A DNA stretch of 54,419 nucleotides, taken from positions 1 through 54,419 of IMG/VR virus record IMGVR_UViG_3300037590_000132; one strand, 5' to 3'. The DNA comes from a virus (Duplodnaviria; Caudoviricetes). The notes under the pieces are model-generated. The model did no database searches. It was not told the origin of the DNA and saw only the letters and a list, made by a program, of their open reading frames with translations. Shown one piece after another: positions 1 through 54,419 of this stretch. Positions within the stretch are counted from its first letter, which is position 1, and each line of letters begins with the position of its first letter. Both the position numbers and the translations under genes were made by a program.

Positions 1-2157
1 TCAAGGCGATGGCGGTGGCGGATACGTAACAGTCGTTCCGAATTCCCACTGGATGTGCCCTGCTGCGTCAACGTCGCTGGCCAATGCGATCACATGGTTG
101 TCAGCGGTGAAAAGATCCAGAGGAGAACTGACGCCTCTCAGGTACTCATCTTCCGTCGGGCATCGCTCCAGCAGGTATTCGTAGACGACTTGCACGGAAA
201 ACTCTCGCCCGCGTCCATCCGGATTGAGCTTGGGCGATTTTTGGGAGACTTGCCTGTCGTTCAGGACCTCTCGGATTCCGTTGTGATCAAGCTGTTCTTC
301 CTTCATCGATGGCAGCGTGGGCTGTTTGCCGTTTCGGCTGGCCGTCATCGTCAAGATGCGTTTTGCCGTTGGGTCGTGAAGACGGATCAGGGCAGCGGAC
401 TTGGTGCCCTCTTGAATCTTCGCGTACGGGAGCTGCGACCAACCATTTCGAAGGTGGTAGGTTTGCTCCACCTCCACGAACGTGTACGGGAAATTGTACA
501 GGTCGGAATTCGACGAATAAGCCGAGTTGTCTTCGGGCAGTTCATGCTGGACTTGGTATTCATACCCGGGCGTGGGTCGATCCAGCCCGTCTGCTTTTCC
601 CGATGGAGTGTAGCCGGGGTTTTTGTTTTGGTATTTGAGCGAATCTGAATCAGGAAGTGTTGCTTCGTCGCCCGACTCTTCTTCCTCTTCTTCGCCAGTC
701 GTCGATGGAGGCATTCCGCCGGGCATTCCGTGCCAAACGCTGCACGGGTGCTGCAAATAGCAATTGAAGATGCCCGCGGGCGTTTCGCTGTCGTACGCCA
801 GCGGAACGGGCCACACGTCAGGCTGATAGCCGTCAATGATGTACGGATCGTCTTCGGAGGTCTGGCCATCCGGGTTGAGGTTTTTCATTGGAACCCCCAT
901 CTTTTTTATTCGCAATGCCAACGCAGTATACGTGTCTTCTGAATACCTAACTTGAACACGCATTTCGATGACTGGTTGATCTATGACATCAACTATCGAG
1001 GCATTCTGTAACATCGTGTGATGAAGCTGCACGCCATTTTCGTCAAAAGGGTTTCCCAGCCCCTGAATCCTGGATGCGGCAATTTTCCCGGCAGCTCCGA
1101 TAAGTTGTATCTTGTCCACGCCAGGTGGGCCTTGCAGTCGAATGTGAAATTCACCGCCTTTCAAAATTCCGTTTGGTCCTGAAGATGTTTCGGCATGATG
1201 GCCGCTCCATTTGATCGCAGGGTACGGCGGTGCCGCATGAGCCTGAACGTCTTCAACCCGATATTTAAGTACCGTATCGGTCGGGTCGCTGACGAACGAC
1301 TGACGAGCTCGCTTGTAGCCTTTCAGCAACGGTGGAATGCAGAGGTAACGCATCGCGTGCGGCCAGAATTGGCTGTTGATAACTCGCAGCGTTCCCTGCA
1401 TCGTTCGCGTTGTAATCCAGTTTTCATCTTTGGATTCTTCCAGGTGCCAGCGGTTCGAAAGAACGGCTGAATTTGGGTTTTCGAGACCGCCGAGAACGAT
1501 CGGCTTGATGTCTTCGTAATCGGTTTTGCAGAGTCGCCGGGTGATTTCGATTTCGAATTCGACGCTGAGCGACCGGCCGCCGATGATCTTCTTCACCGAA
1601 ACGTTTAACGGCCTCGGCCCGTTCTTGCAGTCGAGAACGTTTTCAGCCGGGAACGGTGTGTTGAACGGTCCGTATTCGGTGGTTGAATAATCGCTGGTGT
1701 GGTTCGGATCGAGCGGATTCGGCTGGATCGTTCGCGGCGTTCGTTCGACGTATTCGACGATCTCGCTGTTGACCGTCCTGGTTTTGATTTCTTCGTCGTA
1801 GGCCTGTCCGGATGCGATCAAAAGCGGTTGATCGATGACCGTTGGCGAGTTGGTTTTCTCGCTGGTTGGATTCGATTCAGTCAAAAACCAGAAGTCCTTC
1901 CGCGATTCGCTCAGACGAGCGTGGATGTCATGGGCTTTTTGTGCTGCCGTGTTTCCAACTGGCGTTTGAATTCCGAAGTCGCGACGAGGTTCATACGGTT
2001 GCAGGATTTCGTGAACCGACACGATTGTGCTGGCAACACGAATTCGGAACACGCTGAAAAGAATGTCGGTGTTTGAATCGTCATAGACGATCTTTTGTTC
2101 GAAAGACAAAGTCTCGACATCACGAAGAATGACGCCGTTGTAAATCATGATTGTCAT
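1..2157 (-). CDS. Putative tail/baseplate-associated protein
   Basis: 718 aa ORF immediately downstream of, and overlapping, the tape measure gene. Called from position only. Confidence 0.45.
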   Translation of the reverse strand: MTIMIYNGVILRDVETLSFEQKIVYDDSNTDILFSVFRIRVASTIVSVHEILQPYEPRRDFGIQTPVGNTAAQKAHDIHARLSESRKDFWFLTESNPTSEKTNSPTVIDQPLLIASGQAYDEEIKTRTVNSEIVEYVERTPRTIQPNPLDPNHTSDYSTTEYGPFNTPFPAENVLDCKNGPRPLNVSVKKIIGGRSLSVEFEIEITRRLCKTDYEDIKPIVLGGLENPNSAVLSNRWHLEESKDENWITTRTMQGTLRVINSQFWPHAMRYLCIPPLLKGYKRARQSFVSDPTDTVLKYRVEDVQAHAAPPYPAIKWSGHHAETSSGPNGILKGGEFHIRLQGPPGVDKIQLIGAAGKIAASRIQGLGNPFDENGVQLHHTMLQNASIVDVIDQPVIEMRVQVRYSEDTYTALALRIKKMGVPMKNLNPDGQTSEDDPYIIDGYQPDVWPVPLAYDSETPAGIFNCYLQHPCSVWHGMPGGMPPSTTGEEEEEESGDEATLPDSDSLKYQNKNPGYTPSGKADGLDRPTPGYEYQVQHELPEDNSAYSSNSDLYNFPYTFVEVEQTYHLRNGWSQLPYAKIQEGTKSAALIRLHDPTAKRILTMTASRNGKQPTLPSMKEEQLDHNGIREVLNDRQVSQKSPKLNPDGRGREFSVQVVYEYLLERCPTEDEYLRGVSSPLDLFTADNHVIALASDVDAAGHIQWEFGTTVTYPPPPSP

Positions 2158-4511
2158 TGATTGAATTTTTCCATGTCTTCGCGGTTAAGAAGTGGCAGCG
2201 AAGGCCCATCATGCCACTGGTGAAACGCAGGTCGCTTTGCATCAAACTTGCCATCACTGACGTCTTGGAAGAATTTCTGCCAGGCATTTCCGGCTTCATC
2301 TTTGCCCTCAGATGCTCCGATCATTTCAGCTACAAGTTCAAGGGTGTACCCAATTCCATCAATGATCGGAGCGAGTTTGTTTGCTGCATTCAACAATCCA
2401 GTCAGCTTTACCAGCGATTCAGTTGCGATCGCTTGAAGTGGAGTTGTCACCCGTGCGAGAGTGTCCTTGAATTCGCTCTGCTCCTCTGCCAGCCGAGACA
2501 ATGGCCCATCAAGCGAATCAGCTTTCCGGATGTCACGCTGAAGGTCAGCCACGTCCGATTTTGCGTAAGCCGATGCAATCGTTCCGTTGTACTGAGCAAG
2601 ATCACGATTGATCGACAAAACTCCAGTGTTGAGAAGTTTCAAGCTCGCCAATAATCCAGCAATCGTCGTGACGACTTTCCCGACAACGGGAATCAGGTTC
2701 AGGAATCCTTCTCCCAGTTCTTCAGACGGATCCTCTTGATTGTTTTTTTCGCGATCATCGCCGTCACTTGGTGGCAAGTTTCCGTTTCCATCGCCAGGTG
2801 GACGACCGATCGGCGGCGTCCGCTCGGGTTCTCGGTCATCGCCATCGTCGTCACCATCGCCGCCGAAACCAGCACCGACAAGCAAGCTTCCGATGCCGCC
2901 ACCAATTCCACCGCCCATCGCTGACGCGAAGCTTTCGCCAGCTGCTTTCGTTCTGGCGATTCCGTCGCCGCCCTTCATGCCCTTCCGAAGCTTTCCGAAC
3001 GTCTTGACTGCACCCTTGGCCTTGAGGATCTTTGCGGTGTCGCCAACGTATGGGACCATCGAAACAGCACTGATCGCGGCGTTCTTCAAGTGCTCGCCAC
3101 GTCGCTCTGGATCGGTGAACGCCCGACCAAGACTGATCGCGGTGTTCAACCCATCGCTGATCGGTGTCGGGTCAGCGATGCCGATGCCGTCCAGCCCGAG
3201 TTGAACACCATCGATCGCGTCTGATCCGGTGAATCGGCTTTCTTGATCGGATTCGTTTGGTTCGGAACGTTGTTTTTCGACGGGCTTCTTTTTAGCTGGC
3301 TCGGTGTCGCCAGCAGTTGGCATCGAAGTTTCAGCCTGACGAGGCAGATCGCGACCACCGGAAACCGCATCTTGGGCCCGGGTGAGGACTGCCAGGGTGT
3401 TGTCCTTGCGTTCGCGGTCCGTCTGTGGTGGCTGAGCGTCATTGGCTTCTTTCCACCGTTTCGGGATGTTGGCGCCGGCCGTACGTCGGTCTACCGGTGT
3501 TGTGGTCGATGTTGGGGCCGATGTGTCGGCTGCCTTCGCCGCGGACATCGGTGTGGGGGCGGGTGGTTGTGGTGGAACAGGTCCGCCGGCGGAGGTGACT
3601 TGGTCGACCATCGCTGCAGACTGACGAATGTCGGCCATCCGCGTTCCCGTCGTGGTGACTTCGTCACTGGACTTCGATTCGCTGTCTCGCTCTGCTTTCC
3701 ACTTCGCTTTGATGGTGGCTTCGTTTTCGGATTGAGCCGAAACAACCGACGTTGGCGCCGTGCCCTGTCTGCGAGGATCGAAATGAGCCGTCCAAGTTTC
3801 GATTCGGTCTTTGATGGCTCGTTTGGCGGCGGCACCCTTGGCAGAATCACGTTCCGCCAACAACGAAGCCATCGTGTTGCCCGATGGATCAGCCTGGTGA
3901 TAAAAGGCAGGCAGCGACTTGGCGGGTCGTTTTTGGTTTCCAGCCGGCGGTGCCGCATTGCTTGGCTTTTGATTCGGTTGAACGATCTTCTTGGCAGCAT
4001 CCATCACCTCCTTCGCGAGCGGCTTGGGTTGGTTGGCAGGCTTGGTGTCTGGCTTCCGATCGGTTTGAGAGCTGGCCTGAATGGCGGTCTTCAAGCGATC
4101 GCCAAGATCAACCGATTCAGGTTCGCTTTCGCGTTCGGATTGCCAACGATCGCGGATGGAATGTGCACCGTCACCGTCCGATGGCATCGCCAACGGAGCT
4201 TCGGATTGTCGCTGTTGAGCAACGATCGCATCGAAGCGAAGGTTTGACCGGACCTTCAGAAGTTGGCTGGGGAGATGGCTGACTGGGGCGGAAAGAATTT
4301 CGTCGGGCGGAATGACTTCGCCGGCATCCATTCGCGACTGGAATGCATCACGTTTTTCTTCGGCTTCCGTTTGTCGGCGGGCTTTAGTCGGCAGGATGCC
4401 AAGTGATTGCCCGATGTCCGAAAAGATGTTTCCGCTGGCCGCCCCGCTGAACCAATCGCCTCCGAGGGAAGCTTGGAGCAGCATTCGCATCAAGCTGCGA
4501 TCCTGACTCAT
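2154..4511 (-). CDS. Putative tape measure protein with an internal pre-toxin TG-like segment
   Basis: Follows the frameshifted chaperone with an ATGA overlap. Ala-rich, with a helical hydrophobic C-terminus and the segment LGLDGIGIADPTPISDGLN...AISAVSMVPYVGD. Confidence 0.65.
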   Translation of the reverse strand: MSQDRSLMRMLLQASLGGDWFSGAASGNIFSDIGQSLGILPTKARRQTEAEEKRDAFQSRMDAGEVIPPDEILSAPVSHLPSQLLKVRSNLRFDAIVAQQRQSEAPLAMPSDGDGAHSIRDRWQSERESEPESVDLGDRLKTAIQASSQTDRKPDTKPANQPKPLAKEVMDAAKKIVQPNQKPSNAAPPAGNQKRPAKSLPAFYHQADPSGNTMASLLAERDSAKGAAAKRAIKDRIETWTAHFDPRRQGTAPTSVVSAQSENEATIKAKWKAERDSESKSSDEVTTTGTRMADIRQSAAMVDQVTSAGGPVPPQPPAPTPMSAAKAADTSAPTSTTTPVDRRTAGANIPKRWKEANDAQPPQTDRERKDNTLAVLTRAQDAVSGGRDLPRQAETSMPTAGDTEPAKKKPVEKQRSEPNESDQESRFTGSDAIDGVQLGLDGIGIADPTPISDGLNTAISLGRAFTDPERRGEHLKNAAISAVSMVPYVGDTAKILKAKGAVKTFGKLRKGMKGGDGIARTKAAGESFASAMGGGIGGGIGSLLVGAGFGGDGDDDGDDREPERTPPIGRPPGDGNGNLPPSDGDDREKNNQEDPSEELGEGFLNLIPVVGKVVTTIAGLLASLKLLNTGVLSINRDLAQYNGTIASAYAKSDVADLQRDIRKADSLDGPLSRLAEEQSEFKDTLARVTTPLQAIATESLVKLTGLLNAANKLAPIIDGIGYTLELVAEMIGASEGKDEAGNAWQKFFQDVSDGKFDAKRPAFHQWHDGPSLPLLNREDMEKFNQ

Positions 4512-4789
4512 GACGATCCTTTGCTTTGTGCGGCTGCGTACGCGACCTCAAATTCCTGGAAGGCCGCGATTGCCTCATCGCTTGTTTCGGTGGTGTGTTT
4601 GAACCAACCGAGTTGAAGCGGCGATTCAGAAGCTAAGACGCCGAGTCGGAAGCGTTCGGCGGTTCGGATGGTGGATCGTCGACGGTTGAGCCAGAGTCCG
4701 ACGTATTGTTCATAGCTGGTTCGGGCGACTTGACTGACGTCGATTCCGTAAAGATTCGCTGTGTCGGCGAAGGATCGATGTTTTTTTTT
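4508..4789 (-). CDS. -1 frameshift extension of the tail chaperone (gpGT-like)
   Basis: The -1 frame is open from the A9 run (KHRSFADTANLYGIDV...AAAQSKGSS) to a TGA at 4510-4508 that overlaps the tape measure ATG. Confidence 0.8.
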   Translation of the reverse strand, partial: KKKHRSFADTANLYGIDVSQVARTSYEQYVGLWLNRRRSTIRTAERFRLGVLASESPLQLGWFKHTTETSDEAIAAFQEFEVAYAAAQSKGSS

Positions 4790-5094
4790 AACTCGATCAG
4801 ATACAGATCGAACGCCAACATCAATTCGACGCGTTCGGCGACCGTCATTCCCGACTTGCCGTCCACTGCCAGGGGATGAACCCCAAACACGTCACACGCA
4901 GTTCGAGCGACGATGTCAATCGCGTCGCGGTCACCATCGACGGCTTCCGACAGATGCGAGTGAAGGTAGGCATCGTGGGCGTGCAAGCCAGCCGCCAGTT
5001 CGATGGGGTCAGCTCGTCGAGTCCGAACCCCGTCGTGATAGCGAAAAATCAGCCGTCGCCGATTCCAAATACGATTCCGAATCCACTGGATCAT
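4633..5094 (-). CDS. Tail assembly chaperone (gpG-like, zero-frame product)
   Basis: Lies between the tube and tape measure genes and contains the slippery run TTA AAA AAA AAC. Confidence 0.75.
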   Translation of the reverse strand: MIQWIRNRIWNRRRLIFRYHDGVRTRRADPIELAAGLHAHDAYLHSHLSEAVDGDRDAIDIVARTACDVFGVHPLAVDGKSGMTVAERVELMLAFDLYLIELKKNIDPSPTQRIFTESTSVKSPEPAMNNTSDSGSTVDDPPSEPPNASDSAS

Positions 5095-5756
5095 GGTGTG
5101 TAATCGCTTCGCATGGTCAGAGGCAGGTAATCATCGTCAACGCCAGTTGCGTCGCGATTCCAAATCAATCCGTCACGATAAGACGCACCGGATCCTGATG
5201 GGGCCAGAGCATGCCCTTCAGGTGCACGGAACGCACGGAACGAAAATTGAAGGGCAGAGAACTTGGTTCCTTGTCCCGTTTCAATGGGGCTGTCCAGGAC
5301 GCAGCATACGAAGTTGCGGAAAAAGTAATCCAGTCCCGCGTCGGGATGAGCTTCAGTGCTGATCGGATCCGTTGCCGGAATCGGGTTGCTCCGGGATGGA
5401 CTGATGACAATTCGGAAACTGCGATCTCGGAGCGTCAATCCACCGATTTCGTTGTCGGCGAAGCTGCCTTCGTTTGACATCAGGTTGTGACGTTCGATTC
5501 GATCTCGAATTGTGTGATCCCACTTCGAAAGATTCAGCACTCCGCGAATGTTCAAAGCGAGAATCTGACGTTCGATGGGATCGCCTTGTGGGCCGCCCTG
5601 AGAATCGCCAGGAACGTCGTGGAAGATCGGCGTGACGGACAGTCTGGTTTCGTCCATTTGTTCGCCGATGCGATGACACACGGCATAGTCATCGCTTGGG
5701 AATCCGATCAAGATGTTCGACTTGCCGGCGACTTGAATGTATGGAGCACTGGTCAT
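5091..5756 (-). CDS. Putative major tail/tube protein
   Basis: 221 aa, beta-rich pattern, immediately upstream of the chaperone. Positional call. Confidence 0.5.
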   Translation of the reverse strand: MTSAPYIQVAGKSNILIGFPSDDYAVCHRIGEQMDETRLSVTPIFHDVPGDSQGGPQGDPIERQILALNIRGVLNLSKWDHTIRDRIERHNLMSNEGSFADNEIGGLTLRDRSFRIVISPSRSNPIPATDPISTEAHPDAGLDYFFRNFVCCVLDSPIETGQGTKFSALQFSFRAFRAPEGHALAPSGSGASYRDGLIWNRDATGVDDDYLPLTMRSDYTP

Positions 5757-5759
5757 GGC

Positions 5760-6269
5760 TTACTGGCCTCTTGGCAGTCGGGAAGCGGGGGAAGGAAAGT
5801 ATCGGCTCATGCGTTCGGACAGTCCGTTTCGATTTTGAAGCTGGATTGCCGTTGGGCCAGTTGTGTGGACTTGGGTTGCGTTGATGACTTCAGAGATGCC
5901 GAAGACGTTTTCACCGCGGCGAAGTGAGTAGATCGCGTCGCGGGATTTCTTGGTCAGCCGTTCGATGGTTTCCGCATTGACTGCTTCGGGGCGACGGTCG
6001 TGCAAAGCCGCCATCGCCAATCCACAAACGATCGCTTTCAGGTAGCTCTTGGATGATCCTGTCAGGGACGAAAGCTGCTCAGCGGTGTATCGCCCACCTG
6101 CCAAAAGTGCCGCGTCGACTTCGCCGGACGCGTCATCCAGTGCCGCCACGACATGTGAATGCACCGGGACATCGTTGCGAGCCAACGTCTCACGATCGTC
6201 ACTCGCCAGATCGCCGACCAAGTCGACGTCGTAGCGAGCGACGAGATCCAGTCCAGTTGCATAAGCCAT
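5760..6269 (-). CDS. Mu gp36-like (DUF1320) head-tail adaptor
   Basis: MAYATxxDLxxRY...ALDDASGEVDAAL..GRY...YLKAIVCGLA motif, directly after the capsid gene. Confidence 0.8.
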   Translation of the reverse strand: MAYATGLDLVARYDVDLVGDLASDDRETLARNDVPVHSHVVAALDDASGEVDAALLAGGRYTAEQLSSLTGSSKSYLKAIVCGLAMAALHDRRPEAVNAETIERLTKKSRDAIYSLRRGENVFGISEVINATQVHTTGPTAIQLQNRNGLSERMSRYFPSPASRLPRGQ

Positions 6270-6281
6270 AGCGGCGTCCTA

Positions 6282-7340
6282 TCAGGTCAACAGTCCGGTC
6301 AAACGGAATCCGCTGGCCGATGCGGTGATAACGGGCTGTTGATCGTCGACCACGTGACCTTCGGTACGGCGGTGCTTTTCATCGTCGAAGGTTTGAACGC
6401 TCATGTCCTCTTTCAAGAACAGCGACAAGGTCGAGAACGATGGGCCGCCGCCAGGAGGTGCAACCAATCCGCCGGGTCGGGCCAACAAGTAAGCCACGCC
6501 ATCGGGCATGATGTAATCGGCCACTCTCGCAGACGCACCACGTCGACTGGTCACCTTCGTTGAATCTTCGATGACCGTGTCAACGCCGTACAACTTGGGC
6601 GGCAATCCGAATTCATCGAACCCGTCCGAGTCGCCTTGGCGAAGCTGTGGAAGCGAATATCGGCTTCCCTTCAAGTACTCGGCGATTTCCTGGGTGACCG
6701 CAATTGAGCGAGCAGTGTTGGGGTTCATCACCAGTACCATGTCTTTGCGACGAACGACGCTGAGGGTCGCTTTGATGATCACGTCCAAGGCATAGTTGAT
6801 GCTTTTCTGGATGAACTTGTTAACCGACGTTGCGGTGTCCCAAGCTCCGGTTACACCATCAATCGTGGTGACATCTTTGACGTGATCGGATTCCCAGTTT
6901 GCGTTGTTGCCAAGCACGCCGTGAACGCGAACGGTCCGTCCGGTCATCGCTTGCTGAGCTTTCATCGCCTCATGCGATTCGACGATGCCCCAGGCTGCTT
7001 GATCGCGAGCTTCGAAACCCAATTTATACGGGAAGTCGTACCGCTGGGTGTTGTACGGCAAAAACGAGAACATCTCGGTGCCGTCGTTGTTCTGTGGCCG
7101 GTCCGATCCATCAGGCCATACGAAATCCGATAGATTGGAATCCAGAATTCGACCGGCTTCTTCGGTCGTGATCTTCAAATAGAAGCCGCTCTTGAGCGAG
7201 ACTTCTCGTTGTTGAATGTACCGGTTGAGCGGGAAATCCTTGACGTTGCGGCTGAACCCAGTGACGAGCTTGTCGCTGCCTTCGCCGAAGGATCGAACGT
7301 AAGTGTTGTTGCCGCCTGGTAGGACCGGTGTGCTGGTCAT
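6282..7340 (-). CDS. Major capsid protein
   Basis: 352 aa, follows the protease and decoration genes. Contains the LVMNPxT and LPPKLYGV motifs typical of HK97-fold capsids. Confidence 0.75.
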   Translation of the reverse strand: MTSTPVLPGGNNTYVRSFGEGSDKLVTGFSRNVKDFPLNRYIQQREVSLKSGFYLKITTEEAGRILDSNLSDFVWPDGSDRPQNNDGTEMFSFLPYNTQRYDFPYKLGFEARDQAAWGIVESHEAMKAQQAMTGRTVRVHGVLGNNANWESDHVKDVTTIDGVTGAWDTATSVNKFIQKSINYALDVIIKATLSVVRRKDMVLVMNPNTARSIAVTQEIAEYLKGSRYSLPQLRQGDSDGFDEFGLPPKLYGVDTVIEDSTKVTSRRGASARVADYIMPDGVAYLLARPGGLVAPPGGGPSFSTLSLFLKEDMSVQTFDDEKHRRTEGHVVDDQQPVITASASGFRLTGLLT

Positions 7341-7386
7341 GGGATAAACTCCAGAGAGTGTCCCAGTTCCGTTGGTCGGTCACCGG
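7339..7386 (-). promoter_or_regulatory. Late-motif copy E, coupled to a hairpin that hides the capsid RBS
   Basis: CCGGT-GA-CCG-ACCAA-CGG-A-ACTGG overlaps TGGGACACTC-TCTG-GAGTTTATCCCA, which buries GGAG next to the ATG. Confidence 0.6.
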
Positions 7387-7464
7387 TTGGTTGAAATTTC
7401 GAAAGAAGTGGAGGTGTGAAGGAGAGGACTTGAAGGCGTTGATTGAAAAACGCCTCGGGCCGAA

Positions 7465-7866
7465 TCATGCGGAAGGCAAGGAACCGTAGCGAACGACGCA
7501 CTTGATCTTCTCGTTCGCTGCTGCAGCTGATCTCGCCACGGCGGAGTACTCGTCGCCAGCGACGGCCTTGATCGCTTTTCCATCGGCGTCTGGCTTCAAG
7601 GGATCACCCGCGGCGACGGTCGCACCCGCGACGACTTCGCAGGGTTCGCCCAGCCCATACACCTGGCAGGACTGCCCCGCTTCGGCGGCGTTTCCGCTGG
7701 CGCCGGGGATGGGGGCGGTGTTGGTGCCTTCTGCACTGACGCCAGCATTCGCAACGTCATCGGCGACACACTGCACCACGGAATTGTTTTCGCCAGCTTC
7801 AAGCTTGACGAATCGGCTCGGAAGAATATTCCCGCCGGCGATGTAGCTTGGGTTCGAATGGGGCAT
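7465..7866 (-). CDS. Capsid cement/decoration protein (DUF2190-like)
   Basis: Ala/Gly-rich 133 aa with AGATVAAGDPLKPDADGKAI, between the protease and capsid genes. Confidence 0.7.
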   Translation of the reverse strand: MPHSNPSYIAGGNILPSRFVKLEAGENNSVVQCVADDVANAGVSAEGTNTAPIPGASGNAAEAGQSCQVYGLGEPCEVVAGATVAAGDPLKPDADGKAIKAVAGDEYSAVARSAAAANEKIKCVVRYGSLPSA

Positions 7867-7905
7867 GGTTGTTGCCTAAAGTTGTGAAGTGAAGTTTGGT
7901 TGTTC

Positions 7906-7940
7906 AAAAGGCCCGGTTGGCCGCGTCAAACCAACCGGGC
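7906..7940 (-). terminator. Possible intrinsic terminator
   Basis: GCCCGGTTGG/CCAACCGGGC 10-bp stem followed by CTTTT on the minus strand. Confidence 0.45.
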
Positions 7941-8003
7941 GGACCATCGGGGCGTATGCTCCATCCGACACACGCCCAGCGTTGGTGATTCGAGAGAATG
8001 AAG

Positions 8004-9563
8004 TCAGTTCGTTCCGATTCGTTGCTTCGCTTCCGATTTCAGTTCGTCGTAAGTTCGGTATTCGCCTTTGTTGGCGTATTGGGCACTCAGCTGACGAATG
8101 ATTTGGGATTCTTCCGCTTGGTAGCGTGCCGTTTCTTGATCGGTTTGCTGACCAACCGGCATTGCACCTTGCGGAATTGCTTGCGTTTGCGTGATCGCTT
8201 TGGCGGCGTAACGCTCAATGACATCGCAATGCTGTTCAAACTGCGAATCATTCATGGTTGATCCAGCGGAGTACAAGCACTGATTCATTTCAGCGTCGAT
8301 GTCGATCGGCATACGACCAGCGATTTCCCGCAACCGAGACGAACGGACCGCATCAGTGCGTTCCACTTCCAGGGTCGCCAATCGGCTTTTGCTGTCAGCC
8401 AAATCATCAACCAGCGTTTGTTGGCCATTGGCCATCGCCTGATACTTGTCAGCGAGTGCCTGGTACTTCTCAGCGAGGTCTGATTCGCTGGAGTCGCCAA
8501 CCGTTTCAGGCTGTTCGTCAGATTGATAGCGTGGTGTTGGAGCGGGTTGACCGCCGACCATTCCGCCCATCGCCCCAAACTGCTGGGGAGGTCCGCCTGC
8601 GGGGCTGCTGCCAGGTTGGGTCCCACCAGCCGGTGTCCCGCCCGTGCCCATTTGCTGCAAAACCCATTGCATTGGTTCGGTGTTCATGACTCCGTCAATG
8701 ATTTTGCGGATCAGTGCGTTTTCGTCCATCGGAGCGGTTCCGTTTGGGTTGGGAGGGTCGGGTTGATTGTCGAATTTTTGGACGTGAGTGTTCCCGCCAC
8801 CTGGCAGTGCGGCAAAGGCTCCAGTCGGAGCGATTGCTTCATACCGATCAGCGACGACGTCGTGATTGACCGAAAAACGGTCCACGAACAGATCGCTTCG
8901 CCCATCTTCAGTGTTGACGGAGAACTGAACTGGAAGTGGTAGTCGTGGGGCTTCGCTAATCGCGGCGATTGGGTTGATGTAGCTGCGGCCGTTGGATTTG
9001 AGCGTCAAAACCTCAACGCTTCGACCGCCGCGGTCCGCCAGTTGATGAGCTTTGTCTTTTCGGATGTACTCATCACAAAAGATCGCCAGCCGAGGCTCCG
9101 AACGACCAATCATCCCTAGCCGGAACGGCCCGGAAACACCCACCGTGACCGGAGGCGACGGATCGCGTTGACCAGCTGGAACCGTGTGTCGATCAATGAT
9201 CGTTGGGTAAGCGTCCACGTCGAAGATTCGGTGATTATTTTCACCGACGATCTCGGACAATTTAGAAGCGTCGTACCGGCGGACTATCGGTTCCCCGTTC
9301 GCCCCGGTCGATGCTGCTTCATGTTCGGAGAAGTAGCAAACGTCTTCACGTTTGATGTAGCGATCGATCGGGTATTTTTTGTCAGCACGATCGCGTTCGC
9401 TATTTCCGTAAACAGCTGACCATGCTTCCCACGCAATGTGGTTTCGGTCCATTGGCTCGGGGACTACCGGCGATAGCTCTTGATGGGCACGCACGACAAA
9501 ATCCGCCTCCGACTCATTCGGTCTGGGAGCGATTTTTTTCGATAGTGATGTCAGTGCAACCAA
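8004..9563 (-). CDS. Putative prohead protease/scaffold protein
   Basis: Upstream of the decoration and capsid genes; globular N-terminus (IDRH..., RSVE) and a coiled-coil C-terminus. Start moved to TTG 9563 because 9579-9638 is a regulatory element. Confidence 0.65.
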   Translation of the reverse strand: MVALTSLSKKIAPRPNESEADFVVRAHQELSPVVPEPMDRNHIAWEAWSAVYGNSERDRADKKYPIDRYIKREDVCYFSEHEAASTGANGEPIVRRYDASKLSEIVGENNHRIFDVDAYPTIIDRHTVPAGQRDPSPPVTVGVSGPFRLGMIGRSEPRLAIFCDEYIRKDKAHQLADRGGRSVEVLTLKSNGRSYINPIAAISEAPRLPLPVQFSVNTEDGRSDLFVDRFSVNHDVVADRYEAIAPTGAFAALPGGGNTHVQKFDNQPDPPNPNGTAPMDENALIRKIIDGVMNTEPMQWVLQQMGTGGTPAGGTQPGSSPAGGPPQQFGAMGGMVGGQPAPTPRYQSDEQPETVGDSSESDLAEKYQALADKYQAMANGQQTLVDDLADSKSRLATLEVERTDAVRSSRLREIAGRMPIDIDAEMNQCLYSAGSTMNDSQFEQHCDVIERYAAKAITQTQAIPQGAMPVGQQTDQETARYQAEESQIIRQLSAQYANKGEYRTYDELKSEAKQRIGTN

Positions 9564-9578
9564 TTCAATGGCTCGTTG

Positions 9579-9638
9579 AAACGAAAAAAGCCACACGCCC
9601 CGAAGATGGGATGTGTGGCTCTGGTGGTCAGTGGCCAA
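9579..9638 (-). terminator. Late-motif copy C: antiterminator-like hairpin overlapping an intrinsic terminator
   Basis: TGGC-CA-CTG-ACCAC-CAG-AGCCACAC...GTGTGGCT-TTTTTCGTTT. Confidence 0.8.
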
Positions 9639-9649
9639 CGTCTAAAAAA

Positions 9650-9723
9650 TTGCGGAGACTGGATTTGAACCAGTGATCTCAAGGTTATGAGCCTTGCGGG
9701 ATACCAAGCTTCCCCACTCCGCC
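9650..9723 (-). tRNA. tRNA-Met(CAT), initiator-like
   Basis: GGCGGAG acceptor with a 1:72 mismatch, G11:C24 pair, CAAGG-CTCATAA-CCTTG anticodon arm, GGTTCAAATCC T arm. No encoded CCA. Confidence 0.92.
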
Positions 9724-9737
9724 ATGTGTTGTGACCG

Positions 9738-9965
9738 TCACGCGGTCAATCGTTCGTTTTTCTCTGTGTCGCCGATCGTCGTGATTGATCTGTCAATGAT
9801 TCCATCGTTGACTTGCACGGTTACTGCGACGGACCCGTACAGGTTTGGGTTGTAGTGAAGTTCTGATGTCAATCGTTGGCGAAGTCTTTCGCAAGCACGT
9901 TCGATACCAGCTTCGTTGGTTTGGTCCCGATTGATTTGTCGATTCGCCAGTTTCGGCATCGTCAT
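9738..9965 (-). CDS. Small DUF2292/YezD-like protein
   Basis: 75 aa from ATG 9965; YGSVAVTVQVNDGII resembles the YGSVxITVxDGxI pattern. Confidence 0.5.
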   Translation of the reverse strand: MTMPKLANRQINRDQTNEAGIERACERLRQRLTSELHYNPNLYGSVAVTVQVNDGIIDRSITTIGDTEKNERLTA

Positions 9966-9995
9966 CCCTGCGAAAAAGGTCTTTTGTTGGTCCAC

Positions 9996-10047
9996 TAAAA
10001 AAGCCACTTGCAAGTGATCCGCAAGTGGCTCCGATGATCGGTCACCA
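9996..10047 (-). terminator. Late-motif copy D plus terminator
   Basis: TGGT-GA-CCG-ATCAT-CGG-AGCCACTTGC...GCAAGTGGCT-TTTTT. Confidence 0.8.
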
Positions 10048-10063
10048 ACTCAATCAACAATTT

Positions 10064-12979
10064 TTATACCGCTGCCGTTGGGCTGTCAACAATCGAAGTG
10101 ATTCTTGATTGAAAGCGATCGATAAACGCATCCGCAAATTGGGTTGAAAACGGAACCGGTGATTCGTCTGGCTCTCCCCATTCAGCACCCATTTTGAAAG
10201 TTGGGTCATACTCATAGTCGGATGCCTTGCCGGTTGAGCTCATCATATCTTTGGCAAGAGCAAACACCTTCTCGTCTGTCTTCGATGGAACCTTTTCGAA
10301 GCCTTCTTTCAGACGACTAAACAAAGCGTTTTCTGAATCGCCGTTGCCAACTGATTCGGATCGACCGCCAGTGAGGAGCTGCGGGAACGAATCTTTTGCC
10401 ATATCGACCATCTCGTCAAACCGCGGGATCTGGCTTGCGTCACCTCCTTGCCCATGGGTTCGCCGGACAGCCTGAATGATCTGCGATGTTTTCTTGCCGC
10501 GGTACCCGAAGTTGCCAAGAAGCTGACGGAGATCGTCGTTCGTTTCTTCCGCTTCTGTGCGAATCATTTTGTGGGCATCGTCCATCAGGTCGCGGAACAG
10601 CGATACGTCATCGGGATGGTTGCCCGCATGATCAACGATCCTGTAGTCCAGGTCGGTGACGGGTTGGAACAACGGCTGTTGGTCACTGCTTTTCGTTCGA
10701 ATCCGATCCGAACGTTCGCCCTGGACAGATCGCGGATTCTTTCCACGCATCGAACGTGGTCCGCGGGACACCTTGTCCGATTCAATGAATACCGGATGAC
10801 CGTCGATTGTGACGAAACGTCCACGATCGCCTTTTGATCCAATTACTGTTCCGTCAGCCTCTTTTTGTTTTCCGCTTGTTGTTCTTTGGTTGCTGGTTTG
10901 TTTTGCAGCGGCTCGGTATCGGGCGATGGCAACTTCATCCCATCGGTGTAGACCGGCGGCATATCGTTGTCGCTCGGAAGCGACTGTGGTTTGGAGTCGG
11001 ATTCGCTCATATTTCCATCCAAAGTGTTGGGCTACCAGTTGGTTGACTTCGTGCCAATGTTCCGCACTCGCGATGTCGATCGCTTCAGATTGCGATTGGG
11101 AACCAGCCTTGGCTGCTTTTGCGATCTTAGACAAGTATCGATCTTTCACCAGCGAATCTTTCTCGTTGATGATCTTTTTTAAGATAGCTCGTCCGGATCG
11201 GGAGAGTTCCGAGTCGCCCATGTTGGGTTCAAAGATGAAAAGATATCCAGGCGAAATCACTCTCATCTGCTTCACGCCGTAATCAACCGCCACCATCATG
11301 TCGCCTGGTGAGAATGAATTCCCCATTCGCCGCGGGTTGTCTTCTGCGTGCTCCCAGCCGTTGGGATGATTGTGGGTCAAGATTGATCCTCGGAAGTGCT
11401 GTTTCGCTTCCTCAATCAAAAACGTTACCTGCGTTTTGCCACCGCTTTTGGACCAAAGCTCGTTGCCGTCTTCATCAAATGCGATCAGCTTTTCCGTCTT
11501 GCGGGTACGGATGGTCGTTTCGGCTCGATAGATCGCAGGATGGGTTTTGCCTCGCCCAACGTTCGCGTACACCACCGACTTAACTGGCAAAGCAGCCCTC
11601 GTTGCCTTCGGTTTCTTTGTCTCGGGTTTGACAGGGTTGTTCGAGTCAGAATCATCGCTGTCTTCAAACAGGTTCATCTGGCCGGGTGAGGCATCCAGTC
11701 CATTGATCAAGTTGGTTTGGCGTGCCGGCGGACGGTCAGACGACGATTGCTTCTCGCCTGACTGGGTCGCGAATTTTCCATCGCTTTGCCTTGGGTGCTT
11801 TGATTCGTCCCAATCAAACTTCTTTTGTGTTTTCGTTGACCGCAACGTTCCCTTTCCATCCACTCCGCTACTGAACAATCCGATTTGTCCAGGTGAATCG
11901 CGGTGGTTCGACATGTAGTGATCCATCGCCGCACTGAAAGACGTGATTGCGAATCGCTCGTGATCTTCAACTGGCCTGAACAACGAGTCGTTTGGCTTCA
12001 GTTTGGGAGCGAGGTTTCTTGGGATCATGTCGTTGTGGCGAATCACCGGTTTCAGATCGACCCCGCTTTCTCGGGCTTCTGCCAGGATGGTTTTCAGGTC
12101 TCCCATCAGCTTTTGAATGCCCGGTTGATCCACGTAGTTGTCCCATGCGTTTTTCTTCGCGGCGACCGGATCGCGATCATTTCGCTTTGCACCCTGAGCA
12201 ACCTGACCAACTGGCTGAACCTTTGCGGTCAAACTGTTGCTCCAATGCAAGAGTGCACTTCGGATTTGTTCATCTAGATGGCTGTGATGAAGCGGGTGTT
12301 CCTTCGGATCCGGTTCAGCCGCTTGCTCTGCCTTTAACGCTTCAACGTTCGCTTCCCACTGGCGGATCGCAGCTGCGGCCGGGCTCGCAGGCTCGTTGGT
12401 TCGTTTCGGTTCTGGCGGCTTCGGCGACTCTACCTTTGGCTTCGGATCTGCAGACGCTCCTGGCTTGCTAGTGAACTTGCCTCCGTCGCGTGGGTGTTTT
12501 GATTCGTCCCAGTCGAAAGTCGCTTGGCGAGCATCGTAGCGACTGACCTGATCGACGATCGGTTTTTTTCGACTTCCGTGTTTCAACCATGATCTGAATT
12601 GATCGATGGTCATCGTCGTGACGTTCCCGACTTTCCAATCGGCGGTATAGCATTTTCGATAAGCTGCAACAGCGGCTTCTTTGGATGGATACCCGATCAA
12701 AACCTTGTGTTCGTCAAATTCACCATCCAAGTTGGGTTGATCAATCACAACCACAAGTTGGATGTCTTTGTGTGGCCCGACGAACACGTCAACGTGATCA
12801 CCATCGGCTCCAGTCGTCCGCTTGATGTATCCGTAATCCGCAGACATCTTCGGCCAATTTGGACGCCGCCGGCATCCCCTTGGCGTTTCGATCGCAATAT
12901 CGAGACCGTGCAAACGGATGTGCTTCTTTCGATAGTTGCCGGCTTCGGCTTGTGCTGGCGTCGGTGTCATATCAAACAA
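10064..12979 (-). CDS. Polyvalent protein: inorganic pyrophosphatase-like domain, two WDESKHPR repeats, JAB/MPN-like domain
   Basis: YGYIKRTTGADGDHVDVFVG...FDEHKV; FDWDESKHPR..GKF twice; THNHP...SFSPGD; FVTIDGHPVFI. Confidence 0.75.
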   Translation of the reverse strand: MFDMTPTPAQAEAGNYRKKHIRLHGLDIAIETPRGCRRRPNWPKMSADYGYIKRTTGADGDHVDVFVGPHKDIQLVVVIDQPNLDGEFDEHKVLIGYPSKEAAVAAYRKCYTADWKVGNVTTMTIDQFRSWLKHGSRKKPIVDQVSRYDARQATFDWDESKHPRDGGKFTSKPGASADPKPKVESPKPPEPKRTNEPASPAAAAIRQWEANVEALKAEQAAEPDPKEHPLHHSHLDEQIRSALLHWSNSLTAKVQPVGQVAQGAKRNDRDPVAAKKNAWDNYVDQPGIQKLMGDLKTILAEARESGVDLKPVIRHNDMIPRNLAPKLKPNDSLFRPVEDHERFAITSFSAAMDHYMSNHRDSPGQIGLFSSGVDGKGTLRSTKTQKKFDWDESKHPRQSDGKFATQSGEKQSSSDRPPARQTNLINGLDASPGQMNLFEDSDDSDSNNPVKPETKKPKATRAALPVKSVVYANVGRGKTHPAIYRAETTIRTRKTEKLIAFDEDGNELWSKSGGKTQVTFLIEEAKQHFRGSILTHNHPNGWEHAEDNPRRMGNSFSPGDMMVAVDYGVKQMRVISPGYLFIFEPNMGDSELSRSGRAILKKIINEKDSLVKDRYLSKIAKAAKAGSQSQSEAIDIASAEHWHEVNQLVAQHFGWKYERIRLQTTVASERQRYAAGLHRWDEVAIARYRAAAKQTSNQRTTSGKQKEADGTVIGSKGDRGRFVTIDGHPVFIESDKVSRGPRSMRGKNPRSVQGERSDRIRTKSSDQQPLFQPVTDLDYRIVDHAGNHPDDVSLFRDLMDDAHKMIRTEAEETNDDLRQLLGNFGYRGKKTSQIIQAVRRTHGQGGDASQIPRFDEMVDMAKDSFPQLLTGGRSESVGNGDSENALFSRLKEGFEKVPSKTDEKVFALAKDMMSSTGKASDYEYDPTFKMGAEWGEPDESPVPFSTQFADAFIDRFQSRITSIVDSPTAAV

Positions 12980-15365
12980 CCAAGGTGGCGATGTTGGCGG
13001 TTCCAGATGCGGGCACCGTGATTTGCGTTCTCACTGCCCGTCCTTCGTAGGTGACAGAAATGTCGTAAGTCACACCCTGGATGAGATTGATCAGAATCAC
13101 CCCGCTCTCACTTTCAGCGGTCACCGTTGTCGGGAACACAAGCGATTCTGTGGTGAACGTCGCTTCCGATGCCGTCGCGGCCACCATCTTTGCCCCAGTG
13201 ATCGGAACATTGTGCGCCGTGACGACTTGCAGGGTACATTCGCAGTCGTCCTCTTCGGACAACGCCGGTGCGGTGACTTTTTCGAGCGAAACCGCCCGCG
13301 GAACATCATCCTCGACAACCGTGACTTCGATCGGCGTCGGAATCGAATAGCCGTAGGGTGGAATGATTCGGACCGTGTAAGTCGCGTTGTTCGGAACGTA
13401 GATTCGAGCAACGCCATCGATTCCGCTGATTTGCAGAGCGTAGCCGTTGATCTCGATTGCGACATTCGAAACTGGATCTTCGGTTTCGTCATCATCGAAG
13501 GTGAAAACGATTGCCGAGAAGGTGCTAGGAATCGATCCGCCGCCCCCACTGACCGACGAAACCGCGACGTCCAGGTTCGCACCAAAGCTGCCAGCGGTGT
13601 TGTGATCATCCGTCGCAGCATTCCACACGGCCGCCGCGTTCTGAGTCGCACTAGGCACATTGCCAAGTGCGGTTAGCACGTCATCGAGAACCGGGGCAGT
13701 GCCATCGACTGACGATCCATCACCAAACGAGGCGGTGTTGATGACTTCGCTAGCTTCGGGTGCGTGGTACGTCCCAGTGGTGCCAGACGCCGGGCCGTAG
13801 CTGACCGAATCCAATACGCTTGCAGCACTCGGCAAAACAACCGTCCCGGTCGTCGCATCGACGTTGACGCCAGATAGCACTTGTGCTGCCGTTGGCACAT
13901 AGCAAGTTCCCGTTGTGCCATCGCCGCGATCCACGCCGAATCGAACGTCAGACGCATTGGCGTAGGTTGGCGTTTCTTCGCCTGCCAGCAAAGCTGCGTA
14001 GGCCGCTTCGCCCAGTGCTTTCATCCCTGCCGCGTCATAGTGAACGTCGTCAACTTTCAACGTCATCGCGTCTGTGTCAATCCAAGACGTAGCGGCGTCC
14101 ATCGACCCGACCACCTCTTGATACTTGCGGACATCGGCGACACCAGAAGCATCGAACGCCGGATCTTCTTCGCGAATCCTTGCCACGCAGAACTTGGCCG
14201 AAGCATCGCCCATTTGTTCGCGGTATTTTTCGATTAAGGGTCGCAGGTTCTCGCCGTACTCCGCACCGTAGGCTGCTGACGTTGCGTCTTGCTCACCTTG
14301 CATCCACAGCACACCAGCCAAGTCCGGGCCGATCCCAGCATTGAGCATGTCGGCCTCCACCGTCCAAAGGTTACGCATGGCCAAATTGAATTTGTTTGCA
14401 GACGCCTCGTCGTCCAGTGACCAATCATTCGCACCTGTGTTAGCGAGGTAGCTGCTGCCGACACCATACTTTGAGATGTATAGCGTTTGGCTCGCGTCCT
14501 CGGCCTCCCACGCTAGTCCCATCTCAGGACCAAAATCCGTCGCGGGCGCGTCGGTTTGGTTGTTGGTGCCCATCACCAACGCAGCGGTGGTCAGTGTGTC
14601 GCGGCTGCTGATATAGACGTTTGCGGGAGTTGTTTTGAGTTGGTCGCCTGCCGAAAGATTCGCGATTTTCGCACGGCCCTCTGCGTTGCTTTGACCCCAG
14701 ACCCCAACGAGCTTTGCAGTCGAGGGGCAATCCCGATAGTCAATGTAGAAGGATCGTGATGCCGCAAGCTGCCTTGCCATAAAGTAGATACGCTGACGTT
14801 CCGCATCCGTCAGAACATTGTCAAAGACGGCAGCCCACGCGATCCCAAAATCCGCCAAGCGGCTCGTCGTAGTCGAGTGTCTGCCACCCCACCCAAAAAT
14901 CGTGTTGTACGCCTGGGAATACTCGGCAAACACTACGACCCAATTGCCGCGATTAACCCGATATGCGACTTGGCCGTTCGAATCACGACGGTAAATCGGG
15001 ACCACGCCACGCACGGACCCGGTGTGAAATTTTGGAAACACCGACGGGTCCACAGTCTGCGGGAACGTGCCGTACCCGCTGCTCAGACCACCGCTAATAA
15101 GGAATCCTCCGTTTTCGCCCTTGCCTGTCCGGCACAAGAGAACAACCGTCCGCGCCCCTGTAATGCTTGGCGTCTGGATCAATCCACTCGCAAGCGAAAT
15201 GCCCTCGGTTTCCCAGGTGTAGTTGGGGTCAGTCGGGGTTGTTAGATCAATGTCGCTTGACCCGACTTCGTCGGCAACAGTCGTGCCGCTGCCTTCGCCG
15301 AAATGCCACTCCGAAATCAACGCACCGTTTTCGGGATCGGTCAGTCGGTAATCTGTCCAGGCCAT
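12972..15365 (-). CDS. Virion-associated sialate O-acetylesterase-type (SASA) protein with lectin-like and Ig-like parts
   Basis: GQSNAEG, WMQGEQD and DDVHY SGNH blocks; N-terminal WHFGEGSGTTVAD LamG-like start; TTGTxxxPxAxxV repeats. Confidence 0.75.
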   Translation of the reverse strand: MAWTDYRLTDPENGALISEWHFGEGSGTTVADEVGSSDIDLTTPTDPNYTWETEGISLASGLIQTPSITGARTVVLLCRTGKGENGGFLISGGLSSGYGTFPQTVDPSVFPKFHTGSVRGVVPIYRRDSNGQVAYRVNRGNWVVVFAEYSQAYNTIFGWGGRHSTTTSRLADFGIAWAAVFDNVLTDAERQRIYFMARQLAASRSFYIDYRDCPSTAKLVGVWGQSNAEGRAKIANLSAGDQLKTTPANVYISSRDTLTTAALVMGTNNQTDAPATDFGPEMGLAWEAEDASQTLYISKYGVGSSYLANTGANDWSLDDEASANKFNLAMRNLWTVEADMLNAGIGPDLAGVLWMQGEQDATSAAYGAEYGENLRPLIEKYREQMGDASAKFCVARIREEDPAFDASGVADVRKYQEVVGSMDAATSWIDTDAMTLKVDDVHYDAAGMKALGEAAYAALLAGEETPTYANASDVRFGVDRGDGTTGTCYVPTAAQVLSGVNVDATTGTVVLPSAASVLDSVSYGPASGTTGTYHAPEASEVINTASFGDGSSVDGTAPVLDDVLTALGNVPSATQNAAAVWNAATDDHNTAGSFGANLDVAVSSVSGGGGSIPSTFSAIVFTFDDDETEDPVSNVAIEINGYALQISGIDGVARIYVPNNATYTVRIIPPYGYSIPTPIEVTVVEDDVPRAVSLEKVTAPALSEEDDCECTLQVVTAHNVPITGAKMVAATASEATFTTESLVFPTTVTAESESGVILINLIQGVTYDISVTYEGRAVRTQITVPASGTANIATLVV

Positions 15366-15386
15366 TTTTAACTCTTTCGGTGTCTA

Positions 15387-16112
15387 CTATTGGTCTGATG
15401 ATGGTATGGCTGATCGCAATAGCTTGGACCAAATCTTGTTGCCAACCGCGTTCAAATGGAGTCCGTCCGCGATGCACTTATCGTTGTCGAGGCGACCGTC
15501 GCCATCACTGTCGAGCGATGGAGTCGCGTCTACGAAAACAAAATTTGCTTGCGATTGCGCTGCTGACAGTTTTGAGTTGATGCGGCTAATTCGATCAGTA
15601 AATCCAACCATCGCCGGATCGAGTTCCGTGTTGACTGGCAATAGCGACGAAACAAAAACTTGTTGGGTCGTAATGTTGCCAACGATTGCAATGATGCCCT
15701 CGACGATGGCATCGTCTGACTTCTTGGCCAAGTCATTGATGCCGATCGCGAGGAAAACAAACTTCGCACGCCGAATTGAACTTTCGTATTTCGGTAATCG
15801 TTCAACAACACCATCAATTGTGTCACTTCCAATTCCGTAGTTCACAGCTCGATCGCAGACAGCATCAACGCTCATGCCTTGTATGAGGCTATCTCCGATA
15901 AATATCCCGCAGCCGTCAGGCAATGCCCCGTCGGATCGCTTGTGATACTCGACCATTCGGTCAAAGAACGTGTTTTGGCTAGCCGCAGCAACTTGGCCGG
16001 TAAGCTTCACTAGCACGCGCGGAATGACCTGGTCATGCCACACGATCGCAGCTAATGCGGCGTGAATAAAAACGAGGTAGGAAACCAGGACGATTCGTGT
16101 TTGTTTTTTCAT
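15387..16112 (-). CDS. Membrane-anchored GDSL/SGNH hydrolase
   Basis: N-terminal TM helix; FIGDSL, NYGIGSD, AIGIND, DGLHLN. Confidence 0.9.
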   Translation of the reverse strand: MKKQTRIVLVSYLVFIHAALAAIVWHDQVIPRVLVKLTGQVAAASQNTFFDRMVEYHKRSDGALPDGCGIFIGDSLIQGMSVDAVCDRAVNYGIGSDTIDGVVERLPKYESSIRRAKFVFLAIGINDLAKKSDDAIVEGIIAIVGNITTQQVFVSSLLPVNTELDPAMVGFTDRISRINSKLSAAQSQANFVFVDATPSLDSDGDGRLDNDKCIADGLHLNAVGNKIWSKLLRSAIPSSDQ

Positions 16113-16234
16113 TTCAGACGCTCTTTCTGCGGTTGGTTGGCGAGAGGGAGAGCATTTTACTCAGCGATGATAAAGTCGGACCATGTGCGATGAAAATCGC
16201 ACTAGGTTAGTGAGGTAGTGCGGAAACTTCCGCA

Positions 16235-17782
16235 TTAGGCTGATTTGTTGACCGCGTTGGCATGGAACTCTGACATGACATCGTTGAACGCTTTGTCCAG
16301 GTCCAAGACGGCCGGTTTTGTTGATCCGATTGGTTGTGAATTCCCCGCTCCAGCAATGCCTTGGCCAGCTGAGCTCAAAACGTCGTCACTGACGTCAGGC
16401 ATTGATGCACCAATCGTGTCATAGACTTCGCTTGACTTGATCTTCAGACCCATGTCGTAAGCTTTTTTGTATGCTTCCATCTTGGCGGCGATGTTCGGTG
16501 ATTCCGTGTCAATTCGGAACCTTGGTTGCATCCGCCAGAGTGATGGGAAGTTGGCTGTCTGGATGGTGCGAACAAAATCGTTCGTGATCGTCTCTTCCAG
16601 ATTGCGTGCGTCGTACTCCACGATGTCAGCAAACGTCGCCATGTGGGCATCCGCAACACCACTTCCAAGACCAGTTGAATCAGCTTCACTGGTGAGCGTT
16701 TGCCCCAAAATGTAACGCTTGATGCGATGACCAAAATAACTTCGGATGATATCGATCGTGGTCGAAACACCACCCAGTCCTGGTTCAATCAGTTGCGGCA
16801 TGAATCGATCTGGGTGATCATCGGGTGGAAGAGGTGCCAAAATTACCGTCCGACCGCCCCCCATCGCTTCGTGAGCGGCCCGCTCGGTGTCTTCTTGTGA
16901 CTTCGGATTCCCAGATTGATAAGGCCAGATCTCGATACCAAAAGCGGCTCGGTCAAGATATTCAACAACACGCTGAAGACACTCCACCATTGCATACCAT
17001 GTCCAGTAAATCCGATCGCGGATTCCCACGCCGTGGATACGACCTGCCATCACTGGATCCTGGTAAGGACCATCTTCGATTTGGTGCTTGTGGAGCAGCA
17101 TTGTCTTTCGCTGCCACGGATTCAGCCAGTAAACCAGCCCCTGTTCGGTTGGCTCAATCTGCCGAACGATATCGCCCGTTCGCGGGTCGCGGTAGCTTCG
17201 TTGACCTTGCCATGCTGCGTGCACTCGAATGCCGACTTGGTCCTCGTCGGCGGTATAGGATCCATCGTTGTAGCGAAACACCAACTTGTCGCCGTGGCGA
17301 GGTTCCCACACTTTCGCGATCGTTCGATACTGTCCTTTCACAAGGGACGGACGGTACCGAATCACATTCGCGTACCGCCCATACCAGATTGCTTCCATTG
17401 CTGTTCGCCGAAACTCAGTGAATCGTGGAGTCGCTTCCATGATGTCATTGAGCATCGCACACAAAGCAAGTTCATCTTGATTGTTGCTGTCTTCTGGTTC
17501 GATGTGCCAATTCAACAGAGCAGTGGCACGCTGTCGGGCTTCGATGCACTCCATGATCCCGCAATCAGCACGCATTCGCTCCGCGTTCGATCGGCTATCG
17601 CGAAGAGCTTCATCCAGGTTGAGGTAGGACTGGGAAATGATTCCCCGTCGCCCGCCGACCGTGTGGATATGGGGAAGCCAATCTTGCCCAAAATTGGGCG
17701 ATGCTCCAAGGATTCCTTCAGCAGGATCTCGCTGTGACTGCTGGATCACTCGGGCTGGCAGCTGATTGGGACTGAGCGTCAT
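16235..17782 (-). CDS. Portal protein (Mu gp29/DUF935-like)
   Basis: AIWYG and ILGQTLTSE...GLGSGVADAH motifs; 515 aa. Confidence 0.85.
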   Translation of the reverse strand: MTLSPNQLPARVIQQSQRDPAEGILGASPNFGQDWLPHIHTVGGRRGIISQSYLNLDEALRDSRSNAERMRADCGIMECIEARQRATALLNWHIEPEDSNNQDELALCAMLNDIMEATPRFTEFRRTAMEAIWYGRYANVIRYRPSLVKGQYRTIAKVWEPRHGDKLVFRYNDGSYTADEDQVGIRVHAAWQGQRSYRDPRTGDIVRQIEPTEQGLVYWLNPWQRKTMLLHKHQIEDGPYQDPVMAGRIHGVGIRDRIYWTWYAMVECLQRVVEYLDRAAFGIEIWPYQSGNPKSQEDTERAAHEAMGGGRTVILAPLPPDDHPDRFMPQLIEPGLGGVSTTIDIIRSYFGHRIKRYILGQTLTSEADSTGLGSGVADAHMATFADIVEYDARNLEETITNDFVRTIQTANFPSLWRMQPRFRIDTESPNIAAKMEAYKKAYDMGLKIKSSEVYDTIGASMPDVSDDVLSSAGQGIAGAGNSQPIGSTKPAVLDLDKAFNDVMSEFHANAVNKSA

Positions 17783-17800
17783 GTTTTCTCGATTGCCCAG

Positions 17801-17859
17801 AAACGAAAAAAGCCCGCTCTCGCTGGGTTGCGAAAGCGGGCTCCGGTGGTCGGTTGCCG
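17801..17859 (-). terminator. Late-motif copy B plus terminator, upstream of the portal gene
   Basis: GGC-AA-CCG-ACCAC-CGG-AGCCCGCTTTCGC...GCGAGAGCGGGCT-TTTTTCGTTT. Confidence 0.85.
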
Positions 17860-17886
17860 TTTGATTGTCGTCCGATCATCTTAGCG

Positions 17887-18534
17887 TCAAGGATGCAGGC
17901 CGGCAAACGATCTCGTGCTGGTAAATGATGGCCCACCACGATCCAGTCCGTACCACATTCCGGAACGGTACTCGTTTTCCGGTGGACACTTCAAGTCATT
18001 CAAGTACGACAAGCATCGTGTCATCAGCTCTGACTGATAATCCAGGGAAGCAATCGATTGCTCCAGTGCGATCAGACCGCTTTCAAGATTCTCCAAAATG
18101 AATGACTTTGCTTCTGCGTTGCTCGATCTTTCGTTTGACTTCTCAAAGCGTTCGATCTGCTTTTTCAGTTTGTCTCTTCCGTCTCGGTGTCGATTAGCGT
18201 GATCTTTGAAATCCTGTCGACGTGCGTCGAGTTGACGGCAGATACTCTTGATTGGATCGCTGTTATCATTGGCGAAGGCGTCAGCCAGCATTGGTGCAAT
18301 CGTTGATTCAACCTCGTTCTGAGCCTTCGATTCGCTTTCAGTTTCGCCAGTTTTGTCAAATCGTTTTCGACGTGCTGGATCAACCAAAATGTCGCGGGCT
18401 TCCGTTAGACGCTTCATATCTTCCTCGCTTCCGCCGTGGTCGGGGTGCATTTTCATCGCGTTTTGCCGGTAGGCTCGCTTGATGTCATCGATCGACGCGT
18501 CGCGATCGACTCCGAGGATTTCGTAAGGGTTCAC
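17887..18534 (-). CDS. J-domain (DnaJ-like) protein
   Basis: NPYEILGV...IKRAYR...HPD followed by a coiled coil. The GTG start overlaps the upstream stop (GTGA). Confidence 0.9.
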   Translation of the reverse strand: MNPYEILGVDRDASIDDIKRAYRQNAMKMHPDHGGSEEDMKRLTEARDILVDPARRKRFDKTGETESESKAQNEVESTIAPMLADAFANDNSDPIKSICRQLDARRQDFKDHANRHRDGRDKLKKQIERFEKSNERSSNAEAKSFILENLESGLIALEQSIASLDYQSELMTRCLSYLNDLKCPPENEYRSGMWYGLDRGGPSFTSTRSFAGLHP

Positions 18535-18884
18535 CTGGATGGCCTCATTTCGACAAATACTTCCAATCCAAGCCCCCTGGCGGTTTCGATCATGTTCTTT
18601 GTGCCGCGAGACCGACCGTCCCAAAATGCTATCAGGCGTTCGCCGTATTCAGCCATTTCGCGATTTCTGATCGGGCCGGCTGCTTTTCCGTGCTTTCCCC
18701 AGTCAGCGGGGAACATCTTCACCGGAACCCCGCGATCGATTGCCCATCTGCGACCGCATTCGTCCGCACCATTCGCGCCCCCACACACAACCTCCGATAT
18801 TTCAAAGGAATCGAGAACCTTCCGATCTGCTTCGGTGAACTGATAGTTCCGCCCGCCCGCAATGATGGTTTTCTTGGCGTTCAT
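18531..18884 (-). CDS. SLOG family protein (DUF2493/YspA-like)
   Basis: IIAGGRNY, GGANGAD, ADW..HGKAAGPIRN..M, AFWDG.SRGT. Confidence 0.9.
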   Translation of the reverse strand: MNAKKTIIAGGRNYQFTEADRKVLDSFEISEVVCGGANGADECGRRWAIDRGVPVKMFPADWGKHGKAAGPIRNREMAEYGERLIAFWDGRSRGTKNMIETARGLGLEVFVEMRPSR

Positions 18885-19252
18885 TTCGCCGCCGCCATCT
18901 GATCGACCTGTTTTTCCCATCGATCCAAAAGCGATCGGATTGTTTGATCGTGCCGTCTTTCTCGATCGACAGATTCAGAAATCCAAGTGTGCAAAGCGGA
19001 GAATGGTTCACCCTTGATTGTTTCGACGATGTTTCGAATTTCTCGAATGGCATCATCAAGAATCACGGCTTCCGTTCTCGGTGGTCCGGTCGGACGAGAT
19101 AATCTGTCCAGGCACTTGCTTAGCAGATGCACCTGCTGATCCATCGAATCCGAGATTGAATTCAGATAGATCGAATGGTCCTCTTGAAAACCATCGATCC
19201 TTTCAAGCAGTTCTTCGGTTCGGCTTCGACGTTTCCAGAACTTCCAAGGCAT
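18881..19252 (-). CDS. Hypothetical protein
   Basis: 123 aa, tightly coupled within the operon. Confidence 0.6.
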   Translation of the reverse strand: MPWKFWKRRSRTEELLERIDGFQEDHSIYLNSISDSMDQQVHLLSKCLDRLSRPTGPPRTEAVILDDAIREIRNIVETIKGEPFSALHTWISESVDRERRHDQTIRSLLDRWEKQVDQMAAAK

Positions 19253-19258
19253 AACGCG

Positions 19259-20128
19259 TCATCCTCGATTGGGATTTCCTCTATTCGGTCCCCCGCGGTC
19301 TGGGCCACCGCGACTGAACGTTTGAGGTGAAAGAGTGTTTCGGCGAAACCCGCGTCGGCCGATGCCAATGTTGGGAACCGCTCTGGCTTTGAATCCTACC
19401 GGAGTCGCCTTGCGAGGTACATACTCGCCACTGACGTGAACCAATCGGTATTGCTGCTGATGACCGTGCACTGTCCCGCGAATCCGAAACTGATCCCATA
19501 CAGCACCGCCAGCAGACACCGCTGACATTTTCTGGAAATCATTCGCCTTGCGAACGGAAACATCATAGTAGGCATACGTTGGGCCCGGAGACTCAACTTT
19601 CTTGCCGTCAACTTCTGCCAGGAATGTGACGTACATGATTCCGGAGCGTCGCGATTCTCGCTCGAAGAAATATCCCCAAACGTTCGATGATCCTGGCGTC
19701 CGCCGCATCGAATCCATGACGGCCGCGAAGTCGTCGGCGTGATAACCAACGTCGCGACCAAGAAGCTGGATTTCGTCGAATTCTTCGCTGTCGTCAGGTT
19801 CCGTCCCTGGCCAGATTTTTCGCAAGTCAACTGGCGGAGGCTCGACTGGCGGTTTTGCCCCGGGTGGCTGCGTCCATGGGCGTTGACCGCCAGGTGGTTG
19901 CCATGGCCTTGGGGGCGGTGTTGGCGGCTTGGCACCCGAGCTGTCTGATTCACTATCTTCATTGTCGCCCGTGACGACTTTGCGAAACCGATCAAGGAGC
20001 GATCGTGCTCGGTTGTAGGATCCAGGCTGGCGGCGAACTTCTTCATCAGCGTCGCGATAGTTTCGCTGCCGTCGATTGCGAACGTATTCACTCGCCGCTC
20101 GAGCGAGTCCAAACAGCCTGGATGCCAT
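19259..20128 (-). CDS. KTSC-like domain protein with an RG-rich tail
   Basis: SSNV.GY...MYVTF...YAYYDV...SAG pattern; C-terminal RGGPDRGGPNRGNPNRG. Confidence 0.6.
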   Translation of the reverse strand: MASRLFGLARAASEYVRNRRQRNYRDADEEVRRQPGSYNRARSLLDRFRKVVTGDNEDSESDSSGAKPPTPPPRPWQPPGGQRPWTQPPGAKPPVEPPPVDLRKIWPGTEPDDSEEFDEIQLLGRDVGYHADDFAAVMDSMRRTPGSSNVWGYFFERESRRSGIMYVTFLAEVDGKKVESPGPTYAYYDVSVRKANDFQKMSAVSAGGAVWDQFRIRGTVHGHQQQYRLVHVSGEYVPRKATPVGFKARAVPNIGIGRRGFRRNTLSPQTFSRGGPDRGGPNRGNPNRG

Positions 20129-20130
20129 GA

Positions 20131-20589
20131 TCAGTCTTTCTTGAGGTTGCTTCGCTGGCGACCAACTTGGCTGGCGATGACTTGGACGCCCTGTTTATCC
20201 AAAGCATCAATCACTTCTGCGTTGCCAGCGTCTGGATGTTCTGAAAGGTAGTCACGAATGTGTTGGGCTTCGGATTTGGGTTTGCCACTGGACTCCTCTT
20301 CGTCGGCATCTTCTTTTTCGAGTGCTTCTTTGAATTCGGGATCGTTTTCTTTGCGGTTTTCAATCCGTTCCTCGAAATCGATCGCGATTGGATTCCCTTC
20401 ATCGTCCACCGAGTTATCGTCGGTTGTTGGCCAATCGCAGATGACGCCCTTTCGTTCAAGCTCATCTGGCATCATTCGTTCGGCGATTTCGTTGGGCCAA
20501 GCAATCGAGTGCATTTTCCGACCGCTCCGCTCAATAAAAAAACCAACTCCAATGGTTCCATCGCTTTTCTTGTACGTGTTGTGAGTCAT
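20131..20589 (-). CDS. Hypothetical protein, possible C-terminal HTH
   Basis: Coupled ORF containing IRDYLSEHPDA.NAEVIDAL. Confidence 0.6.
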   Translation of the reverse strand: MTHNTYKKSDGTIGVGFFIERSGRKMHSIAWPNEIAERMMPDELERKGVICDWPTTDDNSVDDEGNPIAIDFEERIENRKENDPEFKEALEKEDADEEESSGKPKSEAQHIRDYLSEHPDAGNAEVIDALDKQGVQVIASQVGRQRSNLKKD

Positions 20590-22082
20590 CGTCTTCGTTC
20601 TCCCATGCCGAACAGTCGGCGAGTTTGAGCACGTTGCAGTGCCGCCAGTGCCCCGAAACGTTCGGGATGCGACTTTGCGTGTGATTTGGTTGCCGGTGGG
20701 CGGGCCGCGAAGATCTTACCTTTCAGGCGATTGAACGCGCCCGAGGCTGCGTCAACTTGGTCAGCTTGCGATGATTCAGGAAACGCAACGAGCTCTTCGA
20801 TGAAGTCTGAATTCCAAGATCCACGAACCAAGTGAACGTTTCCTGCTTCAGCCTGCCCTGCCAATGGCATTGCTCTTGTGATCTTGGCTTCACCTGGAAG
20901 AGAAACGCTTCCATCCATCCGTCGCTGTTTGCCGCCAACAATATCACGCTGAACCGCGAACCTGCCAAGGTTGGTGATCATCTGGTGCATCACTTCTTTG
21001 CCGCCTGATCCACCTTCTTGTTCTGCCACAATCACGACTTCACCTTGGTACCGACGCTGGTCCAATTCCGCTGTCTGCTCAATGATGACATCGCGTTCGT
21101 GATAGCTGTATTGCCCTCGCACAACATCTTCGATGTACACCATTCCGCGTGGGTCCAGTGCCATCAGCAAACCGGCTGTAAACGATCCGGCGCCGGCCGT
21201 TGCGGCTTTGTCCCAGTATCGAACACGTAACGCATCACGAGGGGCTTCGTCGACCAAGTGGAACCAACCACGACTGAACATCAAACCTGCGATGTCCAGG
21301 AATTCACCTTCCAATTCCTGTTCGGCAAGCCGCGATGACATGTTGCCGCGAAGCGTGTCGTAAAACTCTGGAGGGTTGAATGGGTTATCGCGGCTTGTAG
21401 CGTGGATCAACTGCGTGTTTGGTTTCGGTCGATACGGTTTTCCGCCGATCCAGACGATGCCATCTACTGAGCATCCATCGGTTCCGAGAATACGCTCGTC
21501 GATCGTTTCGAACAGGACATCAAACGTCCAATTCGTTTTTCCCTTGGGTGTGAACGTTGCAAGACATGGCCCCATTCTCCCTCGCCATCGAAGTGTGGGG
21601 ATCGCGTCCAAAAACACATCCTTGTGTTGCAAGCTCGCTTCATCGATCCACAACCCTGCCTTGTTTGATCCGTGAAGCTTTTTGGGCTTTTCGCCTGATC
21701 GAAACACAACTTCCGCTTGGCCACCATCGCGAGTTCGAAACTTCACCCGCGGGTAAGGTGACAGTTTGTGATCGACATAGCATCCAAGCAGGCGAGACAC
21801 TTCCAGGAACGTTGGTAGCGTGGTTTCTGTGACGACGCCTGAGTCGGGGGAAACCGCCATCCATGGATCACCATCCTTGGCGTGCTTGCAGATGAAATGA
21901 GCACCCACACGAGTTTTGCCAGCACCGCGTCCAGCACAAAAAGCGGTCAACCAATCTTCGCTGGATAGAAAACTGGCTTGCTTGGCGGTCACTGGCACGG
22001 GGCGAACTGTCATCGCACCCATGAGGTTTTCGCCTCCGAGAATTGTGAGCAAGCAGAACGCAAGTGAACCCAAACCATTCAT
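20586..22082 (-). CDS. terL: Terminase large subunit
   Basis: Walker A AGRGAGKT, Walker B WIDEA, nuclease motifs YWDKA and DQVDA. Confidence 0.95.
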   Translation of the reverse strand: MNGLGSLAFCLLTILGGENLMGAMTVRPVPVTAKQASFLSSEDWLTAFCAGRGAGKTRVGAHFICKHAKDGDPWMAVSPDSGVVTETTLPTFLEVSRLLGCYVDHKLSPYPRVKFRTRDGGQAEVVFRSGEKPKKLHGSNKAGLWIDEASLQHKDVFLDAIPTLRWRGRMGPCLATFTPKGKTNWTFDVLFETIDERILGTDGCSVDGIVWIGGKPYRPKPNTQLIHATSRDNPFNPPEFYDTLRGNMSSRLAEQELEGEFLDIAGLMFSRGWFHLVDEAPRDALRVRYWDKAATAGAGSFTAGLLMALDPRGMVYIEDVVRGQYSYHERDVIIEQTAELDQRRYQGEVVIVAEQEGGSGGKEVMHQMITNLGRFAVQRDIVGGKQRRMDGSVSLPGEAKITRAMPLAGQAEAGNVHLVRGSWNSDFIEELVAFPESSQADQVDAASGAFNRLKGKIFAARPPATKSHAKSHPERFGALAALQRAQTRRLFGMGERRR

Positions 22083-22672
22083 GCGGGCTTCGTTTGTTTT
22101 TGGAATTCTTCGAGAGAGTAGATTTTCTCGAATTGTTCCTTTTCTTTTGCGTTGTTGATGACGATTTCGACTGCGTTTACGGTGACGGAATTATTCTCTG
22201 TCACATCGGAATCAAGCATGCCGAGAATTTGACATTCAGTTCGCAGGATGGACTCCAGTCGCTGCAGAAAACGAGGGTCGCCAGCGGTTGTTTTTCGCTT
22301 TCTTCCACGTCGTTCGAAATTCCCATCCTTGGTTTCATTCGATTCTTTGCTGATGATCGATTCGGGTCGAAGGCTTCGCTTCCATCCTTCCCATGCTGCT
22401 GCACGAATCGCGTTCAATTCAGCCAGTTTTTCTGGTAATCGCTCTTCGTATGTCTTGGCTGCTTCAGACTTCCATTCTTTGCGAGCCCGCATTAAATCTT
22501 TCGAAACGGTATGAACAGAAACACCGATCTCACGACCGATCTGACGCATCGATGACCCCTGAAGGAACATCGTTGCAACGCGTGCTTGTCGTTCCTCGCT
22601 GATCACAGTCATGTGCAGGTTCTTGGCGTGAGTCGGCTTGCGATTGATTCTGTCGAGAGTTTCTTGGTCCAT
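22079..22672 (-). CDS. Putative terminase small subunit
   Basis: N-terminal HTH (SMRQIGREIGVSVHTVSKDL), directly upstream of terL. Confidence 0.75.
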   Translation of the reverse strand: MDQETLDRINRKPTHAKNLHMTVISEERQARVATMFLQGSSMRQIGREIGVSVHTVSKDLMRARKEWKSEAAKTYEERLPEKLAELNAIRAAAWEGWKRSLRPESIISKESNETKDGNFERRGRKRKTTAGDPRFLQRLESILRTECQILGMLDSDVTENNSVTVNAVEIVINNAKEKEQFEKIYSLEEFQKQTKPA

Positions 22673-22680
22673 GGGCTACT

Positions 22681-23676
22681 TCAAGCGACTTCTTCGCCTT
22701 CCTTTTCGAATTGCTTGATCAGTGCATTGACCTTCTGCCACGAGAGTCCCGGATGGTCCACCGACAAAGCCTCTGCGATTTCGACGGGTTTCAGTCCGTC
22801 GATCGCACAAGCCAAAATTCGATCTTCCATCGACTCAATGTCGGGGTGCGACTTGGGGTGCAAGTCGATTTGACGCTTTGCCAATTCGTTTTTCTCGTTG
22901 TCGCTCATGTCTTGAGGTTTGATGATGCGACCGTTCAGCGGCAATTTGTTTTCCATGGCATACCGCTCCACTTCTTCGACCGACATCGCTTTCATCCTGG
23001 CAATTTGCTCGGCAGGAACGTTTTGGCCAATCAAGTCATCAATCGGAGTCGGATCGATGCGACGCTCGCGGGGTTGATGAATTTCAGCAACTGGCTGGTA
23101 GTCGATTGGAACGCGACTGGACCACCGTTCGTTGATTTCACGCTGTATTCTTGCGAAGTGTGGTGGAACCCAAGTTTTCGGATCAAAGTGAGTTCCTGGT
23201 TTTTCTTTTTCCTCAGACAGTGCCGCCAAGTCGGGTTGGCCATCAGATTTCAAAAACCCATATGTTTTGCAGATTTGATCGTCGCTGGTTCCGATTGCCA
23301 TCAAGTCTCGGATGCTATCGGGCAAGACACGCTGTCGTTCACCACACTTTTCACGAACAACGGCAAGTGCGGTCCGAAGTTGCGACGTTCCTGACGGGTG
23401 GACCGTGTCTGGTGCGATGTCAATTGCCTCTGCCCAAGCTTGAAACTCGATGGCAACTTGATCAATCGCCATCAACAAATCGCGTGCGTCATCTGCGACA
23501 TCGGTTTGCGACGAGAGCGAACACAAGTCATCCAAGGCCGATTCAACCGCTCGACTCATCTGTTTGACGACCATGCCACGCCAGTTCGTATTGGGGCTAT
23601 CGCTGGCATCCCAGTCTTTCAAGACTTCGTTTGTGCGAACAACTGCTTTCAAAACATCCGTTCGGGTGAGTGCCAT
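22681..23676 (-). CDS. Hypothetical protein with HTH-like repeats
   Basis: 331 aa ORF; segments such as PAEQIARM..MSVEEV and KPVEIAEAL. Confidence 0.55.
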   Translation of the reverse strand: MALTRTDVLKAVVRTNEVLKDWDASDSPNTNWRGMVVKQMSRAVESALDDLCSLSSQTDVADDARDLLMAIDQVAIEFQAWAEAIDIAPDTVHPSGTSQLRTALAVVREKCGERQRVLPDSIRDLMAIGTSDDQICKTYGFLKSDGQPDLAALSEEKEKPGTHFDPKTWVPPHFARIQREINERWSSRVPIDYQPVAEIHQPRERRIDPTPIDDLIGQNVPAEQIARMKAMSVEEVERYAMENKLPLNGRIIKPQDMSDNEKNELAKRQIDLHPKSHPDIESMEDRILACAIDGLKPVEIAEALSVDHPGLSWQKVNALIKQFEKEGEEVA

Positions 23677-23731
23677 TGGTGATTCCTAATTCGATTCGTG
23701 GTTGGTTCGTGAATTGACTAATTGATGGGCG

Positions 23732-24217
23732 TCACTTGCGATCGTCGCCGATTAGATGGTTTCTTGCTTCTTTGATTGCGATGGTCGCCATGTCATCTTC
23801 ACCGCGGGCTTTCGCTTCACTGGCGTCGATGACGCTAATGATTGCTCGACGGTCTCGCTTTTGAGCGTTTCGAAGCTCAATCAAAGCGACGTCCGTGTTC
23901 TCGGCACACTTGGCCATGATCTCGGTCGCTCTCGACGTTCGATCAAGCGATGCACTCATTGCGTCAAGTTGATCAGCGTTTCGAAGTGCCATGTCACGAT
24001 GAAACTGGTTTTGCTCGTCGTATCGCTTTTTGTCTTCTTCGTCCCGCTTGGCGTCTCGATCAGCGGCTTCGCGACGATCTTTTTGCTGCTGGAACATCAC
24101 CCAGATCATGCCTGCAACCAGAACCAGTGCGGCGACAAAGACTTCGCTTTTCCCCTTTACAACTTCGACGCCAACTTCCGCTGCTGCATCTACAGACATT
24201 AAAAACATCATGGACAT
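23732..24217 (-). CDS. Single-TM coiled-coil membrane protein (holin-like?)
   Basis: VFVAALVLVAGMIWVMF followed by a charged coiled coil. Confidence 0.55.
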   Translation of the reverse strand: MSMMFLMSVDAAAEVGVEVVKGKSEVFVAALVLVAGMIWVMFQQQKDRREAADRDAKRDEEDKKRYDEQNQFHRDMALRNADQLDAMSASLDRTSRATEIMAKCAENTDVALIELRNAQKRDRRAIISVIDASEAKARGEDDMATIAIKEARNHLIGDDRK

Positions 24218-24588
24218 GTTGGCGATCCTCCCATTGCGAAGCGTCGCAAGTCGTTTGCGAGCCGTTTGATTTGTTCGGTCGAAAGCGTTTTCCGTGCATT
24301 GATCGCAGCTTGGATGGTCGCTTTTTCTTTACTGATTTCACCTTCGTTTCCGCCGCTGAATCCGATAATTCGGGTTCCAGAAAACGTTCGGCAAAGCTTA
24401 ATGACGTCGATCGGTCGGAATGCTTCAAGTGGCATATTCACATCGCAAAAAACGATGTCGTAAGAATCTTCCTGATCGATGTCAGCAAGATTCCGTATCG
24501 TGTGCACTTCGTGATCACCGAACCACTGACGAAACGTTTCGAGGTCCGCTTCGTCGTCGTCGATGAACAAAAGACGCAGTGGGGCCAT
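24208..24588 (-). CDS. Stand-alone response regulator receiver domain
   Basis: LLFIDDD, DIVFCDVNMP (phosphoacceptor Asp), IIGFSG, ISK. Confidence 0.85.
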   Translation of the reverse strand: MAPLRLLFIDDDEADLETFRQWFGDHEVHTIRNLADIDQEDSYDIVFCDVNMPLEAFRPIDVIKLCRTFSGTRIIGFSGGNEGEISKEKATIQAAINARKTLSTEQIKRLANDLRRFAMGGSPTCP

Positions 24589-24593
24589 GTCGA

Positions 24594-25451
24594 TCACCGC
24601 AAAACAGAAATGATTTGCGAGTAACTGGCCGCACCTTTCAGCCGAACACAGCTTTCGCTGTCTTTGCAAACGTCGATGATCGGTGCTGATCCACTCTGGA
24701 TGTCAGCAATTTGAGTAACCATGACTCCATCTGCTTGCAGCTTTGGTGCCACGTTTGTTTTCCACGATTCGCACGCGGGGCAATGCGAGCCGTCGGCGAA
24801 CGTGTGGATGGTGACCTTGGTTCCTGCAAAGTTCTTGAACGGAGTGGCAAACCTGCTGGCGATTCGGTCTCTCGCTCGAACGTTCGTTGGCGGGACTGAT
24901 TCAAACACGGATCCGCCGGTTGATCCGCTTCCGTAGTAGCCACTCGATGATGTTGACTGCAAACCGCCACCGCTGGATTGATAATTTCCAGCGGTCATCG
25001 AAACCGCTCCGCCCGAACTGTTGCCGGATTGCACGCCTCGCATCTGTTGGAAGTCAACTTGTCGCTGAATCTGATATTCATCAGCCGCGATCCGCCGAAC
25101 GTCCTCTTCGGTCAACCCATCGCATCCGCAATCGCATTCGTTCGCGTTGTAGCCGCTCGGATCAGGACGGAACGATCCGAAGCCTTCCGCGGCCTTTCGC
25201 TGCTCTTCGGCGGCGACCTTCAACCTGGCAGCATCCGCAGTCAGTTCTTTCGCGATCTCTCGCAATTCGTCCGTCTCTGACGAACCGACGGGCGTAGGAA
25301 TATCTTCGGTCGCCGCTTGCTCGAACGCAGGACGCTCGACAACCAGGATGGTGCCATTGTCCGTCGGCTGGCTGGCTGGCTGCGACTGAAACGAATTGAT
25401 CCCGCCTGCGATCGCAAGAATCAAAACGGGAAGGATTTTGAGGGTGTCCAT
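24594..25451 (-). CDS. Secreted protein with a C-terminal thioredoxin-like CxxC domain
   Basis: Signal peptide, Gly/Ser linker, HCPACESWK. Confidence 0.7.
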   Translation of the reverse strand: MDTLKILPVLILAIAGGINSFQSQPASQPTDNGTILVVERPAFEQAATEDIPTPVGSSETDELREIAKELTADAARLKVAAEEQRKAAEGFGSFRPDPSGYNANECDCGCDGLTEEDVRRIAADEYQIQRQVDFQQMRGVQSGNSSGGAVSMTAGNYQSSGGGLQSTSSSGYYGSGSTGGSVFESVPPTNVRARDRIASRFATPFKNFAGTKVTIHTFADGSHCPACESWKTNVAPKLQADGVMVTQIADIQSGSAPIIDVCKDSESCVRLKGAASYSQIISVLR

Positions 25452-25453
25452 CT

Positions 25454-25867
25454 CTACTCCAAGATTGGAAGGCCATCTTCGGTGACTGTCTGCTTCCCTT
25501 CCAACGTTTGGCGGGCTTGCATCAGATAAGCGAGTGCTTGTGCGTTGACGTTGCTCGAAAGCTCGTCAGTGTCTTGTTCGTACTGGATCCGCGCGATCGT
25601 CGCGTTGATTGCATCCAAGGGACGTGCTCCGCGAAATGGATCGGCGTCCCACTGAATTGTGAAGTGCTGACCAACGGTGATGGTTTGAAAACCTTCTTGC
25701 GATGGGATTGGCATCGACGCCCCGAAACCATTTTGTTTGTCATCAAGTTGCATGGGATCAATCACTGCCGGCTGGCACAGCGAAACCACCGCGACAACAG
25801 AAGCCAACACGGAAGCAACTCCGCAAGCGACAAATATTTGTTCGCTTTTGTTCATTGGGGAACTCAT
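25454..25867 (-). CDS. Membrane-anchored protein with a helical hairpin domain
   Basis: N-terminal TM segment; FTIQW...GA...I.A.IARIQY.Q...N..AL..L..A. Confidence 0.5.
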   Translation of the reverse strand: MSSPMNKSEQIFVACGVASVLASVVAVVSLCQPAVIDPMQLDDKQNGFGASMPIPSQEGFQTITVGQHFTIQWDADPFRGARPLDAINATIARIQYEQDTDELSSNVNAQALAYLMQARQTLEGKQTVTEDGLPILE

Positions 25868-26694
25868 CCGACTGCCACCCGTGGTTTGACGCTGACGATT
25901 GCCAATTGCTCGAATGCGGTCGCCTTCGATTCAGCGAGTACGCCGCATCCTTCTTTTCCGTACTTGATCGTCCAACTGTTGACGAACTTGATTCCGAACT
26001 TGCCGGGAGAAATCATCACGATCTTGACGCCGTAAACGAGGTGATCCCACCAAGCGAGACCCATCGTCGCCGGGCATGGTCGCTCCGGATCCAGGATGCA
26101 AGACGCCAGTGCATCGAAGTTGTTTCGCTCGAGTTCTTCAACGACGATCGCGTCGTGCATCTTTGCCGAAAGCTCGACTTCGTGATTCTCGACCAGCGAT
26201 CCGTTCTTGACGTTTTCGGGCCAAGCAGCTTCTTCCGGCATTCCCCATTTGTTGACGTACTTTTTCGCTTCACCGCCGAATCCGCCGACGTTGCGTCCGC
26301 CTTTGCCCAACCAGGCTGGCATGAACGGATTGAGCCGCAGGCCTTTGATGCCCATCTGAGCGTAGGCGGTGTTCATCGCACCACCGAAGCCGTACATCCA
26401 GCAATAGCCCCAGTTGGCTTGATTCATCACCGGAACGCCGGCGTGAATGCGATGATGGTCTGGTGATGATTTGTTCTCTTCGTGATGGCGGATCAGATCC
26501 GGCCATTCTTTCCGAGGAATGATCGATCGACTGAACGGCGAACCGAAGCCGGTCTTTACCTCCGAAGATTCGAAACCGGACCGAAACGGGTTGCGGTCAT
26601 CGTCGAAGACTTTGACGAAATCGCTGGCGTTGGAATCGTCGATGACTGGCAGTTTTTGGCCATCTTCGACCATTCCGAATTCGGTAACGTTCAT
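25864..26694 (-). CDS. Papain-like (C1) cysteine peptidase
   Basis: NQANWGYCW (Gln/Cys), WWDHLV (His), FVNSW...YG..G (Asn). Confidence 0.9.
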   Translation of the reverse strand: MNVTEFGMVEDGQKLPVIDDSNASDFVKVFDDDRNPFRSGFESSEVKTGFGSPFSRSIIPRKEWPDLIRHHEENKSSPDHHRIHAGVPVMNQANWGYCWMYGFGGAMNTAYAQMGIKGLRLNPFMPAWLGKGGRNVGGFGGEAKKYVNKWGMPEEAAWPENVKNGSLVENHEVELSAKMHDAIVVEELERNNFDALASCILDPERPCPATMGLAWWDHLVYGVKIVMISPGKFGIKFVNSWTIKYGKEGCGVLAESKATAFEQLAIVSVKPRVAVG

Positions 26695-27194
26695 CGCTCG
26701 GTTTCCAGTGCGGATTTGAAATCGTCGTGAGTCTCTGGCAATGGACCAGTGACCAATCGCCCGTCGTTGAGCGTCGTCAGAGATGGAGCGGCCGCCGCGT
26801 TGTCGCGGATCTTCTTCCAGATGGGTTCGGCTGTTTCAAGCTTGTCATCGACGTCCAAACGTCGGAACGCGAAGCCGGCAGCTTCGGCTGATTCATCGCT
26901 GATCGATGACGTCAAGACATTCTTTTGGCCGTCAGTCAGATCCTTTTGCCCCGCTTCGCTCTTGTCTTGTAGGATCATCGCGAACTTTCCGGCTTCATCG
27001 ATGACGATCGAATCATCATCCGGCGATGGACCGGGAATCGGCGAACAGCCTTGGTTGCTCATGAACATCCAGACGAGTGCACAAGCCAAAACGATCACAA
27101 TCCAATTGACCTTCGGTCCTGGCTGGTTCGCCGCAGCTTGATACTGCGGCCATGACGTTGGCGCCGTTGAATCGGCAAAGATATCGACGCTCAT
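26691..27194 (-). CDS. Membrane/lipoprotein-like protein
   Basis: ATGA-coupled start at 27194; WIVIVLACALVWMF...GC followed by a Pro-rich linker. Confidence 0.65.
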   Translation of the reverse strand: MSVDIFADSTAPTSWPQYQAAANQPGPKVNWIVIVLACALVWMFMSNQGCSPIPGPSPDDDSIVIDEAGKFAMILQDKSEAGQKDLTDGQKNVLTSSISDESAEAAGFAFRRLDVDDKLETAEPIWKKIRDNAAAAPSLTTLNDGRLVTGPLPETHDDFKSALETER

Positions 27195-27811
27195 TTGGTA
27201 GTGCTCGTTGAACGCGAACGGGAACGTGTGGTTTTCGCGGGTGCCTTCTCCTTGGCCGCCAACTTGGCTTGCAGTTCCGCGACCTGTTTCTCGAGCTCTT
27301 CCGGAGAAGGCGGGAACATGTCGGGATGATGATCTTCCAAGCGGATCAATCTTGATTCGAAGCCTGAAAGCAGTTCGTTGAGCTTCGCTGGGTCGATCGA
27401 CTTGGTCGTCTCCACCGGAAGCGTCACCGAAGAGGATCGTCTTCCAGACAAGCTTGCACGTGTGCCAGCCATCCAATCGCCAGCTCCAGCGAACACGGGC
27501 CCAACGTTGCCGCGGATGAACTTGACCAACGCGAAGAAGCAGATGCCAACCAAGCCGATGGCATCGAGAAGGAACGGCAGAAGGCCGTATGGTGATCCGA
27601 ATCCAGCTTCTGGAACTGGTCGGCCCATCGCGTTGAATGCGAACGCCGAAAACCATCCAGCCGAGAAGGCCTTGATCGAAACGGTAATGACGATCGCACC
27701 AACGATGATCTGTGCCGCCTTGTTGAACGAAAGGGTGTCAACCAGGCCGGGTGCTTTCATCTGGTGATCGACGGTCCCTGTTACGTTCACGGTTTGCTGA
27801 GGTTGGTTCAT
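27191..27811 (-). CDS. Two-TM membrane protein with a coiled coil
   Basis: Two hydrophobic helices and a basic tail. Confidence 0.65.
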   Translation of the reverse strand: MNQPQQTVNVTGTVDHQMKAPGLVDTLSFNKAAQIIVGAIVITVSIKAFSAGWFSAFAFNAMGRPVPEAGFGSPYGLLPFLLDAIGLVGICFFALVKFIRGNVGPVFAGAGDWMAGTRASLSGRRSSSVTLPVETTKSIDPAKLNELLSGFESRLIRLEDHHPDMFPPSPEELEKQVAELQAKLAAKEKAPAKTTRSRSRSTSTTK

Positions 27812-28074
27812 GATCCAGGTTCCCCTTCCAGGAATCCGCCACTTGGAATGGTGGCAAATCGGTTTTTGATCCAGTAAGCAATCAATTCGATTGCGAGCTT
27901 GATGGCGACACCGATCAAGATCGATCCGATGATCGAATTCATCGACGAACGAACAGCGTGTTCGGCCCTTGAGCGAGCGACCGCAGGATCGTCCGTGCTC
28001 GCGAATGCCTTTCGAGCAAGTTCACGAACTTGCAGTCTTCGTCGCGATCCAAGCAGTCGGTATGACGATTTCAA
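27808..28074 (-). CDS. Small membrane protein
   Basis: GAGGA RBS and TTG at 28074; IIGSILIGVAIKLAIELIAYW. Confidence 0.6.
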   Translation of the reverse strand: MKSSYRLLGSRRRLQVRELARKAFASTDDPAVARSRAEHAVRSSMNSIIGSILIGVAIKLAIELIAYWIKNRFATIPSGGFLEGEPGS

Positions 28075-28087
28075 AACAGTCGTCCTC

Positions 28088-28145
28088 AAACGAAAAAAGC
28101 CCCTCCGAGAATTGATCTCGAAGGGGCTCCGGTGGTCGGTTGCCG
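28088..28145 (-). terminator. Late-motif copy A plus terminator, at the head of the late region
   Basis: GGC-AA-CCG-ACCAC-CGG-AGCCCCTTCGAGA...TCTCGGAGGGGCT-TTTTTCGTTT. Confidence 0.85.
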
Positions 28146-28211
28146 CGTAATTCTTTTTGCAGACGCGAGTTCTTACAAAACTCGTTCCGTTGAGCGGATA
28201 TTACGAGCGGT

Positions 28212-28670
28212 TCATTCGATTGTCAAATCATCTCGCTTCGTTTTTGACAGCCAGGGTTTTGGGATTCCGTCAACTTCTTGTCGGCAGGTTCGGCATTTCA
28301 TCACAACGCTTCCGTCGCTGAACCAGATTTCGCTGTGCCACTGCGATCGGCAGTTTTCACAAACTGGCGACATCGCATTCCACCAAAAGAATCCCGTTTC
28401 GGTGACGACCGACGAATTCATTTCATCACGAACTGAATCTCGGTTTTCTGTTTCGCTGAATCTTTCATTCGCATCACTTGCGTTTTCGTTTGGTTGAATT
28501 TCAGCAATGACGAATTCGTTTGGCGGAGGCTGGCAATCAACGCACCTCCATTCGTTCGAATGATGCGGTCGCCAAAACTTTCCGCCAAAGCAGTCCTCGC
28601 AGAATGCTGGAAGCGAAATTTCGGTTTCAATTCGCTTTCGCGAAAACTTTTGCTTGATTGAATCAATCAT
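28212..28670 (-). CDS. Double zinc-ribbon protein
   Basis: Four CxxC motifs: CEDC, CVDC, CENC, CRTC. Confidence 0.6.
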   Translation of the reverse strand: MIDSIKQKFSRKRIETEISLPAFCEDCFGGKFWRPHHSNEWRCVDCQPPPNEFVIAEIQPNENASDANERFSETENRDSVRDEMNSSVVTETGFFWWNAMSPVCENCRSQWHSEIWFSDGSVVMKCRTCRQEVDGIPKPWLSKTKRDDLTIE

Positions 28671-28993
28671 TTCGTTTCCAAAACGTTTCGCGTCCCATTA
28701 AACCGCTGTCCCGAGAATCCGGATTTTGATAGGTCAGGCAAAACATCGTGATTTGCGGTACCAAACGGCCCTTTCGACATCCGCCCTATGGGACTCCCCA
28801 CTATGCGCATTACATTGCGCCATAGCAGCTCTATTGGGTGGCTTGTTCTCTCTTCTTCTTTTATATTTGACTGAGTTGTTGAATACATAGGGCAGATAAG
28901 ACAAGGGTGGTTTTGGCACTGGAAATCATTGGCTTTCTGGTGTCCCAAGGAGCACGAAATTGATGGGGCATCCTTGGGACTTTCATAGGGCAT

Positions 28994-31000
28994 TCAAAAT
29001 TCATTGCTTTCGGGTTGTTTCAAATGAAATGACGTTCGCAGCGGTCGAAGCAAGCGATAGAAGTACGGTCGATGAGTGCCGTTTGACACTCGAACTCGCA
29101 AATCTCCGAAAACCCGTTTCACCTCTTTGCCGAAATTTTTGTTGTTCATCGCTCGGTTTCCATGAACGATGCACCATTGACGATAAAGCGAATAAAGCGT
29201 TTCGCAATCAACGCCGCATTGCTGAGCCTCTGGTTTCTCTTTTTCAGTTTGCAGAAGGTCCGCATCCAGCCAGTCGACTTCATCCATCAAGAATTGGCGG
29301 GCTGAATTCTCTTCGATTTGGTAGTTTTCAATCGCTGCCATCGACTTTTCCGATTTCGTGAACTCGCCGTTCGATCGCAAACGATCCAGGCCGGCGATCG
29401 CCCAAAGCAACATCCCTGGAACTTCGCCCGAATCGAGCCACCATCGCCAGTTGTCCATCCCGCGAACGATTCGATCACTTGGAATTGATCGATTGAACGG
29501 AACCAAGAGCATGCGGCGCCATAGGCCTTGCGATCGGTCTTTGATCCGTGGACGGCCGTTGAATGACATCATCAGCTTTGCGGTGGGGCGAACACTGATC
29601 GGCGGCAGGTTCTTTCGGTCGAACTGCATCACATCGCCGCCGGTGAACATTTTCAGAATGCCCTCGGCCATGGAGTCAATTTCACCCACGTCGCCAGAGA
29701 TGTTGGCCGCCTTGCCGATGGTGCTGGCCAAATCGAAGCGTCCGCCAAAGTTCTCCATTGCCACATGCGACACGTTGGGGATGCCAAGCATTGCGGTCAG
29801 TCCAGCGAAATAGACGCTCTTTCCGTTTCCGCCTTCACCTTCCAGGGCAAGGAACCGCTGGTATTCGTTGGATCCGGTGAGCAGGTACCCGGCCCACTCC
29901 TGCAGCAGATCAATGCAATCCTCGTCTCCGTCCATGCAGAAATCGAGGTAATTCTCCCACTTGTCGCACTTCGCGTTGATGTCAAATCCGTATTCGAGCT
30001 TCACCGTCGAAAACCAATCTGGCGAATGGGAGATCAGCGAATGCTCAGCGTCGTTCCGGAACACGGCATCCAAGTCAAGGATTCCGTTTTCCATTGAGAT
30101 GTAGTGGCGTTCGCTCCGATCTGGCACCCACGATGGCATTTCAATTGAAGAGGAAAGCAAAGTCAGCGATTCCATCGCTCCGATCACGTTGGACACCAAT
30201 CCCCGTGTCACCTGTCGTACCTCACGAACTTCCTCGCCACGGTCAACACGCTCTCGGTATCGATTGTCGAACTCAGTTTTGATTGTCGCGGCGACCTTCG
30301 CCTTCAATTCTTGCGGTCCGATTTTTCGATACTTCCCATCACGATACCTCCACCATTCCTCACGCCAAAACCGCAGCTGACCACCGTGGTTGTCGGTGTA
30401 GTACCGAAGGTTCACCCGAGCGAGTCGATGAGGATCCTGATCCGCTTCTTCGATTTCAATATCGCTTACAGTTTCGGAATCGTCCCTTGCCTGGCTGTCC
30501 TTGTTTTCGATGCGATTGATCACATCCTTTGCCAACTGAATCACGGGGCACTTTGAGTCATCTCGTGCGTACGCCAACAACTCCTCATAGATCAAAGGCG
30601 GATCGATGTTGCGATCTAATCGTTCACCGATCCAATCGCGAATGTCCTTCCCGTGTTTCTCTTCAATCGGGTACGGCAACACGACATTGCGAACAGAAGC
30701 GGCGTGCTTTGCGATCTCGGGTGCCCAACCCCGCCAGTGATTGCCGGACGGCTTCGCTCGAACGGCTCCTTCCTGCCCAGGTGCGTCGCAATCGTGCACG
30801 ACAAAGACTTCCTTGCCTGCCATCGACTCCAGGAACCACTGCCCGTCCTGTCCGGCTGTCTCGGTCGCTCCATTGCTATTGCAAACGGCGGTGTGATCGT
30901 CAGGGGGCGAAAGAGACAGTATTGCCAACAAATCAGTGACGCCCTCGGTTTTCCAGACAACCGATGTGTCGGGCTTTACCCTTCCTACGATTCCAAGCAT
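28994..31000 (-). CDS. P4/D5-type primase-helicase, C-terminal part (TOPRIM plus SF3 helicase)
   Basis: KTEGVTD and HDCD..G..GA TOPRIM motifs; GEGGNGKS Walker A; no zinc ribbon. GGAG RBS and ATG at 31000. Confidence 0.9.
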   Translation of the reverse strand: MLGIVGRVKPDTSVVWKTEGVTDLLAILSLSPPDDHTAVCNSNGATETAGQDGQWFLESMAGKEVFVVHDCDAPGQEGAVRAKPSGNHWRGWAPEIAKHAASVRNVVLPYPIEEKHGKDIRDWIGERLDRNIDPPLIYEELLAYARDDSKCPVIQLAKDVINRIENKDSQARDDSETVSDIEIEEADQDPHRLARVNLRYYTDNHGGQLRFWREEWWRYRDGKYRKIGPQELKAKVAATIKTEFDNRYRERVDRGEEVREVRQVTRGLVSNVIGAMESLTLLSSSIEMPSWVPDRSERHYISMENGILDLDAVFRNDAEHSLISHSPDWFSTVKLEYGFDINAKCDKWENYLDFCMDGDEDCIDLLQEWAGYLLTGSNEYQRFLALEGEGGNGKSVYFAGLTAMLGIPNVSHVAMENFGGRFDLASTIGKAANISGDVGEIDSMAEGILKMFTGGDVMQFDRKNLPPISVRPTAKLMMSFNGRPRIKDRSQGLWRRMLLVPFNRSIPSDRIVRGMDNWRWWLDSGEVPGMLLWAIAGLDRLRSNGEFTKSEKSMAAIENYQIEENSARQFLMDEVDWLDADLLQTEKEKPEAQQCGVDCETLYSLYRQWCIVHGNRAMNNKNFGKEVKRVFGDLRVRVSNGTHRPYFYRLLRPLRTSFHLKQPESNEF

Positions 31001-31042
31001 TGGTTTCTCCTGCGTGGTGAAATTAAATGAACGTGATGACAT

Positions 31043-31072
31043 AAAAAAAGCCGACCCGAAAAACGGATCGGC
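31043..31072 (-). terminator. Intrinsic terminator after intI
   Basis: GCCGATCCG-TTTTT-CGGGTCGGC-T7. Confidence 0.8.
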
Positions 31073-31147
31073 AAGCGAAGATTATGAAAGCGGCACCGCT
31101 GGCACGGAAACCAGCGGCCGACCTTTTCAGATCGTCGGATTGCAGTC

Positions 31148-32158
31148 CTAGCCGCAGATCGATAGTACAGGCTGAGGCGAAGACACGGCAAGGCGATCCA
31201 TCGGGTTCGGCAAATGCTTGTCCGCAAAAACGGAAACGTGCGTGTAGATCATCGTTGTCGAAACGTCAGCGTGACCAAGAAGACGCTGAATCTCTCGGAT
31301 GTTCACTCCGTCCATCAGCATGTGCGTTGCGAAGCTATGCCGAAGTGAATGAGACGATCCTCTCTTGCAGATACCAGCTTTCTTGACAGCCTTTGTCACA
31401 TTGTCGCTGAACGTATCTTCTAAGGTTCTACCTCTTCCGATCTCATCAGTTTCGTTGCATTTCGCTATTCTGTTTGTGCAGAAAAGCCAATAGTATCGCC
31501 AGTCTGTTGTAGGCTTTTGTCCATTGCTTCCGATCTTGAAGGGTGGAATGCAACCGCCAGTTTTCGATTGAATATCACGCCGCCGATAGTTCAGTGCGAT
31601 CTTTGCTTGCTGGCGAAGCGGATCGTTCAGTGATTTTGGTATTGGAACCGTTCGGCTTTTCTTGTGCTTCGAGCACCACACTGTAAACATCTGGTTTTCT
31701 AAATCGATGTCTTTCAATCGCAGCCTGGAAACTTCGCCCACCCTCAAGCCGGAACCGTACATGATTTGAGCGGCTAGAAGATATCGACCTCGAAGGTTGC
31801 TGAAAATCCTCGAAACCTCTGAGGCACTGAACACCACTGGAACCGTTTCCGGTTTTGATTGTGTCCGTGTTGCGTTCAAACCAGTGAGCGGTTTTTCGTA
31901 GAGCTGGTTGTAAAGCCACAAGATTGCAAAGAACGCTTGTTCGTGCTTTGAAACAGAAGCCTTTTCGACGACTGCCAGGTAAGTGAGCCACGCTTCTACG
32001 TCGTTGTGATCCAACTCGCGAGGCGAAACAAGTTTTCCATCCCGGCGGTTGTATTCGCAAAATCGCTTGATGTGCTTCCAGTACGCACGTTCTGTTTTTG
32101 GCGACTTGTGCTGTTCTTTCATCTTTTCATGAACAGCTTCTCTCAGTGTTTTCGTCAT
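31148..32158 (-). CDS. intI: Integron integrase
   Basis: YGSGLRVGE, HSLRHSFATH and LLGH..VSTTMIYTHV, with an IntI-type insertion ending WRYYWLF. Adjacent to attC sites. Confidence 0.88.
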   Translation of the reverse strand: MTKTLREAVHEKMKEQHKSPKTERAYWKHIKRFCEYNRRDGKLVSPRELDHNDVEAWLTYLAVVEKASVSKHEQAFFAILWLYNQLYEKPLTGLNATRTQSKPETVPVVFSASEVSRIFSNLRGRYLLAAQIMYGSGLRVGEVSRLRLKDIDLENQMFTVWCSKHKKSRTVPIPKSLNDPLRQQAKIALNYRRRDIQSKTGGCIPPFKIGSNGQKPTTDWRYYWLFCTNRIAKCNETDEIGRGRTLEDTFSDNVTKAVKKAGICKRGSSHSLRHSFATHMLMDGVNIREIQRLLGHADVSTTMIYTHVSVFADKHLPNPMDRLAVSSPQPVLSICG

Positions 32159-32233
32159 TGTGTTCTTCCGTTGGAACCAAGCGATCGAAAGCTGCAACTA
32201 ACGATCGCATCGAAGGCATCTTACAAATTCGGA

Positions 32234-32278
32234 CTTATCCCTGGTGATGCCGAAACCGGGGATAAGAACAAGATAGGC
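32234..32278 (+). other. Candidate attI site (core GATAGGC at 32272-32278)
   Basis: Upstream of intI. GGATAAG-AACAA-GATAGGC has attI1-like spacing and its core is complementary to the R'' of attC1. Confidence 0.55.
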
Positions 32279-32298
32279 GGACGAGGTTGACATGTCCG

Positions 32299-32517
32299 TC
32301 ATGTCACTGTGTCATTTTTCGAAACATTGGTGCCTTCGCATCTGATGCACGGGACAGTGGTAATTCCACCTCCATCGTTAAATGGATACTGCCCTCTCCC
32401 ATCACACACGGCACACTTCGTTTCGGTGGTCCGCCTATCATCCGATTCTTTGGCAACCGGCTCGATCCGTCGCCGCCTATCAAACGATTGCTTTGGACTC
32501 ATTTCATTCGACTGCAT
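32299..32517 (-). CDS. Cassette 1 ORF: small CxxCxGxG zinc-finger protein
   Basis: CAVCDGRG...CIRCEGT; RBS and ATG lie inside attC1. Confidence 0.6.
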   Translation of the reverse strand: MQSNEMSPKQSFDRRRRIEPVAKESDDRRTTETKCAVCDGRGQYPFNDGGGITTVPCIRCEGTNVSKNDTVT

Positions 32518-32559
32518 TTCTTTCCCTCGTTGGATTTGCCAAAGAATCGGATGTTCCCA
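32475..32559 (+). other. attC site 1
   Basis: R'' GCCTATC, L'' CGATT[G]CTTTGG[A]C, L' GCCAAAGAATCG, R' GTTCCCA. Confidence 0.7.
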
Positions 32560-32973
32560 CTACCGAACATGCTCAATAGCTTTGCCCGGCTCACTGCTTC
32601 GCCAGTCCGGCCATTGCCGCTGTTGATTGATCGTCAGCTTGTTCGCCAAACCACTCACGATGTCGAGCGGGCAATAGTCCTCTCGGCACGCACCATCAAT
32701 CGCGAGCAATATGATGTCAATCCATTCTTCCAGCTTGCGACTCTCGGCAGCTTCTTCGATCTCTTTGCGCAAGTGATCAATTACACCATCGCTTCCACGG
32801 CGAGACGGTGGCCCGAATGTCGCGAAACTCCAATCCCGCTGTTCGATGATGTGATCGACAAGGTCAAATCTGTAGTTCCTGTGCGATACCGGTTCACCTC
32901 CCAGCGGAGCGGGAACAATGGGTTGCTCCGGAGCCTTTGGTTGATCGGCTGGTTGACTGGTTTGGGTTGTCAT
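32560..32973 (-). CDS. Cassette 2 ORF: DUF550 MazG-like dATP/dGTP pyrophosphohydrolase
   Basis: WS.ATFGP, HLRKEI.E, EWIDIILLAIDG, N..R.WPDWR...AIEHVR. Confidence 0.85.
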   Translation of the reverse strand: MTTQTSQPADQPKAPEQPIVPAPLGGEPVSHRNYRFDLVDHIIEQRDWSFATFGPPSRRGSDGVIDHLRKEIEEAAESRKLEEWIDIILLAIDGACREDYCPLDIVSGLANKLTINQQRQWPDWRSSEPGKAIEHVR

Positions 32974-33033
32974 GGCTTCACTTTCCTTTGAGGTTGTTGA
33001 TATGAATTGGCCCGGAGAACCCGAACGTTACCC
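32910..33033 (+). other. attC site 2
   Basis: CGGGAAC-AAT-GGGTT[G]CTCCGG[A]GCC ... GGCCCGGAGAACCC-GAAC-GTTACCC. Confidence 0.88.
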
Positions 33034-33040
33034 ATACGAA

Positions 33041-33754
33041 TCAGCCAATGTTGAGCAACGCGGGGTTTAACACTCCGCCACTTTCATTGGCCTCATCGCC
33101 TTCGGTTCCAATCTGCGTTTCCTTGTTGTGCCACCGCCGCAATCCTTCGCCGTGCTTCCAGCACTGAGACAGCATCGACACGGCTGCACCGTACATGAAA
33201 CCGGTGATTCCTTCGTCGTCCGCAAGGCGGCTCAATTCCTCCGCACATTCCGCGATGGTTTCGCCGCTCGCAATCCGCACCTGCATCAACCTCGCCCATT
33301 TTTCGGCGTACCTGACGCAGTAACTGCCGTATCCATCCTTGTTGGCGTCAACACACTTCTGCCAACCTTCGGCGTCGGACAATTCAATCGGCCCGGCGTT
33401 GCCTAACGCACCTTGCAAAACGAGTTCTTTCTCGCGTTGCTTCTGTTCGTATTTCTCGTTTTGGATGCGGCGACGTTCTTCGTTCTCCGCTTCGATCTTG
33501 GCATCGGATTCTTTTTCCGCTTCCGACAATTGCGGTTTGGGGTACGGCCCGATTGTTGGATTTTCGCCGAGGTATCCGCTAAGCCCACGCGACCAATCGC
33601 GGTGAATCAACTCTGGGTCTGACGCTCCTGACACAACGACCGTTACGCCGTTGAAATCAAACTGGCATTCGTCGCCATTCGATTTTGCGTCCGCAATCGC
33701 CGTTTTGATGGTGCAGGTGATTTCGTTTCCGATACTGGGGTCAAGCGTTCTCAT
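33041..33754 (-). CDS. Cassette 3 ORF: conserved phage hypothetical protein
   Basis: GAGG RBS and ATG at 33754; GITGFMYGAAV..L..CW..GE.LR.WHN...G.LNPA. Confidence 0.75.
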   Translation of the reverse strand: MRTLDPSIGNEITCTIKTAIADAKSNGDECQFDFNGVTVVVSGASDPELIHRDWSRGLSGYLGENPTIGPYPKPQLSEAEKESDAKIEAENEERRRIQNEKYEQKQREKELVLQGALGNAGPIELSDAEGWQKCVDANKDGYGSYCVRYAEKWARLMQVRIASGETIAECAEELSRLADDEGITGFMYGAAVSMLSQCWKHGEGLRRWHNKETQIGTEGDEANESGGVLNPALLNIG

Positions 33755-33766
33755 AGTGTCCTCGAT

Positions 33767-33888
33767 GGGTAACAAAGTGATGAACCGGATCGGCGGTCAT
33801 CGGGGGAAGGGTTGGTTAGTTGGTTTGGTTTGATCGTTCGTTGGGTCAATGCGGGCCACGCGCCGACCGGTTATCACAGACGTTCCAC
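33767..33888 (+). other. attC site 3
   Basis: GGGTAAC-AAA-GTGAT[G]AACCGG[A]TCGGCG ... CGCCGACCGGTTATCAC-AGAC-GTTCCAC. Confidence 0.9.
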
Positions 33889-33893
33889 GAATC

Positions 33894-34154
33894 CTATTCG
33901 CATTTGACGAAGATTCTGTGTTGTCCTGCGTGTCTCACAGTTTGCGAGATTTCGCGAATCTCACCCAGTTCGACCATGCGATCGACGCACGCAAGCATCC
34001 GCCACGAATCGCCCGTGCATGTCGATATTGCCTCATTCATTCGGACGGCACCTGCGAACTCCAATGCGTTAAAAACGTGTGCCCGGATTTTCAAAAACAT
34101 CCGTTGACCTTCATCCGTGAAGATCTCTTCGCGTTGCTTTTCGTAAACGTACAT
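33894..34154 (-). CDS. Phage hypothetical protein (winged-helix-like)
   Basis: GGGAG RBS; GDSW.MLACVDR.VELGEIREI. Confidence 0.65.
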   Translation of the reverse strand: MYVYEKQREEIFTDEGQRMFLKIRAHVFNALEFAGAVRMNEAISTCTGDSWRMLACVDRMVELGEIREISQTVRHAGQHRIFVKCE

Positions 34155-34179
34155 CTCGTGGCTCCCTGTCAATCGTTCT

Positions 34180-34545
34180 CGGTTTACTGCTGTCTCTCAA
34201 AGTGGACCGCGAAGGTTCCGCCCCCTCATAGCACTTTCCGTTGGCTCCGATCGTACGCTCGGCGGATAGCTCGGCCCTAGTTGCCGGGTTCGCACCGGCT
34301 CCCCGCTGTCGCATCAGCGGTCAAGGCTCGTTTTTGTCATATCGCCGGTCCGAGGTGACCGTCGTCGGGTTTCAATCTCTCGCCACTCCATGCCTGACGA
34401 GTGGTGTGGTCTAGCCGTACTGGCCTTGCCGCTGCAATGGTCGGTCGCGGGGTATCCCCTCACGCCACAACCAGCCAATCCACTGCGGCTCCCAAATCGC
34501 CAAGACCAGCCATGTCGGCATGGTGTGGTCCCATTCGGTTCGGAT
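34180..34545 (-). ncRNA. Candidate structured non-coding RNA
   Basis: About 400 nt without a credible ORF, containing several GC-rich hairpins including a T-loop-like GCCGG-TGCGAAC-CCGGC. Confidence 0.35.
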
Positions 34546-34569
34546 GATAAAAACAATAAACATCGACTC

Positions 34570-35136
34570 TTAAACTGCTACGCTGCTTTGTTGGACGGAT
34601 GGACGTGGCGAGTCGCCAATCTGCTTCAGTGCTGGGACAATCAATGGGGTCCAGATGTGATCCCAAAAACTCATCCACTGACCATTTGGTTCGTCGCATC
34701 TGTACTCCCAGGGTTCCATTAGGTGCGTTTGATCACACCAGCCTCGGAAATCTGTCCAGCCCCGTTGGAACTCATCAATGAACTCCCACTCCAAAGCCGC
34801 TTCTTCCTTGTCGAGTGTCCCCGTCTTGCGAAGAGAGATGATTTCGCTCTTGATGTGATTGACAGTGCGTTCGTCGCTTGGGACGCGAATGTTCCCATTC
34901 AGCATCTTCTCGCCCATATAGTCCCAATTGAGCCCAGCCAGGAACTGCGGCAGAGTCCGATCACCAATGTGACGCCAACAATAAGACCACTCCCCGTAGT
35001 CGCTGACGATGACGACTCGGCCAGTCTCCTCATCGATCAACAACCGTGCCCAACCCCATGATTTTGTGACAGCGCTGATCTCCCGCATCACGGTTTCCTT
35101 GATCGTCACTCCATCCGGTATCGTTTGCATCGCCAA
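34570..35136 (-). CDS. Phage hypothetical protein
   Basis: 188 aa Trp-rich ORF with SDYGEWSY.W and an RBS. Confidence 0.65.
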   Translation of the reverse strand: MAMQTIPDGVTIKETVMREISAVTKSWGWARLLIDEETGRVVIVSDYGEWSYCWRHIGDRTLPQFLAGLNWDYMGEKMLNGNIRVPSDERTVNHIKSEIISLRKTGTLDKEEAALEWEFIDEFQRGWTDFRGWCDQTHLMEPWEYRCDEPNGQWMSFWDHIWTPLIVPALKQIGDSPRPSVQQSSVAV

Positions 35137-35150
35137 GATTCTTTCCTTTG

Positions 35151-36077
35151 TTACGCAGATGTTTGGTATTCGATGGTGAATTCTTCGATCGCTTGTTCAC
35201 GGTTCAACGTTGGCATGATTGCCTTTGCCGTTTTCACTCGATCGACATAGGACTTGTGATCCAAGCCTTCCGCCGTGTGCCCGAGATATCGCCACGCTTC
35301 ACCGCCGTTTTTCTTGACTTCGGTGGCTCCGGTGCGGCGAAGGTGTTGCAGTGCACGATTGCAAACATCTGCATCGATTCCCGCCAGTTTTCTCGCCTTG
35401 CGGAACCAATAGTAAAATTGGCTTTCCGATTGCGGCCATCGAAGTGGTGTTTCTGCGTCGGGGTGGCCGGATTCCTGCAAGACCCTCGCAATCTGTTGAA
35501 AACCTGCCAGCGTTTGGTCCGTCACCTCGACCAAGTGCATGTTCTTGGTTTTGTGTTGCGACAACGCCGCGTTGTTTTGAACCAACCATTCAGACCGGAA
35601 ATCCCAAAGGTCCCGACGTCGCAAGCCAGTCTCATAAGCAAACCAAACAAGCGTCGCGAAATAGGTTGATCGCGGAACCCCGTTGGGCAACACACCTGGC
35701 AGTTTTCCCATTGCATCAGCGACCGTTTTCAACTCTTCGAAATCCCACGCCGCTGGATTCTTGGGTGCGATCTTGATCTTGCGAATTTTCGATCGCTTGA
35801 TCTTCTTTTTGACGTACTTCGCCAACGTGATGATGTTTTTCATCCCGTTGTCACGCGACTGATCGGACAGATCAGTGTGCAGCAATTCGTAACGCATCCA
35901 CTCGTTGATTCGCTTTGGTTTCAAATCCGCGATCGTTGATTTTCGACCGAGAAACCGATCGAAGCGGCGAACTGAACACATCAAACCAGCGACATACAAC
36001 GGCGAGAGCTCGCGGTCGCGATCGTAGTTCTGGACAACTTTCTGAAGTGTGCGATTCTTCTTGCTCAACGAACCCAA
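35151..36077 (-). CDS. Tyrosine recombinase
   Basis: YETGLR, QHKT, QHLRR, YLGH and HKSY catalytic pattern. Confidence 0.85.
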
Positions 36078-36577
36078 CCCTGCAGCACGAGTTCGCCTTC
36101 AATGTTGGGCGGTTGCCAGCCTTCTGGCTTCAAACGCTTGCCGTCTTCTCGAATTGGACCGGTCATTTTCGCGTCATTGGCATCCAGGACCGCGTTCATG
36201 ACATGAACATCGCCAACTCCCAAGCAGGACAAACATCCAAGGGTGACGACCATCACGTCACAGCAACCATCGACCGCATCAACCAGGTTGAAATCCGCCG
36301 ACACGTTGAACACGATGTCTTCTTCGCGGACTGGGTGAAGATCAACACCTCCGTCCTGATCCGGAACACGAAGGACGATCGAAACGCCCAACGCCTGGCA
36401 GGTTTCCAAGGCTTCTTCCAGAATCAACTTCGCCCGCAGAATGCGTTCGTCTTCACGCGGTTGATCTGGCCACAAGCGAACGATTTGTTTCGCTTCTCGC
36501 ATGAACCGTTCCACCCGTCGCTGGTATTCGGTTTGAACAAAGCGACGTGGTGACTGATGCTTTTCTTGGGTCGGCAC
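36065..36577 (-). CDS. MazG-like/PRA-PH NTP pyrophosphohydrolase
   Basis: [17 protein letters not shown]...REDGK.LKPEGW.PP. Confidence 0.85.
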
Positions 36578-36702
36578 AATGGAACCTCATAAAGAGAGTG
36601 TTCCGAAGCGACCGCGAACGTCTGCCAGGTGGTGAGCCTGAATGTCGGATGGTAAGTCCGACGGGTTGAACGGTTGAAAAGATAGCGACGTGTCAGTGAT
36701 TG

Positions 36703-37179
36703 TCAAGCAATCAAACGCAGGTCGCTTGCGATGATCCTCAAATCAGGAGCATCTGCTGGGTGCATCACACCGTCTTGCTGGTCACGTTGACGATCGTTCA
36801 TCCACTTGGCAATGATCCGGATCATCTCTCGTCGATCGACGACGGACGGCTCAAACTGATGGCTCAGCAGTTCCCGTGGCCGAACATCGTCGGGTGCATA
36901 CAGTGCCAACTGCAATGTTCCTGGAGCGGAAAATTCGTTCGTCGAGCCTGGGTAGAACTGACGAAACATCCGCAGCTCGACGTCCCATCCGGTCACCAGC
37001 CAACGCGAGCGTGAAGTGTACGGACGCTTCAGGAATTCCATTGGCGTCAATGGCTCCGTCACCAGATCGCGGATCTTGTGAACGATCAGGTTTCGTTCTT
37101 TTCGTGGTGCCTTGGAAATCCAGCGAACATGAGTGTCCTTGGGGTAGAACAGCGTGATTTCCTTGCCTTTTTCAAACAT
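36703..37179 (-). CDS. WYL-like domain protein
   Basis: ITLFYP...RWLVTGWD....RQFY; GAAGG RBS and ATG at 37179. Confidence 0.5.
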   Translation of the reverse strand: MFEKGKEITLFYPKDTHVRWISKAPRKERNLIVHKIRDLVTEPLTPMEFLKRPYTSRSRWLVTGWDVELRMFRQFYPGSTNEFSAPGTLQLALYAPDDVRPRELLSHQFEPSVVDRREMIRIIAKWMNDRQRDQQDGVMHPADAPDLRIIASDLRLIA

Positions 37180-37252
37180 GCTTGGCCCTTCTTTGCTAGC
37201 AAATGGATCTTGAATGAAAGAAGCATTCTGGTAGCGGCCGTGACACGTTTGG

Positions 37253-37906
37253 TCACTTGCGGGGTATTTGTTGATGCACGCCGCTTGCAAATGCCCAAGC
37301 AAGCGTTCCTACCCAGCCCAGCAGCGTCCATCCAAAAACGATATTCAAGATGCCAATTGGAATCCAATTCTGGTGCGACCGAACGTATGCGATCGAAACT
37401 GGCAGCATGTAGACAGTCGCAAGCACGAAGAAAAAGACTGGGAAAATGACAAGCAACAGTCCCGTTCTTGGAATATCCGACCATGGCGTTTCGCCTGTCA
37501 GGACCGTGAGAACAGAGCCAACGACCATGAAAGATTCGGCTGCCGCAACAATCACGAAGATGAAGTACACAACTTGCAGAAGTCGGTCATCTGGCCACTT
37601 GAGCCATGAAAGCACACCGTTATTTTCTTCGACTGAACGGCATCGATCTTCAGCGACCACCTCTACTTCGTTGTCCGGGACAACAGGTGGAGGTTCAGGT
37701 TCAGGCGAAACAGATTGAGATTCAAAAGCTTTCAGTAGGGTTTGGACTTGGCTTGCTTTTACCCACTTGCCACCAGTTTCAGCATTTTGGAACACAGTGT
37801 GCGTTTGCAACAATTCCCCATGGAGAACCATCTCGCTGAGCTCATTCAGGGATAGCGGTCCGCTTGTCTCGCCATCACCAACGCTGTAGTACCAATCATC
37901 TGCCAC
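37253..37906 (-). CDS. GYF_2 (DUF4339) plus superinfection immunity (T4 Imm-like) membrane protein
   Basis: WYY...GPLS..EL...G.L...W..A; YMLP..IA..R.H.N...I.ILN..FGWTLLGW..L.WA. Confidence 0.85.
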   Translation of the reverse strand: MADDWYYSVGDGETSGPLSLNELSEMVLHGELLQTHTVFQNAETGGKWVKASQVQTLLKAFESQSVSPEPEPPPVVPDNEVEVVAEDRCRSVEENNGVLSWLKWPDDRLLQVVYFIFVIVAAAESFMVVGSVLTVLTGETPWSDIPRTGLLLVIFPVFFFVLATVYMLPVSIAYVRSHQNWIPIGILNIVFGWTLLGWVGTLAWAFASGVHQQIPRK

Positions 37907-38516
37907 GTGTCACCGCCTCTGAGGGTGAGTCAGGCTTGGTGGCGAACCATGCAACGAAGCAAATCACGAGAAGAAAAAGGTAAATCGGAATCCAGCCAGT
38001 TGCTAAAGCGAACGAATATATTCCGCAAGCCAAAATCAACCTGTTGAAGGTATAGACGGAGTAGCCAAGAGCGTAACGACCATCGCTCAGTACTTGGGCG
38101 TCACTCATGCGGTCAATGAAAAACAAAGCAAAAGTAACTACAAAGCAGCAAATGAACGACGCGGTCAATATCAACATGGCGATCTTTGCCGGGTGCACGC
38201 CAGCAAATCGTTCGAGCCACGTGTTCACTGTGACAGTAGGTTTTCTGGGACGATCAGCAACGACAACTTCTTCGAGGTTGACAGAATGATCCACCGGCGG
38301 AGGACCATCAACAGGCAGCGGCGATTGTGTTTCAAACACGTTCAGGATCTTTTTGATCCTTTCCGCCCGAACCCATTTTCCATGGGTTTCAACGGAATGA
38401 AAGACAACGTGCGATCGCGAAAGACTGCCAGATTCCGCCATGTTCGCGAGCTCGTCCAGCGACAGCGGCCCATTGGTTTCGCCATCGCCGACACTGTAGT
38501 ACCAACTTGCGGCCAC
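37896..38516 (-). CDS. GYF_2 (DUF4339) membrane protein
   Basis: Paralogous N-terminus WYYSVGDGET.GPLSL.EL, followed by TM helices. Confidence 0.8.
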   Translation of the reverse strand: MAASWYYSVGDGETNGPLSLDELANMAESGSLSRSHVVFHSVETHGKWVRAERIKKILNVFETQSPLPVDGPPPVDHSVNLEEVVVADRPRKPTVTVNTWLERFAGVHPAKIAMLILTASFICCFVVTFALFFIDRMSDAQVLSDGRYALGYSVYTFNRLILACGIYSFALATGWIPIYLFLLVICFVAWFATKPDSPSEAVTRGR

Positions 38517-38519
38517 GTG

Positions 38520-38993
38520 TCACCCCTGCTTGCGTTTGCGGCTCGCTGTCGAGCGATTGCCCGCAGCCTTTGAACGAGTCGACTTCTTCCGTGATGCTGA
38601 TTCTACGCCCGATTCCGTGCTCTGTCGTCGTCTTTCACTGTCTTCGTCGATCTGAGCAACTTGGACACCCGGGATATCTGGAAGAGGCTTCTTTTTAGCG
38701 TGACCACCGTTGCGGATGAATTCATCATTTTCGTCAAGTTGCTGGCCAGGTGGGAAAACAATTCCACGGCGAGCGTTTGTAACGGAAACCTTCAGTTTTG
38801 GCTGAAAAGATGCGAGACCCTTCATCGCTTTATCAAACATGCTTTTGTTGAATGCAGAAAGCACGAGACCAGATTTCTCTTCCCAATCGATGGCGTCATC
38901 TACCGATGAAAGTGCTTCCACGAGCAAATCTCGCATCTTTTGAAGCTCACCGAGTGAGTATTCGTTCGTAACTGCTGGGTCGCGGCGTTTCAT
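38520..38993 (-). CDS. Hypothetical protein in the repressor position
   Basis: First gene of the leftward arm; no recognisable HTH or S24 domain. Confidence 0.55.
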   Translation of the reverse strand: MKRRDPAVTNEYSLGELQKMRDLLVEALSSVDDAIDWEEKSGLVLSAFNKSMFDKAMKGLASFQPKLKVSVTNARRGIVFPPGQQLDENDEFIRNGGHAKKKPLPDIPGVQVAQIDEDSERRRQSTESGVESASRKKSTRSKAAGNRSTASRKRKQG

Positions 38994-39174
38994 TCAGAAA
39001 GCCTAACCGCACGACCGCACGCATTCAAGCTAAATCTGGTTTTTTTAAGGCTAGTCCAGGAAAGCACTTGCGTTCGACGTGAGCCAAAAAAGGCTAAATC
39101 AAGCTTGATTTAGCCTAGATGGAGCCGTAGATTTCCGCACGTCGTCACACAAACACGACCGCACGGAAAAACGG
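38994..39174. promoter_or_regulatory. Divergent control region with an operator-like palindrome
   Basis: Perfect 26-bp palindrome AGGCTAAATCAAGCTTGATTTAGCCT at 39091-39116; direct repeat CACGACCGCACG at 39010 and 39154. Confidence 0.7.
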
Positions 39175-39477
39175 ATGCCACATCTCTCACGCAAACGACC
39201 ACCTGCTCAAACGATCCCTATCGATTGGGACGTGTTCACCGATTGCAAGCAGCGAACCTGCACTCACGGCATCGACTTCACCGGCGATCGCGAAACGTTT
39301 CGCAACCGAGCTCGCAACGCCGCTCGACGGCGAGGGTTTAAGGCTCAGACGTGGAGCGAGGGTGACGACATGATCGTTTTGTTTTCGAAGCCCATCCCCA
39401 AAAGAAGGCCGAAAGCGAAACCTAGTTCACCGTCCGCTTCCAAACCGAAGCGTCCGCGAACGTCTGTCAAAGGTTGA
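39175..39477 (+). CDS. Small basic protein, possibly DNA-binding (Cro position)
   Basis: First rightward ORF; FR..AR.AARRRG. Confidence 0.55.
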   Translation: MPHLSRKRPPAQTIPIDWDVFTDCKQRTCTHGIDFTGDRETFRNRARNAARRRGFKAQTWSEGDDMIVLFSKPIPKRRPKAKPSSPSASKPKRPRTSVKG

Positions 39478-39548
39478 ACACCACTCTTTGTGTTTTCTGG
39501 CTCGCTGTGGTGGCGGGCCAGCAAACACGCCAACGAAAGCGTTTCGAA

Positions 39549-39920
39549 ATGAAAAATCTCCTGCGATTCCTTCGATTCAATCACAGCAAACCCAAACGCC
39601 CCGAAAGGCCGGACTGCGATCCGGTTGTTGTCCAAGTCATCGGCGGACGACTGCTTTGCAAAAGCGACATGCAGAACCTCGCTTATATCCGACTGATGGG
39701 CCGCTACCACCACGAGCGAATGGAAGCGTTCGCTGCAGAGGTGTGCAAAGTGATGGGCATCGAATCGGACTCTGAAACGATCGAACGCGATTGGTGCGAC
39801 GAGGTCGTTTTCCATGGCCAAAGCGAGAAGTTCGCGATTGAGCAGATCAACAACTACCGGCTCGACATCATCAACAACCAACAAGCGGACGAAGACGTTC
39901 GCCAAGTCCCAAACGCCTGA
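39549..39920 (+). CDS. Hypothetical protein
   Basis: ORF within the operon. Confidence 0.55.
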   Translation: MKNLLRFLRFNHSKPKRPERPDCDPVVVQVIGGRLLCKSDMQNLAYIRLMGRYHHERMEAFAAEVCKVMGIESDSETIERDWCDEVVFHGQSEKFAIEQINNYRLDIINNQQADEDVRQVPNA

Positions 39921-39934
39921 GAGGTCACTGCGTC

Positions 39935-40705
39935 GTGATAGTTTTTGACATTGAAACTGGACCAATGCCGCTGGGCGACATCCAGAAGGTGCTGCCTCCG
40001 TTTGATCGCGATTCGATTGAAAGCCCTGGCGTTTTCGATCCCGAGTCCGTCAAGGTCGGCAACCTGAAGGATCAGGACAAGATCAACGAGAAGATCGAAT
40101 CAGCCCGCAAGGCCCACACCGATCGATGTGCGAAGTTTCAGTACGAATTGGAAGCTGCCGAATCGAAGCATTGGTCGGACATCACCGACAAAGCCGCGTT
40201 GTCGGCTGTCACTGGACAAGTCGTCGCGATTGGGTACTTGGGCAAAAAGGAAACGATCCACGTTGCCATCGATGGGGTCAGCGAACGGGCGTTGTTGGCT
40301 CAGTTTTGGAAGACGTATCAAGTCGCTCGAAAAACGAACCGGCCAATGGTTGGGTTCAACATCAAAGCCTTCGATGTCCCGTTTCTGGCTCAACGATCGT
40401 GGTCGCTGGGCATTGAAGTTCCTCCATCGATCCTGACGCCAACGTGTTACTTGGATTCGATGTTTGTGGACTTGATGGACCGCTGGAAATGCGGCGTTCG
40501 CGGTTGGGGCCAATCCGGACATGGAACGCTCGACGCTGTTTGCAAATCCTGTGGGCTGTCATCCAAACCTAGTGACTGCACCGGTGCCCAGTTTGCCGGA
40601 ATGTTGTGGTCCGACGAGCCGGGGCAGCGTGAATCTGCAATCGGCTATCTGGAAAACGACCTGAGGATGACGGCCGAATTGGCTGAACGACTCGGCGTTT
40701 CCTGA
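39935..40705 (+). CDS. DnaQ/RNase H-like 3'-5' exonuclease
   Basis: FDIET, GFNIKAFDVPFL, YLEND. Confidence 0.85.
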   Translation: MIVFDIETGPMPLGDIQKVLPPFDRDSIESPGVFDPESVKVGNLKDQDKINEKIESARKAHTDRCAKFQYELEAAESKHWSDITDKAALSAVTGQVVAIGYLGKKETIHVAIDGVSERALLAQFWKTYQVARKTNRPMVGFNIKAFDVPFLAQRSWSLGIEVPPSILTPTCYLDSMFVDLMDRWKCGVRGWGQSGHGTLDAVCKSCGLSSKPSDCTGAQFAGMLWSDEPGQRESAIGYLENDLRMTAELAERLGVS

Positions 40706-40746
40706 TCGCGAATTTACCTTCACTTCCTCTTTCAAAAGCTCTTGCC

Positions 40747-41730
40747 ATGAAGACGTATGAACAACTTGCATCGAACATCGATGCGATCGAAAAAATGGGC
40801 AACTGGATTGTCAAATCGCAAATGTTTGGTTGCGGGTCACCGGAACAAGGCTGCGTGATCGCGATGGATTGCTTCATCACGGGAATTCCGATCATGGAAT
40901 ACCAGAAGCGAAACATGTTGGTTTCCGGCAACCCATCAATCCCGTATGACGCGATGATCGCAGCGTTCCAAGAAGCCGGCGGGAAAATCAAGGTGATTGA
41001 GAAATCGCCAGAAGCAGCCCGCATCGAACTGACCTACGACGGATCGACCACGCCATTCGAAATGACGTGGGAACAAGCATCGAAGGAACCTCTGCCATAC
41101 AACGGCAAGGAAAAAGACATCGTTGCGATGCTGCAAGCTGGCAAGAAGCCGCCGTTGAAAAGCAAATACGCGACTCCTAGAAGTCGTGCGGTGATGATGT
41201 ACGCCCGGGTGGTCTCCGATGGAATTCGAACGGTAGCGGCATCGGTCAACTTTGGCCGGTACACACCCGAAGAGATCAGCGACTTTGATGAGCTCCAACC
41301 CGAGGCTTCACAGTCCATGACTGGGGGCGTTGGTACGGCGGCGGTTCAGCCTGGCAAGAGTGTTCCGTCGTCGTCCACGTCTCCGTCCGTCACGTCTTCT
41401 GCAACTGCCACTGAAGCGACACCGGCGACCGCGACCGAAACGACCGCCACGCAAGCTGAAACGGTCAGCATGCACGTCACTGACCCAGCGACCGAAGATC
41501 AGAAGAAGCGTGTCATTGGGTTGATGGGCGAATTGGTCCAGATGGGCGTTCGCGACATCGGCGACCGGGTCAAGAACAAGCTCACCGAATCTGGAATCCA
41601 GGGCGGTGTCTTGGGTCTGACCTATGCCGAAGCTGACGCATTGATCAACGCACTGGCAGCCAAAAACCTCGACGTTTGGTGCGAACTGGCGTTGCAGGGT
41701 CACGCGGCTGCTACGGCGGGAAACGGCTAG
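40747..41730 (+). CDS. RecT-like single-strand annealing protein
   Basis: G.P.I..DAM.A.FQ.AGG...PR..M..AR..S.G.R pattern, next to an exonuclease. Ends at a GGGAAAC slippery site. Confidence 0.5.
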   Translation: MKTYEQLASNIDAIEKMGNWIVKSQMFGCGSPEQGCVIAMDCFITGIPIMEYQKRNMLVSGNPSIPYDAMIAAFQEAGGKIKVIEKSPEAARIELTYDGSTTPFEMTWEQASKEPLPYNGKEKDIVAMLQAGKKPPLKSKYATPRSRAVMMYARVVSDGIRTVAASVNFGRYTPEEISDFDELQPEASQSMTGGVGTAAVQPGKSVPSSSTSPSVTSSATATEATPATATETTATQAETVSMHVTDPATEDQKKRVIGLMGELVQMGVRDIGDRVKNKLTESGIQGGVLGLTYAEADALINALAAKNLDVWCELALQGHAAATAGNG

Positions 41731-41906
41731 CGGCGTCGCCGGCGGAACAGCTCCGCGACGCCCCTCAGTACATCCAGGGATTGGTTCAGCGATTCGGTGC
41801 CGACCGAGTCTGGAACGCTGGGCTGTCCCTCCTTGGGGTCCCTCCTAGTTGGGCACCCTCACTCGAAGATTCACTCCTCATTTCTCGTTACCTCAACTCC
41901 AACTGA
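41718..41906 (+). CDS. -1 frameshift extension of the RecT-like protein
   Basis: In-frame G GGA AAC, an 8-bp GC stem 7 nt downstream, and a -1 frame open to 41906. Confidence 0.65.
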   Translation, partial: GKRLAASPAEQLRDAPQYIQGLVQRFGADRVWNAGLSLLGVPPSWAPSLEDSLLISRYLNSN

Positions 41907-41916
41907 AGAAATCGTC

Positions 41917-42516
41917 ATGCGAAAGACTCAACGAACAATCGATCCTTCTGATCTTGCTGGTGGCACTGGTTTGCAAACAGAAGGCAAGTTTCATTTCATT
42001 GTCATTGGGATTACCGATGGAAAAGAAACCCCATCCAGTTTTCTCAATGGCCTATTCGTCAAACTCAAGGTTGTTCACGGTGAACACAAAGACGAAACCT
42101 TCAACCTTGATTTGCTCGATGGCAAAATGGATAGCAAGGACGGTGGCGAATTTGCATACAAAAAACAAATTGCGTTCTTGATCGCGGCCAATGTGTTGAG
42201 CATCGAACAAGCTTCGGTTGTTGACGCAGAGTACGACGAACAAGCTTCTGTTGGTTCGCAAGTCATCGCCGAATTGCGTTTGGGCCGCGAAGCATCAGAT
42301 GGCAAGCGATATCTCGAATTGCATTACGCCAATGTCTACCACGTGGATGATCCTCGTGCTGACAGTGTACCGAAGTGTGCAGAAACTCTGGCGTGCATTC
42401 CCGCATCGATGCGTCACGATGCGAATTGGTTTGATCCGATTTTGGGTCGGCGAAAACCAAAGACTTCTAGCTCGCCAGCCACAGCCGAAGCCGCTCCCAA
42501 CTTCGAAGGCATCTGA
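41917..42516 (+). CDS. Putative SSB-like (DUF669-like) protein
   Basis: EGKFHF.V...V.L.V..G beta pattern; follows the annealing protein. Confidence 0.4.
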   Translation: MRKTQRTIDPSDLAGGTGLQTEGKFHFIVIGITDGKETPSSFLNGLFVKLKVVHGEHKDETFNLDLLDGKMDSKDGGEFAYKKQIAFLIAANVLSIEQASVVDAEYDEQASVGSQVIAELRLGREASDGKRYLELHYANVYHVDDPRADSVPKCAETLACIPASMRHDANWFDPILGRRKPKTSSSPATAEAAPNFEGI

Positions 42517-42567
42517 TCGACACACCGCTGACGGCGTCTTGCTGTCAGCCGCGGCGAAAGCCGCATG

Positions 42568-42640
42568 CGGCCACTAGCTCAATTGGTAGAGCGTTCGTTT
42601 TTGCCGGCGAAAGATGTTGTTTCAAAAGCAACGTGGCCGA
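42568..42640 (+). tRNA. tRNA-like element/pseudo-tRNA with an 8-nt anticodon loop
   Basis: CGGCCAC/GTGGCCG acceptor, TAGCTCAATTGGTAGAGC D arm, loop TTTTGCCG, T arm GTTGT-TTCAAAA-GCAAC. Confidence 0.7.
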
Positions 42641-42678
42641 TTTTCTCGCGTCCTCCCATTCCATTCAAATCTCTTGCC

Positions 42679-42960
42679 ATGCAGATGCTTCAACCCACCG
42701 AAGAACCGCGGAAAACGCGAGACGCGATGATCATCACCAAGATGATCGCTGACTTCGCAGACGTCGCCGACGAACTGGGCAATCTGCTGGAGCCGTTTCA
42801 TTTCGCAATGGCTGGCAACGCGATGCTCTCCGCGGAACTGGAAGCGATGGCGAAGGAGTCAACGGGCGATCAAAAGAAAGAACTGGAACGCCTGTATGAC
42901 TTGGCAGATCAGATTGCCGACCAGTTAGTGGTGATCCGACACGGGAGCGATCAAGAATGA
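42679..42960 (+). CDS. Hypothetical helical protein
   Basis: ORF after the tRNA-like element, ATGA-coupled to the helicase gene. Confidence 0.6.
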   Translation: MQMLQPTEEPRKTRDAMIITKMIADFADVADELGNLLEPFHFAMAGNAMLSAELEAMAKESTGDQKKELERLYDLADQIADQLVVIRHGSDQE

Positions 42961-45707
42961 GTCGTTCTATCGAATTGACCGCCAAGTACTTGGGCGAACG
43001 CTTTCGTTTCGACAATCCTGATGGGACTCGCGTCATCATCGGCTCCGCGATGGTTGCTGGCGGTTCAAAGTCATTGCTCACTGAATCAGGGCTGGATCCA
43101 AATTCCCCGATCACGATCAAAGGTGAAGCCGACGAAAGCGACCTGCAACACAACGCCACGTATCGATTCTTTGGTCACTGGAATTCTTACCTGAACCGAC
43201 GATCCGGACAGCGGGAAAAACAGTTTCATTTCCGAACGCTGGTTCCGCACATCCCACACGACGAAGACGGCGTCATCGACTACCTGGCCGTCGCCGGCCG
43301 TGGCAACGGAATCGGTCCCAGCAAAGCCAAGAAGCTGGTTCAGCACTTCGGCCTGGAAGAGGTTTTGGAAATCTGCCGAACACGGCCAAGCGACGTGAAA
43401 TGGGTTGCCAACATCCGGACCGATCAGGCACGATCGTTTGCGGAAAAGCTGGCATCACAGAAGGCGACCGAATCGGCCACCTTGGAAGTCGACAAGCTGT
43501 TCACCGGCCATGGGTTCCCGAAATCACTGGTTCGCCGAGTGATCAAAACATGGGGAAACAAAGCCGCTGAAACCATCACAGACGATCCTTACTCACTGAT
43601 GCAGTTTCGCGGTGTTGGATTCGCCAAGGCTGACAAACTGCACATCTCGTTGGGCAAAGACCCTGCATCGATCGACCGCCAAGCGTTGTGCTTGTGGTAC
43701 TCGATGGCGATGGATGCGGAAGGACACACTTGGCATCCCGCTCAGAAATGCGTCTCCCGCCTTCAACAGTTGATCGGTGGAACAAAAGTCGACTATCGAG
43801 GTGCGATTCTTCGCGGTCGCGAATACGGGCAACTCGACGAAAACCACTACGGTGCCATCGCGTCCATTCGATCGCAAACGATTGATGGGCCCGTCACCGA
43901 AACGGAAACTCCGGGCAGTGTGTTGTGGTTGGCCGAAGGCAAATACGCCGCTGCGGAAAAGTATGTTGCCGAAGCGATCGCATCCGCGATGACCGAATCG
44001 ACGGCTGGACGAATGACCCGGTACAGAAGCGTCGAATCATTCGAGTCGGTCGTTTTGAAACATGCGACCTGTCATCGATGTCGCCAACAACTGACGGCAC
44101 CAATGGTTCATGTTTTGGACGGGCAACCATACGGGCCAACCTGTATCGGTCACGTCGACCCGTCGGGGACCGCTGAGGTTCACAACCTGGATGATTGGCT
44201 TTCGCTCAACCCAAAGGTGTACCGATACGTCCACGAACAACCATCGGGAATCATTGACTTGCCCGATGTGTCGCTCTGGCCTGATCCGTCATCGCTCGAA
44301 ATCATGATGGACGGCCGCAACGTCATCAGCGAACATCAGCGAACAGCAGCTGCCAACGCAATGGCATCCAGGATTGGAATCCTCACCGGATCACCTGGAA
44401 CGGGCAAAACGACACTCCTTGCGTCGATCATCAAAGCCATCCACCGGACCGGACGCGTCGGCTTGCATCAAATCGGTATCGGTGCACCGACCGGCAAAGC
44501 CGCCGTCCGGCTGACCGAATCGCTTGCCGCTGCTGGCGTCAACGTCAGGGCTCGTACCTGGCATTCGCTGCTTGGAGTCGGTGCCGGCGAGGAAATCGAT
44601 GGCGAACATGTCGAGTTCAAACACAACGCGACCAACCCATGGCCATTTCGGATCATCTTCGGCGATGAAACGTCGATGCCACCGATCAACATCATGGCTG
44701 CGATCTTTCGAGCTCGTGCTCCAGGGACTCACATCATGTTCGTTGGTGACCCGAACCAACTGCCACCAGTCGGCAACGGAGCTCCGTTTCGCGACATGAT
44801 CGCGGCGGGACTGCCAACGGGTGAACTGCGGGAAATCAAACGTAACTCTGGCGGCATCGTCGAAGCCTGTGCTGCTATCCGAGATGAACGACCATGGACC
44901 GATGACGTAGCCGGATTCGCCAAGAATTCGGACTCGGCATCTTCAAGCAACCTGACGTTCACTGGCGATCGCACGCCCACCGAACAAATCCGGTCGATGC
45001 TTTCGATCATCGATGGGTGCAGATCGTTCGCTGATCCGATCTGGGACATCCAGGTGTTGACGGCTGTCAACAAACGATCGGAACTGTCACGAACCAAACT
45101 GAACGAGATCCTGCAGGATGCATTGAACCCATCACCCAAGGTCGCTGGGACACCGTTCCGCGAAAACGACAAAGTGGTGTGCCTGAAGAATGGGTTCTAC
45201 AAATCAATCCTCGACATCGCCGGTTCGGACGACGACTACGAAACCACCGAAGACGGCGAAGTCTACGTTGCCAACGGTGAACTGGGCCGGATTGATTCCA
45301 TCCAAGACAAGACGCTGTCGGTGCGACTGGAAAGCCCCCTGCGGCTGATCCAGGTTCCCCGCGGCAAGCAATCACAAGCAACGGGCGAAGGCTCCGACGA
45401 CAAAGAGGATTCATCATCGACCGGCTGCCAATGGGATCTTGGCTACGCCTTGTCCGTGCACAAATTCCAGGGTTCTGAGCAGAAGATCATCATCGGCATC
45501 CTGGATGGTTACGCCGGTGCCCGCATGGTTTGCGATCGAGCCTGGCTGTACACGCTGATCAGTCGAGCCCGAGAGTATTGCTACTTGGTCGGCACCACCG
45601 ATCTCGCCAACCGAATGTGCAAAGTCCAGAAGATGGACAGTCGCAAGACGTTCTTGGCCAACCGTATTCACTTGGCATCTTTTGAAAAGGAAATGGTGGG
45701 GTTGTGA
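42957..45707 (+). CDS. RecD2-like SF1B helicase with a zinc-finger insertion
   Basis: HhH motifs; GSPGTGKTT, APTGKAA, DETSM, GDPNQLPPVG, SVHKFQGSE; CHRC...YGPTC insert. Confidence 0.9.
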   Translation: MSRSIELTAKYLGERFRFDNPDGTRVIIGSAMVAGGSKSLLTESGLDPNSPITIKGEADESDLQHNATYRFFGHWNSYLNRRSGQREKQFHFRTLVPHIPHDEDGVIDYLAVAGRGNGIGPSKAKKLVQHFGLEEVLEICRTRPSDVKWVANIRTDQARSFAEKLASQKATESATLEVDKLFTGHGFPKSLVRRVIKTWGNKAAETITDDPYSLMQFRGVGFAKADKLHISLGKDPASIDRQALCLWYSMAMDAEGHTWHPAQKCVSRLQQLIGGTKVDYRGAILRGREYGQLDENHYGAIASIRSQTIDGPVTETETPGSVLWLAEGKYAAAEKYVAEAIASAMTESTAGRMTRYRSVESFESVVLKHATCHRCRQQLTAPMVHVLDGQPYGPTCIGHVDPSGTAEVHNLDDWLSLNPKVYRYVHEQPSGIIDLPDVSLWPDPSSLEIMMDGRNVISEHQRTAAANAMASRIGILTGSPGTGKTTLLASIIKAIHRTGRVGLHQIGIGAPTGKAAVRLTESLAAAGVNVRARTWHSLLGVGAGEEIDGEHVEFKHNATNPWPFRIIFGDETSMPPINIMAAIFRARAPGTHIMFVGDPNQLPPVGNGAPFRDMIAAGLPTGELREIKRNSGGIVEACAAIRDERPWTDDVAGFAKNSDSASSSNLTFTGDRTPTEQIRSMLSIIDGCRSFADPIWDIQVLTAVNKRSELSRTKLNEILQDALNPSPKVAGTPFRENDKVVCLKNGFYKSILDIAGSDDDYETTEDGEVYVANGELGRIDSIQDKTLSVRLESPLRLIQVPRGKQSQATGEGSDDKEDSSSTGCQWDLGYALSVHKFQGSEQKIIIGILDGYAGARMVCDRAWLYTLISRAREYCYLVGTTDLANRMCKVQKMDSRKTFLANRIHLASFEKEMVGL

Positions 45708-45914
45708 AAAACAATACGGGAATGACCAGCGACCTGCTTGGTCGTCTTATCGCTCCGGATTTGCTCGATGAAAACGACCAAGCCTGTTTTTGGTCTGGTG
45801 TGTGTGACGATCGTCGGTGCAGCCACTTTGCGACGCACCCATTCATGACTACCACCGCCTAGATAGACAATCTGTCAGGTCATCCTAATCATCACCGAAC
45901 CCGCTGAAGAAACA

Positions 45915-46247
45915 ATGTCGAGCACGCTTCTCCCAGAACACCTTGGCCAGATCCTTGAACAAACGGACAGAAGACCAGACGAGCTTTCGGAGTGGATGAT
46001 GGTGATGCGAGCGTTCGTAGACGCCAGATTTGGAACGGAAACAACTGCTGAGTACGACGGAAAAGGTGAAGTTTGCTTAACAGTATTCAGAGACGTTGGT
46101 GTCGCAAAGTTCGAAATGCTTGACATCGCAAGGTTCGTATTGTCGACCAACTCTCCGTTTGTTGATGAAGTGATATCCGGCGTTACTATTCACGAGAAAC
46201 ATGCAGTTTCTGTTTCCATTGACGATGTCAGGGGCGAACAAGAATGA
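45915..46247 (+). CDS. Hypothetical protein
   Basis: ATGA-coupled to the next gene. Confidence 0.55.
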   Translation: MSSTLLPEHLGQILEQTDRRPDELSEWMMVMRAFVDARFGTETTAEYDGKGEVCLTVFRDVGVAKFEMLDIARFVLSTNSPFVDEVISGVTIHEKHAVSVSIDDVRGEQE

Positions 46248-48829
46248 CTGCTGCGACCACCACTGACACTTCCACCGCCTACAACGACTTCCTGCTATCA
46301 AAGGCACCGGTTGCCGTTGCCACGGGTTTCGAGCCGCCAACGAAGCCGCATCGGTCGCTGAAGCCTCATCAAGTGGACATTGCAACCTGGATGATCCGCC
46401 AAGGACAAGCTGCCGCGTTCGCGTCGTTTGGATTGGGAAAGACTCGCATTCAATTGCAGGTCGCCAAATGGGTTCGCCAAAAAACCGGTCAGAAGGTTTT
46501 GTTCATCGCACCTCTGGGCGTCCGCCAGGAGTTCACCCGCAACGACGGTCCAGCGATGGGCATGAAGGTCGAGTATTGCCGCAATGACGCGGAGATCGCG
46601 AAAGCGAGAACATCGTTCATCATCACCAACTATGAACGGGTTCGCGACGGTCAAATCGACGTTTCGCAGTTCGCGGCCGTGCTGATGGACGAAGCCTCTT
46701 GCTTGCGAAACTACGGCACCAAAACGTCGCAGATGTTCGTGCAACTTTTCGCCGACACGCCTTATAAGTTTCTAGCTACCGCAACACCCTGCCCGAACGA
46801 TTTTATCGAACTGATCAACTACGCCGACTTCCTTGGTGTGATGGACCGCGGCCAAAGTATGACCCGCTGGTTCCAACGAGACAGCGAAGAAGCTGGCAAC
46901 TTGACGCTCTATCCGCATGAAGAAGAACGGTTCTGGTTGTGGGTCGCGACTTGGGGGCTGTTTGTCTCACGACCATCCGACCTGGGGCACGATGACGAAG
47001 GCTATTCACTGCCAAGGTTGAACGTTCACTGGCATCCGATCACCACGTCTTACAAGCGTGCAGTGGAAGAAGTCGACAAACGAAACGGACAGCGTCGACT
47101 GATTCCGAAGACTTCTGGCGGTATTCAACAAGTCGCCAAGGAGCGAAAACATACCGTCGACGACCGCATCGCTGAGGCAAAACGCATCATCGAGCAACAT
47201 CCTGACGACCATTGGCTGGTTTGGCACTACTTAGAATCAGAGCGTCATGCGATCTGCAAAGCGATCCCCGAAGCCGTCGCGGTCTACGGTTCGCAAAATC
47301 TAGAAGATCGTGAACAGCAAATCATCGACTTCTCAAACGGGAAGATTCGGGTGCTGGCACCAAAGCCTGAAATCGCTGGTTCGGGGTGCAACTTCCAAAG
47401 GCACTGTCACCGGGCAATTTTTGTTGGGCCGACCGACAAGTTCAACGACTTCATTCAGGCCGTTCATCGCATCTATCGGTTCCTGCAAGACAGTCCGGTG
47501 GAAGTCCACATCGTGCACACGGACACCCAGTCGGAAACCGTCACGATCATGAAACGAAAGTGGCGGCAACACGACGAGCTTACGGACCGAATGCAACAAA
47601 TCATCCGCACTCACGGTCTGAATCAATCTGGTATCGAGAAAAGGTTAAAGCGAATGAGCGGTGTCAAGCGTCAAGAAGTCACTGGAAACAATTTCCGTGC
47701 AATCCACAACGACTGCGTGGTGGAAATGCAAGACTTCGCCGATGACTCGATCGATCAGATTGTGACGTCGATTCCGTTCTCGGATCACTACGAATACTCG
47801 CCCAACTTCAACGACTTCGGCCACAACAACGGCGATGTCGGCTTTTTTGAACAATTCGACTTCTTGGTTCCGCAACTGAAACGAGTCCTTAAACCTGGCA
47901 GGGTCGCCTGCATCCACACGAAGGATCGCATCGAGTATGGCACCATGACGGGCAACGCGATGTACAGCGTCAACGAGTTCAGCGACAAAACCGTCGCCGC
48001 ATTCAAACGTCATGGTCTGATCTATATGGGCCGGATCGTCATCGACACTGACGTCGTTCGTGAAAACGCTCAAACTTATCGCCTTGGTCACACCGAAAAC
48101 GCCAAAGACTCGACCAAGATGGGTTGCGGATCGACAGAATTCGTTTTGCTGTTTCGCAAGTGGCAGCCATCGTATTCGCCAAACGAAACCGCCAACGGCC
48201 CGGATCCAGTCACCAAGGACAAATCAGTCTATGGGCGGGGAGCCTGGCAAATCGACGCTTCGGGCGTCTGCCGTTCCAAGGGCGATGAGCTTCTATCGCC
48301 AGCCATGATAGCGAACATGTCGGTCAGCAGCATCTACGCATGGTGGCGTGATCATTGCGAAAAAAACGGATACGACTACCCAACACACTTGCAGTTCACG
48401 GAAGCCTGCGAAGCCGCGGGCAAGCTTCCCGCATCAATGATGTTGTTTTCACCATCGGGTCATGACCCAAACGTCTGGACTGACATTCTTCGGTTCAAAA
48501 CGCTCAACAGCGAACTTCGCAAGAAGACGACGGAGAACCACATTTGTCCGCTTCAGTTGGACGTCATCGAACGACTGATCCGACGATACAGCAACGAAGG
48601 CGAAACGATTCTGGATCCGTTCGGCGGTCTGATGTCGGTTCCCTACCAAGCCATCCAGATGGGCCGCAAAGGGGTCGGTATCGAACTGTCAGAGCAGTAC
48701 TGGAACTTCGGTGTTCGGTTTTGCCAAAGGATCGAACGCGAACAAAACACACCGACTCTTTTTGACTGGATTGAATCCCAAGAAAACGATGCATCACAAC
48801 CCAAATCGCTAGCGAGGACTGCGGAATGA
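46244..48829 (+). CDS. SNF2-type helicase fused to an N4/N6 DNA methyltransferase
   Basis: FGLGKT, DEAS, ATATPCPND, QAVHRIYRF; VTSIPF, HICPLQLD, LDPFGG. Confidence 0.9.
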   Translation: MTAATTTDTSTAYNDFLLSKAPVAVATGFEPPTKPHRSLKPHQVDIATWMIRQGQAAAFASFGLGKTRIQLQVAKWVRQKTGQKVLFIAPLGVRQEFTRNDGPAMGMKVEYCRNDAEIAKARTSFIITNYERVRDGQIDVSQFAAVLMDEASCLRNYGTKTSQMFVQLFADTPYKFLATATPCPNDFIELINYADFLGVMDRGQSMTRWFQRDSEEAGNLTLYPHEEERFWLWVATWGLFVSRPSDLGHDDEGYSLPRLNVHWHPITTSYKRAVEEVDKRNGQRRLIPKTSGGIQQVAKERKHTVDDRIAEAKRIIEQHPDDHWLVWHYLESERHAICKAIPEAVAVYGSQNLEDREQQIIDFSNGKIRVLAPKPEIAGSGCNFQRHCHRAIFVGPTDKFNDFIQAVHRIYRFLQDSPVEVHIVHTDTQSETVTIMKRKWRQHDELTDRMQQIIRTHGLNQSGIEKRLKRMSGVKRQEVTGNNFRAIHNDCVVEMQDFADDSIDQIVTSIPFSDHYEYSPNFNDFGHNNGDVGFFEQFDFLVPQLKRVLKPGRVACIHTKDRIEYGTMTGNAMYSVNEFSDKTVAAFKRHGLIYMGRIVIDTDVVRENAQTYRLGHTENAKDSTKMGCGSTEFVLLFRKWQPSYSPNETANGPDPVTKDKSVYGRGAWQIDASGVCRSKGDELLSPAMIANMSVSSIYAWWRDHCEKNGYDYPTHLQFTEACEAAGKLPASMMLFSPSGHDPNVWTDILRFKTLNSELRKKTTENHICPLQLDVIERLIRRYSNEGETILDPFGGLMSVPYQAIQMGRKGVGIELSEQYWNFGVRFCQRIEREQNTPTLFDWIESQENDASQPKSLARTAE

Positions 48830-49938
48830 ACATCGACATTGATACCGAACAATTTGCAGTGGAATTCCAGCAGGCGACCGCTTTCGCTTCGGCCAGGTCA
48901 CCTCGTGAGGTACTGCAAAACATTCACATTGTCGTGAATCCTGATGGCATGTTCCTCAACGCTACCGATGGTTTTCATTCGGTCCGCATCAAGTCATCTG
49001 CCCTGACCGAAACGCACGACACGGGGCAGCTTTTGATTCCAATCGAACGTGGCGGAAAGATGTTTCGTGAATTGACTGGCAACGCCAATATCGTGGTCGG
49101 CGAGAAGTCAGCCAAAGTCGACGGTGATGGATGCTCGTTCAGTTTTCCAACGGCGAATCCTGATGAATTCCCATCGGTTGAAACCAAAGAGCCCCGCTCG
49201 CATGTTGAGATACCGGCTGGCGTTCTCTCGCGAATGATCAAGGAGACTGTCTACGCGTGCGACGATGGCGACTCTCGCTATGCACTTGGCGGTGTGTCGT
49301 TCGAACATGACGGCGAAAAACTGTTGATGGTGGCAACCGACGGCCGTCGAATGTCGAAGTCGGAATATCACTGCCAGGGAAAGGACGACTCACTGTCCAA
49401 CGGAACCACGATCGTCCCCAGTCGTTCACTTCAATCGATCGCTCGGTTGCTCGCCAAAAGTGAATCCATTGCAAGGTTAGCGGCACCGCTCAACACGATC
49501 ACGATCGATTGCGGGCCAATCATGGTTTCAGTGCGACTCATTGATGGACGATTTCCGAACTGGCGACAGATCGAAGCGAATCGGATCAACGGGCATCAAG
49601 CGACGATCAACATCGGCGAGCTGCACCGATCCGTTCGTCGAGCTGCGGTGGTGACGGACATCGATTCACGTGGCATTGACTTTGAGTTTTCGAGCGACGG
49701 TCTGACGGTAATGGGCCAGGGCGAGAGTTCCGGCGAATCAAACGCCAATACCAACTTGCTTTGGAACAGCGAGACCATCGTCGTCACGCTCGACAATGCG
49801 TTTGTGAGCGACTTTTGTCGGTCGGTTGATCCCGAATCAGAGGTCACGATCGAAGTGGCCAGCGGGAAGGCTCCTGTCTACCTGAGCAATGACGAGGGAT
49901 TGCTACACATGATTCAGTGCATGGCAAGGAATCGATGA
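48826..49938 (+). CDS. dnaN: DNA polymerase III beta sliding clamp homologue
   Basis: ATD, DEFP, SRYALGGV, VATDGRR, RLIDGRFP.W. Confidence 0.9.
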   Translation: MNIDIDTEQFAVEFQQATAFASARSPREVLQNIHIVVNPDGMFLNATDGFHSVRIKSSALTETHDTGQLLIPIERGGKMFRELTGNANIVVGEKSAKVDGDGCSFSFPTANPDEFPSVETKEPRSHVEIPAGVLSRMIKETVYACDDGDSRYALGGVSFEHDGEKLLMVATDGRRMSKSEYHCQGKDDSLSNGTTIVPSRSLQSIARLLAKSESIARLAAPLNTITIDCGPIMVSVRLIDGRFPNWRQIEANRINGHQATINIGELHRSVRRAAVVTDIDSRGIDFEFSSDGLTVMGQGESSGESNANTNLLWNSETIVVTLDNAFVSDFCRSVDPESEVTIEVASGKAPVYLSNDEGLLHMIQCMARNR

Positions 49939-50005
49939 AAGGCAACACCAAAGAAACGAATGACAGAAAGAGGGCGTCTGTGACATTGATCAAAGGATAT
50001 TCGAA

Positions 50006-50815
50006 ATGGTGATGGATTCTCGATTCGCCGAACTTCGCGAGCACTTTCAAATCAATTCGCCGGAAGACTGGCAATCGGTCCGCCCCGAGTTCGTGACGGC
50101 GATTCCCAACGTCGGACCGCAAACACTGAATCAGCTTCGACTGATCCTGGCAAACCAAGGAATAACGCTGAAGGATGACCAGACGCCGGCATTCTGGCAG
50201 GCAAATTTGCCCGCGATGCAAGGTCCGTCGCAAGTCGCCGACAATCAAAACGCAGTCGTCACGCCGTTCACGATTTTGATCGACAAGGCTGAGCAACTGC
50301 CGTTCACATTCGCTGGAATTCGATCTGATTCCGATCAGCGAAACCGTCCCCTGTTGGTCCAAACCGAACTGGCTCACTTGGGACCTTCGCACGGCGACTA
50401 CACCATCAAAGGCTTGGAGCATCACGTTCATGTCGAACGCAAAAGCCTATCGGATGTCCAAGGGACCGTTCTTGGATGGGGCCACCGTCGCGATCAGTTC
50501 AAGCGAACACTTGAATTCCTGGCAGAGATTGAATCATCAGCCATCATCGTCGAATGCGAAGAATGGACGGCGATTGAAAGCCTCGTCCCCCGCGGCAAAA
50601 AGTCGAAAGCGGAGATGCAGAAGATCTTCAGTCGACAAGTAGACGCGTGGCGAGACGATCACCGAGTCCCTTGGATCTTTTGTCGTTCGCGTCGAATGGC
50701 CGAGATCAAAACCTTCCGCTGGCTGTCACGATTTTATCGCCACCACATCGCCAAGTTGAAACAGGCCAACAAGCCAGCCATCGAACAACCAGAACATCAG
50801 TTTCCCGGCATCTGA
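50006..50815 (+). CDS. ERCC4/XPF-type nuclease
   Basis: IDKAEQLP, GDY, VERKSLSD. Confidence 0.8.
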   Translation: MVMDSRFAELREHFQINSPEDWQSVRPEFVTAIPNVGPQTLNQLRLILANQGITLKDDQTPAFWQANLPAMQGPSQVADNQNAVVTPFTILIDKAEQLPFTFAGIRSDSDQRNRPLLVQTELAHLGPSHGDYTIKGLEHHVHVERKSLSDVQGTVLGWGHRRDQFKRTLEFLAEIESSAIIVECEEWTAIESLVPRGKKSKAEMQKIFSRQVDAWRDDHRVPWIFCRSRRMAEIKTFRWLSRFYRHHIAKLKQANKPAIEQPEHQFPGI

Positions 50816-50853
50816 CCCGTCACCACCTTCCGCACCAAAACAAGGACACCACC

Positions 50854-52209
50854 ATGCGTCAATTGCAAACGCCCGAATCCATGCGTCCCGATCACATGGA
50901 ACCAATCCCACCATCGCAAAGCGACCAAACCCCACCTTTTGACGTGGACGATTCGACTATTAAACAAGCCAATCCAGAAAACAAATCGGATCCAAAACCC
51001 TCACCGCCAGTAGATGACAGTGACGCCCCGGGGCACCAAGAATTGCAGTTGCTTGACGCAATCTACAAACAAACCATTCGCGTTTCGATGCTGGGAATGG
51101 ACGAACGAAAGCTCGCCAATCAACTGGAGGAATTGCGAGCTGAGTTGACTGCTGCCAGAGAGATGAAATCGTCGCTGCTCAATGAATTGCCCGACACGTT
51201 GCTTCAACTTCGCGACGGAATCGTTCCTGACAGAACCAACGAGACGATCGGTGGTGATGACATTGATAAGACGGGCGAGGGTGAGTCTTTGGCAGAGAGC
51301 CAGCCAACGAAATCGATCCTGGACGACATTCCGCGACTTGGAAAGAAGAAAGCGGAAGCTCTCGCAGAGGCTTATCCAACACTGGCAGACCTAGAAAACG
51401 CCCGTGCTGATGCAGCCAAAGCGAACCAACACTTCGCCGACAAATTGCCATCGGGAATCGGGAAGAAAATTGCCGACGAACTGACCGATCGACTGATTGA
51501 CGCACTCGCTGGAAACAACATCTCCGCCAGTGAACAGGTCAAGCAGAACAGGCCAGCTGAACCTGCTGCTGACGAGTCGACTGTGGAAGCAGAAGAGCAT
51601 CAGTGGCTTGAATTCTTTGTCGAAGAGGTTCGAGAGGCCAACGATTTCGATAGCCATGAAGACCCCGATGCTTGGCGAGCCGGATACGACGCCTTTGAAT
51701 CAAACCTGTCCATCGAAAGCATCGATCATGATCAAGACGTTGATTCGAAAATGGATTGGGTGCGTGGCTGGTTGAATGCAGAGTCATTCGAAAAAGAAGC
51801 AGTCGCCGCTGCTGAAGCGGAAGAGAAGGAAGATGTTCAAGCCGAGTCTCTCCGCGAGACGGATTCAACTGGACCCGATGGCGACGTGGACGTCTACGAC
51901 GACATCGATGACGACGAAACCGAAAACGAGGAACTTGGCGACGATCAGCCAAAACAGACTGGGCCGAAGTCAGACGATCCACCAAGTGAAAAGAAAGTTG
52001 ACATCGAGGCACGGGAGGAATTCGCTGAGTTCGTTCGCGACAGTGACGAGACTCAATACACCCACGACAAACAATCCTGGCAATCTGGCTACGAAGCCTC
52101 CATTGATGAACAACCGCTCGAAGCCTGCCCCGGTTGGTACAGCGACGAACAAGAATCCGATTGGATTCGCGGATGGGTCGAAGGATCCAAGATCGGATCT
52201 GACCTGTAA
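50854..52209 (+). CDS. Acidic protein with HhH motifs and two Rmf-like GY...W..GW repeats
   Basis: IPRLGKKKAEAL and SGIGKKIA; AWRAGYDA...WVRGW and SWQSGYEA...CP...WIRGW. Confidence 0.6.
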   Translation: MRQLQTPESMRPDHMEPIPPSQSDQTPPFDVDDSTIKQANPENKSDPKPSPPVDDSDAPGHQELQLLDAIYKQTIRVSMLGMDERKLANQLEELRAELTAAREMKSSLLNELPDTLLQLRDGIVPDRTNETIGGDDIDKTGEGESLAESQPTKSILDDIPRLGKKKAEALAEAYPTLADLENARADAAKANQHFADKLPSGIGKKIADELTDRLIDALAGNNISASEQVKQNRPAEPAADESTVEAEEHQWLEFFVEEVREANDFDSHEDPDAWRAGYDAFESNLSIESIDHDQDVDSKMDWVRGWLNAESFEKEAVAAAEAEEKEDVQAESLRETDSTGPDGDVDVYDDIDDDETENEELGDDQPKQTGPKSDDPPSEKKVDIEAREEFAEFVRDSDETQYTHDKQSWQSGYEASIDEQPLEACPGWYSDEQESDWIRGWVEGSKIGSDL

Positions 52210-52245
52210 ACCAAAGCTGAATCGAGAACCAAAACCTCAGGGAGG

Positions 52246-52881
52246 ATGACTACGTTGAGCCGCTACGAACTGAATGATGTGAAGGCGGCTGCACGTGGTC
52301 ATTGGCCTGCGATCCTAAACCGCGTTGCTGCGATCGATGATGACTTTCTCGATGTCGGCCGGCACGGACCATGCCCCAAGTGTGGAGGAGACGATCGATG
52401 GAACTTCACCAACTTGAACGAAGATGGCGGTGCGATTTGCAATCAGTGCGACAAATTCGGAGACGGGTTTGCTGTCATCCAGTGGATGTGTGGAATCGGT
52501 TTCATTGAAGCATTGAAACGGGTCGGTGAATTCCTGGGAGTTCAACCCGTCGCCAGAAAACGACATAGCAAGAACAAGCAAGTCGACCCATTTCGAAACA
52601 TTGAATTCCAAGATCTCAGTGAGCCATCCGTCAACAAGATCATGGCGGTTTGGTGCTTGAAGAAACGAGTTAAACCAGATTCTGTTCGATCGCTCAATCC
52701 AAGAATCGCACGATACCGAAAACGCTACACCGTGATCGCCATCCCCGTTCATGGAAAGCAAGTCGATGACATCATTGGCTGGACCCTTTACGAAGCGTTC
52801 GGCGGCAACCTGCCGCTCTACAACCCAAAGACCAAAGAAACCGACTGGCTCAAAGTCAAAACCCTCAAACTAAAGGATTAA
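52246..52881 (+). CDS. Primase N-terminal part (zinc ribbon plus core)
   Basis: ARG.W..IL, HGPCPKCGGDDR, CNQC..GDGF; stops before the TOPRIM domain. Confidence 0.85.
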   Translation: MTTLSRYELNDVKAAARGHWPAILNRVAAIDDDFLDVGRHGPCPKCGGDDRWNFTNLNEDGGAICNQCDKFGDGFAVIQWMCGIGFIEALKRVGEFLGVQPVARKRHSKNKQVDPFRNIEFQDLSEPSVNKIMAVWCLKKRVKPDSVRSLNPRIARYRKRYTVIAIPVHGKQVDDIIGWTLYEAFGGNLPLYNPKTKETDWLKVKTLKLKD

Positions 52882-52883
52882 CC

Positions 52884-53762
52884 ATGCGTTCCTACCTCAA
52901 TCTTCTTCGCGACATCATCGACAACGGCGAACGCCACGACGATCGAACTGGCATCGGTACACGCTCTGTTTTCGGACGGCAGTGGCGGCACGATATGAGC
53001 GAAGGATTCCCCCTGCTCACGACCAAGAGAGTGCCGCTTCGTTGGGTGTTCGAAGAGTTGATGTGGTTTCTTCGCGGAGAAACAAACGAAACAGAATTGT
53101 CGGTGCATGGAGTCGACATCTGGAAAGAATGGGCGACTGCGGAAAAGTGTTCGCAGTTTGGCCGCCAGGAAGGTGACCTTGGGCCAATCTACGGTCATCT
53201 GTGGCGTCAGTTTGGATTGTCAGAAGCAACCAGTGAATCGTCCCCTGGATGCAACCCCGTCTCAGGCGTTGATCAGATCGCCAACCTCCTTCGCGATCTT
53301 GAAATCAACCCGAACAGTCGCCGGCTGATCGTCACTGGCTGGCATCCTCATTTGGCGACTCGTGTTGCCTTGCCACCATGCCATACGCTCTGGCAGTTGA
53401 AAGTTCATGTAGACAATTCACTGAGCTTGCAGCTTTACGCACGCTCAATCGATGTGTTTCTCGGGCTGCCCTTCAACATCGCCAGCTACGCGATGCTTCT
53501 GGAACTGATCGGGTGCGTGACCGAACGTCAAACCCGCGAACTGATCATCAGCTTTGGAGACTTGCATCTCTACAACAACCACATTGATCAAGCCAAAGAG
53601 CAGCTTTCCCGTGACCCGAAACCATTGCCGTTGATCTACCCATCCACCGATTTCCCTGGATCGGGAACCTCACTGGAAAACCTCCTGGCAGTGCGATGGG
53701 AACACATTCACCTGACCAGCTATGACCATCACCCCAAGATCGAAGCAGAGGTGGCGGTATGA
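52884..53762 (+). CDS. thyA: Thymidylate synthase
   Basis: DRTGIGT, FPLLTTK, LGPIYG..WR, LPPCH, RS.D.FLGLPFNIASY, DLHLY.NH. Confidence 0.97.
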   Translation: MRSYLNLLRDIIDNGERHDDRTGIGTRSVFGRQWRHDMSEGFPLLTTKRVPLRWVFEELMWFLRGETNETELSVHGVDIWKEWATAEKCSQFGRQEGDLGPIYGHLWRQFGLSEATSESSPGCNPVSGVDQIANLLRDLEINPNSRRLIVTGWHPHLATRVALPPCHTLWQLKVHVDNSLSLQLYARSIDVFLGLPFNIASYAMLLELIGCVTERQTRELIISFGDLHLYNNHIDQAKEQLSRDPKPLPLIYPSTDFPGSGTSLENLLAVRWEHIHLTSYDHHPKIEAEVAV

Positions 53763-54130
53763 AGTTTTCGGAATGCAATCACGATGATCCAAGAGCGGAT
53801 CCCAAGCGGCGACAGTTGGTTTGCGAAAAATGTGGTGCGACGCTGCCCGACGGAAAATTCAAATGGACACCACCTCCGGTGAAGGCCAACGTGTTCGATG
53901 TGCCAACAAAACCTGATCCGGTCAATCATCCGTCGCACTACACCTCTCATCCGTCCGGCATCGAAGCCATCCAGGTGTGCGAGCACTTCCCGTTTTCGAT
54001 CGGCAACGTCATCAAATACCTCTGGCGATCAGGACTCAAAGGAAACGCCATTGAAGACCTGAAAAAAGCCAGGTGGTACCTGGATCGAGAAATCACCAGG
54101 CGAGAACAGGAGGTGAAGAATGGCGACTGA
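53759..54130 (+). CDS. DUF3310 domain protein
   Basis: DPVNHPSHY, GNVIKYLWR, EDLKKARWYL. Confidence 0.9.
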   Translation: MKFSECNHDDPRADPKRRQLVCEKCGATLPDGKFKWTPPPVKANVFDVPTKPDPVNHPSHYTSHPSGIEAIQVCEHFPFSIGNVIKYLWRSGLKGNAIEDLKKARWYLDREITRREQEVKNGD

Positions 54131-54419
54131 ACTTCTCACCTTGGACGAAGCTGGAAAACGTCTTGGAATCAGTGCCGAAAGTGTTCGGCGATTGTGCAAG
54201 TCCGAAAAGTTGAAACACATTCGGCTCGGGCCTCGCAATTGGTGGTACCGAACAACGGAAGCCTGGATCGAAGAATTCATTCAGGCGAGCGCGGTCGGTG
54301 GTGATCTGGCAAGCCAACGAAAAGGAAAACCAGCCAAACCGAGTCGCTCTCGCCGAGCGACTGTCCCGCCATCCGATGAGACTTTCCGAGAACAGCTAAT
54401 CCGTCTTCGGAGCAGTTGA
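54120..54419 (+). CDS. Excisionase-like HTH_17 DNA-binding protein
   Basis: LLTLDEA..RLGIS...VRRL...L..IRLG...YR. Confidence 0.8.
   Translation: MATELLTLDEAGKRLGISAESVRRLCKSEKLKHIRLGPRNWWYRTTEAWIEEFIQASAVGGDLASQRKGKPAKPSRSRRATVPPSDETFREQLIRLRSS

Follow-up and report, generated by a model that had tools for sequence, protein, structure and literature searches.

The BglG, SacY and LicT antiterminators act on leaders in which a promoter is followed by a small imperfect hairpin, the RAT, that overlaps the 5' arm of a terminator lying ahead of the regulated genes. The RAT is about 29 nt long, has its own consensus and is too weak to win without its bound protein. ANTAR proteins (NasR, AmiR, EutV) recognize two tandem hexaloop hairpins in which loop position 1 is A and position 4 a conserved G; the 3' element overlaps the leader terminator. 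In phage lambda, Q operates at PR'-tR', where a constitutive-type promoter is closely followed by a terminator gating the late genes; it uses a DNA site and acts processively from that one site. Lambda N acts at nut, where boxA lies upstream of boxB, a small RNA hairpin with a purine-rich, GNRA-like pentaloop. The put RNA of phage HK022 is about 70 nt long, forms two stem-loops, occurs once per operon and works processively without a protein. It is described as a cis-acting RNA that lies upstream of terminators and suppresses termination (PMC9378689). For the mom gene of phage Mu, the published account places a short hairpin just 5' of an inhibitory helix holding the start codon; translation is switched on when the small zinc-finger protein Com attaches to that hairpin (PMC6483171).

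Here we analyzed a 54,419-nt stretch of viral DNA (the window), which comes from a Planctomycetes prophage whose relatives carry the same 20-nt hairpin. Gene regulation in Planctomycetota phages is, to our knowledge, almost unexplored. The first-pass annotation of this DNA had likened its layout to BglG/RAT and ANTAR systems, a likeness that holds and is reinforced by promoter-like sites at two window copies of the hairpin (c1 and c3) and at eight copies in other phages. As in RAT leaders, a promoter-like site precedes a small imperfect hairpin that overlaps the 5' arm of a terminator, genes follow, and the hairpin is predicted to be too weak to win unless bound. Unlike the RAT, it is 20 nt long, its consensus appears to differ from that of the RAT, and it is phage-encoded, present at several sites per genome and also found without a terminator. 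With ANTAR targets it shares the short, small-loop form, the overlap of its 3' element with the leader terminator and the conserved A as first loop base; however, there is just one hairpin, interrupted by an internal loop, and its loops are mostly G-free with A or C at position 4. The closeness of promoter-like site and terminator ahead of late genes recalls PR'-tR', as do the regulator-like gene immediately upstream and the small membrane-protein genes first downstream, but here the signal would be an RNA repeated at each terminator. As in boxB, that signal is a small RNA hairpin, although its loops (such as ACCAC, ATCAT, ACCAA and AACAA) are not GNRA-like, and, like put, it is a cis-acting RNA upstream of terminators, but fused to each of them. 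The head genes are Mu-like, and in some relatives leader copies are predicted to compete with helices holding the SD or AUG, which would recall mom; most copies, however, face terminators rather than start codons, and the predicted SD-holding fold at window copy c5 is no better than shuffles (z = -0.89).

We searched the window for the corresponding proteins. CAT_RBD (PF03123; E <= 0.1, six frames) and ANTAR (PF03861) gave 0 matches, Antiterm (PF03589) was absent, and Zn_ribbon_Com (PF10122) gave 0 matches at E <= 1, with unrelated zinc-ribbon proteins present. Phage_antitermQ (PF06530) produced one sub-threshold match (12.5 bits against a cut-off of 26) to the HTH of the ORF at 22079-22672; this HTH has matches to sigma region 4 and HTH families as well, and the ORF is a different gene from the regulator-like one upstream of the hairpin. 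The absence of a BglG-type, ANTAR or Q protein noted previously is thus borne out in the window. No N-like protein was recognized, a class that is hard to detect.

A covarying RNA hairpin

The pattern GGYNACYGAYCAHCRGARCY, with up to two mismatches allowed, matched the window five times, always with 0 mismatches and on the minus strand; the chance expectation is 0.06, and five matches were reached in 0 of 100 shuffles. These copies (c1-c5) score 26.6-30.2 bits with the final covariance model, filters off, against 15.8 for the next-best window match, and the coordinates first given for them proved correct to within 1-2 nt:

28125 to 28144, minus strand: hairpin copy c1, GGC AA CCG ACCAC CGG A GCC (30.2 bits)
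17839 to 17858, minus strand: hairpin copy c2, same sequence as c1
10027 to 10046, minus strand: hairpin copy c3, GGT GA CCG ATCAT CGG A GCC
9617 to 9636, minus strand: hairpin copy c4, GGC CA CTG ACCAC CAG A GCC
7365 to 7384, minus strand: hairpin copy c5, GGT GA CCG ACCAA CGG A ACT, in the capsid leader, without a terminator

The 20-nt hairpin consists of an outer 3-bp helix (GGY/RCC), an internal loop with two nt on the 5' side and one invariant bulged A on the 3' side, and an inner 3-bp helix. Its terminal loop of 5-6 nt is A/C-rich and mostly G-free, begins with an invariant A and, in the 18 copies that we aligned, carries A or C at position 4. This alignment comprises 18 ungapped copies (17 distinct) from 8 genomes, most of them located by using terminators or capsid starts as anchors. 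All 102 of its 102 pair cells are paired, whereas partners slid as a control pair in at most 46% of cells; changes on both sides occur in 16 cells compared with 3.8 in shuffles, and the observed covariation score was reached by 0 of 500 shuffles. The result was the same with 24 covariance-model matches. The inner-stem covariation reported in the first-pass annotation is therefore strong once relatives are added, but on the window copies alone it is not significant (four distinct rows; 74 of 500 shuffles equal it). The inner stem of c4 carries a compensatory change relative to c1-c3. Inner stems differ within one genome with complementarity kept: CCG/CGG and CTG/CAG in the window, CGG/CCG, TGG/CCA and CAG/CTG in relative G002, and CGA/TCG, CGC/GCG and CAA/TTG in G003. 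Of the 102 cells, 10 are G-U or U-G pairs, whose counterparts on the opposite strand could not pair; the structured species is therefore the sense RNA. The motif is a structured, covarying RNA hairpin on the sense strand.

Rfam 15, run over the whole window at gathering thresholds, returned two tRNAs only and no match to the motif; at E <= 5, positions 7200-10200 gave only the tRNA plus a single sRNA hit at chance level, whose 19.6 bits fall below the gathering score of 40. The covariance model and the survey of other phages, both proposed in the first-pass annotation, thus supported the structure and showed that the hairpin recurs in relatives; the RNA motif family is well supported and absent from Rfam 15.

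Several copies in one orientation ahead of late gene blocks, inner arms that form a dyad and a two-zinc-ribbon protein gene adjoining c1 would also fit a DNA-level site, either double-stranded and bound by a late activator or repressor (compare Mu C and P2 Ogr sites and mycobacteriophage stoperators) or a single-stranded-DNA hairpin promoter. We regard this as very improbable: inner-stem identity changes freely inside single genomes while complementarity is preserved, it is only on the sense strand that G-U pairs are common, and the distance from motif to T-tract varies by about 8 nt among copies, which poorly suits a phased activator site. In addition, leader copies have an SD 12-20 nt downstream, so the motif must be transcribed or itself lie at +1.

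Terminators and genes behind the hairpin

In c1-c4 (four of the five copies), the last three bases of the motif, GCC, are the first three of a strong intrinsic terminator:

28088 to 28127, minus strand: terminator fused to c1, 12-bp stem, 5-nt loop, T6 then CGTTT
17801 to 17841, minus strand: terminator fused to c2, 12-bp stem, 6-nt loop, T6 CGTTT
9997 to 10029, minus strand: terminator fused to c3, 11-bp stem, 5-nt loop, T6
9579 to 9619, minus strand: terminator fused to c4, 12-bp stem with one mismatch, 6-nt loop, T6 CGTTT

The stems of 11-12 bp (14-15 bp counting A-U and G-U pairs into the T-tract) enclose loops of 5-6 nt, end in a T6 tract and, apart from the common GCC, are unrelated in sequence. 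On inspection, the previously described fusion of four copies, with GCC as the left base of otherwise different stems and a T6 tract, was confirmed. The claim that the two folds are mutually exclusive also stands, because the 3' foot of the hairpin is common to the terminator, over only 3 nt, or 6 nt with a weak GGA/UUU extension. Predicted energies are -6.7 to -9.1 kcal/mol for the hairpin alone and -23.6 to -30.9 for the full terminator fold, and imposing the hairpin on the latter costs 7-8 kcal/mol.

The genes around the copies include the following:

28212 to 28670, minus strand: P0001 gene, two CxxC...CxxC zinc ribbons, just upstream of c1
27808 to 28050, minus strand: first gene after c1, small protein with a hydrophobic stretch
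16235 to 17782, minus strand: portal gene (Portal_Mu, 3e-40), downstream of c2
9649 to 9724, minus strand: tRNA-Met gene, ending 12 nt before c4
6282 to 7340, minus strand: major capsid protein gene, downstream of c5

At c2, the portal ATG (17782) lies 18 nt past the terminator. Homologues of the product of 27808-28050 follow the equivalent hairpin-terminator in relatives L132 and G006. Two hairpin copies lie behind a tRNA-Met gene. Copy c5 is followed by 12 nt, GGAG (SD, 7349-7352), 8 nt and the capsid ATG at 7340, a distance of 24 nt to the start codon. Among the gene labels first assigned at the copies, portal was confirmed and capsid is supported by a structure model with TM 0.71 to a Phage_cap_E cluster (PF03864 in 70% of cluster members; Atlas), but "DUF2292-like" and "protease" found no support in Pfam or PHROGs. 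The capsid gene is conserved in 5 of 5 relatives, and comparison with 50,697 deposited phage records gave no relative of this group's capsid. A hairpin-free terminator at 31072 also directly precedes a gene (primase); thus, closeness of gene and terminator alone is no proof of regulated read-through.

Related Planctomycetota phages and prophages carry the same hairpin. Under a strict test, the terminator 5' arm begins exactly at the motif's last three nt in 17 of 30 non-redundant model matches, and bulged terminators were judged by eye in 3 further matches. No terminator accompanies c5 and seven of the 30 family copies, which are located in head-gene leaders; copies of this kind are found in the window (c5), G004, G006, L152, L207 and L199. 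In G004, a complete relative, the sole copy is of the terminator-less type and the genome has no strong terminator. Consequently, antitermination cannot be the hairpin's only role, and it is perhaps not the original one; the terminator-less copies suggest a second, translational role.

With one terminator finder, we located the hairpin on 15 of 25 late-strand terminators in five phage genomes, compared with 1 of 11 on the other strands of these genomes and 0 of 23 in 400 kb of host chromosome. The hairpin is phage-specific and restricted to phage late strands. Being carried by late-strand terminators and emerging just ahead of them, it might pause polymerase or recruit a termination factor and so, alone or bound (for example, by a lysogeny protein), raise termination and silence the late genes, with read-through achieved by other means. 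This helper or insulator role strikes us as quite improbable, since the terminators are predicted to be strong already (-24 to -31 kcal/mol, T6), the terminator foot meets competition rather than aid from the conserved outer helix, and the terminator-less copies are left unexplained.

Promoter-like sites and leader cassettes

A new observation here is that promoter-like sites, identified as pattern matches to a sigma-70-like consensus that may not be that of Planctomycetota, lie upstream of terminator-fused hairpins. Such a site ends 0-100 nt upstream of 10 of 33 copies, compared with a mean of 1.1 of 33 (maximum 5) in shuffled windows and 2 in the antisense of the same windows. All 10 copies are terminator-fused (10 of 26 such copies): c1, c3 and the eight in other phages. 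The two window sites are:

28198 to 28226, minus strand: sigma-70-like site TTGACA-17-TAATAT (10/12), ending 53 nt upstream of c1
10060 to 10089, minus strand: sigma-70-like site TTGACA-18-AAAAAT (10/12), ending 13 nt upstream of c3

The c1 site overlaps the 3' end of gene 28212-28670; no sigma-70-like site was found upstream of c2 and c4. An SD and ATG follow within about 15-30 nt of the T-tract, which leaves no room for the downstream gene to have its own promoter. Together, the upstream promoter-like site and the gene start close behind the T-tract point to promoter-hairpin-terminator leader cassettes.

Such units would give RNAs of about 60-150 nt, and chaperone-bound sRNAs likewise have A/C-rich loops next to a U-tailed terminator. 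The hairpin might therefore be an element of RNA stability or processing (a 3' double hairpin with the terminator, or a 5' hairpin of the capsid mRNA), or the cassettes might be short regulatory RNA genes; two copies lie behind a tRNA-Met gene, where processing occurs, and leader copies lie near probable 5' ends of head-gene messages. We find this unlikely. Only 15-30 nt, with no promoter room, separate T-tracts from the starts of essential genes (portal, head genes), so polymerase must pass the terminators; stability alone leaves the exact sharing of GCC by two helices unexplained; and the different loops within one genome (ACCAC, ATCAT, ACCAA) are odd for a base-pairing seed.

A proposed model for late gene control

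We hypothesize that the hairpin is a factor-stabilized antiterminator gating the late genes, a reading to which we give an even chance. By default, the terminator would outcompete the hairpin, because it is 7-8 kcal/mol more stable, and transcription would stop in the leader. A trans-acting factor, most likely a phage early protein, would clamp the hairpin and withhold the GCC foot from the terminator; the leftover 9-bp stem would end 3 nt before the U-tract, and RNA polymerase would read through into the late genes. At terminator-less copies, namely c5 ahead of the capsid gene and the corresponding copies in relatives, the bound hairpin would probably control translation or stability of the head-gene mRNA.

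A small hairpin with a conserved loop also resembles boxB, and could recruit a factor onto elongating RNA polymerase as N does at nut, conferring terminator resistance over short or long range, with the overlap incidental. Head-gene-leader copies without an adjacent terminator make sense if polymerase is modified for what lies downstream. However, such a loading site has no need for a terminator starting exactly at the hairpin's last three nt, as in all terminator-fused copies examined, nor does processive antitermination need a site per terminator; the A/C-rich, mostly G-free loops differ from boxB, and no N-like protein was recognized. We doubt this alternative.

Extending the antiterminator reading, we tentatively propose, as a possibility that is far from assured, a previously undescribed late switch of Planctomycetes phages. 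A single RNA-binding protein of the phage, perhaps a member of the two-zinc-ribbon family whose gene adjoins c1, would recognize the 20-nt hairpin, block the terminator foot at several promoter-proximal leaders (multi-site passive antitermination) and free the ribosome-binding site in head-gene leaders. P0001 is a weak candidate for this factor. Of nine leaders that we folded, 6 (read by eye) have a best fold in which the SD/AUG region is paired to part of the hairpin; z-scores range from -0.9 to -4.0, with 40 of 200 shuffles folding as well as c5 (z = -0.89). Such a dual-use switch would turn on transcription and translation of virion genes together. If the protein partner is found, it would represent a new antiterminator class and provide a compact, portable hairpin-protein pair for terminator control, and the layout of promoter, hairpin, terminator and late genes is testable. 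In this phage group, the motif offers a marker of late-operon boundaries as well.

Hairpin copies and terminators on the late strand

The first-pass annotation had reported a degenerate 20-mer, read as an RNA hairpin, in five minus-strand copies, and our search recovered exactly these five, all on the minus strand and all with 0 mismatches. Shuffling gave an expectation of 0.06 matches, and 0 of 100 shuffled sequences contained five. The copies (c1-c5) scored 26.6-30.2 bits with the final covariance model (all filters off), and the next match in the window scored 15.8 bits.

The window is an entire IMG/VR provirus record. Its minus strand runs from the early/replication genes through c1, a block of unknown genes, the HTH and terminase genes, c2, the portal block, c3, c4, the head genes and c5 to the capsid and tail genes. 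We found no support for two gene labels proposed earlier, 'DUF2292-like' and 'protease'.

Table. Features in minus-strand order (all on the minus strand; each hairpin is a 20-mer match with 0 mismatches; sigma-70-like sites are from a consensus scan)
Upstream of c1: two integrase-family genes, a D5-like primase-helicase and a 152-aa two-zinc-ribbon protein (early/replication genes)
28226-28198: sigma-70-like site TTGACA-17-TAATAT, ending 53 nt before c1
28144-28125: hairpin c1
After c1: small protein with a hydrophobic stretch, then a block of genes without assigned function
Between that block and c2: HTH protein and large terminase
17858-17839: hairpin c2
After c2, before c3: portal (Portal_Mu, 3e-40), GDSL lipase, SASA esterase, 971-aa protein
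10089-10060: sigma-70-like site TTGACA-18-AAAAAT, ending 13 nt before c3
10046-10027: hairpin c3
Between c3 and c4: 75-aa gene, then tRNA-Met
9636-9617: hairpin c4
Between c4 and c5: conserved head gene of ~500 aa with no family match, then a scaffold-like gene (phrog_673)
7384-7365: hairpin c5
After c5: major capsid protein (Atlas structure, TM 0.71 to a Phage_cap_E cluster)
After the capsid gene: Mu gp36-like gene and tail genes

A canonical intrinsic terminator lies directly 3' of each of c1-c4, with a stem of 11-12 G+C-rich pairs (14-15 when pairing of the GGA ahead of GCC with the first U residues is counted), a loop of 5-6 nt and a T6 tract. The motif's terminal GCC forms the first three stem bases of each terminator; beyond it, the four stems share no common sequence. 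Copy c5 has no terminator and is followed by 12 nt, GGAG, 8 nt and the ATG at 7340. The other two strong terminators of the minus strand, both in the early region (39116 and 31072), are without the motif. In most hairpin-linked terminators the T-tract continues as TTTTTTCGTTT, at 28088-28098, 17801-17811 and 9579-9589 (minus strand) in the window and also in other phages (G003, G006, L151, L183, L202 and L206); three of the four window occurrences of TTTTCGTTT fall at these same three window sites. On the plus strand, GGTACCGAACAACGGAAGCC (54244-54263) closely resembles the family hairpin (15.8 bits; E = 0.055 for the window) and differs hardly at all from one of the copies in the related phage contig G001. 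This site falls within ORF 54120-54419, close to the right end, lacks a following terminator and is either a chance match or a sixth copy.

A structured RNA shared with related phages

Taken alone, the window copies pair perfectly but the signal is statistically weak (4 distinct rows; 74 of 500 shuffles equal). We compared five related phage contigs (G001-G005) and a prophage (G006) in a 1.13-Mb Planctomycetaceae contig, seeking copies upstream of terminators and capsid start codons without requiring a hairpin. The relatives show the same architecture: an outer 3-bp helix, 1-3 nt, an inner 3-bp helix, a 5-8-nt loop, an A and the outer 3' strand. The inner stem varies with its complementarity kept, even inside single genomes. 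The same terminator finder and the same architecture test were applied to all sequence sets.

Table. Terminators with the hairpin, and inner stems found
Window (G000), late strand: 4/5; CCG/CGG, CTG/CAG
G001, late strand: 2/2
G002, late strand: 2/7; CGG/CCG, TGG/CCA, CAG/CTG
G003, late strand: 5/7; CGA/TCG, CGC/GCG, CAA/TTG, TCG/CGA
G006, late strand: 2/4; TTG/CAA, CCG/CGG
G004 and G005, late strands: no terminators found by the finder
Late strands, total: 15/25
Other strands of the same phage genomes: 1/11
G006 host chromosome, 400 kb: 0/23

The hairpin is thus a phage feature tied to terminators. The alignment comprised 18 copies, each exactly 20 nt long, drawn from eight genomes, with 17 distinct rows. 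All 102 pair cells held standard pairs, and both sides differed from the commonest pair in 16 cells, compared with 3.8 in shuffles; the observed covariation score was reached by 0 of 500 shuffles. Sliding the 3' partners by 1-3 columns reduced pairing to 16-46%. The same covariation picture came from 24 covariance-model hits, an alignment that is fitted to the model. The invariant positions are G2, C19, the base that opens the loop (A9) and the bulged base of the 3' side (A17). Of the 102 cells, 10 hold G-U or U-G pairs, whose opposite-strand counterparts would not pair, and the late-gene strand carries 36 of the 38 hits that the model gave over 1.55 Mb. Since complementarity is kept, G-U pairs occur and the late strand is preferred, the alignments favour a structured sense-strand RNA over a DNA site.

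Many of the 80 relatives kept, out of 322 from a capsid-based IMG/VR scan, carry further copies, mostly with the loop AACAA. We classified 30 non-redundant model hits, having excluded three identical duplicates and five hits with E > 0.54. In 17 of the 30 the terminator's 5' arm begins precisely with the final three nt of the motif, three more have bulged terminators (judged by eye), seven have a Shine-Dalgarno (SD) sequence and ATG within 50 nt in place of a terminator, and three are doubtful. Covariance model R2 gave 0-1 match in each of five whole Planctomycetes MAGs, one of these in the prophage, among the 150 first-look candidates scored per genome.

A degenerate 16-mer search of IMG/VR returned 89 single hits, almost all judged from context to be chance matches in coding sequence. 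The sole similar-looking match lies on an unrelated contig, L019 (12856-12871, minus strand), where ACCGATCACCGGAGCC precedes a G+C-rich hairpin and a T-rich tail. At L102 1650-1700 (G002 ~71190-71250), a different small hairpin (5-bp stem, CAACCA in the loop) stands a few nt upstream of a strong terminator with which it shares no bases; this hairpin might be related to the motif but diverged. We also considered promoters of alternative sigma factors (sigma-54, ECF) as the motif's identity and rejected them, as a by-eye comparison with their consensus sequences revealed no conserved second element.

Promoter-proximal cassettes and a proposed switch

Promoters were sought upstream of 33 family copies (26 terminator-fused and 7 leader-type), namely the 30 classified hits less the 3 doubtful ones plus 6 found earlier. 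A sigma-70-like site ends 0-100 nt upstream in 10 of the 33, all ten terminator-fused; these are pattern matches to the sigma-70 consensus, and promoters in Planctomycetota may follow another one. Some of the ten copies belong to related phages, so they cannot all be counted as independent. On the same strands such sites occur at a background of 0.015 per window. When the 130-nt windows upstream were dinucleotide-shuffled (200 rounds), a mean of 1.1/33 and a maximum of 5 resulted; the antisense of these windows held 2 sites. The T-tract and the start of the downstream gene are 15-30 nt apart, and the SD often follows the T-tract immediately, so that no promoter would fit in between. Consequently, the unit comprises a promoter, a short hairpin leader, a terminator and genes. 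This promoter-proximal cassette arrangement is a new point; leader terminators under the control of a factor are laid out in this way.

On its own, the hairpin is the optimal structure for its 24-nt segment (-6.7 to -9.1 kcal/mol), and the complete terminator fold reaches -23.6 to -30.9 kcal/mol. Forcing the hairpin to form takes 7-8 kcal/mol; the terminator stem is then cut to 9 bp and parted from the U-tract by an unpaired GGC. A stem so separated should not terminate. Because the terminator fold is the more stable and the shortened stem would be non-terminating, the default state would be 'stop', and the hairpin would win only with help. We infer read-through, its regulation and a binding factor.

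Such a system would work like the leader antitermination of RAT/BglG and ANTAR, and its position resembles that of the lambda PR'-tR' gate; it does not share the defining protein and RNA features of any of the three. Rfam 15 contains no match to the hairpin. Literature searches, as far as the sources covered extend, yielded no description of it, and PMC10690425, which catalogues some 10,000 candidate structured RNAs from IMG/VR, may list it, without function, in its supplementary tables.

Leader copies, candidate partner and genome context

Equivalents of c5 stand before the capsid gene in G003, G004, G005, G006 and the related loci L139, L152, L199 and L207, and before a scaffold-like gene in G002. 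G004, a complete genome with terminal repeats, has only a capsid-leader copy and no strong terminator. Nine terminator-less leaders were folded, and in six of them, by our reading, half of the hairpin is paired to the SD or AUG region in the optimal fold. Across the nine, z-scores range from -0.9 to -4.0, and for four of them no more than 4 of 200 shuffles did as well; the c5 leader fold of the window is not significant (z = -0.89). GTTTCA upstream of leader copies is not enriched in the window. The leader copies resemble the mom mRNA of phage Mu, in which, as outlined in PMC6483171, the zinc-finger protein Com binds a short hairpin next to a translation-inhibition structure, but the window encodes no Com-family protein (Zn_ribbon_Com, six-frame search).

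Six-frame searches of the window likewise gave no match to ANTAR, CAT_RBD or Antiterm (PF03589). Phage_antitermQ matched the HTH of ORF 22079-22672, inside the late region, with 12.5 bits, below its cut-off of 26. The gene directly upstream of c1 (28212-28670, minus strand) encodes P0001, which has two CxxC...CxxC zinc ribbons and whose homologues follow the primase gene in G004, L152 and G006. P0001 had no homologues in a 5.8-billion protein set, no known family, no informative Atlas structural neighbour and only an unannotated PHROG match. On position alone, it is a weak candidate for the binding factor. PDB profile searches with the capsid and P0001 alignments returned nothing significant, and an AlphaFold2 capsid model (from 7 sequences) was discarded at pLDDT 37.9.

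A capsid search of genome contigs gave no match, while a portal alignment search did give loci: 21 of 26 were in MAGs labelled Planctomycetaceae, Pirellulaceae, Pirellulales or Thermoguttaceae, and 5 carried other labels. Between the portal and head genes (10064-16112, minus strand), the GDSL lipase, a 797-aa protein with a SASA sialate-esterase domain and the 971-aa protein with an N-terminal InPase domain are unusual cargo for a head module. A DnaJ-domain protein (17887-18624, minus strand; 6.7e-17) with homologues in L138 and L139 lies in the late region just upstream of c2. tRNA-Met genes end 10-14 nt before a hairpin-terminator unit in two different phages, at 9649-9724 (minus strand) in the window and in L161 (G006, upstream of its first hairpin). 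ARAGORN called another tRNA at 42568-42640 (plus strand; type undetermined, four-base anticodon ttgc; Rfam tRNA 50.4 bits), overlapping the start of ORF 42565-42960. The divergent minus- and plus-strand gene blocks are separated by a gap that holds a perfect 26-nt palindrome (39091-39116; 11-bp arms around a 4-nt centre) with T5 after it; this palindrome could act as an operator or terminate transcription in both directions. A 244-aa early-region protein (33041-33775, minus strand) carries a Tad4 domain (type I Thoeris inhibitor, 2.4e-29), and its gene is likely an anti-defence gene.

Follow-up and report, generated by a model that had tools for sequence, protein, structure and literature searches.

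Control of the late genes of bacteriophage lambda involves the PR' promoter, the tR' terminator and the antiterminator Q, which acts once, at the promoter and through DNA. The N-type antiterminators of lambda are strongly basic proteins with an N-terminal arginine-rich motif that binds the boxB hairpin, and BglG and LicT, which work with the RAT element, as well as the ANTAR proteins, which work with paired hairpins, are RNA-binding antiterminators of the attenuation type. A different kind of element is the moron, reportedly described by Hendrix and colleagues as a promoter-gene-terminator insertion, variably present between conserved late genes. In Mu, the late gene order has a boundary between F, G and I, T. 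Gene regulation in the phages of planctomycetes is essentially uncharted, and our search of the literature on Planctomycetes prophages or antitermination found nothing relevant. Here we describe a small gene ahead of the capsid genes of such a phage, which lies between two copies of a hairpin-plus-terminator motif, and compare the locus with these systems.

The stretch of DNA analysed, hereafter called the window, comprises the 54,419 bp of a complete IMG/VR provirus record and has a long block of co-oriented genes on its minus strand. Along this strand we recognized an integrase (31148-32197), a D5-type primase/helicase (28994-31042), TerL (20586-22082) together with a TerS-like HTH protein and a DnaJ-domain protein, a Mu-type portal (16235-17782; Pfam PF06074, E 3e-40), a 971-aa protein with an N-terminal InPase domain (10064-12979), a GDSL lipase and an SASA-esterase protein. 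The capsid genes on the same strand comprise a scaffold-like gene in the scaffold/protease position (8004..9566; ~487-520 aa, its start being uncertain), a cement/scaffold-like protein (7465-7866), a putative major capsid protein of 352 aa (6282-7340, with its ATG at 7340), which was identified from its position and its homologues, and a Mu gp36-like protein. No Pfam or PHROG match was obtained for the 487-aa scaffold-like protein, and no Pfam match for the putative major capsid protein. A tblastn search of 50,697 phage records with the portal returned only relatives below 24% identity. The host lineage can be placed in the order Pirellulales of the Planctomycetota, because the motif described below occurs in a Pirellulaceae MAG, a member of the small-protein family in a Planctomycetaceae MAG, and homologues of the capsid protein in Novipirellula and Roseiconus. 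Sequencing run X7 contains a relative that is mostly 95-99% alike, with one piece at ~86%; the compared stretch stops before the region of the small open reading frame (ORF).

A reading of the sequence alone, made before this work (the sequence-only reading), had placed a 75-aa ORF containing the peptide YGSVAVTVQVNDGII directly behind one copy of a repeated motif, copy D, with a further copy, C, just past the adjacent tRNA; both placements were borne out. The ORF spans 9738..9965 on the minus strand, from an ATG at 9965 to a TGA stop at 9738-9740 that is included in the span, and the peptide corresponds to residues 43-57 of its product. The ORF listing gave a longer frame of 91 aa from a TTG (9738..10013, minus strand), and a second ATG is found at 9959, with AGGGA 5 nt ahead. 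Copy D occupies 9997-10046, and its T-run ends 31 nt ahead of the ATG. On the other side, a tRNA-Met (CAT anticodon; 9649-9724, minus strand; Rfam tRNA, 58.3 bits) lies 13 nt past the ORF stop and is presumably co-transcribed with the ORF, and copy C (9584-9636) lies 12 nt past the tRNA. A sigma-70-like promoter with a TTGACA box and a TAYAAA-type -10 was predicted at 10060..10089 (minus strand, 10/12 in the consensus scan), inside the 3' end of the 971-aa gene and ~10 nt upstream of copy D, so that the order of the cassette is sigma-70-like promoter, hairpin and terminator D, ORF, tRNA-Met, hairpin and terminator C. The same arrangement was found on a 1,082-bp metagenome contig (L016), which carries the end of a homologue of the 971-aa gene, a TTGACA box, the motif, the small ORF, a tRNA-Met, the motif again and the start of a homologue of the 487-aa gene; the position of the TTGACA and the -10-like box is kept there although the upstream reading frames end differently. 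A second candidate promoter, near-consensus and sigma-70-like (TTGACA-17-TAATAT; 28198..28226, minus strand), was read from the sequence directly and lies ~55 nt upstream of the motif copy at 28 kb.

Four full copies of the motif were located in the window, all on the minus strand. One stands at the head of the late region (28093-28144) and one ahead of the Mu-type portal gene (17806-17858), both of them found by pattern and by CM R1. Copy D, in which a 20-nt mini-hairpin at 10027-10046 is followed by a terminator hairpin and T-run (CM R1, 53.1 bits; RNA fold, -23.6 kcal/mol), is the most divergent of the four, and copy C, which combines a mini-hairpin having a compensatory CTG/CAG stem with a terminator (69.6 bits), stands directly ahead of the 487-aa scaffold-like gene. 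A fifth copy of the mini-hairpin has no terminator (7365-7384, minus strand, 14.9 bits) and ends 24 nt before the capsid ATG. The four full copies have in common the 20-mer GGY-NR-CNG-AYCAH-CNG-A-GCC, after which come a hairpin with a different upper stem in every copy and then GGCTTTTTT. The full degenerate pattern matched four times in the window, against 0.00 expected from 100 shuffles; with up to one mismatch, the 17-mer matched seven times, against a mean of 0.46, and its five exact matches were all intergenic and on the minus strand.

The 20-mer can be folded as a two-step mini-hairpin, and in eight copies (four from the window, two from L016 and one each from L017 and L020) every one of the 48 cells was paired (48/48). 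One inner pair covaries, being CG in five copies, UA in two and GC in one; this covariation score was reached by 2 of 500 shuffles, and slid controls were 21-44% paired. L017 and L020, which were found by allowing N at pattern positions 13 and 21, both pair, whereas the chance matches L018 and L019 do not. On this evidence the motif is judged to be real. In 8/8 terminator-linked copies the mini-hairpin has a 3' GCC that doubles as the 5' base of the terminator stem; since this GCC can also pair with the GGC at the terminator base, the two folds are predicted to be mutually exclusive over the last 3-5 pairs. An interpretation of the 20-mer as an ECF-type or late promoter was rejected, as its pairing covaries and there is no conserved -10 at a fixed distance, and the 14 matches of an exact 16-mer in viral contigs, none of them with a hairpin, were put down to chance. 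At the gathering threshold Rfam returned tRNAs only; a relaxed search added one sub-threshold sRNA match (19.6 bits, with a cut-off of 40). In a CM search of five related whole genomes, no copy scored above 26 bits among the 150 candidates scored of the 515-740 per genome.

The 75-aa protein was compared with 1.84e9 representative sequences using HMMER, which returned 29 proteins at E<=0.001, the best at 2.4e-18 with 58% identity. Eight of these are small (70-89 aa) or tandem (138 and 140 aa), the 89-aa record of the window itself being counted. The other 21, of 691-3208 aa with 3-10 matched stretches each, were treated as motif likeness; the two that were inspected (P0006 and P0008) consist of tandem Ig/cadherin-like repeats with a ...NDG..DS... 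strand. A profile search, in which E reached about 1e-25 to 1e-30, added five further small members, one of them in a Planctomycetaceae MAG. Between the ORF and its orthologue on L016, pN/pS was 0.42 over 62 codons, and the differences by codon position were 22/20/36, mainly at the third. The small HMMER homologues and the pN/pS value show the ORF to be a real gene. It founds an undescribed family of 52-80 aa, some members of which are tandem-fused, with one helix and a beta-hairpin, and all members detected came from planctomycete DNA of phage, prophage or metagenome origin. Its gene is always situated between portal or minor-head genes on one side and scaffold-like or capsid genes on the other; in most cases an intrinsic terminator follows it closely. 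Searches for related loci with the protein or with narrow alignments, in viral, genome and metagenome contigs, yielded nothing except L016; those with the neighbouring protein yielded nothing, and a tblastn search of 50,697 phage records was likewise without a match.

A profile search of 401 Pirellulales genomes gave six weak matches. One (L037) was dropped as a low-complexity 255-aa frame, and the five that were kept, from five Pirellulales prophages, make up a second branch of the family, which aligned with the first at 97.8% and E 8e-13 in hhalign. Branch-2 genes come after a lambda-type portal and are succeeded by a protein of ~390-450 aa and the capsid gene; apart from the small protein, BLAST detected no protein in these head modules in common with the window (the portal of L040, for example, is lambda-type, vs the Mu-type portal of the window), and no tRNA was found in any of the five. 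Immediately after the small gene, three of the five loci have a GAGCC...GGCTTTTTT terminator, with no other such terminator in 13-20 kb.

Head modules of the window type were collected with the capsid protein as query, which was positive in 12 of the 401 Pirellulales genomes. Seven of the 12 modules were examined; G354, G230, G370, G229 and G298 were left out, their contigs being short or ending near the gene. All seven (7/7) keep the order scaffold-like, cement-like, capsid, and together with the window and L016 they make nine window-type modules. In these related prophages the homologues of the scaffold-like gene come after the small ORF, where one is present. In L059, whose capsid protein is ~43% identical, the syntenic place holds a small ORF detectable by HMM (E 4e-5; hhalign 91.9%), with no terminator there and with a one-mismatch mini-hairpin ahead of the capsid gene, where the window has its fifth copy. 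Small ORFs of the same length and pattern occupy that place in L058 (hhalign 65.2%), L063 (10.8%) and L060 (0.6%), and the four syntenic ORFs as a group aligned with the family at 95.1% and E 3.3e-8. Reading by eye, we found a strong terminator behind the small ORF in L058, L060 and L063, ending 7-10 nt before the next ATG, and in L063 also two divergent hairpin copies that the scans had missed. L057, L061 and L062 (three of the nine) have neither the small ORF nor a terminator ahead of the scaffold-like gene. Overall, a terminator stands right behind the small ORF in 5/6 of the window-type modules that have the ORF.

The sequence-only reading had labelled the protein DUF2292-like, a label that did not survive the comparison. 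DUF2292 proteins (PF10055, YezD) are of ~50-80 aa and consist of one helix and then a beta-hairpin; our family would resemble them in being small and in having a helix followed by a G-S/Q-V...V-x-D-G-x-I beta-hairpin, and differs from them in a hairpin that is two residues longer and in its location in phage head modules, DUF2292 loci being cellular. The PF10055 profile gave no match at E<=10 to the protein, to any of seven homologues (7/7) or to the six-frame translation of the window; as a control, the same profile found matches in B. subtilis and at six loci in 4 of 151 Planctomycetota genomes. Its best score, in one of the five branch-2 proteins, was 13.3 bits (E 0.063), below the gathering cut-off of 22 bits. 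Against six genuine Planctomycetota DUF2292 proteins, hhalign gave 10.8% for branch 1 (21 columns), 42.1% for branch 2 and 34.7% for the two merged, a weak profile-profile likeness over 19-32 columns (P 2.6e-4 to 2.8e-3), and 1.9% for the four syntenic ORFs. The likeness is confined to the G-x-V...V-x-D-G-x-I strand-turn-strand of the hairpin, which is the string that prompted the label. We conclude from these comparisons that the protein is not a DUF2292 member; any relationship would be a very remote one and would carry no functional information. Nor would the label imply RNA binding, since DUF2292 has no known function to our knowledge.

No other family claimed the protein. Pfam (E<=10), PHROG and NCBIfam searches gave no family match, the sole Pfam match at that threshold being a 13-bit cwf21 match that we regard as noise and the NCBIfam output being noise only, and by these searches the protein belongs to no described family. 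The best sequence match in the PDB had an E of 0.12. Fold searches gave best E values of 1.4 (monomer) and 0.03 (tandem model) in the PDB and 0.15 in BFVD with the 75-aa protein, and none of these sequence or fold matches reaches significance; the matches in the ESM Atlas were unnamed viral clusters at 0.85. The AF2 monomer (pLDDT 80) was modelled with a helix at residues 13-38 and strands at 45-53 and 56-65. In the family as a whole, an N-terminal tail with a conserved N-R..T-N motif leads into one long Arg-containing helix and the beta-hairpin, and residues R29, R31, D58 and K69 are invariant across 11 branch-1 sequences (alignment A7). Natural tandem fusions exist (P0004 and P0009), and that of P0004 was modelled by AF2 as a compact pseudo-dimer (pLDDT 80.4, pTM 0.72). 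Prediction of a homodimer gave a score of 0.54, vs 0.00 for the best of three controls; the 0.54 mark was reached by 20 of 30 proteins whose solved structure is a pair of one chain and by 1 of 23 solved as single chains, counts that hold only roughly because our own alignment was used in the prediction. The dimer runs agreed in at least 95% of contacts with a partner pLDDT of at least 80, and in the model the first strands pair across a two-fold axis. The proteins probably pair in this way through their first strands into a four-stranded sheet, forming a symmetric dimer.

The sequence-only reading had further proposed co-occurrence of the gene and the motif across genomes as a check. In part this was found: the 17/20-mer hairpin is present in 3/3 modules with an HMM-detectable gene (the window, L016 and L059), and it was absent from the scans of L057, L061 and L062, which have no small ORF, as well as of L058 and L060, where membership of the small ORF in the family is uncertain. 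L063, with its divergent hairpins, counts as ambiguous together with L058 and L060. The association of gene and motif is thereby modest and positive; it is weak as support, because the modules are related, the counts are small and the cassettes of the window and L016 are orthologous and represent a single event. Two further motif-bearing records were kept outside the count. G001, a related phage with a TerL 50% and a portal 45% identical to those of the window, has one full motif copy, and its contig breaks off 1.6 kb beyond the portal, short of the place of the small gene; G002 has one motif copy on a 5.4-kb fragment that also contains an IS element, and a search of it at E<=10 returned no family match besides two noise matches.

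The reading that we favour, tentatively and at somewhat below an even chance, is that the gene would be the cargo of a motif-gated, moron-like accessory cassette and not the factor that opens the gate. This is mostly an argument from architecture, and we ranked it first because gene and terminator come and go between late genes, a promoter-like site stands upstream and a tRNA is part of the unit. The locus is like a phage moron in its upstream promoter-like site, kept in L016, in having terminator C downstream and in the absence of the ORF from 3/9 relatives; it is unlike one in the extra terminator D between promoter and gene, in the tRNA aboard and in its recurrence at the same position in unrelated head modules. 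Some Pirellulales phages would carry such a compact accessory cassette at the entrance of the capsid operon. Transcripts arriving from the cassette promoter or from the upstream late genes would stop at D unless termination were suppressed, and read-through of D would give a single transcript of ORF and tRNA ending at C, the 3' end of which would be trimmed by tRNA processing. The protein itself may be a non-essential dimeric binding protein that acts on a phage or host partner. Three observations stand against this cargo reading. Terminator D lies between promoter and gene, where a simple moron expressed in the lysogen would have none; the same relative position in head modules with unrelated portals is a hint that its role is bound up with the capsid genes; and the co-occurrence of the hairpin with the gene fits a ligand of the hairpin as well as it fits shared descent.

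Because of these same three features, terminator D, the fixed position and the co-occurrence, the proposal that the protein is itself the antiterminator stays alive, and we consider it unlikely. The protein would bind the 20-nt mini-hairpin and hold the base of the terminator open, so that the remaining hairpin is moved away from the U-tract and RNA polymerase reads on into the capsid genes; leaky read-through of D would provide positive feedback, and at the terminator-less copy the protein would act on the leader of the capsid gene, on its translation or stability. The paired and covarying mini-hairpin (48/48 cells) and the GCC common to mini-hairpin and terminator base in all terminator-linked copies are what such a mechanism would use. 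The distribution of the parts is also in its favour, gene and hairpin occurring together in the window, L016 and L059 and neither of them in L057, L061 and L062, and a terminator lying directly behind the gene in five of six window-type and three of five branch-2 loci; so are the Arg-rich helix and the invariant R29, R31, D58 and K69. The properties of the protein argue the other way. Its pI is near neutral at 6.6, with ten R+K and ten D+E; no known RNA-binding fold or domain was found for it in Pfam, PHROG, NCBIfam, the PDB or BFVD; the DUF2292 label has failed; and a symmetric dimer is not obviously suited to an asymmetric 20-nt hairpin. Moreover, three of the four terminators that the protein would open stand upstream of its gene, L059 has the gene without a terminator-linked motif copy, L058 (65%) has a terminator without the 17-mer, and the co-occurrence is confounded by relatedness at small counts. 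In its widest form the proposal would make the family a new class of small dimeric RNA-hairpin-binding regulators that relieve termination at several sites in the late region, feed back through D, tune the capsid leader, and diversify together with the RNA element between lineages, which we regard as doubtful. The zinc-ribbon protein at 28212-28670, which the sequence-only reading had named as an alternative candidate, found little backing: a single-query search did not detect it in four of five related or motif-bearing records (G001, G483, G315 and G380), and G002 gave a weak 21.6-bit match on another contig.

Improbable too, in our estimate, is a role as a small head-assembly accessory, either a portal or procapsid chaperone or a minor virion component, the terminators then being operon punctuation. 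Such a role would suit a small protein predicted to be dimeric, whose gene keeps its position in both branches, unrelated portals included, and in an order that parallels the F, G / I, T boundary of Mu. It accords poorly with the absence of the gene from three of nine related modules in which the scaffold-like, cement-like and capsid genes are all retained, with the fast divergence of the four syntenic ORFs (92%, 65%, 11% and 0.6% in single-sequence hhalign), with the absence of a match to any PHROG head or packaging family, and with a transcription unit apparently in common with a tRNA. That the ORF is untranslated and the stretch a structured leader between two terminators is very hard to credit, in spite of a TTGACA at or within 3 nt of the small-ORF start in L058 and L063, from which a transcript would begin inside the ORF, given the conservation of the protein in the HMMER (E 2.4e-18) and profile (about 1e-25 to 1e-30) searches, the excess of third-position differences with a pN/pS of 0.42, the tandem-fused forms and the confident fold prediction.

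Whichever reading holds, the locus is a compact and testable system, in which a structured 20-nt RNA element is joined to intrinsic terminators with consensus-like promoters ahead, and beside the element an unannotated, fast-evolving family of small proteins accompanies it at the entrance of the capsid operon. Should the protein prove to be the ligand, the locus would represent a new antitermination module; should it be cargo, the hairpin would have another reader and the small family would be a new accessory gene.

Set against the attenuation systems of BglG, SacY and LicT with RAT and of the ANTAR proteins, the locus is similar in that a small hairpin lies directly 5' of a terminator and overlaps its 5' arm, so that the predicted folds exclude each other. 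It differs in that the 75-aa protein has no CAT/PRD or ANTAR domain (Pfam, E<=10), that the overlap is of 3-5 nt at the base of the stem, and that a phage late operon takes the place of the catabolic leader. Unlike the N-type proteins of lambda, the 75-aa protein has a pI of 6.6 and matches no family. The likeness to the PR'-tR'/Q system of lambda lies in the combination of a strong sigma-70-type promoter with an intrinsic terminator within ~50-100 nt at the head of late genes, predicted here for the pairs 28198-28226 with 28093-28144 and 10060-10089 with 9997-10046. The 75-aa protein gave no match to the Q family in Pfam or PHROG, and its ORF lies 18 kb downstream of the first promoter-terminator pair (28.1-28.2 kb) instead of upstream; the Q-like place just ahead of that pair is held by the zinc-ribbon protein (28212-28670). 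In a further difference from lambda, a conserved hairpin of RNA type abuts each terminator and is repeated within the late region. Overall, the arrangement resembles control by a promoter-proximal terminator, and by the domain searches it is a member of none of these systems.

The 20-nt mini-hairpin occurs a fifth time in the window, on the minus strand at 7365-7384; this copy lacks a terminator, and 24 nt separate its end from the ATG of the capsid gene. A copy with one mismatch occupies the same position before the capsid gene in the related Pirellulales prophage L059 (about 2060-2079, minus strand), even though the capsid proteins of the two are only about 43% identical. Because a terminator-less copy precedes the capsid gene both in the window and in the diverged L059, the mini-hairpin appears to have a role of its own, separate from that of the terminators.

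Near-consensus sigma-70-type promoters were predicted on the minus strand at 28198-28226 and 10060-10089, which lie 10-55 nt upstream of two of the motif copies. If transcripts from both were to terminate, short RNAs of about 65-100 nt consisting of the hairpin plus the terminator would be produced, and such products may constitute independent small RNAs. At the scaffold-like gene, which is downstream of the small ORF, the ATG lies only 7-10 nt past the T-run of the terminator in four related loci, namely the metagenome contig L016 (934-944) and the head modules of L058, L060 and L063, in the last three upstream of the 487-aa homologues. The junction reads ...TTTTTTTATT(T)GCC(C)ATG; such a gap leaves no space for a Shine-Dalgarno sequence in these loci. 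The T-run may also serve as a -10-like box, giving a leaderless or short-leader transcript.

Enzymes unusual for a head module were observed to interrupt that of the window at 10064-16112 on the minus strand. They comprise a GDSL lipase at 15387-16112, an SASA-type acetylesterase protein of 797 aa at 12972-15365 and, within the same interval, a 971-aa protein with an InPase domain at its N-terminus that matches polyvalent or DarB-like PHROGs. In the early region, a 244-aa protein at 33041-33775 (minus strand) bears the Pfam domain Tad4, a Thoeris inhibitor, with E = 2.4e-29, and its gene is likely an anti-defence gene. ARAGORN identified a candidate tRNA at 42568-42640 (plus strand; Rfam tRNA, 50.4 bits) whose anticodon has four bases (ttgc) and to which no amino acid was assigned; it may possess an 8-nt anticodon loop of the frameshift-suppressor type, or else be a mis-call.

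Contigs of a close relative of the window phage were present in the 2024 sequencing run X7. Compared over 8400-28399 of the window, they were mostly 95-99% alike, with one piece at about 86%; the relative is devoid of 18533-19250 and contains diverged stretches near 24-25 kb.

Among the related prophages, L061 carries four tandem operator-like repeats of the GTGAGAATCYTTCTCAC type, which precede its 487-aa homologue by about 100-200 nt. The repeats lie within a divergent promoter region, at the site that harbours the small ORF and terminator in other modules. Behind the small ORF of L063, a divergent mini-hairpin, GGC-CAA-TCG-A(A/C)ACA-CGA-A-GCC, was read by eye in two copies at about 11880-12060 (plus strand), the second being fused to a terminator; the design matches that of the window motif, whereas the inner stem differs. 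In branch 2 of the small-protein family, two prophages (L038/L040 and L039/L041) share a GGTATCCA... element ahead of the terminator behind the small gene, which may be the counterpart of the 20-mer in that branch.

Follow-up and report, generated by a model that had tools for sequence, protein, structure and literature searches.

The window, a 54,419-nucleotide stretch of DNA that is a prophage of a planctomycete, carries a primase-helicase gene that is divided between its two strands. As judged from alignment with intact homologues, two open reading frames, here called the N-half and the C-half, are the halves of one ancestral P4-alpha/T7-gp4-like primase-helicase gene. The arrangement is probably the outcome of an ancient inversion of the whole early region, which became fixed and left a working primase-helicase made of two non-covalently associated pieces.

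Gene content of the window and the two primase halves

The features of the window are listed in Table 1. Complementary primase halves on opposite strands had been reported in the initial annotation, and their coordinates and reading frames were found exactly as claimed. We aligned both halves with five intact proteins (alignment A1). The 211-aa N-half spans columns 1-215 of these homologues and ends in ...KVKTL, and the start of the C-half (MLGIVG) falls exactly where the intact proteins go on (..KVKLT-AGSQAGVI..). The alignment was contiguous and gap-free, showing that the halves together correspond to the ~825-aa intact homologues end to end, without overlap and without a missing piece. The intact comparators were proteins of Pirellulaceae prophages annotated as 'P4 family phage/plasmid primase', for example P0008, P0034 and P0038; among the 120 homologues listed, most are 813-876 aa long and contain PF08273. 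Identity to these ~825-aa primases is 34-43% for the N-half and 45-53% for the C-half. A split-intein, trans-spliced gene was ruled out by the same alignment, which contains no additional residues. Since the break contains no intein residues and the two halves meet without any gap, any reassembly must be non-covalent.

Table 1. Positions and strands of the features of the window.
Feature	Position	Strand	Remarks
Late/structural operon and small genes	1-28993	-	downstream of C-half; order as in G007 and G001
Mu-like portal	16235-17782	-	within late/structural operon
Large terminase	20586-22082	-	within late/structural operon
C-half of primase-helicase	28994-31000	-	TOPRIM (putative), D5_N, SF3 helicase, C-terminal winged-helix-like domain
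Left junction	31001-31147	-	spacer from integron-integrase stop to C-half start; terminator and C-half ribosome-binding site
Block inverted relative to intact relatives	31001-52881		gene-by-gene tblastn
Integron-type tyrosine recombinase	31148-32197	-	TIGR02249; directly upstream of C-half, inside block
Leftward arm	31148-38993	-
Divergent control region	about 38994-39174
Rightward replication arm up to mid-primase	39175-52881	+
Replication arm colinear with region upstream of intact primases	39935-52209	+
Exonuclease-like gene	39935-40705	+	replication arm
Replication-arm genes listed by coordinates only	40747-41730, 41797-42516, 50647-52209	+
RecD2 helicase	42957-45707	+	replication arm
SNF2 plus N6-methylase	46244-48829	+	replication arm
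Pol III beta clamp	48826-49938	+	replication arm
ERCC4-like nuclease	50006-50815	+	replication arm
N-half of primase	52246-52881	+	zinc ribbon and N-terminal subdomain of DnaG-type RNA-polymerase domain
Right junction	52874-52886	+	last codons and TAA of N-half, overlapping thyA ribosome-binding site and ATG
thyA	52884-53762	+	now downstream of N-half
DUF3310 gene	53759-54130	+	now downstream of N-half
HTH_17 excisionase-like gene	54120-54419	+	now downstream of N-half; truncated by window end

The zinc ribbon of the N-half (residues 38-75) was matched by PF08273 (Zn_Ribbon_Prim; E 9.6e-10, 39.1 bits, cutoff 23), and its zinc ligands C43, C46, C65 and C68 do not vary among 19 stand-alone N-half sequences. 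The protein ends in ...WLKVKTLKLKD and is closed directly by a stop codon at 52879-52881, the remainder of the enzyme starting on the other strand at 31000. The N-half was modelled with a pLDDT of 87; a fold search against the PDB returned nothing at E <= 0.001, and the top four matches, all weak (E 0.03-0.25), were DnaG-type primases.

The C-half lies within an open reading frame at 28994-31042 on the minus strand that includes an ATG at 31000, preceded by a GGAG ribosome-binding site. It contains the TOPRIM motifs WKTEG and HDCDxPGQ and the Walker A motif GEGGNGKS; all 11 C-halves of alignment A2 share the TOPRIM Glu, HDxDxxGQ and Walker A GxGGNGK without variation. Profile matches were obtained to PF08706 (D5_N; 22.7 bits, cutoff 22.4), PF19263 (DUF5906; 58.3 bits), TIGR01613 (178.6 bits, cutoff 108.7) and the Pfam family RFX_DNA_binding, and PDB entry 7OLA matches the helicase part (E 6.3e-24). 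The TOPRIM assignment is putative and draws on the motifs, a sub-cutoff match to Toprim_2 (E 0.0031, 18.3 bits, cutoff 22.1) and a marginal profile match to the DnaG RNA-polymerase domain 5GUJ (E 0.0027), which aligns across the split point.

The terminator described as insulating the C-half was confirmed: a stem at 31072-31050 (minus strand) is followed by T7, with the T-run extending to 31043. The C-half starts 42 nt downstream of this strong terminator, and no sigma-70-like promoter was found.

Layout in related elements and origin of the split

The layout of the window was compared gene by gene, using tblastn, with 15 intact-primase loci and with the whole records G007, G009 and G006. In all 15 loci a single strand holds the N and C parts side by side, and homologues of RecD2 (w42957) and of w50006 lie upstream on the same strand in 10 of them. 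In G007, a record with direct terminal repeats, the arm, the primase and the late genes are all encoded on one strand, and the w35151 homologue is divergent. As had been proposed, an inversion of ~21.9 kb accounts for the positions of the halves. Undoing it restores the layout of the intact relatives, in which the replication arm leads through the primase into the late genes on one strand and the other arm points toward the xis-like gene.

The same block is present in the same orientation in G001, a second prophage that has diverged strongly from the window (36-72% protein identity) and in which the C-half (C1:377694-379715, minus strand) and the N-half (400938-401653, plus strand) lie 21.9 kb apart. 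Synteny with the window extends to every flanking module of G001, at 30-72% protein identity. Downstream of the N-half, G001 contains a DnaJ-domain gene and then thyA, and a further relative, G636, contains a DUF3310 gene. The opposite-strand layout of ~22 kb was seen in two genomes, the window and G001; the other members of the clade are known by their protein ends.

Phylogenetic trees were calculated for both halves. In the C-half tree, the eight database C-halves that start with M-x-FGxxG form one clade with those of the window and G001 (10 of 121 tips, support 0.987), with no long form inside. In the N-half tree, 22 stand-alone N-halves ending in KVKT[IL]K.. form one clade of 23 with P0130 (support 0.90), which contains none of the 94 fused N-termini. 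Going by these trees, the split forms of each half have a single origin. At 36-65% identity, the 23 N-half clusters and 10 C-halves have intact reading frames and share the conserved motifs, and in two further members both halves appear to be located on the same contigs, as the longest contig is 66,257 bp for both P0015 and P0129 and 55,324 bp for both P0016 and P0146. The N-half of G001 has a frame change at a G5 run, which may reflect real decay or a mistake in the assembly. In G636, all that adjoins a stand-alone N-half (63% identity) of the upstream gene is its last 44 aa, and a C-half was not found in this genome with the query used; thus, at least one copy looks like a remnant. Taken together, the split is apparently an old, inherited and working arrangement rather than a flipping switch.

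According to the reading we favor, a single illegitimate inversion would have flipped both divergent early arms, about 22 kb, in the progenitor of a temperate-phage clade associated with Pirellulaceae-type planctomycetes. One breakpoint would have cut the DnaG-type catalytic domain in the short linker that connects its N-terminal subdomain to the TOPRIM fold; the other would have lain close to where the leftward arm ends. The rearrangement would then have been fixed, with the N-half gaining a stop codon and the conserved tail KVKT(I/L)KxK, and the C-half a ribosome-binding site and a start codon of its own (M-x-FG-Y/F-x-G). From that point on, the primase-helicase would have been built from two polypeptides: the zinc-ribbon/N-subdomain protein, whose gene closes the rightward replication operon, and the TOPRIM-SF3 helicase protein, encoded by the first gene on the late-gene strand, downstream of the leftward arm.

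Possible association of the halves and stability of the inversion

Structure prediction of a complex between the N-half and residues 1-150 of the C-half gave a score of 0.84, compared to 0.36 for the best of three controls; 58 of 80 solved complexes and 2 of 110 mismatched pairs reach this mark. The runs had at least 97% of contacts in common, with partner pLDDT values of at least 83, and the predicted interface includes both free ends, formed by residues 1-7 of the C-half and 204-211 of the N-half. Since split-gene halves tend to pass through resemblance to solved DnaG/T7 primase folds, the score shows likeness, not binding. Together with the conserved catalytic motifs, the model suggests that the halves may reassemble non-covalently and rebuild the primase active site, in which case primer synthesis would need transcription of both arms.

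The split may also be old and fixed while the primase is no longer a two-piece enzyme, which we regard as unlikely. The C-half alone would then serve as replicative helicase or initiator, priming would be carried out by the host DnaG or another enzyme, and the N-half would have another role, for example as a zinc-ribbon DNA-binding or regulatory protein. The stand-alone N-half of G636 and the frame break in G001 are consistent with this explanation, as is the location of the halves in different transcription units, and the evidence for their association is a structure model, which may score well through its likeness to solved folds. However, primase motifs are kept on both sides of the break, namely the zinc cysteines and the ..VIA(I/F)PV..G..GW..Y block in 19 sequences and the TOPRIM Glu and DxD in 11. 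In addition, the new termini are conserved and lie inside the predicted interface, and the two members with equal contig sizes apparently retain both halves.

The initial annotation had favored a programmed lysis/lysogeny inversion, in which a phage recombinase flips 31001-52884 on induction, yielding a fused primase-helicase gene and directing the replication arm into the late genes. The geometry of such a switch works, its un-inverted order being the layout of the intact relatives, and an integron integrase adjoins one junction. The microhomology AGGAnnAACCA cited for it is present at both free ends, as AGGATTAACCA at 52874-52884 and AGGAGAAACCA at 31011-31001 (minus strand). AG/GA falls in the same codon phase at both copies, so the proposed in-frame fusion by a crossover within AGGA is arithmetically correct in the window. 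Nevertheless, the microhomology is no better than expected by chance, relatives lack it, and both copies are Shine-Dalgarno-plus-start contexts. When the junction regions were aligned in inverted orientation, the best local score was equalled or exceeded by 96 of 300 shuffles in the window and by 18 of 300 in G001, and no inverted repeat joining both junctions was present among the 25 longest of 108 pairs. AGGAnnAACCA is absent from the junctions of G001, where the equivalent AGG letters are in differing codon phases; G636, a closer relative than G001, has AAAGATTGA at this position. Furthermore, the genes at the right junction are not separated by any intergenic space, the N-half stop overlapping the start region of thyA, a gene confirmed at its annotated position.

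Two tyrosine recombinases had been placed inside the segment. One is solid, an integron integrase (IntI) with 283.6 bits to its TIGRFAM profile (cutoff 265), whereas the other, at 35151-36077, gave a sub-threshold match to Phage_integrase (E 0.001, 19.3 bits, cutoff 27.1). G001 contains a C5-methylase and an HTH gene in place of the integron integrase, and no homologue of either recombinase was detected there at E < 1e-8 in the 70 kb examined. By this comparison, the split architecture does not include the integron integrase as a conserved element.

The clade as a whole also argues against a switch, which had been expected to leave both orientations. An own stop (N-half) or start (C-half) is conserved throughout, neither clade contains fused proteins, and the breakpoints looked for in related prophages were found in the divergent G001 as the same split layout, fixed. 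Position 31001, at the left junction, is crossed by contigs of the runs X1, X3 and X4 (depth 42-51), which have the sequenced orientation and are free of loose ends and strand-changing joints; contigs drop rare variants, leaving room for a minority orientation. With one orientation seen at the left junction, monophyletic halves, no inverted-repeat sites at the segment ends and the integron integrase adjoining the junction in the window only, a programmed reversible inversion is very improbable. Even less credence is given to an inversion that is still reversible at low frequency through a phage recombinase and sites too degenerate to see by sequence, with the prophage orientation as the 'off' state of a clade-wide lysis/lysogeny switch; if true, induction would flip the 22-kb early region, fuse the halves and place the late genes behind the replication operon.

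The least credible explanation, which the data contradict, is an assembly artefact or a single recent rearrangement that inactivated the gene in a decaying prophage: gene-breaking inversions are common in cryptic prophages and the window is a predicted provirus excised from a larger contig, but the left junction is reproduced by Logan contigs of the three runs (possibly the source samples, and so not fully independent), G001, an unrelated assembly, shows the same layout, and the monophyletic halves have retained their frames and catalytic motifs.

Comparison with known systems

When the halves are joined, domain content and order are the same as in primase-helicases of the P4 alpha/T7 gp4 type, in which one chain unites a PF08273 zinc ribbon with a DnaG-type TOPRIM primase and a helicase. 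Here, in contrast, the polypeptide is interrupted within the catalytic RNA-polymerase domain, where the N-terminal subdomain meets TOPRIM, and the genes for the two parts belong to different operons on opposite strands, separated by 21.9 kb.

Invertible DNA switches include Hin, Gin of the Mu G segment, Cin of the P1 C segment, Fim and the shufflons. The window resembles them in that the endpoints of the inverted segment lie in or beside coding sequence, with a tyrosine recombinase gene beside one endpoint. It differs in having neither inverted-repeat sites nor a conserved recombinase, in the single orientation seen at the left junction, in the size of the segment, which comprises the entire early region of 22 kb, and in the monophyly of the split forms.

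In cyanobacteria, DnaE is encoded lineage-wide by distant opposite-strand genes (dnaE-n and dnaE-c), and the products are joined by a split intein. The likeness lies in a replication enzyme that is kept as two distant opposite-strand genes in a whole lineage; here, however, the halves abut exactly and contain no intein residues. The zinc-binding domains of DnaG and T7 primase act in trans on a neighbouring catalytic domain, which is a precedent for parts of DnaG-type primases cooperating across polypeptides. In those enzymes the chain is uncut and only the zinc domain acts in trans, whereas in the planctomycete prophage the N-terminal catalytic subdomain is severed from TOPRIM as well.

Two complementary halves of one primase-helicase

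The window, a provirus record of 54,419 bp, encodes the parts of one primase-helicase by two genes on opposite strands, termed here N-half and C-half (table). The N-half (211 aa) contains the PF08273 primase-helicase zinc ribbon. The C-half, which starts behind a GGAG, is matched by D5_N, DUF5906 and TIGR01613 and is therefore a P4-type SF3 helicase. The TOPRIM signatures WKTEG and HDCDxPGQ are located within its first 150 residues, Pfam Toprim_2 being matched below threshold only. A search with the C-half against 5.8 billion proteins showed that most of the best 120 matches are 813-876 aa long and carry an N-terminal PF08273; in their sources (Crateriforma, Novipirellula, Pirellulaceae) these long matches are named 'P4 family phage/plasmid primase'.

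The initial annotation had described the two genes as complementary halves, and alignment to five intact homologues confirmed this: the 211-aa protein spans the first ~215 columns and ends with ...KVKTL, and the C-half begins exactly at the point where the intact homologues go on. This end-to-end fit shows that the halves are truly complementary and places the break to within a few codons. Judged from the alignment, the break separates the N-terminal subdomain from the TOPRIM fold of the DnaG-type RNA-polymerase domain; an alignment profile gave a marginal match to the B. subtilis DnaG domain (5GUJ, E 0.0027) that spans the break. A split intein was ruled out, since extra residues at the break are absent in the alignment.

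In 11 C-halves there is no variation in the TOPRIM Glu, in HDxDxxGQ or in the Walker A loop, nor is there any in the zinc cysteines of 19 N-halves. Besides the zinc ribbon the N-half contains the block ..YTVIAIPV..G..IGWTLY.., which we take to resemble conserved N-subdomain motifs of DnaG-type primases. Since the metal-binding TOPRIM residues are present in the C-half and the zinc ribbon and this block in the N-half, an active site would need both halves.

Coordinates of the features of the window
Feature	Position	Strand	Remark
Late genes, then helicase gene, integrase, leftward arm	1 to ~38,990	-	ORF map
Mu-like portal	16235-17782	-	late region
DnaJ-domain protein gene	17887-18624	-	late region
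Large terminase	20586-22082	-	late region
C-half (TOPRIM-SF3 helicase)	31000-28994	-	
Terminator	31072-31043		42 nt upstream of the C-half
Integron integrase	31148-32197	-	TIGR02249
dATP/dGTP pyrophosphohydrolase	32560-32973	-	leftward arm
Tad4-like (anti-Thoeris) domain protein	33041-33775	-	leftward arm
GYF plus superinfection-immunity protein	37253-37906	-	leftward arm
Plus-strand genes	39,175 to window end	+	ORF map
Replication arm: RecD2, SNF2 plus methylase, pol III beta clamp, ERCC4-like nuclease	within 39,175-end	+	
SNF2 helicase fused to N6/N4 DNA methylase, then the phage's own pol III beta sliding clamp	46244-49938	+	
N-half (zinc-ribbon primase)	52246-52881	+	
Small zinc-ribbon gene (the N-half), thyA, DUF3310 gene, HTH_17 excisionase-like gene	3' of replication arm	+	in this order

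Contigs from the metagenome runs contain a gapped second copy of 28088-28145 at a distance of ~10.3 kb, which by arithmetic is window ~17801-17859; this repeat corresponds to a repeated hairpin motif of the late operon.

An inverted early region and its orientation

Relative to intact relatives the block 31001-52881, made up of the two early arms together with the control region separating them, is turned round, as the initial annotation had proposed. At intact-primase loci the two parts are adjacent on the same strand in 15 of 15 cases, and the replication-arm genes (39935, 40747, 41797, RecD2 and 50006) are located upstream, in the same order and on the same strand, in 10 of these. The intact-primase relative G007 (50.5 kb, with direct terminal repeats) has the replication arm, the intact primase and the late genes on one strand, and its sole divergent gene is the homologue of 35151-36077. 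The thyA gene was not found in five intact-primase relatives, an absence that gives no information on the second breakpoint.

The terminator proposed between the integrase and the C-half is real. The microhomology AGGAnnAACCA is indeed present at both junctions, but both copies are ribosome-binding sites preceding start codons. When one junction region is inverted and aligned to the other, the best score is equalled or exceeded by 96 of 300 shuffles.

The split had been interpreted as a programmed, reversible inversion, in which the block 31001-52881 flips as a genetic switch. Weighed together, the sites, the crossover, the recombinase, the orientation and the phylogeny make this very improbable. 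An inverted repeat linking the junctions is present neither in the window nor in G001, a second, very divergent prophage with the same split; the right junction is without any non-coding DNA, and fused proteins are absent from both clades formed by the split-type halves. The crossover suggested for the window is not conserved: the G001 junctions differ and their AGG letters do not agree in codon phase, thus the same crossover would give no in-frame fusion there. The N-half tail of G636, a relative with a stand-alone N-half, reads AAAGATTGA, unlike the window junction. Of the two tyrosine recombinases thought to lie inside the block, the one at the junction is an integron integrase (283.6 bits versus a cutoff of 265), but 35151-36077 is below the Pfam threshold. 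Where the window has the integron integrase, G001 carries a C5-methylase and an HTH gene. A 37%-identical integrase homologue is encoded in the scanned locus L032 (8297-9241, +) directly upstream of the primase and on the same strand; the integrase-then-primase adjacency is the same as in the window, but the primase is intact.

The region is present in five pond-metagenome runs, four of which may be the source of the window DNA and hence are not independent. Logan contigs of the runs X1, X3 and X4 (depth 42-51) traverse 31001 in the sequenced orientation only, and at this position they show neither loose ends nor strand-changing joints. Contigs drop rare variants and these data cover the left junction only, which leaves room for a minority orientation.

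Two contig ends, at 32272 and 32555, were rejected as inversion joints because their 30-mers are absent from the window even with up to 3 mismatches allowed, and a joint 27010->39506 in run X5 was disregarded because one of its sides is only 21 letters long. At 32272-32301 and 32526-32555, minor contigs (depth 6.7 and 9.95) branch off from those of X1 and X3, and the onward sequence of these minor contigs is absent from the window. Thus, a 284-bp unit with a 72-aa ORF (32299-32517) has another context in the same community, in which respect it is like a mobile integron cassette. A perfect 18-nt inverted repeat is present at 32439-32456 / 32536-32553.

Breadth and origin of the split lineage

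In G001 the C-half (C1:377694-379715, -) and the N-half (400938-401653, +) are separated by 21.9 kb. Synteny with the window extends to every module, the late genes included, at 30-72% protein identity (RecD2 59%, SNF2-methylase fusion 72%, terminase 59%, portal 61%, thyA 62%). Since the split layout is shared at such divergence, it goes back to a distant common ancestor, which rules out the two fallback readings of the initial annotation, a misassembly and a recent one-off rearrangement. The opposite-strand layout was verified in two genomes only, the window and G001.

The G001 N-half shifts frame at a G5 run, reflecting either an assembly error or decay. A DnaJ-domain gene (C1:401670-402329, +; 37% identity to the one in the late region of the window) is located in G001 directly after the N-half and before thyA. 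The N-half of G636 is 63% identical to that of the window and stands alone (C31:12580-13909, L245): on its 5' side only the C-terminal 44 aa of the homologue of 50647-52209 are encoded, it is followed by a DUF3310 gene without thyA, and the C-half was not found in the G636 genome. This locus probably represents a mosaic or the remnant of a prophage. With the DnaJ-domain gene at this position in G001, the gene adjoining the right junction differs in each of the three genomes. L131, L012 and G372:C3:272548-275435 carry the N and C parts side by side on the same strand in different reading frames, either through a frameshift error or as two adjacent genes.

The split-type start M-x-FG(Y/F)xG, ~17 residues before WKxEG as in the window, is present in 8 of 119 database homologues. 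In a FastTree analysis of the helicase part these eight, the window and G001 form one clade (10 of 121 tips, SH-like support 0.987) that contains no long forms. The N-half query yielded 33 proteins, 28 of them ≤260 aa, and 22 of these 28 have the terminus ...KVKT(I/L)K.. right at the break. Together with P0130 these 22 short N-halves form a clade of 23 (support 0.90), and none of 94 fused N-termini falls inside it. The longest contigs of the proteins P0015 and P0129 are equal in length (66,257 bp), as are those of P0016 and P0146 (55,324 bp). Single clades, invariant motifs and N/C pairs with longest contigs of equal length indicate, at the level of sequence, that both halves are kept under selection and have had new conserved termini since a single event.

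A second, separate clade (P0077, P0087, P0092 and P0115; support 1.0), sister to P0020 and P0021, contains proteins of 682-708 aa that start 3-6 residues before WKTEG and are without a zinc ribbon. These proteins may have arisen by a split of their own, close to the same domain boundary.

With the C-half, single-protein scans of IMG/VR returned two distant loci only; with the N-half they returned none. Alignment scans of GTDB genomes (25 loci), IMG/VR (two scans, 80 loci each) and JGI metagenomes (39 loci) yielded intact forms almost exclusively; the parts are adjacent on one strand in 21 of 41 fetched loci (the window's own excluded) and in 25 of the 39 loci in two sets. The inverted split with its context was found in these scans at the G001 locus (L010) only. 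L141 (1,138 bp) has a split-type start and no flanking context, L040 and L037 are without an N-half because other N-terminal primase domains are present, and L165 and L168 are fused forms. Among genome samples of G001's class (401) and of the family of genome G410 (401 and 331), split-type pieces were present in G001 and G636 only. A tblastn search of isolated phages found no match that spans 80% or more of the C-half, and no description of a phage split primase was found among the titles and abstracts listed in literature searches.

A predicted two-piece enzyme and comparison with known systems

A complex model of the N-half with residues 1-150 of the C-half scored 0.84, compared to 0.36 for the best of three controls; among reference cases 58 of 80 solved complexes attain this mark, as do 2 of 110 mismatched pairs. 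This score speaks to plausibility only, as split-gene halves can pass through likeness to solved primase folds. The runs have at least 97% of contacts in common, the partner pLDDT is at least 83, and the predicted interface takes in both new termini. The N-half alone gave a confident fold model (pLDDT 87.3), for which the four best PDB matches are all to DnaG-type primases, namely T4 gp61 (8DVF, 8GAO), Aquifex 2AU3 and the B. stearothermophilus zinc domain 1D0Q. These matches have E values of 0.03-0.25, none reaching E ≤ 0.001. We infer that the two proteins would associate non-covalently to a two-piece primase-helicase.

For such a two-piece enzyme the N-half would be supplied by the rightward replication operon and the C-half by the strand running on into the late genes, and priming would require both transcription units. 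After the inversion the leftward arm rather than the replication arm would face the late genes.

Here the cut through a DnaG-type primase lies within the catalytic domain, where the N-terminal subdomain gives way to TOPRIM, and yet the enzyme is kept by selection in a whole phage lineage, which extends over at least 23 N-half and at least 10 C-half sequence clusters. With regard to the architecture of primases the lineage amounts to a natural complementation experiment. It also illustrates cleanly that a phage can survive the inversion of its entire early region, an inversion that exchanges the early arm leading into the late genes and would tie primer synthesis to two opposite transcription units and their products. 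In annotation, planctomycete 'zinc-binding domain of primase-helicase' proteins that stand alone and ~680-aa 'P4 family primases' are best regarded as two parts of one enzyme and not as fragments.

The case belongs with two known kinds, gene fission by a fixed inversion and multi-part primases. Invertible DNA switches differ from the window in having inverted-repeat sites and a conserved recombinase. P4-alpha/T7-gp4-like primase-helicases share the domain content, with the TOPRIM fold judged by motifs and marginal matches, but combine it in one polypeptide. In its genome geometry the split is similar to that of cyanobacterial dnaE, from which it differs in being made without an intein.

Follow-up and report, generated by a model that had tools for sequence, protein, structure and literature searches.

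A probable phage-resident integron whose cassette genes all run antisense to their attC sites

The DNA analysed here, called the window throughout, is the whole 54,419-nt record IMGVR_UViG_3300037590_000132, from a virus of the Caudoviricetes classed as a provirus with a completeness of 100. The integron lies at 31-34 kb of the 54 kb, between the phage primase and early genes: to its left are a terminase (phrog_979, 5e-44), a portal and the primase, and to its right helicases, a clamp and ThyA. The features of the locus are as follows (a slash in G/TT or G/ATAGGC marks the crossover).

31050-31072 (-), intrinsic terminator, a 9-pair stem (7 G-C pairs) then a T7 tract, directly after the intI stop
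31148-32158 (-), intI, integron integrase of 336 aa from the ATG at 32158 (TIGR02249, PDB 2A3V)
32159-32272 (+), attI region, predicted crossover after G32272 (core G/ATAGGC)
32273-32553 (+), cassette 1, 281 bp, holding ORF1
32299-32517 (-), ORF1, 72-aa zinc-finger protein with two CxxC pairs
32429-32456 (+), bulge-free second copy of the attC1 left arm, inside ORF1, an in-frame 42-nt repeat
32473-32559 (+), attC1, non-canonical, R'' CCGCCTATC (ATC core), 3' arm ending in G/TT at 32553/32554
32554-33027 (+), cassette 2, 474 bp, holding ORF2
32560-32973 (-), ORF2, 137 aa, DUF550-type dATP/dGTP pyrophosphohydrolase (PF04447, phrog_4826)
32910-33033 (+), attC2, covariance-model score 19.4 bits, E 0.012 (second best in the window), crossover G/TT at 33027/33028
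33028-33882 (+), cassette 3, 855 bp, holding ORF3
33041-33754 (-), ORF3, 237 aa, with a C-terminal Tad4-family (Thoeris inhibitor) domain (PF25186, phrog_9822)
33767-33888 (+), attC3, canonical and last of the array, 37.9 bits, E 2.7e-7 (the window's best), crossover G/TT at 33882/33883
35151-36077 (-), second tyrosine-recombinase-like gene of the phage, with an R..K..HxxR..H..Y pattern recognised by eye

The first-pass annotation of this DNA had claimed an IntI-type integrase, and by its sequence the enzyme encoded at 31148-32158(-) is indeed a genuine integron integrase, with the extra region that is specific to integrons. It scores 283.6 bits against the NCBIfam profile TIGR02249 'integron integrase' (cut-off 265), covering positions 4-315 of 315 in one stretch, and Xer profiles are far weaker (XerC 132.7 bits, XerD 129.8 bits). 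The closest solved structure is IntI4 of Vibrio cholerae (PDB 2A3V, E 4.5e-47), to which it aligns at full length (8-322 onto 8-319); alignment to Xer structures is limited to about 60 C-terminal residues. The catalytic-type residues R152, K177, H283, R286, H309 and Y318 are invariant across 17 relatives and, among relatives of IntI at 97%, 65% and 44-50% identity, those with a source name are called "integron integrase". The open frame reaches up to a TTG at 32197 (ORF 31148-32197(-)), the most likely start codon being the ATG at 32158, as the closest relatives start there.

Four scans of collections of viral, metagenome and genome contigs gave no close relative of IntI. The single sequence found no match in the viral contigs, where a 17-sequence IntI alignment found 468 relatives, the best 80 of the 468 all at or below 39% identity; the best match of this alignment in the metagenome contigs was also at 39%, among the matches listed. 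For the genome contigs, a three-sequence alignment gave 39 pattern matches of which none was confirmed, and the lowest E-value obtained with the 17-sequence alignment, among the matches listed, belonged to a Planctomycetota MAG whose 37% identity is too weak to name a host. The primase has a single relative in the viral contigs, at 22%.

The search for attC sites relied on a covariance model made from 37 attC sites of other, unrelated integron loci, with the window's own sites excluded, and applied without filters to both strands of the entire window. On 80 independent genome loci this model gave 90 matches of at least 20 bits; comparing them with the intI positions, we read 89 as lying upstream of intI and opposite to it in strand or, in 5 loci, downstream of intI and on its own strand; on 10 unrelated viral loci (81,653 bases) there were 0 matches at E <= 1. 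The two best matches in the window are attC3, whose score is comparable to that of good chromosomal sites, and attC2, both coinciding to the base with sites that the first-pass annotation had proposed; the third-ranked match reaches 11.1 bits (E 1.5). A geometric scanner (AAC, 4-6 nt, 3 bp, 1-nt bulge, 6 bp ... GTT), which at 160 IntI loci placed 98 matches in the canonical place and 13 elsewhere (98/111), also returned attC2 and attC3 only, with 0.2 matches expected, attC2 being a strict geometric match from AAC at 32914 to GTT at 33029. Neither the scanner nor the covariance model found further attC-like matches to the right of 33888.

The third proposed site, attC1, went undetected by the covariance model (best local scores < 3 bits) and is non-canonical, its core being ATC/GAT instead of the nearly invariant AAC/GTT. 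It fits the common box geometry by hand and in the scanner when this is set to an ATC core (match 32479-32555, geometry 5,G,5), a pattern with a background of 19 matches in 4.63 million strand-bases, that is about 0.45 expected per window, where 3 were seen. Its R'', placed from 32473 (the site had earlier been put at 32475-32559), is followed by a 5-nt spacer, 3 bp, an unpaired G, 6 bp and an A. Because of this core and the failure in an independent model, cassette 1 may no longer be mobile. The second copy of its left arm at 32429-32456 is perfectly complementary to the 3' arm and the cassette-1 start (18 + 11 nt).

Two unpaired bases in the L'' arm, G then A, had been described as common to the three sites, and all three indeed have a G 8 nt after the core and an A after the next 6-bp stem. 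The top-strand bulge base is G in 18/98 control sites and the second bulge is A in 51/98 (unclear or absent in 47/98), so that the combination in the window is a normal minority type. When the proposed sites were folded one by one as single-stranded DNA, neither strand showed an energy signal (z -0.2 to -0.7); since long variable loops swamp the arms, free energy was dropped as a test and geometry and the covariance model were used. A MAFFT alignment of the three window sites was wrong owing to their loops of unequal length, and no model was built from them.

The attC top strand is opposite to intI, and the array adjoins the 5' end of intI, which is the canonical side. A mirror model, with the minus strand as attC top strand and the crossover in the left arm, was rejected, as the covariance model matches the (+) strand only, the unpaired bases are in the (+) left arm, and contigs of a relative in metagenome run X6 start at 33025 and not near 32916. 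The attI crossover is placed between 32272 and 32273 because the cassette-1 start (32272-32280) is complementary to R''; it is also at this junction of a candidate attI that the contig of a relative ceases to resemble the window. The attI region also has a hairpin with a 12-bp stem at 32234-32266, in a stretch that folds with z = -2.7.

Each cassette start had been said to be complementary to its own R'', and this stands at 9/9 positions for cassette 1 (GATAGGCGG / CCGCCTATC), 7/8 for cassette 2 and 9/9 for cassette 3. Of 60 cassettes in control arrays, 47 have a start that agrees with their own R'' at 4/4 positions, against 12 for the array R'; the same four-position test gives 4/4, 3/4 and 4/4 for the three window cassettes. 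These sequence comparisons support the view that the cassettes carry the footprint expected of integration from circles.

The cargo had been called phage-type, which holds for two of the three genes. ORF2 matches PF04447 with 64.1 bits (cut-off 23) and phrog_4826 with E 1.7e-34, and had no confirmed relative in the viral contigs. ORF3, previously a mere 'hypothetical', is more specific than that: it matches the Tad4 profile PF25186 with 102.3 bits (cut-off 25, E 2.4e-29, profile positions 3-105 of 113) through residues 132-231 of a 244-aa frame, the N-terminal 125 residues lying outside the match, and phrog_9822 with E 1.2e-34. Members of the Tad4 family are described as binding the Thoeris TIR protein ThsB and blocking Thoeris defence (PMC13728456), and ORF3 may thus have an anti-Thoeris function. 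Relatives of ORF3 (38-64% identity) were found in 10 further viral contigs, none of which has an attC site or shared neighbours within 4 kb. The zinc-finger gene ORF1 is without a family: it has sub-threshold matches only to Anti-TRAP and DnaJ CXXCXGXG, and no PHROG family. ORF1 has its ribosome-binding site and ATG inside the attC1 loop, and ORF2 likewise inside the attC2 loop.

In the usual integron, cassette ORFs point toward their own attC and are driven by Pc. As the first-pass annotation had pointed out, the three ORFs here instead share strand (minus) and direction with intI and run antisense to the attC top strand. The Pc model of expression does not apply to such an array, in which no cassette gene follows the attC top strand and there is no supported (+) gene. 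A sigma-70 scan of 30900-36200 gave 1 site, below the shuffled mean of 3.1, and no promoter-like site on the (+) strand. Transcription of the cassettes would come from an upstream phage promoter. The terminator at 31050-31072(-), the strongest terminator-like site within 30900-36200, would close a leftward cassette-intI transcription unit just ahead of the primase gene. In ordinary control arrays, 8 cassettes are reversed and 24 forward, with 26 ambiguous and 1 lacking an ORF, by a crude longest-ORF measure; since reversed cassettes are thus not rare in ordinary arrays, three of three in the window are suggestive and not decisive.

Relatives of the phage bear on the turnover of these cassettes through short assembled contigs of two metagenome runs, matched at 85% likeness or more, which mark where similarity ends and not the content beyond. 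In run X8, a 4283-nt contig is about 95-97% identical to the intI-attI region up to 32272 and continues with 407 nt unlike the window, and two other contigs match attC3 only (33770-33884/5). This diverged relative seemingly keeps the primase start beside intI, to judge from a 57-nt match and a single loose end of 30 letters. Run X6 has contigs whose match is confined to 33025-33885, that is cassette 3, with a left flank that is unlike the window and ends in an attC-like 3' arm; past 33885 their flank keeps a loose resemblance to the window, for which reason we read 33883 onward as phage backbone. As relatives' contigs diverge from the window exactly at the predicted crossover points, turnover of cassettes among relatives is suggested, and to this extent the earlier proposal of a gene-shuffling platform gains ground; IntI would still be active today. 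Of two further runs, X5 contains the same phage at 100% in small pieces and X7 a few identical pieces, which add nothing to this picture. Stretches left uncovered by X6, X7 and X8 were given no weight.

With the parts of the integron, their geometry, the cassette footprints and the breakpoints in relatives all observed, we consider it quite probable that the best joint explanation is a genuine phage-resident integron, with circle-inserted cassettes, an inverted mode of expression and cassettes serving as exchangeable accessory genes. The three cassettes would have entered one by one, as circles, at attI. The geometry of recombination would be classical, with the attC top strand pointing away from intI, the crossover at G/TT of R' and the unpaired bases in the R''-L'' arm. 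The logic of expression would be inverted: as every cassette gene is antisense to its own attC, ORF1-3 and intI would together form the tail of the leftward early/accessory gene string of the phage, ending at the terminator before the primase. Through this integron the phage would gain, lose and reorder small accessory or counter-defence genes, and only cassettes with a gene antisense to attC would be of use to it, a restriction that would account for the reversal of all three.

Such an integron could also be a fossil, captured once and then fixed, with cassettes that are immobile and an IntI that is decaying or has another role. The degenerate attC1, with its ATC core missed by the covariance model, would fit this scenario, as would the duplicated bulge-free arm within ORF1 and the position of ribosome-binding site and start codon in the attC loops of two of the three genes, which read through attC arms and so place these sites under coding constraint; the relatives that bear on rearrangement are short contigs, none of full length. 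We nevertheless regard a fossil as unlikely, as IntI is intact, has kept all of its conserved catalytic-type residues and is 97% identical to a relative found elsewhere, while attC3 scores at the level of good chromosomal sites and contigs of two runs lose their resemblance exactly at predicted crossovers (32272; 33025/33885).

It seems very improbable that the locus is a piece of a host chromosomal integron, brought in by imprecise prophage excision or by a wrong provirus boundary. Complete integrons in phages of Vibrio, for instance of Vibrio anguillarum, are described as having arisen by such captures (PMC9892861), the record is classed as a provirus, and many of the IntI matches (among the best 80 of the 468 IMG/VR relatives) are at contig ends. 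The integron is, however, flanked by phage genes on both sides, well inside the record, its genes follow the direction of the phage gene string, two of the three cargo genes belong to phage families (one with relatives in 10 other viral contigs), and the relative in run X8 appears to retain the primase start beside intI. We give hardly any credence to IntI being the lysogeny integrase, with attC/attI acting as attP and the whole phage docking into a host integron, even though tyrosine recombinases are the usual phage integrases and a Vibrio prophage with excision points in two attC sites is described (PMC9892861). A candidate for the role in lysogeny is the second tyrosine-recombinase-like gene at 35151-36077(-), although its Pfam match is sub-threshold (19.3 bits vs 27.1). 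A single attP would not give rise to three sites that each delimit one small gene with a circle footprint of its own, and near the record ends the covariance model gives no attC-like match.

Complete integrons of phages are already in print. Qi, Rajabal, Ghaly, Tetu and Gillings (2023; PMC9892861) report 3 complete integrons and 1 In0 in 10,705 phage genomes, in agreement with the statement of the first-pass annotation that integrons are rare in phages. The complete ones resemble that of the window in having intI, attI and cassettes bounded by attC within the genome of a phage or prophage. The cases described there are fragments of host chromosomal integrons (Vibrio), class 1 integrons on a P1 phage and an inactive Shewanella prophage, with host-type cargo, whereas the present integron is embedded in the string of early genes, all its genes are antisense to attC, and two of the three are of phage families (one of them anti-defence). 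The phage CALINs of that survey likewise have attC-bounded cassettes with small phage accessory genes, but as described they lack an integron integrase and would need a host enzyme, while IntI here stands beside its own attI. The supplementary tables of the survey aside, our literature search turned up no published integron of a phage that has anti-defence cassettes or is reversed throughout, and none with the layout and cargo seen here.

As in class 1 and Vibrio cholerae chromosomal integrons, the integrase has the integron-specific region and intI is divergent from the attC top strand, and as in classical integrons generally the sites have R''-L''-L'-R' boxes, two unpaired bases at the standard spacing, a G/TT crossover and complementarity between cassette start and R''. 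Unlike in classical integrons, the first core is GAT/ATC, the first unpaired top-strand base is G, and no cassette is readable from a Pc at the intI end, since the genes point to intI and would be read from the far end. In this respect they resemble the reverse cassettes with their own promoters described for toxin-antitoxin genes (PMC13108822; such a cassette is also mentioned in PMC9892861), which are antisense to attC polarity and expressed independently of Pc. In those chromosomal arrays, however, reverse cassettes are single exceptions among forward ones, whereas the array of the window is reversed throughout and follows the transcription of its carrier.

We propose, tentatively and at somewhat less than an even chance, that an integron lineage has turned into a phage tool, with IntI in the early operon and a dedicated pool of backward cassettes circulating among co-infecting phages. 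IntI would then be the last gene of the early operon, switched on by infection or induction and not by the host SOS response, the cassettes of the pool would have their gene antisense to attC and their translation signals in the attC loop, and counter-defence and nucleotide-metabolism genes would circulate between co-infecting phages.

With a single enzyme, a single attI and three sites, the locus is compact yet complete, and the rules of excision, capture and orientation could be tested on it directly. It also supplies a search image for viral metagenomes, namely a phage that has a bona fide IntI and genes antisense to attC. More basic is the point made by the fully reversed array, namely that the recombination module of an integron would be separable from its Pc expression module and could be plugged into the operon of a carrier. 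Bacterial integrons are described as stockpiling anti-phage defence genes as cassettes (bioRxiv 10.1101/2024.07.02.601686, 10.1101/2024.07.02.601719). The present locus, in which a phage has its own integrase, docking site and a cassette gene of an anti-Thoeris family, suggests that phages, on the opposite side of the arms race, make use of this machine too, and the circulation of backward cassettes among phages, if true, would mirror the defence-gene cassettes of bacterial integrons.

The integrase encoded at 31148-32197 on the minus strand is clearly an integron integrase (IntI), as the first-pass annotation had proposed. This frame scores 283.6 bits with the TIGR02249 'integron integrase' model (cut-off 265), in a single stretch covering model positions 4-315 of 315, and 132.7 and 129.8 bits with the XerC and XerD models; PRK15417, the class 1-type equivalog, gives 187.7 bits, under its cut-off of 435. 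The best solved structure is that of the Vibrio cholerae integron integrase (2A3V, E 4.5e-47, residues 8-322 against 8-319), matched over its full length in an alignment unbroken across the region that is present in integron integrases and absent from Xer proteins, while alignment with Xer structures is confined to about 60 C-terminal residues. The closest proteins in a database search share 97%, 65% and then 44-50% identity with it, and those named at source are called integron integrase. Residues R152, K177, H283, R286, H309 and Y318, which we take to be the catalytic R-K-H-R-H-Y set of the family, are invariant in an alignment of the query with its 16 closest relatives. Because the start methionine of the relatives corresponds to position 32158, the gene (intI) was taken as 31148-32158.

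Features of the phage record that bear on the integron (coordinates, strand, assignment)
16235-17782, minus: portal-like protein (phrog_113, E 2.4e-32)
20586-22082, minus: terminase large subunit (phrog_979, E 5e-44)
28994-31042, minus: P4-family primase (TIGR01613, 178.5 bits against a cut-off of 108.7)
32299-32517, minus: ORF1, gene of cassette 1, zinc-finger protein of 72 aa with two CxxC pairs (family matches sub-threshold only)
32560-32973, minus: ORF2, gene of cassette 2, DUF550-type protein (PF04447, 64.1 bits; phrog_4826, E 1.7e-34)
33041-33754, minus: ORF3, gene of cassette 3, Tad4-family protein (PF25186 Tad4, 102.3 bits; phrog_9822, E 1.2e-34)
35151-36077, minus: second tyrosine-recombinase-like gene, 308 aa (Pfam sub-threshold, 19.3 against 27.1 bits)
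from about 39.9 kb rightward, plus: replication genes (exonuclease, two helicases, sliding clamp, thymidylate synthase)

The record is of the provirus class, with an estimated completeness of 100 over its full 54,419 bases. Structural and packaging genes and the P4-family primase occupy roughly the first 31 kb, on the minus strand, and between this block and the replication genes a string of small accessory genes is found, also on the minus strand, including one with a superinfection-immunity domain and one MazG-like gene (phrog_671; the PF01503 match is weak). The integron forms the left end of this accessory string, adjoining the primase, and therefore lies within the phage and not at the edge of the record. 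The second recombinase-like gene is a further member of this string; its product displays an R..K..HxxR..H..Y pattern visible by eye and is possibly the lysogeny integrase of the phage. At the right end of the record, the last plus-strand frame (54120-54419) leaves after exactly 100 codons, and frame 1 is open over 1-648 on the same strand; in a circular or permuted record they would form one continuous reading frame. On the minus strand, a long frame (1-2157) runs past the left end. ARAGORN reports a normal tRNA-Met at 9649-9724 (minus strand) and, at 42568-42640 (plus strand), a tRNA-like gene whose anticodon has four bases (ttgc).

To identify attC sites, two tests were devised, both calibrated on other integrons. 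The first is a geometric pattern allowing zero mismatches: AAC, 4-6 nt, 3 bp, one unpaired base, 6 bp, a loop, the complementary 6 + 3 bp, 5-7 nt and GTT. Across a control set of 160 loci encoding IntI relatives (1.58 Mb), it gave 98 matches upstream of intI on the opposite strand and 13 in all other places combined. Of the 98 control sites, 64 have spacers of 5 + 6 nt and 23 of 5 + 5 nt; the base left unpaired on the top strand is most often C (72 sites), followed by G (18), A (5) and T (3). An additional unpaired A after the 6-bp stem occurs in 51/98, the second bulge being unclear or absent in the other 47. On the two strands of the window the pattern matches twice only (AAC 32914-GTT 33029 and AAC 33771-GTT 33884), both times with spacers of 5 and 6 and an unpaired G, against a chance level of 0.2 matches on average in 20 first-order randomisations of the window.

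A covariance model built from 37 aligned control sites, with the R-box and L-box pairs as structure and no window sequence included, served as the second test. Searched with filters off over the entire window on both strands, it places attC3 (33767-33888, plus strand) first at 37.9 bits (E 2.7e-7) and attC2 (32910-33033, plus strand) second at 19.4 bits (E 0.012), the remaining matches being noise from 11.1 bits (E 1.5) onward. Applied to 80 further genome loci outside its training set, the model returned 90 matches of at least 20 bits, of which 89 lie upstream of intI on the opposite strand or, at five loci, downstream on the same strand; in 10 unrelated viral loci (81,653 bases) there were zero matches at E <= 1. 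The five loci whose attC arrays follow intI on its own strand (L183, L188, L190, L199 and L223, from Acidobacteriota, Thermoanaerobaculia and Planctomycetia) have the known 'inverted integrase' layout. Of the three attC sites originally proposed, two thus reappear at exactly the same coordinates in the covariance model and are matched by the geometric pattern too, but the first (attC1) escaped the model.

This first site, at 32473-32559, is divergent. It consists of R'', 5 nt, 3 bp, an unpaired G, 6 bp and an A, followed by a 3' arm of 6 + 3 bp, 5 nt and the GTT at 32553-32555. Its R'' ends in ATC instead of AAC, and the matching cassette start is GAT instead of GTT. When the core of the geometric pattern is changed to ATC, attC1 (32479-32555) is among three window matches, against a background of 19 matches per 4.63 million strand-bases. 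It falls within the 281-bp slot between the predicted attI, the docking site, and cassette 2, on the right strand, and 9 nt of its R'' are complementary to the cassette start; position, strand and complementarity together lead us to call it a non-canonical attC. Its left arm occurs a second time, without the bulge, at 32429-32456; this copy is shifted 42 nt to the left and forms an in-frame 42-nt repeat within ORF1. It is a perfect complement of the attC1 right arm and the start of cassette 1 (18 + 11 nt).

IntI recombines between the G and the TT of R'. Once integrated into an array, a cassette therefore carries at its start the tail of the R' that it formerly had, and this tail pairs with the R'' of the same cassette. 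This is what the control arrays display: the four bases after the GTT at the cassette start match the cassette's own R'' 4/4 in 47/60 cassettes, whereas the R' now following the site matches that R'' 4/4 in 12/60. Cassettes 1, 2 and 3 of the window match their own R'' at 4/4, 3/4 and 4/4 bases, and the complementarity reaches 9, 7 (of 8) and 9 bases, bearing out the footprint of integrated circles described at first reading. It also fixes the cassettes as 32273-32553, 32554-33027 and 33028-33882.

The supported genes of the array are found exclusively on the minus strand. As the top strand of the attC sites is the plus strand, according to both the model and the position of the bulge, the three genes are antisense to attC polarity, and the reversal noted in the first-pass annotation is confirmed. 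By a crude longest-ORF measure, 24 control cassettes are forward, 8 reversed and 26 ambiguous, and one lacks an ORF of 50 aa; the reversed orientation is in the minority yet not rare in the control arrays, and none of the control loci has a fully reversed array. On reading the sequence, the ATG and Shine-Dalgarno-like motif of ORF1 and ORF2 lie within the loops of attC1 and attC2, with the first codons crossing the left arms; for ORF3 the likeliest start codon is the ATG at 33754, and GAGGA lies just ahead of the attC3 R''. Every gene from about 39 kb down to intI is on the minus strand, and a strong intrinsic terminator (31072-31050, minus strand, 9 pairs and a T7 tract) stands between the intI stop and the primase start. 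The cassettes and intI would accordingly form the tail of a leftward transcription unit, a promoter for which was not found in a scan of 30900-36200. The presumed attI contains a hairpin with a 12-bp stem (32234-32266), positioned between ORF1 and intI in a stretch that folds at z = -2.7; it may act as an attenuator ahead of intI or bind a protein.

Assembled contigs from four public sequencing runs were compared with 27000-39000 at 85% likeness or more. A 4283-nt contig of one run (X8) aligns with the window over 31089-31786 (22 differences) and over 31869-32272 (19 differences, 2 gaps); similarity stops at 32272, the G of the predicted attI core, and the next 407 letters match nowhere on 27000-39000. 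Two more X8 contigs (16,357 and 256 nt) match solely 33770-33884/5, that is attC3. In another run (X6), three contigs match solely 33025-33885, or cassette 3 with its attC, with 1 difference in 118, 0 in 60, 2 in 187 and 16 in 414 bases; the flank to their left differs from the window and finishes with a motif like the attC3 right arm, and their right flank is loosely window-like. Similarity therefore starts or stops at three of the four predicted crossovers. A cassette-exchanging array would give such breakpoints; the contigs are, however, short and show only where similarity stops, and the record may itself derive from runs X1-X4. We think it probable that cassettes have been exchanged recently.

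A 30-letter loose end at 31086 and a 57-nt match ending at 30818 offer a thin suggestion that the primase start adjoins intI in the X8 relative too. The intI-attI block of this relative (31089-32272) is about 95-97% identical to the window, the primase region mostly below 85% and 27000-27811 about 92%, a contrast indicating that the integron platform either is more conserved than the phage backbone or was recently exchanged. Its version of the 32234-32266 hairpin has one base deleted and one inserted. Within the Tad4-domain part of ORF3 an 11-nt direct repeat is found, its copies 66 nt apart (33143-33219), and a relative of cassette 3 in X6 is without exactly these 66 nt (22 codons, in frame).

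The description of the cargo as phage-type holds for ORF2 and ORF3, which match phage families; ORF1 has sub-threshold matches only. In ORF3 the Tad4 domain is C-terminal, behind some 125 residues of no assigned family. As far as the available part of the source goes, Tad4 is encoded by phages and co-purifies with ThsB, the TIR protein of Thoeris, whose active site one of its loops is predicted to block (PMC13728456); the accessible portion of 10.1101/2025.06.06.658234 also mentions Tad4. Relatives of ORF3 (38-64% identity) occur in 10 other viral contigs, with no attC match near them and no neighbour gene within 4 kb in common with this phage. Since these relatives reside in viral contigs without attC nearby, a phage accessory gene that is ordinary and widespread has become a cassette here.

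In a screen of 10,705 phage genomes, Qi et al. (2023), in the part of the article available, report 3 complete integrons, 1 cassette-free integrase and 17 attC clusters lacking an integrase, the complete integrons being described as host chromosomal fragments (Vibrio phages), class 1 integrons (a P1 phage) and an inactive Shewanella prophage (PMC9892861). Our search of the literature, partly in excerpt, found no phage integron that carries anti-defence genes or has its whole array reversed. IMG/VR holds 468 stretches encoding IntI relatives. At least 12 of the best 80 (L002-L081) have two or more strict attC matches by intI, and one (L064) has 17, although viral assignment of such loci may reflect provirus-boundary errors.

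We are confident that the element is a true integron inside a phage. Its recombination geometry is classical, its expression logic inverted and its cargo phage-type; whether it serves to shuffle counter-defence genes is a question on which we find the balance even.
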